The notes under the pieces were generated by a model. It did not search any database. It saw nothing but the letters and a program-made list of their open reading frames with translations, and had not been told where the DNA came from. A DNA stretch of 64,000 nucleotides from positions 62,001 to 126,000 of the forward strand of contig NW_025963913.1 of the NCBI RefSeq assembly GCF_023055435.1, read 5' to 3'. Position numbers and translations under genes: made by a program. Below, one piece after another: positions 1-64,000 of this stretch. Each line of letters opens with the position of its first letter. Position 1 is the first letter of the stretch. Source of the stretch: Haliotis rufescens. Lineage: Eukaryota.

Positions 1-473
1 GGGAGCAAGCGGGTCACAGGCACTGTAACAGTGAATAGTTTACTAAACTGCCTACAAGATAATTCGTCATTTCGTTAATAGTGAAAACCAATATCTAACT
101 GTTCATTAGATTTATGTCTTTTGAAAACAAGTTCAGCATGTCTGCAGGAATTCCAAGAAGTCGAAAATGTTGTGTATCATGTTCACGTTTTGTGACATTT
201 CAACTAAAATTCCCTAAAATGTTCAGGTTACCAATCACCATCTAAAGTTAATGTGAAACTCTACAATATAACACACTGGAAATTCCGAAAATTTGAATTG
301 GTTATTGTGCAATTCTGTAATAGAAGACCTTCATACAGACAATGAAAATTGAATATGCGGTGCGGAAACATCAGCGTTTCATTGTTTGTATTGTAAACAC
401 ATTAAAACAATCACATGTTACTTTGTCACTGGTCAAAATACAAATTTCAAATACCTGTCGTAGTGGGATTCAT
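1..473 (-). CDS. Partial seventh copy of the array gene: exon 1 (455-473) and start of exon 2 (1-22), continuing off the window
   Basis: Same sequence as 8438-8910. On the minus strand: ATG AAT CCC ACT ACG ACA G|gtattt ... ttacag|TGCCTGTG. Confidence 0.65.
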
Positions 474-539
474 AGTTTTCTCCACCTCTTCAAGTCGTAC
501 ACACTTTTAGAGTCGTATTTTGCACAATAAAACTGAGAA

Positions 540-680
540 CACTTCCAGTGATAGCTCTCAAAATGGCTGACACACAGGAAGGGCTAGCTGTTGTCATGAC
601 GCCGCTACTCTAGGCAAAACCACGCATGCGTCGACTTTATGCACAACTCGGCACTTCCGTCTGCCTTACATTGTGAATAA
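540..680. promoter_or_regulatory. Putative, possibly bidirectional, promoter block present in every unit
   Basis: Locally CpG-rich, with YY1-like CAAAATGGC (559-567), ETS-like CACTTCC (540, 651) and NRF1-like CGCATGCG (about 623). It lies 70-200 bp upstream of the minus-strand ATG. About 80 bp are identical even in the diverged terminal unit (about 49543-49623). Confidence 0.5.
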
Positions 681-1031
681 AGTTAGATCTACATCAACAC
701 TTGGCAGCCATCTATACAGGGTTGAACATGGAGAAGAAACGTTGTGAAATGCGAAGGTCATTCCAAGGGAAGCTACTCTAGTACAGTTTGCTACTTAAAA
801 AGAGTTACCGTGCTTGAATGAGGATTTTATGATCGCTTGAATGAATCATAAAAAAATACTTCATGTTTGCAATGAGAGTGAGTGAGTGAGTTACTTGTGG
901 GCCACCTGTGACCCCTTTACAATGTTAAAAGAAAATACCCTGACACTACATCTGTTAAGGTTTAGGCAATTCATTACCATTGTATATAGTTATTAATAAG
1001 CAAATTACATGAACATATTATTTTCTCTCAG

Positions 1032-1246
1032 ATTTAGGGTGTGTTCAAGATTGGAACTGCCACAATGGCTACTACAGGACTCAAACAGGAGTCACCCGGA
1101 AATCCTTATCTTATGCACAATAATTCAATAGAAGGGAAGCCAACTAAGTCACTGTAACATAATTCTTTAACCTTCCCCTGGCAACAATGGTTAGTACAGA
1201 AATAAAAATCGCGCCAAGGCAAAGTTGCTCAACAGGAGTATTCAAA
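1032..1246 (+). pseudogene. Disabled coding exon of a head-to-head partner gene, present in every unit
   Basis: Acceptor ttttctctcag|, strong Kozak gccacaATGG at 1065, reading MATTGLKQESPGNPYLMHNNSIEGKPTKSL* (TAA 1155-1157), and donor caaa|gtgag at 1247. The terminal unit has CAA at this stop and reads further. Confidence 0.4.
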
Positions 1247-1259
1247 GTGAGAAAGAAAT

Positions 1260-2760
1260 AGAGGAGGAGGGGTAAAGGGAAGTCCATTGGTAGGACGGAG
1301 GTAGGGGCAGGTGGGGGAAATGGGGATTATAAGAGGAGGACAGGTGAGGGGGGTTACATTGGTAGGACGGAGGTAGGGGCAGACGGGGAAATGGAGGAGG
1401 AGAGGTGAAGGGAAGTACATTGTTAGGACGGGAGTAGGGGCAGGTGGGGAAATTGGGGACATTGGAGGAGGAGAGGTGAAGGGAAGTACACTCGTAGGCC
1501 GGGGCTAGGGGCAGGTTGGGACATGGAGGATAGGTGAAGGGAAGTACATTGGTGGGTCGGAGGTAGGGGCAGGTGGGGAAATTGAGGACATCGGAGGTGG
1601 GGAGGTGAAGGGAAGTACATTGGTAGGTCGGAGGTAGGGGCAGTCGGAGAAATGGAGGAGGAGAGGTTCAGGGAAGTACATTGCTAGGACGGGGGTAGAG
1701 GCAGATCGGGAAATAGAGGACATTGGAGGGGGAGAGGGTAAGGGAAGTACATTGGTAGGTCGTAGGTTGGGGCAGGTGGGGAAATTGAGGACATCGGAGG
1801 TGGAGAGGTGAAGTGAAGTACATTGGTAGGTCGGAGGTAGGGGCAGTCGGAGAAATGGAGGTGGAGAGGTTCAGGGAAGTTTATTGTTAGGACGGGGGTA
1901 GAGGCAGGTGGGGAAATGGAGGACATTGGAGGAGGAGAGGGTAAGGGAAGTACAATGGTAGGTCTTAGGTTGGGGCAGGTGGGGAAATGGAGGACATTGG
2001 AGGAGAGGTGAAGGAAAGTACACTGGTAGGACGGAGGAAGGGGAAAGTTGGGAAATGGAGATCATTGAAGCAGGAGAGGTGAAGGGAAGCACACTGTTAA
2101 GACGGGGTTAGGAGCAGGTGGGGAAATGGAGGACATCGGAGGAGACAGTAAGGGATGTAATTGGTGTGATGGACGTAGGAGCAAATGGGGGGAAAGGGGG
2201 ACATGGGAGTATTTGTAGAGAAGGGAAGAGCGGTGGAAGGCCTGACGTAGGTGCAGGTTGGGAAACATAACGGGGTAGATACGTCACGGAGGGGTTGAGG
2301 GAAGTACAGTGGTTGGATGGAGGTAGGAGCAAGTGGGGAAAGCAGGAGCTGGTTGAGAAATAGGAGACATGGGAGCAGGAGAGGGGAAGAAAAAGAAAAG
2401 AAAAGTGGAGGGAAACAAAGGACATGAGCGAAAGAGACAGGGGAAGGGTTGGATGATACAGAGGCAGGATTAAAGGGGAAATGGAAATTATATAGGAGTA
2501 GGACAGGGTAAGGGAAGTTTTATTGGAGAACGGAGGTCGGGGCTGGTGTGGAAATTGGGACATTAGAGTAGGAGAGAGGTGTTGTACTTTAAGGGACCGA
2601 AACTGGAGGTAGAAACTGGTCTTGAATTGGTGACATGGGAGTAGCCAAGGTGAAGGAAACTATTGTGGAAATGGTGGGAAATTAGGGTCATGTGTTATGA
2701 GAGAGGATAGGTAGTAAAGTGGGGGGACGAAGATAAGAGAAATATTGATAGAAATTGAAA
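1260..2760. repeat. G-rich, purine-skewed minisatellite with units of about 61-72 bp, degenerating rightwards. One per unit (also about 9700, 18130, 26320, 33930, 41965).
   Basis: Reiterated GGTGAAGGGAAGTACATTGGTAGG(A/T)CGGAGGTAGGGGCAGGTGGGGAAAT. Length differs between units. Confidence 0.92.
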
Positions 2761-5096
2761 TTCTGAGGTAGTTTACCATTGTCCAAAGAAGGTAAATGCG
2801 CCATCATGATACTGGTTTCTGGTTCATCATTTCATTGTCTGGTTTGTTTACATGCCCCGTGGCATGGCAGGAGTACTGCTGTGTTGTGCCAGGAAACAAA
2901 GACATACTTTCTTGTGCAAATTTGGGAGGTACTATCCGTAGTGCAGGAAATGTTTACCATTTTCGTGAACACCTGGTGTCATCAACTGATTTTCACCCTT
3001 CTGTTCATAAACTTTTAATGTCTATTTTGCCTTTACAAGCAATGGAATCTGCTTATTCAAAGGCAAGGCAAGGACGTTCAATAATTTACAGCAGTGTAAA
3101 ACCATACTCAATCCTTTAGGTTCTGTGTTACTTTAAGTTAAAGAAATTAAAAGGTAAATTGTGCTAGGTAATGACATTATTTCCGTCATGTTATATTATA
3201 AATTGGTCATAAAACCGTTTCGGATTTCATATGTCAGAAAAGGAAGTTTCATAGTTTTCATATTTTCATATGACACATTCTCTTAATAGCTGAGAGAACG
3301 GCTCTGGCAAATACATGAGCTGAAATTAAACTGTCACAATGCCACAAGTACATCTACATGAGGCAAATCTGTGTCCCACCCGTGTATTGCTCGTGAAGAA
3401 GTATATCATATGACAAAATACATACTTGCTATATCAATGCATGTATCATCAGTGGTCATCAGAGTGACCCATCTTTTGTGTCCAGATCATGAAACATTTA
3501 CCATTCACCCGTGCTTGTCTATAGAATAAGTTAGTGACAATGGCAGCTAGTTGTGAAAAGTGATCTATGGAGGACCACCTGTGACATGCATATTATATCA
3601 ACTTATGATCAGTGCTCATGAAAGTAACACCTTTTGGTTTCCATATTAGAAAACTTTTACCTGTCACCCATTCTTGTCTCAAGAATGTGTAGGTCAAATC
3701 AGCTCCTGGCTATGAATATTATATGATAAAGGACCAGCTGTGACCTGGTTCGTTGTGTGTCATTGTGATTTATCTGGTCCAGACTGAAATATCTTACATG
3801 CCGCCACAATACAGCTGTAAGATTACGAACTACTTCAATCACTCACCCATTGGTTTGTTAACCATAACATGTTCCATGTGTGTATTGCTGCATTCAGAGA
3901 AACAACTGAGGCTATAGAAGTATAATACCGCTGTATCAGGTCTATTGGTTTGGAAAATGATACAGGTACTCACTCACATCTTACCAAGTATGTTCCACAT
4001 TTGTTTTACTCGCATCAGAGGAATCCATTCTCACCTTGGCAGTCATACTAAAGCATTTCTGAGCTTTTGTCTGAGAAAATACAAAACCTCCGTCTCAATG
4101 GACATATCGTATATTGTCTCTTGTCACTATATTGTGACAATATTGCAAGTGTGAAGTAAACGTTTAACTTAATGTCAGACACAGTAATTAAAACAATTGC
4201 TCACATGTTCTCTTAATATCTGGTCCTAAGTATATGACAAATAATCTAAGTGAAATTAAAATTTGATATTCCCCCTAATAAAAGCATTTTCAGTCTCGAG
4301 TGATGCACAAACATCTCAAAGTAATATATGGTGTGGGTTAAAAGAGTGTGCCAACCCCCATTTGGTATGCTGATGCCCATATTTCAATGTTGAAAATTAT
4401 ATTTCGTCTTTTTTTTCTTGCAAGGAGTGACAATTTAATAACAGATTTGTCTCTAAGCTAATGAGCTTACTTGGCCATGCATTGTATGTGAAATACCAGT
4501 TTAATTTACTTGCATCAGCTGTGAACACTGATATTACTCATGAATCACTAATGTGACAACTTATCGTTGCAATTTATGGCTCTCGTCAGGCATTGTTTGT
4601 GCAACAATGAGGATTAAAATCACAGAATATAATGGTGGCTTTTCGTTGAAGATACAAGCTGATACTTCATGACCATTTACAACCTTGTTCATTTACAACA
4701 GTCATACACACTGAGTGACATCACCAAGACAATGCTGTTAACTATCTATAATTGGTTACTGAGTCACTTTTGCGATGCTTAGCAATGTACTTTCACTCAA
4801 AATTGTTCCTCTACTTTTACAAACCACACAATTCAACTTCAGTTGTTAAAATAAAACATAACTACTACTAAGACTGCAAAGTGATATTTTATTATGAAAC
4901 CATTGTAGACATAAGTTAGAAACAAACACATGTTTTTCAGTTACATACTAAATAAACGGCCTCGAACCTCCCCTCACAGCCGCCCCTTTCCACACCTCAC
5001 ATACACTTACAAAACTGTACAGTGACATGTTTCCACTGTATATTTTTCATTACTTGATAGTAGAGTGAATATTTAGATAATTCACAGTGAAAAAAA

Positions 5097-7090
5097 CAGG
5101 AAAGAGTAGGATAGTAGAGACAACATTAAGATAAGAGATAATACAAGTCAGGAAACTGTTGTTTAGTAGAGGGAACCTTAAGATAATAGCTAGTACAAGA
5201 CAGGAAAGAGTTGGATAGTTGAGACAACATTAAGATAATAGCTAGTACAAGACAGGGAAGAGTAGGATAGTAGGGGAAACATATAAATGGTTCAAAACAC
5301 AACGCTGGAGAGACTAGGATAGTAGAGAGTAGAACAGTAAGACAGTACATCGTACAAAACAGGAAGAGAAGGATATCAGAGACAACATTAAGATATTAGA
5401 TAGTACAAGACAGGAAACTGTAGTTTAGTAGAGGGAACATTAAGATAATAGCTAGTACAAGACAGGAAAGAGTAGGATAGTAGGGGAAACATATAGATGG
5501 TTCAAAATACAACACTGGAGAGACTAGGATAGTAGAGAGTAGAACAGTAAGACAGTACATCGTACAAAACAGGAAGAGAAGGATATCAGAGACAGCATTA
5601 AGATATTAGATAGTACAAGGCAGGAAAGTAGAGGTAGATAGTAGATGGTAGATAGTACAAAGGTGGAGAGAATGGGATAGTAGAGAGGACATTAAGATAG
5701 TAGGTAGCAGAAGGAAGGAAAGAGTATGATAGTAGAGAAAAGAAAATGAAATAGCAGACAGTACAAGTCAGGGGAGAGTAGGTTAGGAGAAACAATAAGA
5801 TAGTAGATAGTACAAGACAGGGAAGAGGATAGTAGAGGTAGATACTGATAGTAGATGGTAGATAGTACAAAGGTGGAAAGAATGGGATAGTAGAGAGGTC
5901 CCTACGATAGTAGGTAGTACGAGGAAGGAAAGAGGATGATAGTCATGGTGGTAGAGAGAATAAAATTAAATATAAGACAGCACACAGGAGAGAGTAGGAT
6001 AGTAGAGGTAGAAAGTAACTCGTAGATAGTACGAAGGTGGAGGGAATGGAATAGCAGAGAGGATATTGAGATAGTAGAAGGAAGGAAAGAGGATGATAGT
6101 AGGGGAAAAAATTAAATAGCAGACAGTACAAGGCAGGGGAGAGTAGGATAGGAGAGACAACAATAAGATAGTAGATAGTACAAGGCAGGAAAGAGTAGGA
6201 TAATAGAGATAAGAAAATTAAGATAGCAAATAGTACAAGACAGGAGATAGTAAGATAGTAAGATAGAGTAAGATAGGATAGTGTAGTGTAGGACTGTATT
6301 TAGGCTAGTGTAGGTCAGTTAGGATAGTGAATGACTGGAGAGTGCATATATGTTTGGCAGTACACAGTAGGGTAGTGTTGGACAGTAACTGAGAGGATAG
6401 TGTAGGTCAGTAGAGAGTAGGTTAGTGTAGGCCAATACAGTGCAGTGTAGGAGAGTATCCAGACAGGAAAGATAGTAGGATAGATTAGGTAAGTATAGAG
6501 TAGGGTAGTAGCGTATTACAGTAGAATAGTGTAGGATAGAATAGGATAGTACAGAAGAGGGCAGAGTACGTCAGTACATGGTTGGGTGGTTTAGGACAGT
6601 ACAAAGTAAAGAAGAGAATGACAGTGCACGGTAGAGTAGGAGTGAGTGAGTGAGTGTGTATGGTTTTCCGGAGCTTTCAGAAATATTCCAGCAATATCAC
6701 GGCGGGAGACAACCAGAAATGGGCTTCAGACACTGTACCCATGTCAGGATTCAAACCCACGTTTTCGGTGTCACAAGCAAAAGCTTTAACCACTAGGCTA
6801 CCCGACTGCCCCAGAGTAGTGTAGGAAAGTATGTAGCAGAGTAGTATATGAAAGTACATAGTAGACTGACTCGAGTAGTGTATCACATTACATGGTAGTG
6901 TAGATTAGGCCAGTACATGGTAGGGTAAGGTAGTACAGTACATAGTAGAGTAGCATAGGAGTTGTGTGTGACAGTGCACGGTAGAGTAGTGTCAGATAGT
7001 ACATAGCAGACTAGTGTAGGATAGTACATAGCACAGAAGTGTAGCACAGTAGATGGTAGTGTAGAGCACAACAGTACAAAGTAGTACAAA
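5097..7090. repeat. Degenerate purine-rich (AGTAG/GATAG-based) tandem repeat tract. One per unit (also about 13533, 21954, 29218, 37514, 45791).
   Basis: Reiterated ACAGGAAAGAGTAGGATAGTAGAGACAACATTAAGAT..TAGTACAAG, with internal duplications of about 200 bp that vary between units. Confidence 0.88.
6640..6812 (-). mobile_element. tRNA-derived SINE with (ACTC)n tail, co-amplified in every unit (also 15076-15248, 23258-23430, 30873-31045, 38925-39097, 47198-47370)
   Basis: Minus strand shows A-box TAGCCTAGTGGTT, B-box GGTTTGAATCC, 3' GCTGGAATATT and a CACTCACTC tail. A candidate TSD AGAGTAG flanks both sides. Confidence 0.82.
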
Positions 7091-7187
7091 AACAATGACT
7101 GTTAGCGAAAGACATGAAAACCATGTATAAACCTCAACCTAACTATATTCCAATCTATACCTACCTGTTCCCTGCCCCTTACACTGT

Positions 7188-8910
7188 TTAGAAAAAGTCC
7201 CTGGTGCCAGATGAGAGACTGGAGCTGTACTCAGCCAGGAGAGCTTCCAGGTCCTCAAGAGTGTCCTGGGGCTCCTCCAGTCTCGCCTGCTTTACAGCTT
7301 GGGACACCTCGCTGTTGTCATCTGGGCACTTCCTCTTGCGTGAAGGCAGGGGCTCCTTGCTGGGCTCAGATGTGGGTTTCTTCTTTTTCCTTAAAATGAG
7401 TTTGGTAAGATACAGATATTCCACATCATATTCATCATCAGAGTTTAGCTCACATCTGTCCACTGACTTGGCAGAATGTACACTTAATGTTGCAGCAGTG
7501 ACACCACCTGACTTAGGACTCTCTGGTGCTGAAACAACCTTATCCTTTACATTCTTAACAGGGACAGGGGATGTCTTGCAACCTGTACTGGGCAAGACAG
7601 ACTTTGGCTTTAAGTATGCACCATCAGCAGACAACAACTGTTCAGCAAAACTCTTAGGTGAGGCCTTAATGATACTATTTCTACCCCCAGACTTAGTGAT
7701 ACGGTTCCCCAGGGGTCTGCTCTGGGTTTTGATGTGCTGAGCGCCAAGAGGCTGAGGCACAAAGTAGGGCTTGCTCTCTGGCTGATGCTTGATCATTTTC
7801 TCCTTCAGAATGCGAGGCGTTGGCTGAGGTTTTGGCCTGAACGTGCGGGGCTTGCGTTTGCAGGGCTTGAGCTCGAGTTTCTGCTTTTGATGGACATTGG
7901 GTTTGGGGTTGCTTGTTGTAGGCATGGGAGGAGTTTCAACATGGGCCATAGACTGGGGATGAGGAACTGGACTGGGTGGGTCAAGTTGGGGCAGAACACA
8001 GGAGAAGGCCTAATGGGCGATACAGTCATTGTATCATTTTTATATTTCATGATTACTTAAGTACAATGGAAGTATATCTCTACTATAAAAGCAAGTATAA
8101 TTATCTTTTGAGTTACGTTTTATAAATCATCAAAAGAACAAGAATACTCCTGCATACCTCTGGTCTTATCAGCTCCAGGTCTAGCACTGCACTGGGCAGG
8201 CTGACAGGCAGCTGGCAGACAGGCATCATCTCCCTACGTCTATTGCAAGATGGTGGCTGGACTGCAGGAGGCAAGGGGATAGCAGTCACAGATGACTGAC
8301 CTCCAGGCTGAAGGAGTCTTGGCTGTAGGTAACCAGCATCCAGGGAGAGGTTAACAGGATTACCAGCAGGTATCCAGATAGTGTTGTTATCTATCAGACA
8401 TCTGGTCCCATCTCCCAACACCACTGTTGGCAGCCCGGGGAGCAAGCGGGTCACAGGCACTGTAACAGTGAATAGTTTACTAAACTGCCTACAAGATAAT
8501 TCGTCATTTCGTTAATAGTGAAAACCAATATCTAACTGTTCATTAGATTTATGTCTTTTGAAAACAAGTTCAGCATGTCTGCAGGAATTCCAAGAAGTCG
8601 AAAATGTTGTGTATCATGTTCACGTTTTGTGACATTTCAACTAAAATTCCCTAAAATGTTCAGGTTACCAATCACCATCTAAAGTTAATGTGAAACTCTA
8701 CAATATAACACACTGGAAATTCCGAAAATTTGAATTGGTTATTGTGCAATTCTGTAATAGAAGACCTTCATACAGACAATGAAAATTGAATATGCGGTGC
8801 GGAAACATCAGCGTTTCATTGTTTGTATTGTAAACACATTAAAACAATCACATGTTACTTTGTCACTGGTCAAAATACAAATTTCAAATACCTGTCGTAG
8901 TGGGATTCAT
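7188..8910 (-). CDS. Array gene copy 1: unrecognised 380-aa Pro/Lys-rich, probably nuclear protein; complement(join(7188..8009,8158..8459,8892..8910))
   Basis: Kozak aactATG. Phase-1 intron ACAG|gtattt...ttacag|TG and phase-0 intron GAG|gtatgc...cccattag|GCC both join in frame. Protein reads MNPTTT-VPVTRLLPG...LIRPE-AFSCVLPQ...MAHVET...SGTRDFF*. Confidence 0.75.
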
Positions 8911-11900
8911 AGTTTTCTCCACCTCTTCAAGTCGTACACACTTTTAGAGTCGTATTTTGCACAATAAAACTGAGAACACTTCCAGTGATAGCTCTCAAAA
9001 TGGCTGACACACAGGAAGGGCTAGCTGTTGTCATGACGCCGCTACTCTAGGCAAAACCACGCATGCGTCGACTTTATGCACAACTCGGCACTTCCGTCTG
9101 CCTTACATTGTGAATAAAGTTAGATCTACATCAACACTTGGCAGCCATCTATACAGGGTTGAACATGGAGAAGAAACGTTGTGAAATGCGAAGGTCATTC
9201 CAAGGGAAGCTACTCTAGTACAGTTTGCTACTTAAAAAGAGTTACCGTGCTTGAATGAGGATTTTATGATCGCTTGAATGAATCATAAAAAAATACTTCA
9301 TGTTTGCAATGAGAGTGAGTGAGTGAGTTACTTGTGGGCCACCTGTGACCCCTTTACAATGTTAAAAGAAAATACCCTGACACTACATCTGTTAAGGTTT
9401 AGGCAATTCATTACCATTGTATATAGTTATTAATAAGCAAATTACATGAACATATTATTTTCTCTCAGATTTAGGGTGTGTTCAAGATTGGAACTGCCAC
9501 AATGGCTACTACAGGACTCAAACAGGAGTCACCCGGAAATCCTTATCTTATGCACAATAATTCAATAGAAGGGAAGCCAACTAAGTCACTGTAACATAAT
9601 TCTTTAACCTTCCCCTGGCAACAATGGTTAGTACAGAAATAAAAATCGCGCCAAGGCAAAGTTGCTCAACAGGAGTATTCAAAGTGAGAAAGAAATAGAG
9701 GAGGAGGGGTAAAGGGAAGTCCATTGGTAGGACGGAGGTAGGGGCAGGTGGGGGAAATGGGGATTATAAGAGGAGGACAGGTGAGGGGGGTTACATTGGT
9801 AGGACGGAGGTAGGGGCAGACGGGGAAATGGAGGAGGAGAGGTGAAGGGAAGTACATTGTTAGGACGGGAGTAGGGGCAGGTGGGGAAATTGGGGACATT
9901 GGAGGAGGAGAGGTGAAGGGAAGTACACTCGTAGGCCGGGGCTAGGGGCAGGTTGGGACATGGAGGATAGGTGAAAGGAAGTACATTGGTGGGTCGGAGG
10001 TAGGGGCAGGTGGGGAAATTGAGGACATCGGAGGTGGGGAGGTGAAGGGAAGTACATTGGTAGGTCGGAGGTAGGGGCAGTCGGAGAAATGGAGGAGGAG
10101 AGGTTCAGGGAAGTACATTGCTAGGACGGGGGTAGAGGCAGATCGGGAAATAGAGGACATTGGAGGGGGAGAGGGTAAGGGAAGTACATTGGTAGGTCGT
10201 AGGTTGGGGCAGGTGGGGAAATTGAGGACATCGGAGGTGGAGAGGTGAAGTGAAGTACATTGGTAGGTCGGAGGTAGGGGCAGTCGGAGAAATGGAGGTG
10301 GAGAGGTTCAGGGAAGTTTATTGTTAGGACGGGGGTAGAGGCAGGTGGGGAAATGGAGGACATTGGAGGAGGAGAGGGTAAGGGAAGTACAATGGTAGGT
10401 CTTAGGTTGGGGCAGGTGGGGAAATGGAGGACATTGGAGGAGAGGTGAAGGAAAGTACACTGGTAGGACGGAGGAAGGGGAAAGTTGGGAAATGGAGATC
10501 ATTGAAGCAGGAGAGGTGAAGGGAAGCACACTGTTAAGACGGGGTTAGGAGCAGGTGGGGAAATGGAGGACATCGGAGGAGACAGTAAGGGATGTAATTG
10601 GTGTGATGGACGTAGGAGCAAATGGGGGGAAAGGGGGACATGGGAGTATTTGTAGAGAAGGGAAGAGCGGTGGAAGGCCTGACGTAGGTGCAGGTTGGGA
10701 AACATAACGGGGTAGATACGTCACGGAGGGGTTGAGGGAAGTACAGTGGTTGGATGGAGGTAGGAGCAAGTGGGGAAAGCAGGAGCTGGTTGAGAAATAG
10801 GAGACATGGGAGCAGGAGAGGGGAAGAAAAAGAAAAGAAAAGTGGAGGGAAACAAAGGTCATGAGCGAAAGAGACAGGGGAAGGGTTGGATGATACAGAG
10901 GCAGGATTAAAGGGGAAATGGAAATTATATAGGAGTAGGACAGGGTAAGGGAAGTTTTATTGGAGAACGGAGGTCGGGGCTGGTGTGGAAATTGGGACAT
11001 TAGAGTAGGAGAGAGGTGTTGTACTTTAAGGGACCGAAACTGGAGGTAGAAACTGGTCTTGAATTGGTGACATGGGAGTAGCCAAGGTGAAGGAAACTAT
11101 TGTGGAAATGGTGGGAAATTAGGGTCATGTGTTATGAGAGAGGATAGGTAGTAAAGTGGGAGGACGAAGATAAGAGAAATATTGATAGAAATTGAAATTC
11201 TGAGGTAGTTTACCATTGTCCAAAGAAGGTAAATGCGCCATCATGATACTGGTTTCTGGTTCATCATTTCATTGTCTGGTTTGTTTACATGCCCCGTGGC
11301 ATGGCAGGAGTACTGCTGTGTTGTGCCAGGAAACAAAGACATACTTTCTTGTGCAAATTTGGGAGGTACTATCCGTAGTGCAGGAAATGTTTACCATTTT
11401 CGTGAACACCTGGTGTCATCAACTGATTTTCACCCTTCTGTTCATAAACTTTTAATGTCTATTTTGCCTTTACAAGCAATGGAATCTGCTTATTCAAAGG
11501 CAAGGCAAGGACGTTCAATAATTTACAGCAGTGTAAAACCATACTCAATCCTTTAGGTTCTGTGTTACTTTAAGTTAAAGAAATTAAAAGGTAAATTGTG
11601 CTAGGTAATGACATTATTTCCGTCATGTTATATTATAAATTGGTCATAAAACCGTTTCGGATTTCATATGTCAGAAAAGGAAGTTTCATAGTTTTCATAT
11701 TTTCATATGACACATTCTCTTAATAGCTGAGAGAACGGCTCTGGCAAATACATGAGCTGAAATTAAACTGTCACAATGCCACAAGTACATCTACATGAGG
11801 CAAATCTGTGTCCCACCCGTGTATTGCTCGTGAAGAAGTATATCATATGACAAAATACATACTTGCTATATCAATGCATGTATCATCAGTGGTCATCAGA

Positions 11901-14900
11901 GTGACCCATCTTTTGTGTCCAGATCATGAAACATTTACCATTCACCCGTGCTTGTCTATAGAATAAGTTAGTGACAATGGCAGCTAGTTGTGAAAAGTGA
12001 TCTATGGAGGACCACCTGTGACATGCATATTATATCAACTTATGATCAGTGCTCATGAAAGTAACACCTTTTGGTTTCCATATTAGAAAACTTTTACCTG
12101 TCACCCATTCTTGTCTCAAGAATGTGTAGGTCAAATCAGCTCCTGGCTATGAATATTATATGATAAAGGACCAGCTGTGACCTGGTTCGTTGTGTGTCAT
12201 TGTGATTTATCTGGTCCAGACTGAAATATCTTACATGCCGCCACAATACAGCTGTAAGATTACGAACTACTTCAATCACTCACCCATTGGTTTGTTAACC
12301 ATAACATGTTCCATGTGTGTATTGCTGCATTCAGAGAAACAACTGAGGCTATAGAAGTATAATACCGCTGTATCAGGTCTATTGGTTTGGAAAATGATAC
12401 AGGTACTCACTCACATCTTACCAAGTATGTTCCACATTTGTTTTACTCGCATCAGAGGAATCCATTCTCACCTTGGCAGTCATACTAAAGCATTTCTGAG
12501 CTTTTGTCTGAGAAAATACAAAACCTTCGTCTCAATGGACATATTGTATATTGTCTCTTGTCACTATATTGTGACAATATTGCAAGTGTGAAGTAAACGT
12601 TTAACTTAATGTCAGACACAGTAATTAAAACAATTGCTCACATGTTCTCTTAATATCTGGTCCTAAGAATATGACAAATAATCTAAGTGAAATTAAAATT
12701 TGATATTCCCCCTAATAAAAGCATTTTCAGTCTCGAGTGATGCACAAACATCTCAAAGTAATATATGGTGTGGGTTAAAAGAGTGTGCCAACCCCCATTT
12801 GGTATGCTGATGCCCATATTTCAATGTTGAAAATTATATTTCGTCTTTTTTTTCTTGCAAGGAGTGACAATTTAATAACAGATTTGTCTCTAAGCTAATG
12901 AGCTTACTTGGCCATGCATTGTATGTGAAATACCAGTTTAATTTACTTGCATCAGCTGTGAACACTGATATTACTCACGAATCACTAATGTGACAACTTA
13001 TCGTTGCAATTTATGGCTCTCGTCAGGCATTGTTTGTGCAACAATGAGGATTAAAATCACAGAATATAATGGTGGCTTTTCGTTGAAGATACAAGCTGAT
13101 ACTTCATGACCATTTACAACCTTGTTCATTTACAACAGTCATACACACTGAGTGACATCACCAAGACAATGCTGTTAACTATCTATAATTGGTTACTGAG
13201 TCACTTTTGCGATGCTTAGCAATGTACTTTCACTCAAATTGTTCCTCTACTTTTACAAACCACACAATTCAACTTCAGTTGTTAAAATAAAACATAACTA
13301 CTACTAAGACTGCAAAGTGATATTTTATTATGAAACCATTGTAGACATAAGTTAGAAACAAACACATGTTTTTCAGTTACATACTAAATAAACGGCCTCC
13401 AACCTCCCCTCACAGCCGCCCCTTTCCACACCTCACATACACTTACAAAACTGTACAGTGACATGTTTCCACTGTATATTTTTCATTACTTGATAGTAGA
13501 GTGAATATTTAGATAATTCACAGTGAAAAAAACAGGAAAGAGTAGGATAGTAGAGACAACATTAAGATAAGAGATAATACAAGTCAGGAAACTGTTGTTT
13601 AGTAGAGGGAACCTTAAGATAATAGCTAGTACAAGACAGGAAAGAGTAGGATAGTTGAGACAACATTAAGATAATAGCTAGTACAAGACAGGGAAGAGTA
13701 GGATAGTAGGGGAAACATATAAATGGTTCAAAACACAACGCTGGAGAGACTAGGATAGTAGAGAGTAGAACAGTAAGACAGTACATCGTACAAAACAGGA
13801 AGAGAAGGATATCAGAGACAACATTAAGATATTAGATAGTACAAGACAGGAAACTGTAGTTTAGTAGAGGGAACATTAAGATAATAGCTAGTACAAGACA
13901 GGAAAGAGTAGGATAGTAGGGGAAACATATAGATGGTTCAAAATACAACACTGGAGAGACTAGGATAGTAGAGAGTAGAACAGTAAGACAGTACATCGTA
14001 CAAAACAGGAAGAGAAGGATATCAGAGACAGCATTAAGATATTAGATAGTACAAGGCAGGAAAGTAGAGGTAGATAGTAGATGGTAGATAGTACAAAGGT
14101 GGAGAGAATGGGATAGTAGAGAGGACATTAAGATAGTAGGTAGCAGAAGGAAGGAAAGAGTATGATAGTAGAGAAAAGAAAATGAAATAGCAGACAGTAC
14201 AAGTCAGGGGAGAGTAGGTTAGGAGAAACAATAAGATAGTAGATAGTACAAGACAGGGAAGAGGATAGTAGAGGTAGATACTGATAGTAGATGGTAGATA
14301 GTACAAAGGTGGAAAGAATGGGATAGTAGAGAGGTCCCTACGATAGTAGGTAGTACGAGGAAGGAAAGAGGATGATAGTCATGGTGGTAGAGAGAATAAA
14401 ATCAAATATAAGACAGCACACAGGAGAGAGTAGGATAGTAGAGGTAGAAAGTAACTCGTAGATAGTACGAAGGTGGAGGGAATGGAATAGTAGAGAGGAT
14501 ATTGAGATAGTAGAAGGAAGGAAAGAGGATGATAGTAGGGGAAAAAATTAAATAGCAGACAGTACAAGGCAGGGGAGAGTAGGATAGGAGAGACAACAAT
14601 AAGATAGTAGATAGTACAAGGCAGGAAAGAGTAGGATAATAGAGATAAGAAAATTAAGATAGCAAATAGTACAAGACAGGAGATAGTAAGATAGTAAGAT
14701 AGAGTAAGATAGGATAGTGTAGTGTAGGACTGTATTTAGGCTAGTGTAGGTCAGTTAGGATAGTGAATGACTGGAGAGTGCATATATGTTTGGCAGTACA
14801 CAGTAGGGTAGTGTTGGACAGTAACTGAGAGGATAGTGTAGGTCAGTAGAGAGTAGGTTAGTGTAGGCCAATACAGTGCAGTGTAGGAGAGTATCCAGAC

Positions 14901-15623
14901 AGGAAAGATAGTAGGATAGATTAGGTAAGTATAGAGTAGGGTAGTAGCGTATTACAGTAGAATAGTGTAGGATAGAATAGGATAGTACAGAAGAGGGCAG
15001 AGTACGTCAGTACATGGTTGGGTGGTTTAGGACAGTACAAAGTAAAGAAGAGAATGACAGTGCACGGTAGAGTAGGAGTGAGTGAGTGAGTGTGTATGGT
15101 TTTCCGGAGCTTTCAGAAATATTCCAGCAATATCACGGCGGGAGACAACCAGAAATGGGCTTCAGACACTGTACCCATGTCAGGATTCAAACCCACGTTT
15201 TCGGTGTCACAAGCAAAAGCTTTAACCACTAGGCTACCCGACTGCCCCAGAGTAGTGTAGGAAAGTATGTAGCAGAGTAGTATATGAAAGTACATAGTAG
15301 ACTGACTCGAGTAGTGTATCACATTACATGGTAGTGTAGATTAGGCCAGTACATGGTAGGGTAAGGTAGTACAGTACATAGTAGAGTAGCATAGGAGTTG
15401 TGTGTGACAGTGCACGGTAGAGTAGTGTCAGATAGTACATAGCAGACTAGTGTAGGATAGTACATAGCACAGAAGTGTAGCACAGTAGATGGTAGTGTAG
15501 AGCACAACAGTACAAAGTAGTACAAAAACAATGACTGTTAGCGAAAGACATGAAAATCATGTATAAACCTCAACCTAACTATACACCAATCTATACCTAC
15601 CTGTTCCCTGCCCCTTACACTGT

Positions 15624-17346
15624 TTAGAAAAAGTCCCTGGTGCCAGATGAGAGACTGGAGCTGTACTCAGCCAGGAGAGCTTCCAGGTCCTCAAGAGTGT
15701 CCTGGGGCTCCTCCAGTCTCGCCTGCTTTACAGCTTGGGACACCTCGCTGTTGTCATCTGGGCACTTCCTCTTGCGTGAAGGCAGGGGCTCCTTGCTGGG
15801 CTCAGATGTGGGTTTCTTCTTTTTCCTTAAAATGAGTTTGGTAAGATACAGATATTCCACATCATATTCATCATCAGCGTTTGGCTCACATCTGTCCACT
15901 GACTTGGCAGAATGTACACTTAATGTTGCAGCAGTGACACCACCTGACTTAGGACTCTCTGGTGCTGAAACAACCTTATCCTTTACATTCTTAACAGGGA
16001 CAGGGGATGTCTTGCAACCTGTACTGGGCAAGACAGACTTTGGCTTTAAGTATGCACCATCAGCAGACAACAACTGTTCAGCAAAACTCTTAGGTGAGGC
16101 CTTAATGATACTATTTCTACCCCCAGACTTAGTGATACGGTTCCCCAGGGGTCTGCTCTGGGTTTTGATGTGCTGAGCGCCAAGAGGCTGAGGCACAAAG
16201 TAGGGCTTGCTCTCTGGCTGATGCTTGATCATTTTCTCCTTCAGAATGCGAGGCGTTGGCTGAGGTTTTGGCCTGAACGTGTGGGGCTTGCGTTTGCAGG
16301 GCTTGAGCTCGAGTTTCTGCTTTTGATGGACATTGGGTTTGGGGTTGCTTGTTGTAGGCATGGGAGGAGTTTCAACATGGGCCATGGACTGGGGATGAGG
16401 AACTGGACTGGGTGGGTCAAGTTGGGGCAGAACACAGGAGAAGGCCTAATGGGCGATACAGTCATTGTATCATTTTTATATTTCATGATTACTTAAGTAC
16501 AATGGAAGTATATCTCTACTATAAAAGCAAGTATAATTATCTTTTGAGTTACGTTTTATAAATCATCAAAAGAACAAGAATACTCCTGCATACCTCTGGT
16601 CTTATCAGCTCCAGGTCTAGCACTGCACTGGGCAGGCTGACAGGCAGCTGGCAGACAGGCATTATCTCCCTACGTCTATTGCAAGATGGTGGCTGGACTG
16701 CAGGAGGCAAGGGGATAGCAGTCACAGATGACTGACCTCCAGGCTGAAGGAGTCTTGGCTGTAGGTAACCAGCATCCAGGGAGAGGTTAACAGGATTACC
16801 AGCAGGTATCCAGATAGTGTTGTTATCTATCAGACATCTGGTCCCATCTCCCAACACCACTGTTGGCAGCCCGGGGAGCAAGCGGGTCACAGGCACTGTA
16901 ACAGTGAATAGTTTACTAAACTGCCTACAAGATAATTCGTCATTTCGTTAATAGTGAAAACCAATATCTAACTGTTCATTAGATTTATGTCTTTTGAAAA
17001 CAAGTTCAGCATGTCTGCAGGAATTCCAAGAAGTCGAAAATGTTGTGTATCATGTTCACGTTTTGTGACAGTACAACTAAAGTTCCCTAAAATGTTCAGG
17101 TTACCAATCACCATCTAAAGTTAATGTGAAACTCTACAATATAACACACTGGAAATTCCGAAAATTTGAATTGGTTATTGTGCAATTCTGTAATAGAAGA
17201 CCTTCATACAGACAATGAAAATTGAATATGCGGTGCGGAAACATCAGCGTTTCATTGTTTGTATTGTAAACACATTAAAACAATCACATGTTACTTTGTC
17301 ACTGGTCAAAATACAAATTTCAAATACCTGTCGTAGTGGGATTCAT
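15624..17346 (-). CDS. Array gene copy 2 (380 aa); complement(join(15624..16445,16594..16895,17328..17346))
   Basis: Same splice sites, open frame. Variants KPHT, EPNAD and REIMP. Confidence 0.75.
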
Positions 17347-20300
17347 AGTTTTCTCCACCTCTTCAAGTCGTACACACTTTTAGAGTCGTATTTTGCACAA
17401 TAAAACTGAGAACACTTCCAGTGATAGCTCTCAAAATGGCTGACACACAGGAAGGGCTAGCTGTTGTCATGACGCCGCTACTCTAGGCAAAACCACGCAT
17501 GCGTCGACTTTATGCACAACTCGGCACTTCCGTCTGCCTTACATTGTGAATAAAGTTAGATAGATCTACATCAACACTTGGCAGCCATCTATACAGGGTT
17601 GAACATGGAGAAGAAACGTTGTGAAATGCGAAGGTCATTCCAAGGGAAGCTACTCTAGTAGAGTTTGCTACTTAAAAAGAGTTACCGTGCTTGAATGAGG
17701 ATTTTATGATCGCTTGAATGAATCATAAAAAAATACTTCATGTTTGCAATGTGAGTGAGTTACTTGTGGGCCACCTGTGACCCCTTTACAATGTTAAAAG
17801 AAAATACCCTGACACTACATCTGTTAAGGTTTAGGCAATTCATTACCATTGTATATAGTTATTAATAAGCAAATTACATGAACATATTATTTTCTCTCAG
17901 ATTTAGGGTGTGTTCAAGATTGGAACTGCCACAATGGCTACTACAGGACTCAAACAGGAGTCACCCGGAAATCCTTATCTTATGCACAATAATTCAATAG
18001 AAGGGAAGCCAACTAAGTCACTGTAACATAATTCTTTAACCTTCCCCTGGCAACAATGGTTAGTACAGAAATAAAAATCGCGCCAAGGCAAAGTTGCTGA
18101 ACAGGAGTATTCAAAGTGAGAAAGAAATAGAGGAGGAGGGGTAAAGGGAAGTCCATTGGTAGGACGGAGGTAGGGGCAGGTGGGGGAAATGGGGATTATA
18201 AGAGGAGGACAGGTGAGGGGGGTTACATTGGTAGGACGGAGGTAGGGGCAGACGGGGAAATGGAGGAGGAGAGGTGAAGGGAAGTACATTGTTAGGACGG
18301 GAGTAGGGGCAGGTGGGGAAATTGGGGACATTGGAGGAGGAGAGGTGAAGGGAAGTACACTCGTAGGCCGGGGCTAGGGGCAGGTTGGGACATGGAGGAT
18401 AGGTGAAGGGAAGTACATTGGTGGGTCGGAGGTAGGGGCAGGTGGGGAAATTGAGGACATCGGAGGTGGGGAGGTGAAGGGAAGTACATTGGTAGGTCGG
18501 AGGTAGGGGCAGTCGGAGAAATGGAGGAGGAGAGATTCAGGGAAGTACATTGCTAGAGGCAGATCGGGAATTAGAGGACATTGGAGGGGGAGAGGGTAAG
18601 GGAAGTACATTGGTAGGTCGTAGGTTGGGGCAGGTGGGGAAATTGAGGACATCGGAGGTGAAGAGGTGAAGTGAAGTACATTGGTAGGTCGGAGGTAGGG
18701 GCAGTCGGAGAAATGGAGGTGGAGAGGTTCAGGGAAGTACATTGTTAGGACGGGGGTAGAGGCAGGTGGGGAAATGGAGGACATTGGAGGAGGAGAGGGT
18801 AAGGGAAGTACAATGGTAGGTCTTAGGTTGGGGCAGGTGGGGAAATGGAGGACATTGGAGGAGAGGTGAAGGAAAGTACACTGGTAGGACGGAGGAAGGG
18901 GAAAGTTGGGAAATGGAGATCATTGATGCAGGAGAGGTGAAGGGAAGCACACTGTTAAGACGGGGTTAGGAGCAGGTGGGCAAATAGTGGACATCGGAGG
19001 AGACAGTAAGGGATGTAATTGGTGTGATGGACGTAGGAGCAAATGGGGGGAAAGGGGGACATGGGAGTATTTGTAGAGAAGGGAAGAGCGGTGGAAGGCC
19101 TGACGTAGGTGCAGGTTGGGAAACATAACGGGGTAGATACGTCACGGAGGGGTTGAGGGTAGTACAGTGGTTGGATGGAGGTAGGAGCAAGTGGGGAAAG
19201 CAGGAGCTGGTTGAGAAATAGGAGACATGGGAGCAGGAGAGGGGAAGAAAAAGAAAAGAAAAGTGGAGGGAAACAAAGGACATGAGCGAAAGAGACAGGG
19301 GAAGGGTTGGATGATACAGAGGCAGGATTAAAGGGGAAATGGAAATTATATAGGAGTAGGACAGGGTAAGGGAAGTTTTATTGGAGAACGGAGGTCGGGG
19401 CTGGTGTGGAAATTGGGACATTAGAGTAGGAGAGAGGTGTTGTACTTTAAGGGACCGAAACTGGAGGTAGAAACTGGTCTTGAATTGGTGACATGGGAGT
19501 AGCCAAGGTGAAGGAAACTATTGTGGAAATGGTGGGAAATTAGGGTCATGTGTTATGAGAGAGGATAGGTAGTAAAGTGGGAGGACGAAGATAAGAGAAA
19601 TATTGATAGAAATTGAAATTCTGAGGTAGTTTACCATTGTCCAAAGAAGGTAAATGCGCCATCATGATACTGGTTTCTGGTTCTTCATTTCATTGCCTGG
19701 TTTGTTTACATGCCCCGTGGCATGGCAGGAGTACTGCTGTGTTGTGCCAGGAAACAAAGACATACTTTCTTGTGCAAATTTGGGAGGTACTATCCGTAGT
19801 GCAGGAAATGTTTACCATTTTCGTGAACACCTGGTGTCATCAACTGATTTTCACCCTTCTGTTCATAAACTTTTAATGTCTATTTTGCCTTTACAAGCAA
19901 TGGAATCTGCTTATTCAAAGGCAAGGCAAGGACGTTCAATAATTTACAGCAGTGTAAAACCATACTCAATCCTTTAGGTTCTGTGTTACTTTAAGTTAAA
20001 GAAATTAAAAGGTAAATTGTGCTAGGTAATGACATTATTTCCGTCATGTTATATTATAAATTGGTCATAAAACCGTTTCGGATTTCATATGTCAGAAAAG
20101 GAAGTTTCATAGTTTTCATATTTTCATATGACACATTCTCTTAATAGCTGAGAGAACGGCTCTGGCAAATACATGAGCTGAAATTAAACTGTCACAATGC
20201 CACAAGTACATCTACATGAGGCAAATCTGTGTCCCACCCGTGTATTGCTCGTGAAGAAGTATATGATATGACAAAATACATACTTGCTATATCAGTGCAT

Positions 20301-23300
20301 GTATCATCAGTGGTCATCAGAGTGACCCATCTTTTGTGTCCAGATCATGAAACATTTACCATTCACCCGTGCTTGTCTATAGAATAAGTTAGTGACAATG
20401 GCAGCTAGTTGTGAAAAGTGATCTATGGAGGACCACCTGTGACATGCATATTATATCAACTTATGATCAGTGCTCATGAAAGTAACACCTTTTGGTTTCC
20501 ATATTAGAAAACTTTTACCTGTCACCCATTCTTGTCTCAAGAATGTGTAGGTCAAATCAGCTCCTGGCTATGAATATTATATGATGAAGGACCAGCTGTG
20601 ACCTGGTTCGTTGTGTGTCATTGTGATTTATCTGGTCCAGACTGAAATATCTTACATGCTGCCACAATACAGCTGTAAGATTACGAACTACTTCAATCAC
20701 TCACCCATTGGTTTGTTTACCATAACATGTTCCATGTGTGTATTGCTGCATTCAGAGAAACAACTGAGGCTATAGAAGTATAATACCACTGTATCAGGTC
20801 TATTGGTTTGGAAAATGATACAGGTACTCACTCACATCTTACCAAGTATGTTCCACATTTGTTTTACTCGCATCAGAGGAATCCATTCTCACCTTGGCAG
20901 TCATACTAAAGCATTTCTGAGCTTTTGTCTGAGAAAATACAAAACCTTCGTCTCAATGGACATATCGTATATTGTCTCTTGTCACTATATTGTGACAATA
21001 TTGCAAGTGTGAAGTAAACGTTTAACTCAATGTCAGACACAGTAATTAAAACAATTGCTCACATGTTCTCTTAATATCTGGTGCTAAGTATATGACAAAT
21101 AATCTAAGTGAAATTAAAATTTGATATTCCCCCTAATAAAAGCATTTTCAGTCTCGAGTGATGCACAAACATCTCAAAGTAATATATGGTGTGGGTTAAA
21201 AGAGTGTGCCAACCCCCATTTGGTATGCTGATGCCCATATTTCAATGTTGAAAGTTATATTTCGTCTTTTTTTTCTTGCAAGGAGTGACAATTTAATAAC
21301 AGATTTGTCTCTAAGCTAATGAGCTTACTTGGCCATGCATTGTATGTGAAATACCAGTTTAATTTACTTGCATCAGCTGTGAACACTGATATTACTCATG
21401 AATCACTAATGTGACAACTTATCGTTGCAATTTATGGCTCTCGTCAGGCATTGTTTGTGCAACAATGAGGATTAAAATCACAGAATATAATGGTGGCTTT
21501 TCGTTGAAGATACAAGCTGATACTTCATGGCCATTTACAACCTTGTTCATTTACAACAGTCATACACACTGAGTGACATCACCAAGACAATGCTGTTAAC
21601 TATCTATAATTGGTTACTGAGTCACTTTTGCGATGCTTAGCAATGTACTTTCACTCAAATTGTTCCTCTACTTTAACAAACCACATAATTCAACTTCAGT
21701 TGTTAAAATAAAACATAACTACTACTAAGACTGCAAAGTGATATTTTATTATGAAACCATTGTAGACATAAGTTAGAAGCAAACACATGTTTTTCAGTTA
21801 CATACTAAATAAACGGCCTCCAACCTCCCCTCACAGCCGCCCCTTTCCACACCTCACATACACTTACAAAACTGTACAGTGACATGTTTCCACTGTATAT
21901 TTTTCATTACTTGATAGTAGAGTGAATATTTAGATAATTCACAGTGAAAAAAACAGGAAAGAGTAGGATAGTAGAGACAACATTAAGATAAGAGATAATA
22001 CAAGTCAGGAAACTGTTGTTTAGTAGAGGGAACATTAAGATAATAGCTAGTACAAGACAGGAAAGAGTAGGATAGTAGAGACAACATTAAGGTAATAGCT
22101 AGTACAAGACAGGGAAGAGTAGGATAGTAGGGGAAACATAAAGATGGTTCAAAACACAACGCTGGAGAGACTAGGATAGTAGAGAGTAGAACAGTAAGAC
22201 AGTACATCGTACAAAACAGGAAAAGAAGGATATCAGAGACAACATTAAGATATTAGATAGTACAAGGCAGGAAAGTAGAGTTAGATAGTAGATAGTAGAT
22301 AGTACAAAGGTGGAGAGAATGGGATAGTAGAGAGGACATTAAGATAGTAGGTAGCAGAAGGAAGGAAAGAGTATGATAGTAGAGAAAAGAAAATGAAATA
22401 GCAGACAGTACAAGTCAGGGGAGAGAAGGTTAGGAGAAACAATAAGATAGTAGATAGTACAAGACAGGGAAGAGGATAGTAGATGGTAGATAGTACAAAG
22501 GTGGAAAGAATGGGATAGTAGAGAGGTCCCTACGATAGTAGGAAGGAAAGAGGATGATAGTCATGGTGGTAGAGATAATAAAATTAAATATAAGACAGCA
22601 CACAGGAGAGAGTAGGATAGTAGAGGTAGAAAGTAACTCGTAGATAGTACGAAGGTGGAGGGAATGGAATAGTAGAGAGGATATTGAGATAGTAGAAGGA
22701 AGGAAAGAGGATGATAGTAGGGGAAAAAATTAAATAGCAGACAGTACAAGGCAGGGGAGAGTAGGATAGGAGAGACAACAATAAGATAGTAGATAGTACA
22801 AGGCAGGAAAGAGTAGGATAATAGAGATAAGAAAATTAAGATAGCAAATAGTACAAGACAGGAGATAGTAAGATAGTAAGATAGAGTAAGATAGGATAGT
22901 GTAGTGTAGGACTGTATTTAGGCTAGTGTAGGTCAGTTAGGATAGTGAATGACTGGAGAGTGCATATATGTTTGGCAGTACACAGTAGGGTAGTGTTGGA
23001 CAGTAACTGAGAGGATAGTGTAGGTCAGTAGAGAGTAGGTTAGTGTAGGCCAATACAGTGCAGTGTAGGAGAGTATCCAGACAGGAAAGATAGTAGGATA
23101 GATTAGGTAAGTATAGAGTAGGGTAGTAGCGTATTACAGTAGAATAGTGTAGGATAGAATAGGATAGTACAGAAGAGGGCAGAGTACGTCAGTACATGGT
23201 TGGGTGGTTTAGGACAGTACAAAGTAAAGAAGAGAATGACAGTGCACGGTAGAGTAGGAGTGAGTGAGTGAGTGTGTATGGTTTTCCGGAGCTTTCAAAA

Positions 23301-23805
23301 ATATTCCAGCAATATCACGGCGGGAGACAACCAGAAATGGGCTTCAGACACTGTACCCATGTCAGGATTCAAACCCACGTTTTCGGTGTCACAAGCAAAA
23401 GCTTTAACCACTAGGCTACCCGACTGCCCCAGAGTAGTGTAGGAAAGTATGTAGCAGAGTAGTATATGAAAGTACATAGTAGACTGACTCGAGTAGTGTA
23501 TCACATTACATGGTAGTGTAGATTAGGCCAGTACATGGTAGGGTAAGGTAGTACAGTACATAGTAGAGTAGCATAGGAGTTGTGTGTGACAGTGCACGGT
23601 AGAGTAGTGTCAGATAGTACATAGCAGACTAGTGTAGGATAGTACATAGCACAGAAGTGTAGCACAGTAGATGGTAGTGTAGAGCACAACAGTACAAAGT
23701 AGTACAAAAACAATGACTGTTAGCGAAAGACATGAAAATCATGTATAAACCTCAACCTAACTATACACCAATCTATACCTACCTGTTCCCTGCCCCTTAC
23801 ACTGT

Positions 23806-25534
23806 TTAGAAAAAGTCCCTGGTGCCAGATGAGAGACTGGAGCTGTACTCAGCCAGGAGAGCTTCCAGGTCCTCAAGAGTGTCCTGGGGCTCCTCCAGTC
23901 TCGCCTGCTTTACAGCTTGGGACACCTCGCTGTTGTCATCTGGGCACTTCCTCTTGCGTGAAGGCAGGGGCTCCTTGCTGGGCTCAGATGTGGGTTTCTT
24001 CTTTTTCCTTAAAATGAGTTTGGTAAGATACAGATATTCCACATCATATTCATCATCAGAGTTTAGCTCACATCTGTCCACTGACTTGGCAGAATGTACA
24101 CTTAATGTTGCAGCAGTGACACCACCTGACTTAGGACTCTCTGGTGCTGAAACAACCTTATCCTTTACATTCTTAACAGGGACAGGGGATGTCTTGCAAC
24201 CTGTACTGGGCAAGACAGACTTTGGCTTTAAGTATGCACCATCAGCAGACAACAACTGTTCAGCAAAACTCTTAGGTGAGGCCTTAATGATACTATTTCT
24301 ACCCCCAGACTTAGTGATACGGTTCCCCAGGGGTCTGCTCTGGGTTTTGATGTGCTGAGCGCCAAGAGGCTGAGGCACAAAGTAGGGCTTGCTCTCTGGC
24401 TGATGCTTGATCATTTTCTCCTTCAGAATGCGAGGCGTTGGCTGAGGTTTTGGCCTGAACGTGCGGGGCTTCCGTTTGCAGGGCTTGAGCTCGAGTTTCT
24501 GCTTTTGATGGACATTGGGTTTGGGGTTGCTTGTTGTAGGCATGGGAGGAGTTTCAACATGGGCCATAGACTGGGGATGAGGAACTGGACTGGGTGGGTC
24601 AAGTTGGGGCAGAACACAGGAGAAGGCCTAATGGGCGATACAGTCATTGTATCATTTTTATATTTCATGATTACTTAAGTACAATGGAAGTATATCTCTA
24701 CTATAAAAGCAAGTATAATTATCTTTTGAGTTACGTTTTATAAATCATCAAAAGAACAAGAATACTCCTGCATACCTCTGGTCTTATCAGCTCCAGGTCT
24801 AGCACTGCACTGGGCAGGCTGACAGGCAGCTGGCAGACAGGCATCATCTCTCTACGTCTATTGCAAGATGGTGGCTGGACTGCAGGAGGCAAGGGGATAG
24901 CAGTCACAGATACAGATGACTGACCTCCAGGCTGAAGGAGTCTTGGCTGTAGGTAACCAGCATCCAGGGAGAGGTTAACAGGATTACCAGCAGGTATCCA
25001 GATAGTGTTGTTATCTATCAGACATCTGGTCCCATCTCCCAACACCACTGTTGGCAGCCCGGGGAGCAAGCGGGTCACAGGCACTGTAACAGTGAATAGT
25101 TTACTAAACTGCCTACAAGATAATTCGTCATTTCGTTAATAGTGAAAACCAATATCTAACTGTTCATTAGATTTATGTCTTTTGAAAACAAGTTCAACAT
25201 GTCTGCAGGAATTCCAAGAAGTCGAAAATGTTGTGTATCATGTTCACGTTTTGTGACATTTCAACTAAAATTCCCTAAAATGTTCAGGTTACCAATCACC
25301 ATCTAAAGTTAATGTGAAACTCTACAATATAACACACTGGAAATTCCGAAAATTTGAATTGGTTATTGTGCAATTCTGTAATAGAAGACCTTCATACAGA
25401 CAATGAAAATTGAATATGCGGTGCGGAAACATCAGCGTTTCATTGTTTGTATTGTAAACACATTAAAACAATCACATGTTACTTTGTCACTGGTCAAAAT
25501 ACAAATTTCAAATACCTGTCGTAGTGGGATTCAT
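23806..25534 (-). CDS. Array gene copy 3 (382 aa); complement(join(23806..24627,24776..25083,25516..25534))
   Basis: Same splice sites. In-frame 6-nt duplication in exon 2 (SSVSVTA). Confidence 0.75.
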
Positions 25535-28500
25535 AGTTTTCTCCACCTCTTCAAGTCGTACACACTTTTAGAGTCGTATTTTGCACAATAAAACTGAGAA
25601 CACTTCCAGTGATAGCTCTCAAAATGGCTGACACACAGGAAGGGCTAGCTGTTGTCATGACGCCGCTACTCTAGGCAAAACCACGCATGCGTCGACTTTA
25701 TGCACAACTCGGCACTTCCGTCTGCCTTACATTGTGAATAAAGTTAGATCTACATCAACACTTGGCAGCCATCTATACAGGGTTGAACATGGAGAAGAAA
25801 CGTTGTGAAATGCGAAGGTCATTCCAAGGGAAGCTACTCTAGTAGAGTTTGCTACTTAAAAAGAGTTACCGTGCTTGAATGAGGATTTTATGATCGCTTG
25901 AATGAATCATAAAAAAATACTTCATGTTTGCAATGAGAGTGAGTGAGTGAGTTACTTGTGGGCCACCTGTGACCCCTTTACAATGTTAAAAGAAAATACC
26001 CTGACACTACATCTGTTAAGGTTTAGGCAATTCATTACCATTGTATATAGTTATTAATAAGCAAATTACATGAACATATTATTTTCTCTCAGATTTAGGG
26101 TGTGTTCAAGATTGGAACTGCCACAATGGCTACTACAGGACTCAAACAGGAGTCACCCGGAAATCCTTATCTTATGCACAATAATTCAATAGAAGGGAAG
26201 CCAACTAAGTCACTGTAACATAATTCTTTAACCTTCCCCTGGCAACAATGGTTAGTACAGAAATAAAAATCGCGCCAAGGCAAAGTTGCTCAACAGGAGT
26301 ATTCAAAGTGAGAAAGAAATAGAGGAGGAGGGGTAAAGGGAAGTCCATTGGTAGGACGGAGGTAGGGGCAGGTGGGGGAAATGGGGATTATAAGAGGAGG
26401 ACAGGTGAGGGGGGTTACATTGGTAGGACGGAGGTAGGGGCAGACGGGGAAATGGAGGAGGAGAGGTGAAGGGAAGTACATTGTTAGGACGGGAGTAGGG
26501 GCAGGTGGGGAAATTGGGGACATTGGAGGAGGAGAGGTGAAGGGAAGTACACTCGTAGGCCGGGGCTAGGGGCAGGTTGGGACATGGAGGATAGGTGAAG
26601 GGAAGTACATTGGTGGGTCGGAGGTAGGGGCAGGTGGGGAAATTGAGGACATCGGAGGTGGGGAGGTGAAGGGAAGTACATTGGTAGGTCGGAGGTAGGG
26701 GCAGTCGGAGAAATGGAGGAGGAGAGGTTCAGGGAAGTACATTGCTAGGACGGGGGTAGAGGCAGATCGGGAAATAGAGGACATTGGAGGGGGAGAGGGT
26801 AAGGGAAGTACATTGGTAGGTCGTAGGTTGGGGCAGGTGGGGAAATTGAGGACATCGGAGGTGGAGAGGTGAAGTGAAGTACATTGGTAGGTCGGAGGTA
26901 GGGGCAGTCGGAGAAATGGAGGTGGAGAGGTTCAGGGAAGTTTATTGTTAGGACGGGGGTAGAGGCAGGTGGGGAAATGGAGGACATTGGAGGAGGAGAG
27001 GGTAAGGGAAGTACAATGGTAGGTCTTAGGTTGGGGCAGGTGGGGAAATGGAGGACATTGGAGGAGAGGTGAAGGAAAGTACACTGGTAGGACGGAGGAA
27101 GGGGAAAGTTGGGAAATGGAGATCATTGAAGCAGGAGAGGTGAAGGGAAGCACACTGTTAAGACGGGGTTAGGAGCAGGTGGGGAAATGGAGGACATCGG
27201 AGGAGACAGTAAGGGATGTAATTGGTGTGATGGACGTAGGAGCAAATGGGGGGAAAGGGGGACATGGGAGTATTTGTAGAGAAGGGAAGAGCGGTGGAAG
27301 GCCTGACGTAGGTGCAGGTTGGGAAACATAACGGGGTAGATACGTCACGGAGGGGTTGAGGGAAGTACAGTGGTTGGATGGAAGTAGGAGCAAGTGGGGA
27401 AAGCAGGAGCTGGTTGAGAAATAGGAGACATGGGAGCAGGAGAGGGGAAGAAAAAGAAAAGAAAAGTGGAGGGAAACAAAGGACATGAGCGAAAGAGACA
27501 GGGGAAGGGTTGGATGATACAGAGGCAGGATTAAAGGGGAAATGGAAATTATATAGGAGTAGGACAGGGTAAGGGAAGTTTTATTGGAGAACGGAGGTCG
27601 GGGCTGGCGTGGATATTGGGACATTAGAGTAGGAGAGAGGTGTTGTACTGTAAGGGACCGAAACTGGAGGTAGAAACTGGTCTTGAATTGGTGACATGGG
27701 AGTTGCCAAGGTGAAGGAAACTATTGTGGAAATGGTGGGAAATTAGGGTCATGTGTTATGAGAGAGGATAGGTAGTAAAGTGGGAGGACGAAGATAAGAG
27801 AAATATTGATAGAAATTGAAATTCTGAGGTAGTTTACCATTGTCCAAAGAAGGTAAATGCGCCATCATGATACTGGTTTCTGGTTCATCATTTCATTGCC
27901 TGGTTTGTTTACATGCCACGTGGCATGGCAGGAGTACTGCTGTGTTGTGCCAGGAAACAAAGACATACTTTCTTGTGCAAATTTGGGAGGTACTACCTGT
28001 AGTGCAGGAAATGTTTACCATTTTCGTGAACACCTGGTGTCATCAACTGATTTTCACCCTTCTGTTCATAAACTTTTAATGTCTATTTTGCCTTTACAAG
28101 CAATGGAATCTGCTTATTCAAAGGCAAGGCAAGGACGTTCAATAATTTACAGAAGTGTAAAACCATACTCAATCCTTTAGGTTCTGTGTTACTTTAAGTT
28201 AAAGAAATTAAAAGGTAAATTGTGCTAGGTAATGACATTATTTCCGTCATGTTATATTATAAATTGGTCATAAAACCGTTTCGGATTTCATATGTCAGAA
28301 AAGGAAGTTTCATAGTTTTCATATTTTCATATGACACATTCTCTTAATAGCTAACAGAACGGCTGTGGCAAATACATGAGCTGAAATTAAACTGTCACAA
28401 TGCCACAAGTACATCTGTATGAGGCAAATCTGTGTCCCACCCGTGTATTGCTCGTGAAGAAGTATATGATATGACAAAATACATACTTGCTATATCAATG

Positions 28501-31420
28501 CATGTATCATCAGTGGTCATCAGAGTGACCCATCTTTTGTGTCCAGATCATGAAACATTTACCATTCACCCATGCTTGTCTATTAAAATAAGTTAGTGAC
28601 AATGGCAGCTAGTTGTGAAAAGTGATCTATGGAGGACCAGCTGTGACATGCATATTATATCAACTTATGATCAGTGCTCATGAAAGTAACACCTTTTGGT
28701 TTCCATATTAGAAAACTTTTACCTGTCACCCATTCTTGTCTCAAGAATGTGTAGGTCAAATCAGCTCCTGGCTATGAATATTATATGATGAAGGACCAGC
28801 TGTGACCTGGTTCGTTGTGTGTCATTGTGATTTATCTGGTCCAGACAATGACAATGCTGTTAACTATCTATAATTGGTTACTGAGTCACTTTTGCGATGC
28901 TTAGCAATGTACTTTCACTCAAATTGTTCCTCTACTTTAACAAACCACACAATTCAACTTCAGTTGTTAAAATAAAACATAACTACTACTAAGACTGCAG
29001 AGTGATATTTTATTATGAAACCATTGTTGACATAAGTTAGAAACAAACACATGTTTTTCAGTTACATACTAAATAAACGGCCTCCAACCTCCCCTCACAG
29101 CCGCCCCTTTCCACACCTCACATACACTTACAAAACTGTACAGTGACATGTTTCCACTGTATATTTTTCATTACTTGATAGTAGAGTGAATATTTAGATA
29201 ATTCACAGTGAAAAAAACAGGAAAGAGTAGGACAGTAGAGACAACATTAAGATAAGAGATAATACAAGTCAGGAAACTGTTGTTTAGTAGAGGGAACATT
29301 AAGATAATAGCTAGTACAAGACAGGAAAGAGTAGGATAGTAGAGACAACATTAAGATAATAGCTAGTACAAGACAGGGAAGAGTAGGATAGTAGGGGAAA
29401 CATATAAATGGTTCAAAACACAACGCTGGAGAGACTAGGATAGTAGAGAGTAGGACAGTAAGACAGTACATCGTACAAAACAGGAAGAGAAGGATATCAG
29501 AGACAACATTAAGATATTAGATAGTACAAGACAGGAAACTGTAGTTTAGTAGAGGGAACATTAAGATAATAGCTAGTACAAGACAGGAAAGAGTAGGATA
29601 GTAGGGGAAACATATAGATGGTTCAAAATACAACACTGGAGAGACTAGGATAGTAGAGAGTAGAACAGTAAGACAGTACATCGTACAAAACAGGAAGAGA
29701 AGGATATCAGAGACAACATTAAGATATTAGATAGTACAAGGCAGGAAAGAAGAGGTAGATAGTAGATGGTAGATAGTACAAAGGTGGAGAGAATGGGATA
29801 GTAGAGAGGACATTAAGATAGTAGGTAGCAGAAGGAAGGAAAGAGTATGATAGTAGAGAAAAGAAAATGAAATAGCAGACAGTACAAGTCAGGAGAGAGT
29901 AGGTTAGGAGAAACAATAAGATAGTAGATAGTACAAGACAGGGAGGAGGATAGTAGAGGTAGATACTGATAGTAGATGGTAGATAGTACAAAGGTGGAAA
30001 GAATGGGATAGTAGAGAGGTCCCTACGATAGTAGGTAGTACGAGGAAGGAAAGAGGATGATAGTCATGGTGGTAGAGAGAATAAAATTAAATATAAGACA
30101 GCAAACAACAGGAGAGAGTAGGATAGTAGAGGTAGAAAGTAACTCGTAGATAGTACGAAGGTGGAGGGAATGGAATAGTAGAGAGGATATTGAGATAGTA
30201 GAAGGAAGGAAAGAGGATGATAGTAGGGGAAAAAATTAAATAGCAGACAGTACAAGGCAGTGGAGAGTAGGATAAGAGAGACAACAATAAGATAGTAGAT
30301 AGTACAAGGCAGGAAAGAGTAGGATAATAGAGATAAGAAAATTAAGATAGCAAATAGTACAAGACAGGAGAGAGAGTAGGATAGGAGAGACAACAATAAG
30401 ATAGTAGATAGTACAAGGCAGGAAAGAGTAGGATAATAGAGAGAAGAAAATTAAGATAGCAAATAGTACAAGACAGGAGATAGTAAGATAGTAAGATAGA
30501 GTAAGATAGGATAGTGTAGTGTAGGACTGTATTTAGGCTAGTGTAGGTCAGTTAGGATAGTGAATGACTGGAGAGTGCATATATGTTTGGCAGTACACAG
30601 TAGGGTAGTGTTGGACAGTAACTGAGAGGATAGTGTAGGTCAGTAGAGAGTAGGTTAGTGTAGGCCAATACAGTGCAGTGTAGGAGAGTATCCAGACAGG
30701 AAAGATAGTAGGATAGATTAGGTAAGTATAGAGTAGGGTAGTAGCGTATTACAGTAGAATAGTGTAGGATAGAATAGGATAGTACAGAAGAGGGCAGAGT
30801 ACGTCAGTACATATTCGGGTGGTTTAGGACAGTACAAAGTAAAGAAGAGAATGACAGTGCACGGTAGAGTAGGAGTGAGTGAGTGAGTGTGTATGGTTTT
30901 CCGGAGCTTTCAGAAATATTCCAGCAATATCACGGCGGGGGACAACCAGAAATGGGCTTCAGACACTGTACCCATGTCAGGATTCAAACCCACGTTTTCG
31001 GTGTCACAAGCAAAAGCTTTAACCACTAGGCTACCCGACTGCCCCAGAGTAGTGTAGGAAAGTATGTAGCAGAGTAGTATATGAAAGTACATAGTAGACT
31101 GACTCGAGTAGTGTATCACATTACATGGTAGTGTAGATTAGGCCAGTACATGGTAGGGTAAGGTAGTACAGTACATAGTAGAGTAGCATAGGAGTTGTGT
31201 GTGACAGTGCACGGTAGAGTAGTGTCAGATAGTACATAGAAGAGTAGTGTAGGATAGTACATAGCACAGAAGTGTAGCACAGTAGATGGTAGTGTAGAGC
31301 ACAACAGTACAAAGTAGTACAAAAACAATGACTGTTAGCGAAAGACATGAAAATCATGTATAAACCTCAACCTAACTATACACCAATCTATACCTACCTG
31401 TTCCCTGCCCCTTACACTGT

Positions 31421-33142
31421 TTAGAAAAAGTCCCTGGTGCCAGATGAGAGACTGGAGCTGTACTCAGCCAGGAGAGCTTCCAGGTCCTCAAGAGTGTCCT
31501 GGGGCTCCTCCAGTCTCGCCTGCTTTACAGCTTGGGACACCTCGCTGTTGTCATCTGGGCACTTCCTCTTGTGTGAAGGCAGGGGCTCCTTGCTGGGCTC
31601 AGATGTGGGTTTCCTCTTTTTCCTTAAAATGAGTTTGGTAAGATACAGATATTCCACATCATATTCATCATCAGAGTTTGGCTCACATCTGTCCACTGAC
31701 TTGGCAGAATGTACACTTAATGTTGCAGCAGTGACACCACCTGACTTAGGACTCTCTGGTGCTGAAACAACCTTATCCTTTACATTCTTAACAGGGACAG
31801 GGGATGTCTTGCAACCTGTACTGGGCAAGACAGACTTTGGCTTTAAGTATGCACCATCAGCAGACAACAACTGTTCAGCAAAACTCTTAGGTGAGGCCTT
31901 AATGATACTATTTCTACCCCCAGACTTAGTGATACGGTTCCCCAGGGGTCTGCTCTGGGTTTTGATGTGCTGAGCTCCAAGAGGCTGAGGCACAAAGTAG
32001 GGCTTGCTCTCTGGCTGATGCTTGATCATTTTCTCCTTCAGAATGCGAGGCGTTGGCTGAGGTTTTGGCCTGAACGTGCGGGGCTTCCGTTTGCAGGGCT
32101 TGAGCTCGAGTTTCTGCTTTTGATGGACATTGGGTTTGGGGTTGCTTGTTGTAGGCATGGGAGGAGTTTCAACATGGGCCATAGACTGGGGATGAGGGAC
32201 TGGACTGGGTGGGTCAAGTTGGGGCAGAACACAGGAGAAGGCCTAATGGGCGATACAGTCATTGTATCATTTTTATATTTCATGATTACGTAAGTACAAT
32301 GGAAGTATATCTCTACTATAAAAGCAAGTATAATTATCTTTTGAGTTACGTTTTATAAATCATCAAAAGAACAAGAATACTCCTGCATACCTCTGGTCTT
32401 ATCAGCTCCAGGTCTAGCACTGCACTGGGCAGGCTGACAGGCAGCTGGCAGATAGGCATCATCTCCCTACGTCTATTGCAAGGTGGTGGCTGGACTGCAG
32501 GAGGCAAGGGGATAGCAGTCACAGATGACGGACCTCCAGGCTGAAGGAGTCTTGGCTGTAGGTAACCAGCATCAAGGGAGAGGTTAACAGGATTACCAGC
32601 AGGTATCCAGATAGTGTTGTTATCTATCAGACATCTGGTCCCATCTCCCAACACCACTGTTGGCAGCCCGGGGAGCAAGCGGGTCACAGGCACTGTAACA
32701 GTGAATAGTTTACTAAACTGCCTACAAGATAATTCATCATTTCGTTAATAGTGAAAACCAAATCTAACTGTTCATTAGATTTATGTCTTTTGAAAACAAG
32801 TTCAGCGTGTCTGCAGGAATTTCAAGAAGTCGAAAATGTTGTGTATCATGTTCACGTTTTGTGACAGTACAACTAAAATTCCCTAAAATGTTCAGGTTAC
32901 CAATCACCATCTAAAGTTATTGTGAAACTCTACAATATAACCAACTGGAAATTCCGAAAATTTGAATTGGTTATTGTGCAATTCTGTAATAGAAGACCTT
33001 CATACAGACAATGAAAATTGAATATGCAGTGCGGAAACATCAGCGTTTCATTGTTTGTATTGTAAACACATTAAAACAATCACATGTTGCTTTGTCACTG
33101 GTCAAAATACAAATTTCAAATACCTGTCGTAGTGGGATTCAT
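31421..33142 (-). CDS. Array gene copy 4 (380 aa); complement(join(31421..32242,32391..32692,33124..33142))
   Basis: Same splice sites. Most substituted copy (GGPSS, PPPC, PICQ, KKRK, SHKRK), but the frame is intact. Confidence 0.75.
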
Positions 33143-36100
33143 AGTTTTCTCCACCTCTTCAAGTCGTACACACTTTTAGAGTCGTATTTTGCACAATAAA
33201 ACAGAGAACACTTCCAGTGATAGCTCTCAAAATGGCTGACACACAGGAAGGGCTAGCTGTTGTCATGACGCCGCTACTCTAGGCAAAACCACGCATGCGT
33301 CGACTTTATGCACAACTCGGCACTTCCGTCTGCCTTACATTGTGAATAAAGTTAGATCTACATCAACACTTGGCAGCCATCTATATAGGTTGAACATGGA
33401 GAAGAAACGTTGTGAAATGCGAAGGTCATTCCAAGGGAGGCTACTCTAGTAGAGTTTGCTACTTAAAAAGAGTTACCGTGCTTGAATGAGGATTTTATGA
33501 TCGCTTGAATTAATCATAAAAAAATACTTCATGTTTGCAATGAGAGTGAGTGAGTGAGTTACTTGTGGGCCACCTGTGACCCCTTTACAATGTTAAAAAA
33601 AATACCCTGACACTACATCTGTTAAGGTTTAGGCAATTCATTACCATTGTATATAGTAATTAATAAACAAATTACATGAACATATTATTTTCTCTCAGAT
33701 TTAGTGTGTGTTCAAGATTGGAACTGCCACAATGGCTACTACAGGACTCAAACAGGAGTCACCCGGAAATCCTTATCTTATGCACAATAATTCAATAGAA
33801 GGGAAGCCAATTAGGTCACTGTAACATAATTCTTTAACCTTCCCCTGGCAACAATGGTTAGTACAGAAATAAAAAATCGTGCCAAGGCAAAGTTGCTGAA
33901 CAGGAGTATTCAAAGTGAGAAAGAAATGGAGGAGGAGGGGTAAAGGGAAGTCCATTGGTAGGACGGAGGTAGGGGCAGGTGGGGGAAATGGGGATTATAA
34001 GAGGAGGACTGGTGAGGGGGGTTACATTGGTAGGACGGAGGTAGGGGCAGACGGGGAAATGGAGGAGGAGAGGTGAAGGGAAGTACATTGTTAGGACGGT
34101 AGTAGGGGCAGGTGGGGAAATTGGGGACATTGGAGGAGGAGAGGTGAAGGGAAGTACACTCGTAGGCCGGGGCTAGGGGCAGGTTGGGACATGGAGGATA
34201 GGTGAAGGGAAGTACATTGGTGGGTCGGAGGTAGGGGCAGGTGGGGAAATTGACGACATCGGAGGTGGAGAGGTGAAGGGAAGTACATTGGTAGGTCGGA
34301 GGTAGGGGCAGGTGGGGAAATTGAGGACATCGGAGGTGGAGAGGTGAAGGGAAGTACATTGGTAGGTCGGAGGTAGGGGCAGTCGGAGAAATGGAGGAGG
34401 AGAGGTTCAGGGAAGTACATTGCTAGGACGGGGTAGAGGCAGATCGGGAAATGGAGTACATTGGAAGAGGAGAGGTGAAGGAAAGTACACTGGTAGGACG
34501 GAGGAAGGGGAAAGTTGGGAAATGGAGATCATTGAAGCAGGAGAGGTGAAGGGAAGCACACTGTTAAGACGGGGTTAGGAGCAGGTGGGAAAATGGAGGA
34601 CATCGGAGGAGACAGTAAGGGATGTAATTGGTGTGATGGACGTAGGAGCAAATGGGGGGAAAGGGGGACATGGGAGTATTTGTAGAGAAGGGAAGAGCGG
34701 TGGAAAGCCTGACGTAGGTGCAGGTTAGGAAACATAATGGGGTAGATACGTCACGGAGGGGTTGAGGGAAGTACAGTGGTTGGATGGAGGTAGGAGCAAG
34801 TGGGGAAAGCAGGAGCTGGTTGAGAAGTAGGAGACATGGGAGCAGGAGAGGGAAAGAAAAAGAAAAGAAAAGTGGAGGGAAACAAAGGACATGAGCGAAA
34901 GAGACAGGGGAAGGGTTGGATGATACAGAGGCAGGATTAAAGGGGAAATGGAAATTACATAGGAGTAGGACAGGGTAAGGGAAGTTTTATTGGAGAACGG
35001 AGGTCGGGGCTGGTGTGGAAATTGGGACATTAGAGTAGGAGAGAGGTGTTGTACTGTAAGGGACCGAAACTGGAGGTAGAAACTGGTCTTGAATTGGTGA
35101 CATGGGAGTAGCCAAGGTGAAGGAAACTATTGTGGAAATGGTGGGAAATTAGGGTCATGTGTTATGAGAGAGGATAGGTAGTAAAGTGGGAGGACGAAGA
35201 TAAGAGAAATATTGATAGAAATTGAAATTCTGAGGTAGTTTACCATTGTCCAAAGAAGGTAAATGCGCCATCATGATACTGGTTTCTGGTTCATCATTTC
35301 ATTGTCTGGTTTGTTTACATGCCCCGTGGCATGGCAGGAGTACTGCTGTGTTGTGCCAGGAAACAAAGACATACTTTCTTGTGCAAATCTGGGAGGTTCT
35401 ACCCGTAGTGCAGGAAATGTTTACCATTTTCGTGAACACCTGGTGTCAACAACTGATTTTCACCCTTCTGTTCATAAACTTTTAATGTCTATTTTGCCTT
35501 TACAAGCAATGGAATCTGCTTATTCCAAGGCAAGGCAAGGACGTTCAATAATTTACAGCAGTGTAAAACCAGTGTTAAAGGTTCTGTGTTACTTTCAGTT
35601 AAAGAAATTAAAAGGTAAATTGTGCTAGGTAATGACATTATTTCCGTCATGTTATATTATAAATTGGTCATAAAACCGTTTCGGATTTCATATGTCAGAA
35701 AAGGAAGTTTCATAGTTTTCATATTTTCATATGACACATTCTCTTAATAGCTGAGAGAACGGCTCTGGCAAATACATGAGCTGAAATTAAACTGTCACAA
35801 TGCCACAAGTACATCTACATGAGGCAAATCTGTGTCCCACCCGTGTATTGCTCGTGAAGAAGTATATGATATGACAAAATACATACTTGCTTTATCAATG
35901 CATGTATCATCAGTGGTTACCATTCACCCGTGCTTGTCTATAGAATAAGTTAGTGACAATGGCAGCTAGTTGTGAAAAGTGATCTATGGAGGACCACCTG
36001 TGACATGCATATTATATCAACTTATGATCAGTGCTCATGAAAGTAACACCTTTTGGTTTCCATATTAGAAAACTTTTACCTGTCATCCATTCTTGTCTCA

Positions 36101-39100
36101 AGAATGTGTAGGTCAAATCAGCTCCTGGCTATGAATATTATATGATGAAGGACCACCTCTGACCTGGTTCGTTGTGTGTCATTGTGATTTATCTGGTCCA
36201 GACTGAAATATCTTACATGCCGCCACAATACAGCTGTAAGATTACGAACTACTTCAATCACTCACCCATTGGTTTGTTTACCATAACATGTTCCATGTGT
36301 GTATTGCTGCATTCAGAGAAACAACTGAGGCTATAGAAGTATAATACCGCTGTATCAGGTCTATTGGTTTGGAAAATGATACAGGTACTCACTCACATCT
36401 TACCAAGTATGTTCCACATTTGTTTTACTCGCATCAGAGAAATCCATTCTCACCTTGGCAGTCATACTAAAGCATTTCTGAGCTTTTGTCTGAGAAAATA
36501 CAAAACCTCCGTCTCAATGGACATATCGTATATTGTCCCTTGTCACTATATTGTGACAATATTGCAAGTGTGAAGTAAACGTTTAACTCAATGTCAGACA
36601 CAGTAATTAAAACAATTGCTCACATGTTCTCTTAATATCTGGTGCTAAGTATATGACAAATAATCTAAGTGAAATTAAAATTTGATATTCCCCCTAATAA
36701 AAGCATTTTCAGTCTCGAGTGATGCACAAACATCTCAAAGTAATATATGGTGTGGGTTAAAAGAGTGTGCCAACCCCCATTTGGTATGCTGATGCCCATA
36801 TTTCAATGTTGAAAATTATATTTCGTCCTTTTTTTCTTGCAAGGAGTGACAATTTAATAACAGATTTGTCTCTAAGCTAATGAGCTTACTTGGCCATGCA
36901 TTGTATGTGAAATACCAGTTTAATTTACTTGCATCAGCTATGAACACTGATATTACTCATGAATCACTAATGTGACAACTTATCGTTGCAATTTATGGCT
37001 CTCGTCAGGCATTGTTTGTGCAACAATTAGGATTAAAATCACAGAATATATTGGTGGCTTTTCGTTGAAGATACAAGCTGATACTTCATGACCATTTACA
37101 ACCTTGTTAATTTACAACAGTCATACACACTGAGTGACATCACCAAGACAATGCTGTTAACTATCTATAATTGGTTACTGAGTCACTTTTGCGATGCTTA
37201 GCAATGTACTTTCACTCAAATTGTTCCTCTACTTTAACAAACCACACAACTCAACTTCAGTTGTTAAAATAAAACATAACTACTACTAAGACTGCAAAGT
37301 GATATTTTATTATGAAACCATTGTAGACATTAGTTAGAAACAAACACATGTTTTTCAGTTACATACTAAATAAACGGCCTCCAACCTCCCCTCACAGCCG
37401 CCCCTTTCCACACCTCACATACACTTACAAAACTGTACAGTGACATGTTTCCACTGTATATTTTTCATTACTTGATAGTAGAGTGAATATTTAGATAATT
37501 CACAGTGAAAAAAACAGGAAAGAGTAGGATAGTAGAGACAACATTAAGATAAGAGATAATACAAGTCAGGAAACTGTTGTTTAGTAATGGGAACATTAAG
37601 ATACTAGCTAGTACAAGACAGGAAAGAGTAGGATAGTAGAGACAACATTAAGGTAATAGCTAGTACAAGACAGGGAAGAGTAGGATAGTAGGGGAAACAT
37701 AAAGATGGTTCAAAACACAACGCTGGAGAGACTAGGATAGTAGAGAGTAGAACAGTAAGACAGTACATCGTACAAAACAGGAAGAGAAGGATATCAGAGA
37801 CAACATTAAGATATTAGATAGTACAAGACAGGAAACTGTAGTTTAGTAGAGGGAACATTAAGATAATAGCTAGTACAAGACAGGAAAGAGTAGGATAGTA
37901 GGGGAAACATATAGATGGTTCAAAATACAACACTGGAGAGACTAGGATAGTAGAGAGTAGAACAGTAAGACAGTACATCGTACAAAACAGGAAGAGAAGG
38001 ATATCAGAGACAACATTAAGATATTAGATAGTACAAGGCAGGAAAGTAGAGGTAGATAGTAGATGGTAGATAGTACAAAGGTGGAGAGAATTGGATAGTA
38101 GAGAGGACATTAAGTAGGTAGCAGAAGGAAGGAAAGAGTATGATAGTAGAGAAAAGAAAATGAAATAGCAGACAGTACAAGTCAGGAGAGAGTAGGTTAG
38201 GAGAAACAATAAGATAGTAGATAGTACAAGACAGGGAAGAGGATAGTAGAGGTAGATACTGATAGTAGATGGTAGATAGTACAAAGGTGGAAAGAATGGG
38301 ATAGTAGAGAGGTCCCTACGATAGTAGGTAGTACGAGGAAGGAAAGAGGATGATAGTCATGGTGGTAGAGAGAATAAAATCAAATATAAGACAGCACACA
38401 GGAGGAAGGAGAAAGACAGGAGAGAGAGTAGGATAGGAGAGACAACAATAAGATAGTAGATAGTACAAGGCAGGAAAGAGTAGGATAATAGAGAGAAGAA
38501 AATTAAGATAGCAAATAGTACAAGACAGGAGATAGTAAGATAGTAAGATAGAGTAAGATAGGATAGTGTAGTGTAGGACTGCATTTAGGCTAGTGTAGGT
38601 CAGTTAGGATAGTGAATGACTGGAGAGTGCATATATGTTTGGCAGTACACAGTAGGGTAGTGTTGGACAGTAACTGAGAGGATAGTGTAGGTCAGTAGAG
38701 AGTAGGTTAGTGTAGGCCAATACAGTGCAGTGTAGGAGAGTATCCAGACAGGAAAGATAGTAGGATAGATTAGGTAAGTATAGAGTAGGGTAGTAGCGTA
38801 TTACAGTAGAATAGTGTAGGATAGAATAGGATAGTACAGAAGAGGGCAGAGTACGTCAGTACATGGTTGGGTGGTTTAGGACAGTATAAAGTAAAGAAGA
38901 GAATGACAGTGCACGGTAGAGTAGGAGTGAGTGAGTGAGTGTGTATGGTTTTCCGGAGCTTTCAGAAATATTCCAGCAATATCACGGTGGGAGACAACCA
39001 GAAATGGGCTTCAGACACTGTACCCATGTCAGGATTCAAACCCACGTTTTCGGTGTCACAAGCAAAAGCTTTAACCACTAGGCTACCCGACTGCCCCAGG

Positions 39101-39472
39101 GTAGTGTAGGAAAGTATGTAGCAGAGTAGTATATGAAAGTACATAGTAGACTGACTCGAGTAGTGTATAACATTACATGGTAGTGTAGATTAGGCCAGTA
39201 CATGGTAGGGTAAGGTAGTACAGTACATAGTAGAGTAGCATAGGAGTTGTGTGTGACAGTGCACGGTAGAGTAGTGTCAGATAGTACATAGCAGACTAGT
39301 GTAGGATAGTACATAGCACAGAAGTGTAGCACAGTAGATGGTAGTGTAGAGCACAACAGTACAAAGTAGTACAAAAACAATGACTGTTAGCGAAAGACAT
39401 GAAAACCATGTATAAACCTCAACCTAACTATACACCAATCTATACCTACCTGTTCCCTGCCCCTTACACTGT

Positions 39473-41180
39473 TTAGAAAAAGTCCCTGGTGCCAGATGAG
39501 AGACTGGAGCTGTACTCAGCCAGGAGAGCTTCCAGGTCCTCAAGAGTGTCCTGGGGCTCCTCCAGTCTCGCCTGCTTTACAACTTGGGACACCTCGCTGT
39601 TGTCATCTGGGCACTTCCTCTTGCGTGAAGGCAGGGGCTCCTTGCTGGGCTCAGATGTGGGTTTCTTCTTTTTCCTTAAAATGAGTTTGGTAAGATACAG
39701 ATATTCCACATCATATTCATCATCAGAGTTTGGCTCACATCTGTCCACTGACTTGGCAGAATGTACACTTAATGTTGCAGCAGTGACACCACCTGACTTA
39801 GGACTCTCTGGTGCTGAAACAACCTTATCCTTTACATTCTTAACAGGGACAGGGGATGTCTTGCAACCAGACTTTGGCTTTAAGTATGCACCATCAGCAG
39901 ACAACAACTGTTCAGCAAAACTCTTAGGTGAGGCCTTAATGATACTATTTCTACCCCCAGACTTAGTGATACGGTTCCCCAGGGGTCTGCTCTGGGTTTT
40001 GATGTGCTGAGCGCCAAGAGGCTGAGGCACAAAGTAGGGCTTGCTCTCTGGCTGATGCTTGATCATTTTCTCCTTCGGAATGCGAGGCGTTGGCTGAGGT
40101 TTTGGCCTGAACGTGCGGGGCTTGCGTTTGCAGGGCTTGAGCTCGAGTTTCTGCTTTTGATGGACATTGGGTTTGGGGTTGCTTGTTGTAGGCATGGGAG
40201 GAGTTTCAACATGGGCCATAGACTGGGGATGAGGAACTGGACTGGGTGGGTCAAGTTGGGGCAGAACACAGGAGAAGGCCTAATGGGCGATACAGTCATT
40301 GTATCATTTTTATATTTTATGATTACTTAAGTACAATGGAAGTATATCTCTACTATAAAAGCAAGTATAATTATCTTTTGAGTTACGTTTTATAAATCAT
40401 CAAAAGAACAAGAATACTCCTGCATACCTCTGGTCTTATCAGCTCCAGGTCTAGCACTGCACTGGGCAGGCTGACAGGCAGCTGGCAGACAGGCATCATC
40501 TCCCTACGTCTATTGCAAGATGGTGGCTGGACTGCAGGAGGCAAGGGGATAGCAGTCACAGATGACTGACCTCCAGGCTGAAGGAGTCTTGGCTGTAGGT
40601 AACCAGCATCCAGGGAGAGGTTAACAGGATTACCAGCAGGTATCCAGATAGTGTTGTTATCTATCAGACATCTGGTCCCATCTCCCAACACCACTGTTGG
40701 CAGCCCGGGGAGCAAGCGGGTCACAGGCACTGTAACAGTGAATAGTTTACTAAACTGCCTACAAGATAATTCGTCATTTCGTTAATAGTGAAAACCAATA
40801 TCTAACTGTTCATTAGATTTATGTCTTTTGAAAACAAGTTCAGCATGTCTGCAGGAATTCCAAGAAGTCGAAAATGTTGTGTATCATGTTCACGTTTTGT
40901 GACAGTACAACTAAAGTTCCCTAAAATGTTCAGGTTACCAATCACCATCTAAAGTTAATGTGAAACTCTACAATATAACACACTGGAAATTCCGAAAATT
41001 TGAATTGGTTATTGTGCAATTCTGTAATAGAAGATCTTCATACAGACAATGAAAATTGAATATGCGGTGCGGAAACATCAGCGTTTCATTGTTTGTATTG
41101 TAAACACATTAAAACAATCACATGTTACTTTGTCACTGGTCAAAATACAAATTTCAAATACCTGTCGTAGTGGGATTCAT
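39473..41180 (-). CDS. Array gene copy 5 (375 aa); complement(join(39473..40279,40428..40729,41162..41180))
   Basis: Same splice sites. In-frame 15-nt deletion (VLPST) in exon 3. Confidence 0.75.
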
Positions 41181-44100
41181 AGTTTTCTCCACCTCTTCAA
41201 GTCGTACACACTTTTAGAGTCGTATTTTGCACAATAAAACTGAGAACACTTCCAGTGATAGCTCTCAAAATGGCTGACACACAGGAAGGGCTAGCTGTTG
41301 TCATGACGCCGCTACTCTAGGCAAAACCACGCATGCGTCGACTTTATGCACAACTCGGCACTTCCGTCTGCCTTACATTGTGAATAAAGTTAGATCTACA
41401 TCAACACTTGGCAGCCATCTATACAGGGTTGAACATGGAGAAGAAACGTTGTGAAATGCGAAGGTCATTCCAAGGGAAGCTACTCTAGTAGAGTTTGCTA
41501 CTTAAAAAGAGTTACCGTGCTTGAATGAGGATTTTATGATCGCTTGAATGAATCATAAAAAAATACTTCATGTTTGCAATGAGAGTGAGTGAGTGAGTTA
41601 CTTGTGGGCCACCTGTGACCCCTTTACAATGTTAAAAAAAATACCCTGACACTACATCTGTTAAGGTTTAGGCAATTCATTACCATTGTATATAGTTATT
41701 AATAAGCAAATGACATGAACATATTATTTTCTCTCAGATTTAGGGTGTGTTCAAGATTGGAACTGCCACAATGGCTACTACAGGACTCAAACAGGAGTCA
41801 CCCGGAAATCCTTATCTTATGCACAATAATTCAATAGAAGGGAAGCCAACTAAGTCACTGTAACATAATTCTTTAACCTTCCCCTGGCAACAATGGTTAG
41901 TACAGAAATAAAAATCGCGCCAAGGCAAAGTTGCTCAACATGAGTATTCAAAGTGAGAAAGAAATAGAGGAGGAGGGGTAAAGGGAAGTCCATTGGTAGG
42001 ACGGAGGTAGGGGCAGGTGGGGGAAATGGGGATTATAAGAGGACAGGTGAGGGGGGTTACATTGGTAGGACGGAGGTAGGGGCAGACGGGGAAATGGAGG
42101 AGGAGAGGTGAAGGGAAGTACATTGTTAGGACGGGAGTAGGGGCAGGTGGGGAAATTGGGGACATTGGAGGAGGAGAGGGGAAGTACACTCGTAGGCCGG
42201 GGCTAGGGGCAGGTTGGGACATGGAGGATAGGTGAAGGGAAGTACATTGGTGGGTCGGAGGTAGGGGCAGGTGGGGAAATTGAGGACATCGGAGGTGGGG
42301 AGGTGAAGGGAAGTACATTGGTAGGTCGGAGGTAGGGGCAGTCGGAGAAATGGAGGAGGAGAGGTTCAGGGAAGTACATTGCTAGGACGGGGGTAGAGGC
42401 AGATCGGGAAATAGAGGACATTGGAGGGGGAGAGGGTAAGGGAAGTACATTGGTAGGTCGTAGGTTGGGGCAGATGGGGAAATTGAGGACATCGGAGGTG
42501 GAGAGGTGAAGTGAAGTACATTGGCAGGTCGGAGGTAGGGGCAGTCGGAGAAATGGAGGTGGAGAGGTTCAGGGAAGTACATTGTTAGGACGGGGGTAGA
42601 GGCAGGTGGGGAAATGGAGGACATTGGAGGAGGAGAGGGTAAGGGAAGTACAATGGTAGGTCGTAGGTTGGGGCAGGTGGGGAAATGGAGGACATTGGAG
42701 GAGAGGTGAAGGAAAGTACACTGGTAGGACGGAGGAAGGGGAAAGTTGGGAAATGGAGATCATTGAAGCAGGAGAGGTGAAGGGAAGCACACTGTTAAGA
42801 CGGGGTTAGGAGCAGGTGGGAAAATGGAGGACATCGGAGGAGACAGTAAGGGATGTAATTGGTGTGATGGACGTAGGAGCAAATGGGGGGAAAGGGGGAC
42901 ATGGGAGTATTTGTAGAGAAGGGAAGAGCGGTGGAAGGCCTGACGTAGGTGCAGGTTAGGAAACATAATGGGGTAGATACGTCACGGAGGGGTTGAGGGA
43001 AGTACAGTGGTTGGATGGAGGTAGGAGCAAGTGGGGAAAGCAGGAGCTGGTTGAGAAATAGGAGACATGGGAGCAGGAGAGGGGAAGAAAAAGAAAAAAA
43101 AAGTGGAGGGAAACAAAGGACATGAGCGAAAGAGACAGGGGAAGGGTTGGATGATACAGAGGCAGGATTAAAGGGGAAATGGAAATTATATAGGAGTAGG
43201 ACAGGGTAAGGGAAGTTTTATTGGAGAACGGAGGTCGGGGCTGGTGTGGAAATTGGGACATTAGAGTAGGAGAGAGGTGTTGTACTTTAAGGGACCGAAA
43301 CTGGAGGTAGAAACTGGTCTTGAATTGGTGACATGGGAGTAGCCAAGGTGAAGGAAACTATTGTGGAAATGGTGGGAAATTAGGGTCATGTGTTATGAGA
43401 GAGGATAGGTAGTAAAGTGGGAGGACGAAGATAAGAGAAATATTGATAGAAATTGAAATTCTGAGGTAGTTTACCATTGTCCAAAGAAGGTAAATGCGCC
43501 ATCATGATACTGGTTTCTGGTTCATCATTTCATTGTCTGGTTTGTTTACATGCCCCGTGGCATGGCAGGAGTACTGCTGTGTTGTGCCAGGAAACAAAGA
43601 CATACTTTCTTGTGCAAATTTGGGAGGTACTACCCGTAGTGCAGGAAATGTTTACCATTTTCGTGAACACCTGGTGTCATCAACTGATTTTCACCCTTCT
43701 GTTCATAAACTTTTAATGTCTATTTTGCCTTTACAAGCAATGGAATCTGCTTATTCAAAGGCAAGGCAAGGACGTTCAATAATTTACAGCAGTGTAAAAC
43801 CATACTCAATCCTTTAGGTTCTGTGTTACTTTAAGTTAAAGAAATTAAAAGGTAAATTGTGCTAGGTAATGACATTATTTCCATCATGTTATATTATAAA
43901 TTGGTCATAAAACCGTTTCGGATTTCATATGTCAGGAAAGGAAGTTTCATAGTTTTCATATTTTCATATGACACATTCTCTTAATAGCTGAGAGAACGGC
44001 TCTGGCAAATACATGAGCTGAAATTAAACTGTCACAATGCCACAAGTACATCTACATGAGGCAAATCTGTGTCCCACCCGTGTATTGCTCGTGAAGAAGT

Positions 44101-47100
44101 ATATGATATGACAAAATACATACTTGCTATATCAATGCATGTATCATCAGTGGTCATCAGAGTGACCCATCTTTTGTGTCCAGATCATGAAACATTTACC
44201 ATTCACCCGTGCTTGTCTATAGAATAAGTTAGTGACAATGGCAGCTAGTTGTGAAAAGTGATCTATGGAGGACCACCTGTGACATGCATATTCTATCAAC
44301 TTATGATCAGTGCTCATGAAAGTAACACCTTTTGGTTTCCATATTAGAAAACTTTTACCTGTCATCCATTCTTGTCTCAAGAATGTGTAGGTCAAATCAG
44401 CTCCTGGCTATGAATATTATATGATGAAGGACCACCTCTGACCTGGTTCGTTGTGTGTCATTGTGATTTATCTGGTCCAGACTGAAATATCTTACATGCC
44501 GCCACAATACAGCTGTAAGATTACGAACTACTTCAATCACTCACCCATTGGTTTGTTTACCATAACATGTTCCATGTGTGTATTTCTGCATTCAGAGAAA
44601 CAACTGAGGCTATAGAAGTATAATACCACTGTATCAGGTCTATTGGTTTGGAAAATGATACAGGTACTCACTCACATCTTACCAAGTATGTTCCACATTT
44701 GTTTTACTCGCATCAGAGAAATCCATTCTCACCTTGGCAGTCATACTAAAGCATTTCTGAGCTTTTGTCTGAGAAAATACAAAACCTCCGTCTCAATGGA
44801 CATATCGTATATTGTCCCTTGTCACTATATTGTGACAATATTGCAAGTGTGAAGTAGATTTAACTCAATGTCAGACACAGTAATTAAAACAATTGCTCAC
44901 ATGTTCTCTTAATATCTGGTGCTAAGTATATGACAAATAATCTAAGTGAAATTAAAATTTGATATTCCCCCTAATAAAAGCATTTTCAGTCTCGAGTGAT
45001 GCACAAACATCTCAAAGTAATATATGGTGTGGGTTAAAAGAGTGTGCCAACCCCCATTTGGTATGCTGATGCCCATATTTCAATGTTGAAAATTATATTT
45101 CGTCTTTTTTTTCTTGCAAGGAGTGACAATTTAATAACAGATTTATCTCTAAGCTAATGAGCTTACTTGGCCATGCATTGTATGTGAAATACCAGTTTAA
45201 TTTACTTGCATCAGCTATGAACACTGATATTACTCATGAATCACTAATGTGACAACTTATCGTTGCAATTTATGGCTCTCGTCAGGCATTGTTTGTGCAA
45301 CAATGAGGATTAAAATCACAGAATATATTGGTGGCTTTTCGTTGAAGATACAAGCTGATACTTCATGACCATTTACAACCTTGTTCATTTACAACAGTCA
45401 TACACACTGAGTGACATCACCAAGACAATGCTGTTAACTATCTATAATTGGTTACTGAGTCACTTTTGCGATGCTTAGCAATGTACTTTCACTCAAATTG
45501 TTCCTCTACTTTAACAAACCACACAACTCAACTTCAGTTGTTAAAATAAAACATAACTACTACTAAGACTGCAAAGTGATATTTTATTATGAAACCATTG
45601 TAGACATTAGTTAGAAACAAACACATGTTTTTCAGTTACATACTAAATAAACGGCCTCCAACCTCCCCTCACAGCCGCCCCTTTCCACACCTCACATACA
45701 CTTACAAAACTGTACAGTGACATGTTTCCACTGTATATTTTTCATTACTTGATAGTAGAGTGAATATTTAGATAATTCACAGTGAAAAAAACAGGAAAGA
45801 GTAGGATAGTAGAGACAACATTAAGATAAGAGATAATACAAGTCAGGAAACTGTTGTTTAGTAATGGGAACATTAAGATACTAGCTAGTACAAGACAGGA
45901 AAGAGTAGGATAGTAGAGACAACATTAAGGTAATAGCTAGTACAAGACAGGGAAGAGTAGGATAGTAGGGGAAACATATAAATGGTTCAAAACACAACGC
46001 TGGAGAGACTAGGATAGTAGAGAGTAGAACAGTAAGACAGTACATCGTACAAAACAGGAAGAGAAGGATATCAGAGACAACATTAAGATATTAGATAGTA
46101 CAAGACAGGAAACTGTAGTTTAGTAGAGGGAACATTAAGATAATAGCTAGTACAAGACAGGAAAGAGTAGGATAGTAGGGGAAACATATAGATGGTTCAA
46201 AATACAACACTGGAGAGACTAGGATAGTAGAGAGTAGAACAGTAAGACAGTACATCGTACAAAACAGGAAGAGAAGGATATCAGAGACAACATTAAGATA
46301 TTAGTACAAGGCAGGAAAGTAGAGGTAGATAGTAGATGGTAGATAGTACAAAGGTGGAGAGAATTGGATAGTAGAGAGGACATTAAGTAGGTAGCAGAAG
46401 GAAGGAAAGAGTATGATAGTAGAGAAAAGAAAATGAAATAGCAGACAGTACAAGTCAGGAGAGAGTAGGTTAGGAGAAACAATAAGATAGTAGATAGTAC
46501 AAGACAGGGAAGAGGATAGTAGAGGTAGATACTGATAGTAGATGGTAGATAGTACAAAGGTGGAAAGAATGGGATAGTAGAGAGGTCCCTACGATAGTAG
46601 GTAGTACGAGGAAGGAAAGAGGATGATAGTCATGGTGGTAGAGAGAATAAAATCAAATATAAGACAGCACACAGGAGGAAGGAGAAAGACAGGAGAGAGA
46701 GTAGGATAGGAGAGACAACGATAAGATAGTAGATAGTACAAGGCAGGAAAGAGTAGGATAATAGAGAGAAGAAAATTAAGATAGCAAATAGTACAAGACA
46801 GGAGATAGTAAGATAGTAAGATAGAGTAAGATAGGATAGTGTAGTGTAGGACTGCATTTAGGCTAGTGTAGGTCAGTTAGGATAGTGAATGACTGGAGAG
46901 TGCATATATGTTTGGCAGTACACAGTAGGGTAGTGTTGGACAGTAACTGAGAGGATAGTGTAGGTCAGTAGAGAGTAGGTTAGTGTAGGCCAATACAGTG
47001 CAGTGTAGGAGAGTATCCAGACAGGAAAGATAGTAGGATAGATTAGGTAAGTATAGAGTAGGGTAGTAGCGTATTACAGTAGAATAGTGTAGGATAGAAT

Positions 47101-47745
47101 AGGATAGTACAGAAGAGGGCAGAGTACGTCAGTACATGGTTGGGTGGTTTAGGACAGTATAAAGTAAAGAAGAGAATGACAGTGCACGGTAGAGTAGGAG
47201 TGAGTGAGTGAGTGTGTATGGTTTTCCGGAGCTTTCAGAAATATTCCAGCAATATCACGGCGGGAGACAACCAGAAATGGGCTTCAGACACTGTACCCAT
47301 GTCAGGATTCAAACCCACGTTTTCGGTGTCACAAGCAAAAGCTTTAACCACTAGGCTACCCGACTGCCCCAGGGTAGTGTAGGAAAGTATGTAGCAGAGT
47401 AGTATATGAAAGTACATAGTAGACTGACTCGAGTAGTGTATAACATTACATGGTAGTGTAGATTAGGCCAGTACATGGTAGGGTAAGGTAGTACAGTACA
47501 TAGTAGAGTAGCATAGGAGTTGTGTGTGACAGTGCACGGTAGAGTAGTGTCAGATAGTACATAGCAGACTAGTGTAGGATAGTACATAGCACAGAAGTGT
47601 AGCACAGTAGATGGTAGTGTAGAGCACAACAGTACAAAGTAGTACAAAAACAATGACTGTTAGCGAAAGACGTGAAAATCATGTATAAACCTCAACCTAA
47701 CTATACACCAATCTATACCTACCTGTTCCCTGCCCCTTACACTGT

Positions 47746-49461
47746 TTAGAAAAAGTCCCTGGTGCCAGATGAGAGACTGGAGCTGTACTCAGCCAGGAGA
47801 GCTTCCAGGTCCTCAAGAGTGTCCTGGGGCTCCTCCAGTCTCGCCTGCTTTACAGCTTGGGACACCTCGCTGTTGTCATCTGGGCACTTCCTCTTGCGTG
47901 AAGGCAGGGGCTCCTTGCTGGGCTCAGATGTGGGTTTCTTCTTTTTCCTTAAAATGAGTTTGGTAAGATACAGATATTCCACATCATATTCATCATCAGA
48001 GTTTGGCTCACATCTGTCCACTGACTTGGCAGAATGTACACTTAATGTTGCAGCAGTGACACCACCTGACTTAGGACTCTCTGGTGCTGAAACAACCTTA
48101 TCCTTTACATTCTTAACAGGGACAGGGGATGTCTTGCAACCTGTACTGGGCAAGACAGACTTTGGCTTTAAGTATGCACCATCAGCAGACAACAACTGTT
48201 CAGCAAAACTCTTAGGTGAGGCCTTAATGATACTATTTCTACCCCCAGACTTAGTGATACGGTTCCCCAGGGGTCTGCTCTGGGTTTTGATGTGCTGAGC
48301 GCCAAGAGGCTGAGGCACAAAGTAGGGCTTGCTCTCTGGCTGATGCTTGATCATTTTCTCCTTCGGAATGCGAGGCGTTGGCTGAGGTTTTGGCCTGAAC
48401 GTGCGGGGCTTGCGTTTGCAGGGCTTGAGCTCGAGTTTCTGCTTTTGATGGACATTGGGTTTGGGGTTGCTTGTTGTAGGCATGGGAGGAGTTTCAACAT
48501 GGGCCATAGACTGGGGATGAGGAACTGGACTGGGTGGGTCAAGTTGGGGCAGAACACAGGAGAAGGCCTAATGGGCGATACAGTCATTGTATCATTTTTA
48601 TATTTCATGATTACTTAAGTACAATGGAAGTATATCTCTACTATAAAAGCAAGTATAATTATCTTTTGAGTTACGTTTTATAAATCATCAAAAGAACAAG
48701 AATACTCCTGCATACCTCTGGTCTTATCAGCTCCAGGTCTAGCACTGCACTGGGCAGGCTGACAGGCAGCTGGCAGACAGGCATCATCTCCCTACGTCTA
48801 TTGCAAGATGGTGGCTGGACTGCAGGAGGCAAGGGGATAGCAGTCACAGATGACTGACCTCCAGGCTGAAGGAGTCTTGGCTGTAGGTAACCAGCATCCA
48901 GGGAGAGGTTAACAGGATTACCAGCAGGTATCCAGATAGTGTTGTTATCTATCAGACATCTGGTCCCATCTCCCAACACCACTGTTGGCAGCCCGGGGAG
49001 CAAGCGGGTCACAGGCACTGTAACAGTGAATAGTTTCCTAAACTGCCTACAAGATAATTCGCCATTTCAATAATAGTGAGAACCAATATCTAACTGTTCA
49101 TTAGACTTATGTCTTTTGAAAACAAGATCAGCGTGTCTGCAGGAATTCCACAAAGTCGAAAATGTTGTGTATCATGTTCACGTCTTGTGACAGTACAACT
49201 AAAATTCCCTAAAATGTTCAGGTAACCAATCACCATCTAAAGTTATTGTGAAACTCTACAATATAACACACTGGAAATTCCGAAAATTGAAATTGGTTAT
49301 TGTGCAACTCTTACTCTGTAATATAAGACCTTCATACAGTCAATGCGGTCCGGAAACATCAGCGTTTCATTGTTTGCTTTGTAAACACATTGAAACAATC
49401 ACATGTTACTTTGTCATTGGTCAAAATACAAATTTCAAATACCTGTCGTAGTGGGATTCAT
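47746..49461 (-). CDS. Array gene copy 6 (380 aa); complement(join(47746..48567,48716..49017,49443..49461))
   Basis: Same splice sites. Exon 1 and its donor are unchanged although they sit in the diverged terminal unit. Confidence 0.75.
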
Positions 49462-50018
49462 AGTTTTCTCCACCTCTTCAAGTCGTACGCACTTGTAGAG
49501 TCGTATTTTGCACAATAATACTGTGATCACTTCCAGTGAAATCTCTCAAAATGGCTGACACACAGGAAGGGCTAGCTGTTGTCATGACGCCGCTACTCTA
49601 GGCAAAACCACGCATGCGTCGACCTTATGCATAACCCGGCACTTCCATCTGCCTTACATTGTAAATATAGACAGATCTACATCAACACTTGGTAGCCATC
49701 TCCAGGTTGAACATTGAGAACAAACGTTGTGAAATGTGAAGGTCATTCCAAGGGAAGCTACTCTAGTAGAGGTTAATACTTAAAAGGGGTTACCGTGCTT
49801 GAATGAGGATTTTATGCACGCTTGAATGAATCATTAAAAATACTTCATTTTTGCAATGAGAGTGAGTGAGTGAGTGAGTTACTTGTGGGCCACCTGTGCC
49901 CCCTTCACAATGTTAAATAAAATACCCTGACACTACATATGTTAAGGTTTAGGCAGTTCATTACCATTGTATATAGTAATTGATAAACAGATTACGTCAA
50001 CGTATTACTTTCTCTCAG

Positions 50019-50235
50019 CTTGAGGGCGTGTTCAAGATCGGAACTGTCACAATGGCTACTACAGGAATCAAACAGGAGACATCTGAAAATTCTTATCCTA
50101 TGCAAAATAATTCAATAGAAGGGAAGCCAGTTAAGTCACTGCAACATAATTCATTAACCCCTTCCCTTGGCAACAATGGTTATTATAGGAATAATCATAA
50201 CGCCAAGGCACAGTTGCTCAACTGGAATATTTAAA
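50019..50235 (+). pseudogene. Diverged version of the partner exon: MATTGIKQETSENSYPMQNNSIEGKPVKSLQHNSLTPSLGNNGYYRNNHNAKAQLLNWNI*
   Basis: Acceptor ctttctctcag|, ATG at 50052, and TAA at 50232-50234 one base before the donor a|gtaag. The array copies have CAA at this codon. Confidence 0.4.
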
Positions 50236-50429
50236 GTAAGAAAGATAGTGATGTAGAGCAAAATCGTTGCCATAAAGTAAGAAATGTGAGGCTGGAAATT
50301 AAACTGGTTGTATATGCAAATATTTTATTCAAAGACGACAAGGAAGTATATTGGTAAGCCGGAGGTTGGGACAGGGCTGTGGGAAATGTTGGACATTGTA
50401 GCAGGTGAAGAAGTGGGAACAAAAATGGG

Positions 50430-51520
50430 GAAATGGAAGTGGAGAGGTGAAGGGAAGTACATTGGTAGGACGGACTTAGGGGCAGGTGGGGAAATTGAGG
50501 ACATCGGGGTTGGAGAGATGAAGGGAAGTACATTGGTAGGACGGACTTAGGGGCAGGTGGGGAAATGGAAGTGGAGAGGTCAAGGGAAGTACATTGGTAG
50601 GACGGACTTAGGGGCAGGTGGGGAAATGGAGGAAGAGAGGTGAAGGGAAGTATATTGGTAGGACGGAGGATGGGGCAGGTCGGGAAATGGAAGAGGAGAG
50701 GTGAGGGGAAGTACATTGGTAGGACGGACTTAGGGGCAGGTGGGGAAATGGAGGAAGAGAGGTGAAGGGAAGTATATTGGTAGGACGGACTTAGGGGCAG
50801 ATGGAGGAAGAGAGGTGAAGGGAAGTATATTGGTAGGACGGAGGTAGGGGCTGGTGGGGAAACGGAAGAGGAGAGTAGAAGGGAAGTATATTGGTAGGAC
50901 AGAGGTAGTGGCTGGTCGGGAAATGGAAGAGGAGAGGTGAGGGGAAGTCCATTGGTAGGACGGACTTAGGGGCAGGTGGAGAAATGGAGGAAGAGAGGTG
51001 AAGGGAAGTATATTGGTAGGACGGAGGATGGGACAGGTCGGGAAATGGAAGAGGAGAGGTGAGGGGAAGTACATTGGTAGGACGGACTTAGGGGCAGGTG
51101 GAGAAATGGAGGAAGAGAGGTGAAGGGAAGTATATTGGTAGGACGGAGGATGGGGCAGGTAGGGAAATGGAAGAGGAGAGGTGAGGGGAAGTACATTGGT
51201 AGGACGGACTTATGGGCAGGTGGGGAAATGGAGGAAGAGAGGTGAAGGGAAGTGAAATGGTAGGACGGAGGTTGGGGCAGGTAGGGAAATGGAAGAGGAG
51301 AGGTGAAGGGAAGTACATTGGTAGGACGGGCTTAGGGGCAGGTGGGGAAATGGAAGAGGAGAGGTGAAGGGAGGTACATTGGTAAGACGGGGGTAGGGGC
51401 AGGTGGGGAATGGAGGACATTGGAGGAGGAGAGGTGACGAGAAGTACATTGGTAAGACGGGGGTAGGAACAGGTGTGGAAATGAAGGACATTGGAGGAGA
51501 CAGTAAGGGAAGTAATTTGT
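50430..51520. repeat. G-rich 61-bp minisatellite with a 122-bp dimeric higher-order structure (terminal unit)
   Basis: Alternating monomers ...GGACTTAGGGGCAGGTGG... and ...GGAGGATGGGGCAGGTCGG.... Antisense ORFs recur at a 122-nt offset. Confidence 0.88.
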
Positions 51521-52161
51521 GTGACGGATGTAGGAGCAGATGGGGAAAAAGGGGAACATGGGTGTATTTGTTGAGAAGGGAAGTGCAGCGGAAGGCCTGA
51601 ATTAAATGCAGATGGGGAAACGAGACGGGGGATATAGGACACGGAGAGGAGGAGGGAAGTACAATTGTGAGATGGAGGTAGGACAAAGTTGGGAAGTTGG
51701 GGAGCTGGTTGAGAAATATGAGACACAGGAGCAGGAGAGGGAAATGGCATGGCAGGAGTACTGCTGTGATGTGCCAGGAAACAAAGACATACTTTCTTAT
51801 ACAAATTTTGCAGATGCTATTTGGTTCATGGCTATTTTGCCTTTACAAGCAATGGAATCTGCTTATTCTCTGGCAAGGACGTTTAATAATTTACAGCAGT
51901 GTAAAACCATACTCAATCCTCAGTTTCTGTGTTACGTTTAGTTCAAGAAATGAAAAGGTAAATTGTGCTTGGGAACGACATTATTTCCATCGTGTTGTGT
52001 CATTAATTGGTCATAAAACCGTTTCGGATTTCATATGTCATAAAAGGAATATATTCTTGCTATATCAATTCATGTGTCGTCAGTACTCATCAGAGTGACC
52101 CACCTTGTTTGTCCAGATCATAAAACAGTTACCATTCACCCACGCTTGTCTTAAGAATGTG

Positions 52162-52295
52162 TTATCCCAATTGCGTGGACCGATGCTTATGATGTCAATC
52201 ACTGGATTGTCTGGTCCAGACTCGATTATTTACAGATCGCCGTAGCTAGAATATTGTGGAGTGCTTAATTAAACCACAAACAAACAAACAAACAC
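52162..52295 (+). mobile_element. 3' fragment of an abundant SINE-like element with (AAAC)n tail, at the array edge
   Basis: ATCACTGGATTGTCTGGTCCAGACTCGATTATTTACAGA core, shared with the copies at 55382, 57752, 58078 and 62531. Confidence 0.75.
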
Positions 52296-52707
52296 ACTTC
52301 ACTTTACATCACCAACTCTACACTAAGACGGTCTGTTAATTACAGACTCCCGGTATGTCGCCGCGTTATTAACCTATTGAAGAGCCGTTGTTTCCAAGGT
52401 GAAGGGACTGTTTCGATTTGCTTTCTGTGATCCAAACATTTCTCTACATCATAGTTCTACTGATGTCTGAATGTTGCTGGATTTCTGATGCTTGGTGTCA
52501 CTATTTTCTTGTCTTACTGCTCATCAAGTAGTTCCGTAACAAATAGCATAGATTTTACAAGCGCTTCCAAGGGACGTCACTCTCAATATCTACATCCTGA
52601 CAAGAGAGGGCGTGTGTTTGACGACAGAACATGGCGTCGAACTGTGTCAAGTAATCATGAGAAGATATTTGTAAACATGATAAGATGGTGATGAAGCATA
52701 ACTGACA

Positions 52708-52794
52708 ATGGCTCACTTCGGTAAAGATCTCGACTCCTTCAGCGCTTCAAGAACTGTGCGAATCCTGAGTTCTGAATCAGCTGAAAACTACACG
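52708..52794 (+). CDS. NISCH: Nischarin coding exon 1 (MAHFGKDLDSFSASRTVRILSSESAENYT)
   Basis: Kozak acaATGG, 87 nt, phase-0 donor ACG|gtacgt. VRILSSESAENYT parallels human ARVVGSELVDTYT (from recall), and the exon joins exon 2 in frame. Confidence 0.8.
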
Positions 52795-53193
52795 GTACGT
52801 GGGACGACGTCATGTGTTTAAAAAGTCGATGTTCATGTATTGCAACCTTTGTTTTTGTTGCAATCATTACATAAGACATTCCCACCGGACCTGTTTACTG
52901 CGGGTAGTATGGCGGTGTTTATTGGAATTTCCAAAGGTTTGTTGAATATGTGTACTGTGTCCTTCTCTTTGTCCAGTGCAGTGGTCTCCGGTACTGTTCG
53001 TTACCCACTGGTTATTGTAGGTCACGGTAACATCATTCAATAAAGTAGGAAGTGGCCTAATGAAACACTTGGGTACAAGGAGCGGACAGCTTCTTGTGAC
53101 CAGTACAGGAAATATCAGAAAAACTACTGAGCGCATAAGGTCAGGTTGAACAACATGCTAGTGCTTGGTTTATGGCTCAAACAGAAACATGTG

Positions 53194-53649
53194 ATAATAG
53201 AAGGGTAACGCTATTTTTCAGGGCATTATCATTTGCAGAAGCCCGAGGTTTTCTATTAACTGCCCGACGAAGGAGGGCAGTTGAAAAGACCGAGGGCTTC
53301 TGCAAATGATAATGCCCTGAAAAAGAGCGTTACCGTTATTATAGCTAAAATGGATGGAATTTGTTATCAAATAAAAAGAAACAACAACATCGGTTTTGAA
53401 ACACTTACTGCAATCAACACGAATCTCACTGACCACATTTTACAAATATGGAAACGTCATAGAACAAACCAGATGACGTCACTATAATACGTGACGTCAT
53501 TTTCTCTACCCTATGACGTCACCTAACAACGGACTTGATAATGGCCCGTCGTCAAGCAATATGAGGGCATTATCAAGTTACAGTGGCCCGCTCATTTCTG
53601 ATAACGTGCGGGCGGTTTAATGATAATTCTATCAATTTTAGCTATAATA
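53194..53649. mobile_element. Non-autonomous palindromic DNA element (hairpin plus second inverted repeat); superfamily uncertain
   Basis: Hairpin with arms of about 60 bp (53204-53265 and 53275-53334) and a 9-nt loop. ATTATAGCTAAAATGGATGGAATT (about 53338) is inverted at about 53625-53648. Confidence 0.7.
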
Positions 53650-53659
53650 TCAATTTTAA

Positions 53660-53822
53660 CAGTGTTAGACATTGGCACTAGTCCTGTAGTCCTGTAGTCC
53701 TTGCCAAACTGCCCATAAGTTACTGTATCGTAAGGACTAGTAGAAATTTGCCATTTTTAAGGGATTTGATTTATGTTATCATTATATGGTTTAATGGAGC
53801 AAAAATATTAGTTTCTACCATG
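53660..53822. mobile_element. Decayed MITE of the same family as 59163-59317, in opposite orientation
   Basis: CAGTGTTAGACATTGGCACTAGTCC...AAGGACTAGTAGAAATT matches the reverse complement of 59190-59317. Confidence 0.7.
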
Positions 53823-55381
53823 GTCTTGTGATGTTTCAATGACATTAAAACAGAGCTGATGCAAAGATTCATTGTGTCCCTTATCGTTGGTGGAGAGTAT
53901 TTGATCAAGGTATTTGTTCATTGTACAATTACACTTTAGCAATCATTTATACATGTTACATGGCTTATTTATTTTAACAATAATATGTTGAAAATTTTGA
54001 ATCATAAGAATAAATATGTTTATGTGTATAATTCCTAAAAAATAAATAAATTTGATGAATTACGTAACAGATTACAGTTTGTGTCATAAGCCTTTTAAGG
54101 AGATTTACAGTAAACTATAAATGTGGGATTAAATCATTTATAAAGCATATGGAAATGAATGAAAACATTCTAAAGGCAATGAGAAGAGCTGTCATGACGT
54201 GATGTCATAGTGGAGAGTGGACTTGCAGATGATCACTCCAGCTTTATAACGTATAAGAATCTACATAAAAACATAGCTACTGGTATATGCAATATTCCAG
54301 GAGTTGTTATGCATAAGGTTGTACGCTTTCTTGCTTACAGAAACTGATTCTCAACTTCAAAGTCTAATTTATTAAAGTCTCCCCCCAAATGAGGTTGCCA
54401 ACCCCCTATTGGTACGTCTATTTAGAAGGTATTGATACTCAGCAATGTGGTATGTGGGACTCTTATAAAATTGTATTTGGTATGCAGTTTCAATATTTAT
54501 ATAAAAAAATAATGGTGTACGCAAAAGTTTCTTTTATTTATTTACATTTTTTCCATATTTTTTAAGTAATTTTACTTGAAATCGCACCCTTTTCTCAATG
54601 CTTTTGAGATTTGTGTTGAGTAGTATTCTGGTTTCAGGGGAGAGCAAATGAGACTTGGGGTGGAAATCTTAGATCATTGTTAGATGGTATTCAGGATTCA
54701 GGGGAGGAGCCGGAGGGCACCCTAAAAGAAAATATATGAACTAGTACACACCCACACAATTGACGATTTTGCATCTTCAATTCACCAAGAATAATGAAAA
54801 TAACTTCATTGGTTTTTAGAGTAATGCACTGTAAACAAAACAAAATGGTGGACATCTCTCAACTATGATGTCACAGCTACAGCTTGGCATTCAGCTGGGG
54901 TTTAAATATGTAATGCACTGTTTGTTAGATCAGGGCAGTTGTTTGTTGTTTTTTAGATAAGAATGAAATCACATCTGACTCTTTTTTCTTGTAAATCTGT
55001 ACTTTGTAAGACTATTTAACATTAACGTTTTAAAAAGTTTGTTTTCAGTAGAGCTCCTGGCTACTCCTCTGAACTTGGTTCTTCACTTCATTTTCAGTCA
55101 ATTTTAGTGTTATTATATGGGACTAATACTTTACTAGATGGAACAAAATTTAACTATACTTGATTTTTTAACCAGTGGATAAAGTCGCAGGTGGAGGTTT
55201 TCATCATGATAAATGACGATTGATTGGTTTGGACAAACTGATTACGAGCTATGATCAGTGATGAAATCCAAATACAAGTTTAGGGGCCAATATGGCTTTT
55301 GCTCATGATTGCGTTCCTTACATTGTAATCACAACAAGGCATTAATAGACTGTTTGATCCTGTTTTCTTATAACTGTGAAT

Positions 55382-56146
55382 ACCATGAAGATCAAGGTTA
55401 GAATAGGTCTTCAGCGACCCATGCTTGCCATAAAATATGACTGTGCTTGTTGTAAGAGGCAACTAATGGGATCGGTTGGTCAGGCTCGCTGACTTGGTTG
55501 ATGTGTGTCATCATATCCCAACTGAGTGGATCGATGCTCGTGACATCAATGACTGGATCGTCTGGTCCAGATTCGATTATTTACAGACCACCATCATATT
55601 GCTGTAGTGTGACGTTAACAGAGCTCCAGATAAGCTTTTGGTGTTGTGGGTATTTTACCCATGCATTTTAAAATCACTGCGTATCAGTAATTCTATCTGG
55701 GTATTCAAATTTCTGTTACCCACTAGTTTTTACACATGTGGGTATTTAAGTTAAATATTTAAAAACACTATTCATCTAGTCCCTGCAAACTGCTGTTGTG
55801 TGGGTTCGAGAGCTTTATAGGACTCAAAAATACCAAGATACTTCCACAAGTATGATGGCAAATGATCATGATGTAACTGTCATCGTGGAGTTTGGCAAGG
55901 TTGACGGAATGCCCGTTTATAATTTCAAAATAAGTTGCTGATTTGCCAATCGAATACGCAGGGTTACTTCACAATATTTTGAATATACGCACAAGTTTTA
56001 TTTTTGTAGCGTATCTGTAATGTTCGTTGCGTATTTGATACGCTTGGATATTATTTTACTGCGTATTTCTGCATTTCTGATGCGTTTTTTACGCAGATAC
56101 ACAGCTTATCTGGATCTCTGGTTAAACAACAAACAAACAAACAAAA
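55382..56146 (+). mobile_element. SINE-like element interrupted near its tail by a MITE
   Basis: GAAGATC..GGTTAGAATAGGTCTTCAGC head and CTGGTCCAGA core. The (AAAC)n tail resumes at 56121. Confidence 0.8.
55619..56120. mobile_element. 502-bp MITE with 18-bp TIRs (CAGAGCTCCAGATAAGCT) and a 5-bp TSD GTTAA
   Basis: The right end AGCTTATCTGGATCTCTG is the reverse complement with 1 mismatch. GTTAA sits at 55614-55618 and 56121-56125. Subterminal (T/G)G(C/G)GTAT repeats are present. Confidence 0.88.
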
Positions 56147-56794
56147 CAGCTTCTTTTCAGTATTGGTTGTTGGGACAGATTCCATTGTATTTGGAAACAC
56201 ACAGTTTGGGCAGTCCATCGATAAATATGTCGTTAAAAGGGCAATATGAAAACACCCATAAAATAACAGAATGTTATGGTGTCGGTATCTGGAGGTACTG
56301 CACAGGTGAGAGTGACATTGACATTCATCCACAACTAATCTTCTTGACTAATTCATTCACGATACTCTAGAAAACAGAGTCTCAGCACTTGTGGAGTTAT
56401 TAAGACCAATCCCTCTCATCATGATACTCTCAAAAATCCATTTAGATCAGTTGACAATATATCCATGGAAACTATTTATTTTGCTTATGTTGGCCAGTTT
56501 TCCCAGTAAGTGTACAACTTGAACAGAAGGCCTAACACAAACTGCAGACTCTCATTTATGGAAGAGTTTCTCTCACAACAAACTTTTCGTAAGTTTTGAA
56601 ATTATGGATTTACTAATTGAAAAGCAAAATATTGACCAGTGATTTAGCTGAAACACTTCCATTCCTATACTTGGACTGCACGTTTTTTCAGCCCCCTCTT
56701 TATTTAGCCCCTGGGCCTAAAAACGAAAAAATAAATTGTTTATAACCCCATTGGCTTAATTTACATTGAAACATTGATTGATGTGCTGGTAAAA

Positions 56795-56928
56795 GTGAGT
56801 ATTATTATACGCCTTTGGTAGAAATGTTCTAGGCTAGGGGCCCACACATTGTACCTATGTGGGGAATTGAAACCATGCCTTTGGTGTGACGAATGAAGAC
56901 TTTAACCACAAGGCTACCCAACAGCCCT
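56795..56928 (-). mobile_element. Decayed tRNA-derived SINE related to the 6640-6812 family
   Basis: CTTTAACCACAAGGCTACCC and TGTACCTATGTGGGGAATTGAAACC match the array SINE. Confidence 0.7.
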
Positions 56929-56940
56929 TCTGAAGAATTG

Positions 56941-57084
56941 CATACCCGTGCTCGTGGGTTTCACCGAAGTGGTAAACGTCTGAGACCTGCATCACTTTGG
57001 GCTTTCCTCCCACATTAAGCTGACACGCCGTGATATAACTGGAATACTGTTAAAAGTGGCGTTAAACCCAACCCACTCACTCAC
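56941..57084 (+). mobile_element. 5'-truncated SINE with (ACTC)n tail and a 12-bp TSD
   Basis: TCTGAAGAATTG at 56929-56940 and 57085-57096. 3' end reads CGCCGTGATATAACTGGAATACTG...CACTCACTCAC. Confidence 0.82.
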
Positions 57085-57751
57085 TCTGAAGAATTGATCA
57101 TATGCACTGACATCCTATTTCATCTTGTGTATGTGGCATGTTAACAAACAAAGGACTTACGCATCTAAAAATAGATGCTGCCATTGTATCAACATCTGCA
57201 GCTGTTGTGACAATATCTGTGTGGAACAATAGTAATTACTTGGCTGTGAATCAGTCTTTCAAATGTCACTGGTGGAGTCACCTCGCACAGACTTATTAAT
57301 TCAACTGTACCAATTACTTCTGCCACTGTATCAGTAATGACTGGTAATTATACTTCTCAACAATTGATAGAGCTGCTGCAATGTTTTACCCTATTACAAA
57401 ACAAGTGGACAAAATATTAATGAATCTTGTTCTTTTGTTTGATGAAATCAAACATCACTCAGTTCCATTGCAATATCAGATACTAATTGTATGACAACAC
57501 TTCCAAACAATCAGTTTCATTCAACCCTAAACAGGTCACTCAGAATATGCTTATCAAGAGTTAAAATGTATATATATTCAGCCCTCGGAGGTCTCACACA
57601 GTCAAAGATTGGAAAGAGAAGGAGGATGTGTGAATGTGATCTGTTACCATGGTTTCCACTGAGTATGTTGCTTTGTCTTAGGTGTCCTCTATTTTGAAGC
57701 AGCTGACAGCCCCTCCCCCAGACTGCCTTCATATCACAACACAGCACTTGG

Positions 57752-57870
57752 ATTGTTTGTTTGTTTGTTTGTTAAGTAACAGCGCACTCAGCAATATTCC
57801 ATCTATATGACGGTGGTCTGTAAATAATCAGGTCTGGACCAGACAATCCAGTGACTGATGTCATGAGCCT
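57752..57870 (-). mobile_element. 3' fragment of the SINE-like element
   Basis: (GTTT)n followed by CACTCAGCAATATTCCA...TCTGGACCAGACAATCCAGTGA. Confidence 0.75.
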
Positions 57871-58077
57871 AATGATTTTTTATTAAATTGCATCATAAGA
57901 GAATGTAACTGGAATATTGTATGCTTCTCATCTACACATATTACACATATGCAATTTACAGATCATGCTTTTCACATGATTTTAATGACGTGTACACATG
58001 GACCGTGAAGGCCATGTTTGATGGGTAAGTAATAACTAAGCATTTGTATTTGAATGGGTTTTTTCCATACTATGTCG

Positions 58078-58811
58078 ACCAGTGAAGATCCGTGGTAGAA
58101 TCATCTTCCCGAGGCAAGAGAGTTAACTGACTTTAAAAGTCCAGTTTCCACCCTTGCCGAATTAGGCTGGAATTCCTGGGCTCGATAGTAGCGCCACCAG
58201 TGGCTATTACCAGTTATGTCCTTTCTATGCCTCTCCTATTGACCAATCAGATTCAAGCTCTCGTATTACTTGCATTTTCTTCAAACAAAACGGTGGCGCC
58301 CAGTCAAGACGATCTGATCGATAATTAAGATCTATATTGTGATCAAACGAGTCTTACATCGCGAAGTGCATCAAATTACGTGAGCACCTTGATTAAAAAC
58401 ATGAAAAGATATAGAAAATATCTGTTGCCAACGAGTTAGCGGTGCACATGCTTTGCAAATCCTGCAGTCGACCGAAATGTACATGACACTTTATGAACCG
58501 GATTTCAATTTCGGTGCGCGATTTTGATTGGACTATGCATGGACTCGTTAGTCCGGCCAAAATGTAACTCCATTATACCAGCCTAGTTCGGCAAGGGTGG
58601 AAACTGGACTTTTATTGTCAGTTAACTCACTTGCCTCGGGAAGATGGGGTAGAATAGGTCTTCAGCAGCCCATGCTTGTCGTAAAAGGTGACTATGCTTG
58701 CTCATGATATCAATCACTGGATTGTCTGGTCCAGACTTGGATTATTTAAAAACCGCCGTCATATAGCTGGAATATTGCTGAGTGTGGCATTAAACAGCAA
58801 ACCAATCAACC
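58078..58811 (+). mobile_element. SINE-like element (internally deleted) interrupted near its head by a MITE
   Basis: GTGAAGATCCG..GTAGAAT head at 58082 resumes at 58647 with GGGTAGAATAGGTCTTCAGC and continues to GCTGGAATATTGCTGAGTG. Confidence 0.78.
58102..58646. mobile_element. 545-bp MITE with 69-bp TIRs and a 9-bp TSD (Mutator-like by TSD length; uncertain)
   Basis: CATCTTCCCGAGGCAAG...TAGGCTGG is inverted at the right end with 4 mismatches. Flanks are TGGTAGAAT and GGGTAGAAT. Confidence 0.9.
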
Positions 58812-59162
58812 ATACTACGTCAGTAATTCCTCTGTTAGTGTTATGTGTAATTTGTCATGCTTTTGGGGGCTTGATGTCATCAAACTGTGGGTACTTCAAG
58901 ATTATGTGCACATGTTTTAACTTTGAGAAATTTATGGGACCAGGGCACAACTTGTTTTTTTCTGGTGCTACTAGGTTTTCATGTCAACACGCACCTAGTG
59001 CAAGTTAAGTCAAGTTCCTTAAATTGAGCCTGCTGACAGTTATTTCATTTTGCTGGGGGAGAATATCAAAACTCATTGTTTGTGTGGATTATTCACACAC
59101 CCCTCTTTTCAGCTGTATTTTTTTAAAAAGAAGCGTGCGCTATACACAGAGAATATGGTTGT

Positions 59163-59317
59163 CAGGGTTAGAAACTAACAGTTTTTGTCCACTAGTCCTT
59201 ATAATGATAACATATAGCAAAACCCTTAAATCGGCCAATTTCTACTAGTCCTTAGGATACCTTTACTATTAGGCAGTTTGGTAAGGATTATAGGACTACT
59301 GCCAGTTTCTAACATTG
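59163..59317. mobile_element. 155-bp MITE with CAGGGTTAGAAACT-type TIRs and a 5-bp TSD GTTGT
   Basis: Ends are CAGGGTTAGAAACT and AGTTTCTAACATTG. GTTGT sits at 59158-59162 and 59318-59322. Confidence 0.75.
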
Positions 59318-60102
59318 GTTGTACAGGTAAGCATGGTTGCTGTTGTCCATAATGTGATTGCAATGACTTGTACTGTCAAACAAGATATGTCTGTCTCGCA
59401 TATCATTCAGGACCGCGTTTGCCCTTACACAAGGACATGATAGAAGGAAATTATCAATGATTACAACACACTTTGTGGTGGCTTTATAAGACACACAGCC
59501 TTCATTAGCAGCACTTGATATGTGTGTCACTGTCACATCCGTTCACTGATAACACAGTCAAAGGCAGCGTGGCTAGTGGACATGTACTTATGTTGTAAGC
59601 TGAGACCATATGGCCTTGTCAGTTGTCACCAACATCTGACACATCAACAATATCACAGGGATAAGTTTGAGAACAAAGGAGCTGGGTTTTTTCTAAATGC
59701 CACTTGAATTAACCAAAGTAATGTATAGTTGCTGATGATTTGCCAGAAGAATCAGGGAGAAATGTTTGCTTGGTCTAATAATTTGACAAGTGAATCCTGC
59801 TACAGTGTTTGATTAAAGTGAACTTTTGTGCAGCATGGAACACAGACAATGATATTACACAGTTAGAACTTCTACAACATCACTAGTATGACTATGAGAT
59901 AGAAGTTGTATGATTAGAGATAGTTGTAGTTAGTCAATATGCGGGAAACTGTTACACATAAACAAACGTATGTCATGATCATGTACATGCTTATCATGCT
60001 TATTAAATAATTTTTTATTTTTTTTAAATTTACAAAATATTTTCCTCAATTCATTCTTAGCAGTTGGAACATAGTCTATCTTCTGTTCCTATATCCTAAC
60101 AG

Positions 60103-60186
60103 GTGTACCTGATCGAGGTGTCTGTCGGACCTTACAGCTGGACTGTGAAGCACCGATACAGTGACTTTCATGATCTCCATGACAAG
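60103..60186 (+). CDS. NISCH: Nischarin coding exon 2, PX domain ([28 protein letters not shown])
   Basis: cctaacag| acceptor, |gtaaga donor, 84 nt. [14 protein letters not shown] matches the nischarin PX domain as I recall it. Confidence 0.93.
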
Positions 60187-60235
60187 GTAAGAGGGTGTTG
60201 GTATGTCCACCACTGCTTGCTGTATGCTGGACAGT

Positions 60236-61636
60236 GACAAGGGGGCTGACATACAGGTTACAGGGGGCAGGTGGGGCAGAGTACTTCTAGAACTATACAA
60301 GGGGGCAGACATACAGGTTAGAGGGGGGCAGGCGGGGCAGGGTACTTCTAGAACTATACAAGGGGGCAGACGGGGCAGGGTACTTCTAGAACTATACAAG
60401 GGGGCAGACATACAGGTTAGAGGGGGGCAGGCGGGGCAGGGTACTTCTAGAACTATACAAGGGGGCAGACATACAGGTTAGAGGGGGGCAGGCGGGGCAG
60501 GGTACTTCTAGAACTATACAAGGGGGGCAGACACACAGGTTACAGGGGGGCAGGTGGGGCAGAGTACTTCTAGAACTACACAAGGGGGCAGACATACAGG
60601 TTACAAGGGGGCTGGCGGGGCAGGGTACTTCTAGAACTATACAAGGGGGCAGACATACAGGTTACATGGGGGCTGGCGGGGCAGAGTACTTCTAGAACTA
60701 TACAAGGGGGCAGACATACAGGTTACATGGGGGCTGGCGGGGCAGAGTACTTCTAGAACTATACAAGGGGGGCAGACATACAGGTTACATGGGGGCTGGC
60801 GGGGCAGAGTACTTCTAGAACTATACAAGGGGGCAGACATACAGGTTACATGGGGGCTGGCGGGGCAGAGTACTTCTAGAACTATACAAGGAGCAGACAT
60901 ACAGGTTACATGGGGGCTGGCGGGGCAGAGTACTTCTAGAACTATACAAGGGGGCAGACATCACGTTTCATGGGGGCTGGCGGGGCAGAGTACTTCTAGA
61001 ACTATACAAGGGGGCAGGCGGGGCAGAGTACTTCTAGAACTATACAAGGGGGCAGACATACAGGTTACATGGGGGCTGGCGGGGCAGAGTACTTCTAGAA
61101 CTATACAAGGAGCAGACATACAGGTTACATGGGGGCTGGCGGGGCAGAGTACTTCTAGAACTATACAAGGGGGCAGACATACAGGTTACATGGGGGCTGG
61201 CGGGGCAGAGTACTTCTAGAACTATACAAGGGGGCAGACATACAGGTTACATGGGGGCTGGCGGGGCAGAGTACTTCTAGAACTATACAAGGAGCAGACA
61301 TACAGGTTACATGGGGGCTGGCGGGGCAGAGTACTTCTAGAACTATACAAGGAGCAGACATACAGGTTACATGGGGGCAGGCGGGGCAGGGTACTTCTAG
61401 AACTATACAAGGGGGCAGACATACAGGTTACATGGGGGCAGGCGGGGCAGGGTACTTCTAGAACTATACAAGGGGGCAGACATACAGGTTACATGGGGGC
61501 AGGTTGGGCAGAGTACTTCTAGAACTATACAAGGGGGTAGACATACAGGTTACATGGGGGCAGGCGGGGCAGGGTACTTCTAGAACTATACAAGGAGCAG
61601 ACATACAGGTTACAGAGTGGGGCAGGGTACTTCTAG
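60236..61636. repeat. 61-bp G-rich intronic minisatellite, about 23 units
   Basis: Unit ACAAGGGGGCAGACATACAGGTTACATGGGGGCTGGCGGGGCAGAGTACTTCTAGAACTAT, with occasional short variants. Confidence 0.95.
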
Positions 61637-61951
61637 GAGCATGAATAAACCCTGTAGGTTTTAGTACCCATGAAGATGGAGATGTATGTATTTCTTGTAT
61701 GTTCAGACTGTTGTTTGAGAACTTAAGAGTGTTTTGCTTTTGTGTGCACTTTATGTTTGATTACAGATAAGCCTTGTTATTTGATATGAGTAATCACCTA
61801 TACTTGAAGTCTTCATATTACTGGGGATGTATTAGTACAAGCACTTTGTGGCAGTCACGAGCTGAGAGTTTAATTTTTTCCAAGGGTCAAAGCTTTGAGT
61901 AACTATTGTTCGGTTTTATGACTGAAGTCCAATGACATTGACAAAATAATC

Positions 61952-62483
61952 GCGGCAGAGTGGGCAAGCGGTCCAAAGCACCTGATGCTGAGGTCATATG
62001 CTGCTAGTGACCTGGGCCCCATTCCACAAGGCGATGTAAGCGCTACGATCATCATAAGTTTATGTTAAAGTATGAGAGTTATGATCGCCTTGTGGGACGA
62101 GGCTCAGGTTGCTATTCAGCCTACGGACCAACAATGTTTTCAGGTCTTTATGGTGTTGTCACTACCCCTAGTGTACAGTACATTCATCCTGTGCAGTCAA
62201 AAGAACCCACTCATCCAATGGTAGATGACCAGATGGTGGAAACACGAATACGTCTATACACCCGAAACCTAAGCGGTCGAAACACGTGTGGTGTTGCTGT
62301 GAGCACGTGACTTGGTTCCAGTGTACCTATGTCCACCTATCAGGGAAGGGGGACCCGATGTAGGAGGTGGAGTGAGGATGATAACTGGAATGCATATGTA
62401 TCCACTGATCAGGGAACAAATAAAACTGCATTTTAGCAGAGATGTCTGGATAAGTGTGGTATATAAATGTATGATAATAATAG
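61952..62483 (+). mobile_element. Old tRNA-derived SINE (possible Nin/Deu-type core, L2-like tail) containing a small palindromic MITE at 62011-62108
   Basis: A-box-like TGGGCAAGCGG, central GTCAAAAGAACCCA, and tail ATAAGTGTGGTATATAAATGT(ATA)n. The insert has inverted ends CCTGGGCCCCATTCCACAAGGCGAT and ATCGCCTTGTGGGACGAGGCTCAGG. Confidence 0.5.
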
Positions 62484-62530
62484 TAAAAATGCATTTATTA
62501 CCTACGAGGAAGTTTGATATGATGTCGTGG

Positions 62531-62828
62531 ACCCGTGAAGATCCAGGTTGAGATTGGTCTTCAGCAACCCATGCTTGCCGTAAGAAGCAACTATTTTTGT
62601 CGTATGGCTTAACGGGATCGAGTGGTCAGGATAGCTGAATGCATCGGGATATGATGAGATTCATCAGCCGACTTGGTTGATGAATCTTATCGTATCCTGA
62701 TTGCATAGATTGATGCTAATGATGTCAATCACTGGATTGTTTGGTCAAGATGCAACTATTTACGGACTGCTGTCATATATCTTGAATATCGGAAAGGAGA
62801 GCGTTAAACAACAAACAGACAAACAAAC
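62531..62828 (+). mobile_element. Near full-length SINE-like element with (AAAC)n tail
   Basis: ACCCGTGAAGATCCAGGTTGAGATTGGTCTTCAGCAACCCATGCTTG head; same family as 55382. Confidence 0.8.
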
Positions 62829-62860
62829 GATGTGATATAGTGTATTCAACTGGCTCTGTT

Positions 62861-63127
62861 TAGGGATGTTACGATACAACAAGGTGATGATACGATATGT
62901 ATCACAATGAATAGGCCATGATTACGTCTAGTCACATGGAAATTTCTTGAAGAGCTAATTACAACACATTTTGCGATATTTGACTGACAAATACACTGGG
63001 GGTAATAAAAAGTCAAGTACTATTTTGTCAATTGTCTTGTATTAAGTTAATACAGAAAAAATGTATTGTGTATCCTATCGTGGTATGAAAACTCACGATG
63101 TTGCACTGATGTATTGTTTCACTCCTA
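62861..63127. mobile_element. Decayed hAT-like MITE
   Basis: Imperfect TIRs TAGGGATGTTACGATAC...GTATTGTTTCACTCCTA and ACGATA subterminal repeats. No clear TSD. Confidence 0.4.
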
Positions 63128-63211
63128 GCTAGGATGTTGTGATGTCAGGAATAAGTTCCTCATTTACACAGTATGTAATCATAACAGTCTGATTTATCTC
63201 TTTGCTTACAG

Positions 63212-63394
63212 CTGGTCTCAACATGTAAGCTAGACAAGAACCTGCTGCCTCCCAAGAAGCTATTTGGTAACCAGAGCGAGACGTTCATCAAGAAACGTCA
63301 GGGGGAGTTGGAGGTGTACCTCCAGACTGTGCTCTACTACCTGGCACACCGTGTGCCCCCCATCCTTGCCTTCTTCCTACACTTCAACAAATAT
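63212..63394 (+). CDS. NISCH: Nischarin coding exon 3, PX domain (LVSTCKLDKNLLPPKKLFGNQSETFIKKRQGELEVYLQTVLYYLAHRVPPILAFFLHFNKY)
   Basis: tttgcttacag| acceptor, |gtaagt donor, 183 nt. DKNLLPPKK, LEVYLQ and FLHF match nischarin as I recall it. The gene continues beyond the window. Confidence 0.93.
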
Positions 63395-64000
63395 GTAAGT
63401 CATCGTGCCCCCCATCCTTGCCTTCTTCCTACACTTCAACAAATATGTAAGTCATCGTGCCCCCCATCCTTGCCTTCTTCCTACACTTCAACAAATATGT
63501 AAGTCATCGTGCCCCCCATCCTTGCCTTCTTCCTACACTTCAACAAATATGTAAGTCATCGTGCCCCCCATCCTTGCCTTCTTCCTACACTTCAACAAAT
63601 ATGTAAGTCATCGTGCCCCCCATCCTTGCCTTCTTCCTACACTTCAACAAATATGTAAGTCATCGTGCCCCCCATCCTTGCCTTCTTCCTACACCTCAAC
63701 AAACATGTTATGTAAGTCACCTTGACCCTGTCCTTGCCTTCTTTCTATACTTCAACAAATATGTAAGTCATCGTGCCCCCTATCCTTGCCTTCTTCCTAT
63801 ACTTCAACAAATATGTAAGTATCGTGCCCCCTGTCCTTGCCTTCTTCCTACACTTCAACAAATATGTAAGTCATCGTGCCCCCTATCCTTGCCTTCTTCC
63901 TACACTTCAACAAATATGTTAGTATCGTGCCCCCTGTCCTTGCCTTCTTCCTACACTTCAACAAATATGTACGTCATCGTGCCCCCTATCCTTGCCTTCT
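63353..64000. repeat. 52-bp minisatellite made of the last 42 nt of NISCH exon 3 plus the first 10 nt of the intron; about 12 units, open at the right edge
   Basis: Unit GTGCCCCCCATCCTTGCCTTCTTCCTACACTTCAACAAATAT|GTAAGTCATC. GT donors recur at 63395, 63447, 63499, 63551, 63603, 63655 and onward. Confidence 0.96.

Follow-up and report, generated by a model that had tools for sequence, protein, structure and literature searches.

The window, by which we mean the whole 64-kb stretch of Haliotis rufescens DNA analysed, carries seven or more gene-bearing units in tandem (1..52164, minus strand; self-BLAST, copy list and edge BLAST), each full unit harbouring one intact three-exon gene of a family found so far in abalones only. 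The array itself is hardly in doubt, and that the gene is a genuine protein-coding one may be taken as practically certain. The overall account, which we consider moderately probable, is that of an abalone-restricted gene amplified beside nischarin, whose product would be a broadly expressed nuclear adaptor protein.

Array and gene structure

Seven gene copies lie on the minus strand of the window, six of them complete (ATG at 49461, 41180, 33142, 25534, 17346 and 8910) and the seventh (1..473, ATG at 473) cut within exon 2 by the window edge, in head-to-tail units that are 98.2-99.7% identical. The original prediction of at least seven tandem copies is borne out, with one gene per full unit; its unit length of about 8.4 kb holds for two neighbouring spacings only, the ATG-to-ATG distances (8281, 8038, 7608, 8188, 8436 and 8437) ranging from 7.6 to 8.4 kb. 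Nor does the array end at 49461, as had been supposed: BLAST of the terminal against an inner unit extends the homology to a right edge at 52164, and the left end lies beyond the window. Phased to that edge (52164 corresponds to 11970), one complete unit of 8437 bp (3534..11970, minus strand) contains a 52-bp minisatellite (5056..6282), from which much of the unit-length variation stems, a second, purine-rich minisatellite of 61/71 bp that lies upstream (9691..10784; self-BLAST and repeat comparison) and a tRNA-derived-SINE-like element (6644..6811, minus strand) that is carried by every unit and has relatives in the array flank (73-90% matches). The A/B-box-like motifs and CACT tail of this element fit the tRNA-derived-SINE pattern; Rfam and tRNA scans of the 64-kb window returned neither Rfam matches nor tRNA genes.

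In the reference copy, the minus-strand gene comprises the 19-nt coding part of exon 1 with the ATG (8892..8910), a 302-nt exon 2 (8158..8459) encoding a predicted three-strand N-terminal module (residues 12-37), and an 822-nt exon 3 including the stop (7188..8009), which codes for a basic Pro/Lys region, a 17-residue invariant block, Lys/Arg clusters and a predicted acidic terminal helix (copy list, family alignment and predicted structure). All six full copies have the 19-nt exon 1 and a TAA stop, and both of their introns are GT-AG, the first 425-432 nt long and the second 148 nt. From terminal to inner, their proteins measure 380, 375, 380, 382, 380 and 380 residues: the terminal copy (47746..49461), the 375-aa copy with a 15-nt in-frame deletion (39473..41180), a 380-aa copy whose unit has a 940-bp deletion by unit comparison (31421..33142), the 382-aa copy with a 6-nt in-frame insertion (23806..25534), a further 380-aa copy (15624..17346) and the reference copy, all on the minus strand. 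The join of three exons through an unlisted 19-nt ATG exon, with junctions 8892/8459 and 8158/8009 and products of 375-382 aa, is upheld as originally proposed, and so is the integrity of ATG, four splice sites and stop in each full copy. The gene was not "hidden", since the NCBI model LOC125383238 already carries identical exon junctions; NCBI protein P0001 (H. rufescens, 380 aa) shares these junctions and differs from two of the window copies by a single residue. Intactness of six out of six copies is, taken alone, weak evidence, because with 17 coding substitutions the probability of no stop is 0.52 and that of both coding indels among the copies (+6 and -15, each frame-preserving) falling in frame is 0.06-0.11, for a joint chance of about 0.03-0.06.

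An alternative entry into exon 3 (7366..7389, minus strand; acceptor AG ending at 7390) is present in 6/6 copies. Reading from this inner acceptor would shift the frame, meet a stop after 7 codons and give a predicted 114-aa product, the C-terminus of which recurs in two automatic gene models, NCBI P0014 (H. rufescens) and P0013 (H. rubra). Since this acceptor overlaps the invariant block, splicing rather than protein may account for some of the conservation of the block. The 3' region (4888..7164, minus strand) has a possible 3'-UTR intron donor 23 nt past the stop and its first AATAAA at 4893. Outside the array, the first three coding exons of nischarin (52708..63394, plus strand: 52708-52794, predicted, 60103-60186 and 63212-63394; PX domain, nischarin E 4.8e-15) adjoin the array edge, head-to-head with the terminal gene copy.

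Family range

The family numbers 16 related proteins, 15 of them named from four Haliotis species, with several gene copies per species in all four and members on several scaffolds. Five matches at E≤0.001 were obtained among 1.84 billion representatives, all of them family members, and among those representatives no homolog from outside abalones reached that threshold; one further match in the family search had E 0.63. These results support the gene as lineage-restricted. The label "orphan" is apt at genus level, with no relatives found beyond abalones at E≤0.001, and fails otherwise, the gene being one of an old family that has multiple copies in each of four Haliotis species. A species clade was rejected at p 1e-56 for the H. 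asinina copies and at p 4e-4 for those of H. rubra, and was not rejected for H. rufescens (p 0.16); as judged from sequence, the paralog lineages are older than Haliotis speciation and the abalone family is old. Eight full-length relatives from the four species are 66-82% identical with many in-frame gaps, and 151/380 alignment columns are invariant, the longest invariant run being 17 compared with 6 expected (0/20000 shuffles reached 17).

Family models include LOC125383238, LOC124127748, LOC124110703, LOC124143084 and LOC125377798 in H. rufescens and LOC124272259 in H. rubra. The NCBI names given to the family ("uncharacterized", "titin-like", "EspI-like") are automatic and mutually conflicting. 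These six gene ids had no mention in the literature searched; a query by two gene ids plus species name gave no match, topic searches found nothing on the abalone family itself, Haliotis combined with nischarin brought up nothing relevant to the array, and a heat-stress supplement with 277 LOC124 ids contained 0/5 of the family ids. The array type is already known; the protein family is undescribed.

Protein features

Searches of the family against Pfam (10 members), NCBIfam, PHROGs and PDB profiles gave no family match, and the PDB profile search with the last 85 residues had Mpp10 (E 0.22) and DNAJC9 (E 0.79) as its best hits, neither significant. None of the fold searches reached E≤0.001 or Z≥5; the Foldseek comparison suggested along with the original prediction likewise returned no structure at E≤0.001. 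The full-length model has a mean pLDDT of 43.5, low partly from a shallow alignment of 10 sequences, and the N-terminal module alone attains pLDDT 77 over residues 11-30 of a 50-aa model. By these models, the protein is mostly disordered apart from the small three-strand N-terminal module. It has no hydrophobic segment scoring above 1.24, a basic middle (27 K+R compared with 6 D+E in residues 146-265), nuclear-signal-like Lys/Arg clusters at residues 314-318 and 331-334, and a predicted acidic amphipathic helix at residues 358-372, the nuclear-signal-like and related motifs being short enough to occur by chance. A PxVxL/M motif, possibly HP1-type, lies at residue 17 in 9/12 proteins having that region wholly or partly; its Pro is missing in two relatives and it falls in a predicted strand. 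A PxDLS-like motif, possibly CtBP-type, occurs in 5/13 proteins, and the C-terminal motifs may resemble SARAH or ET-binding motifs. Atlas neighbours are nuclear disordered proteins with scores of 0.75-0.79, as high as shuffled proteins often score; in language-model features, PWWP2A (fragment cluster), NEXMIF, NPAT and the abalone protein all have the profile of a long, disordered nuclear protein bearing short motifs, but at these scores and with no alignment the likeness is not homology.

Relation of the N-terminal module to the WW domain is a weak lead from modelling. Three strands are predicted in the module of about 26 residues, and WW chains make up 4/12 and 8/45 of the Foldseek matches listed, every E being above 1; they are absent from the VIA list, which does not exclude WW. 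By eye, the module agrees with the WW pattern in opening with Leu-Pro-x-Gly, in having a Gly turn and Asp-x-Asn-Thr, and in closing with Trp-x-Pro. It differs from WW domains in having neither the defining first Trp nor the aromatic pair and in its short third strand; a WW signature matched 0/16 proteins, and a WW profile match was found in 0/11 members in Pfam, under filters that discard weak matches, and likewise in none with the PDB profile. Atypical WW domains described in PMC8576004 retain the first Trp. If the WW link were true, an old domain would be the origin of an apparent orphan.

Promoter, CpG content and expression

A candidate TATA-less promoter with 5' UTR precedes the ATG (8911..9100, minus strand), with YY1-like (-94), NRF1-like (-156) and ETS-like (-185, -108 and -73) motifs in 7/7 copies. 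All three promoter motifs together arose in 0/20000 chance controls, the motifs having been chosen after viewing the sequence, and the terminal unit shares an identical 81-nt run with an inner unit in this region (marginal, P 0.055). The exons have a CpG o/e of 0.19, with 15 coding CpG compared with 71 +/- 6 expected and GpC normal. Because the entire unit is CpG-poor (0.35 compared with 0.56 in the flank), repeat methylation could account for part of the CpG loss; CpG transitions among units (3/17 in exons) are too few for a test. In oyster, low-CpG genes are reported to be of housekeeping type and methylated genes to be broadly expressed, a rule drawn from a bivalve and applied here to abalone. 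The strong exon CpG loss, combined with the TATA-less promoter, suggests broad expression rather than DUX4-like silencing, and both features argue against a silent, embryo-burst gene of the DUX4 kind, as far as sequence composition can indicate.

Discussion

In the account that we prefer, an old tandem duplication would have been expanded and homogenised via unequal crossing-over and gene conversion, with the diverged relic at the array edge as the remainder of that process. The units bear the marks of exchange: each has 5-45 private variants, neighbouring units share variants (26 and 6), and 113/325 informative site pairs are incompatible, from which local recombination among units follows. 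The terminal copy has upstream DNA and intron 1 diverged from the inner units and is homogenised from exon 2 onward, 21/31 private sites of the terminal unit lying in intron 1 and 0 in either of the two following exons or the intron between them. The protein we regard, with a little more confidence than doubt, as a mostly disordered nuclear adaptor and not an enzyme. Its Lys/Arg clusters (314-318 and 331-334) would direct nuclear entry, the basic middle (146-265) would retain it on chromatin or RNA, and the N-terminal three-strand module together with the acidic helix (358-372) would dock partners, for example co-regulators. Expression would probably be broad, including the germ line, and splicing to the inner acceptor would give the 114-aa form, which would lack the helix and the nuclear signals and may soften the impact of additional copies.

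A functional gene in a neutral array, with copy number drifting through unequal crossing-over at a minisatellite-rich locus and extra copies inert, is a contender that we place somewhat short of an even chance. Coding changes within the array (11 nonsynonymous, 6 synonymous; P 0.21 against neutral) show no departure from it, the unit divergence of 0.3-1.8% is similar to the heterozygosity of a red abalone, reported as 1.37%, and several of the sister models on another scaffold (P0003, P0011, P0014 and P0015) are short or partial; the intact state of 6/6 copies, given its low joint chance, and the retention of multiple copies in each of four species speak against it. That copy number itself is under selection seems to us doubtful.

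Rather unlikely, and in line with the original prediction, is a germ-line or early-embryo regulator amplified through genetic conflict or selection on dosage in the manner of the DUX4, CT47 and PRR20 arrays. Such a role would accord with the multi-copy state repeated in four species, linkers that change quickly while the motifs between them stay fixed, the acidic terminal helix and nuclear-signal-like motifs, mammalian precedents with 3.3-6.6 kb units, and a CpG loss that requires germ-line methylation and is consistent with germ-line transcription. It sits poorly with the exon CpG o/e and the housekeeping-like promoter, with the family ids being absent from the literature searched, and with the failure to find a DNA-binding domain, a DUX4-type double homeodomain in particular having no Pfam match in 10 members and no helical domain in the model. 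D4Z4/DUX4 and RS447/USP17 resemble the abalone array in having a gene in every unit, and the acidic leucine-rich terminal helix is presumably like that of DUX4. They differ in that the abalone proteins are without homeodomain or protease domain (Pfam), abalone introns interrupt the coding region and far fewer units are seen; D4Z4 is CpG-rich, whereas the abalone unit is CpG-depleted. Closer in form are the human macrosatellites FLJ40296/PRR20 (6.6-kb unit, about 9 units) and CT47 (4.8 kb), as given in PMC3599962. Like these, the abalone array has multi-kb head-to-tail units with one intact gene each, and it resembles PRR20 further in its low copy number and in encoding a proline-rich protein; unlike them, it resides in a mollusc, has CpG-poor exons and shows no sequence relation to either. 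Improbable is a chromatin regulator that arose in abalones from a degenerate WW domain and was re-amplified in separate Haliotis lineages by germ-line conflict or selection on dosage: a conserved splice switch in the most conserved coding block would then provide a decoy or decay-bound short form tuning dose, and the family would be the molluscan equivalent of the regulators encoded by mammalian macrosatellites.

The reading of the unit as mobile DNA or a piece of an endogenous virus, with the ORF as cargo, is largely refuted, and we give it very little credence. Family members scattered over several scaffolds, the SINE-like element inside the unit and a DDE_1 fragment before exon 2 in one H. 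rubra model might be cited for it, but in P0013 the tail of intron 1 is read through at the join, which looks like a model artefact, the spliceosomal introns are at conserved positions, copies per species are few, and the unit has no strong terminal inverted repeat pair and no viral family or fold match. The original prediction saw no transposase, reverse transcriptase or rRNA/snRNA in the unit, and 38 other ORFs (36 of 58 listed plus 2 others; 2 unrelated matches below cut-off) and the Rfam scan agree with it; no integrase or viral gene was found either, a transposon or virus match being what it had named as counter-evidence. Assembly duplication, brought to mind by a unit divergence near the allelic divergence, is scarcely credible, since the units differ by 0.3-1.8% and have recombined locally, two haplotypes cannot yield six units that each have such private variants and their own indels, relatedness follows neighbour order, and the published red abalone reads are HiFi (mean 15 kb, 50.8x), if the window is from that assembly.

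Gene copy-number differences have been proposed, in PMC9936805, to accumulate early in abalone speciation. The locus offers a well-resolved and testable case, a conserved abalone-only gene in several clusters with one in active turnover, within a farmed and threatened genus for which public resequencing and RNA data exist.

Results

We confirm that the array is genuine and that its gene is real and belongs to an old, abalone-restricted family. Six complete three-exon copies lie on the minus strand (ATG at 49461, 41180, 33142, 25534, 17346 and 8910), together with a seventh truncated by the left window edge (ATG 473), in keeping with the at least seven copies of the original prediction. Canonical introns are found in all six complete copies, and the products comprise 375–382 aa, which bears out the proposal of a spliced gene intact in every full copy. 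ATG-to-ATG spacing is 7608–8437 bp and pairwise identity between units 98.2–99.7%. The placement of the array at 1..49461 stands as to its repeat nature and falls short at its right limit: unit homology reaches 52164, 2.7 kb further. Every unit carries 52-bp and 61/71-bp minisatellites and a SINE-like element. Rfam and tRNA scans of the window gave no match, and transposase or reverse transcriptase was absent from the 38 other ORFs scanned, consistent with the predicted lack of such sequences, and of rRNA/snRNA, in the unit. The ATG 33142 unit shows a 940-bp deletion (~28850) in which spacer DNA was lost and the first AATAAA kept. Intactness of the copies, taken alone, says little, because it is expected by chance in ~3–6% of cases (17 coding substitutions, two indels).

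The exon 3 query matches a 380-aa NCBI protein, H. rufescens LOC125383238 (P0001), which belongs to a six-sequence cluster on a single 13.8 Mb contig. Its junctions are both those of the window copies; the gene, presumed hidden, was thus already annotated. P0001 is one residue off copies 49461 and 8910 and identical to none of the six complete copies, so that it probably represents the seventh copy or else a copy beyond that one to the left. A second cluster comprises nine H. rufescens sequences on one 46.8 Mb contig. The family numbers 16 proteins found, 15 of them from Haliotis (H. rufescens 6, H. rubra 4, H. cracherodii 2, H. asinina 3). HMMER over 1.84 billion representatives returned five matches at E≤0.001, all family members; one further match in the family search was above the cut-off (E 0.63). 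The designation as orphan therefore holds for the lack of relatives outside the family at E≤0.001 and fails for an old, multi-member family spanning four Haliotis species. In the trees, some lineages unite H. rubra with H. asinina copies. A test on eight full-length proteins, its groups named after the trees were seen, excluded a species clade for H. asinina (p 1e-56) and another for H. rubra (p 4e-4); one for H. rufescens was not rejected (p 0.16). Judged from these sequences, the family was already multi-copy before these species split.

Individual members merit comment. P0016 (H. rubra) sits on an 8448-bp contig, near the red abalone unit length; a draft assembly may have collapsed an array there into one unit, or the likeness may be coincidental. 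The H. rubra model P0013 has part of a DDE_1 transposase fused ahead of exon 2 by way of the last stretch of intron 1; this is probably a gene-model artefact near an inserted element. P0009 (H. cracherodii), which lacks ~78 residues within exon 3, and P0015 (H. rufescens) form a supported pair (97/93); both are broken or shortened at the exon 2 end, hinting at another donor ~15 nt upstream.

The alignment of the eight full-length proteins (66–82% identity) has 380 columns, of which 151 never vary, and these invariant columns are clustered: their longest run is 17 residues versus 6 expected, and none of 20000 shuffles reached 17. At the level of sequence, this clustering is strong support for function of the protein. 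Changes within the array (11 nonsynonymous, 6 synonymous) cannot be told apart from neutral ones (P 0.21), so nothing points to selection on copy number.

A short splice form is suggested by two NCBI models, P0014 (H. rufescens, four members) and P0013, which share the same seven-residue tail after exon 2. The tail corresponds to exon 2 joined to an acceptor within exon 3 (7390/7389), inside the 17-residue invariant block; this acceptor is intact in 6/6 copies, with a predicted product of 114–116 aa. A candidate donor 23 nt past the stop would open a 3'-UTR intron. Under the 50-nt rule commonly applied to transcript decay, that intron, if it exists, would mark the short form for degradation and spare the full-length one.

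Exons 2–3 have a CpG o/e of 0.19 (GpC 1.03), with 15 coding CpGs versus 71 ± 6 under synonymous resampling, a loss to be read against a unit that is CpG-poor throughout (o/e 0.35). The ratio is 0.74 in the 250 nt upstream of the gene and 0.41 (GpC 0.65) in two short nischarin exons. Upstream YY1-, NRF1- and ETS-like motifs occur in 7/7 copies and TATA is absent in 6/7.

The first three coding exons of nischarin (52708-63394, plus strand) stand head-to-head with the array, whose edge and the predicted first exon are 544 bp apart. The predicted nischarin ATG is preceded, at 80 nt, by a YY1-like motif. Intron 1 contains MITE-like nested inverted repeats (53201-53649; 52-nt arms 90%, 25-nt arms 92%), and a 61-bp minisatellite of ~23 copies occupies an intron at 60237-61636. 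The 52-bp unit of a tandem repeat at 63353-64000 (12+ copies) takes in the 3' end of exon 3 with its splice donor, which is why that donor is present many times.

Discussion

That the units are assembly duplications, a check called for by the original prediction, is unlikely, because six distinct units, with 5–45 private variants each, are not derivable from two haplotypes, and because the published red abalone assembly, if it is the window's source, was built from 15-kb HiFi reads at 50.8x (PMC9709998). Neighbours have derived variants in common (49461/41180, 26; 17346/8910, 6), and outside the minisatellites 113 of the 325 informative pairs of sites are mutually incompatible. The terminal unit (ATG 49461) differs from the inner ones by 102 events over 1202 columns from upstream through intron 1, with zero private sites in exon 2, intron 2 and exon 3. 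An old duplication would have been followed by expansion and homogenisation through unequal crossing-over and conversion, leaving a relic at the edge. A dispersed repeat has at least five copies (52201-52293, 55383-55604, 57752-57868, 58654-58815, 62533-62831), one of which abuts the edge at 52164 and may have seeded the first duplication. The minisatellite of the terminal unit (50512-51414) is a regular 61-bp form, possibly the older state, the inner units being mixed 61/71-bp.

In the oyster, two reports describe housekeeping genes as enriched in the low-CpG class (PMC2996979) and methylated genes as having high, even expression (PMC3840415). By this analogy, the CpG and promoter pattern would fit broad expression, germ line included, and would fit poorly with a silent array firing once. 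The observation underlying the original prediction is confirmed and its interpretation partly supported. Gene-bearing macrosatellites are already known as a kind, of which the abalone array is another member; the human PRR20/FLJ40296 (6.6 kb, ~nine units) and CT47 arrays, as portrayed in PMC3599962 and PMC4063668, are nearer to it in build than DUX4. Close abalone species commonly differ in gene copy number according to PMC9936805, where the six LOC ids given include none of the known family ids. Six family ids go unnamed in the open-access papers and the minority of supplements searched; a heat-stress supplement (PMC12070547) lacks five of them.

Most of the protein is modelled at low confidence (mean pLDDT 43.5). 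The model places three strands within residues 18-35 and predicts helices spanning 228-235, 303-315 and 358-372; the N-terminal block of three strands, modelled alone, attains pLDDT 77 across its core. Charge is segregated (146-265 basic, 336-380 acidic; pI 9.5), and the protein has no membrane segment. A Lys/Arg cluster at 314-318 is present in 10/10 proteins reaching the region, a second lies at 331-334, and a helix of the LxxLL type is invariant. Family libraries gave no match, and every Foldseek row was non-significant; WW domains make up 4/12 and 8/45 of the non-significant rows listed. By eye, the N-terminal block aligns to the WW pattern, but it has neither the first Trp nor the aromatic pair; the atypical WW domains described in PMC8576004 retain the first Trp, and profile searches of family proteins gave no WW match that passed the filters. 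The block is not classed as a WW domain, and its descent from one is a tentative, rather doubtful idea. Atlas neighbours are disordered nuclear proteins, with scores at chance level. We tentatively favour a role as nuclear adaptor docking partners via short modules. Of the leads, possible WW descent and the putative splice switch most deserve follow-up.
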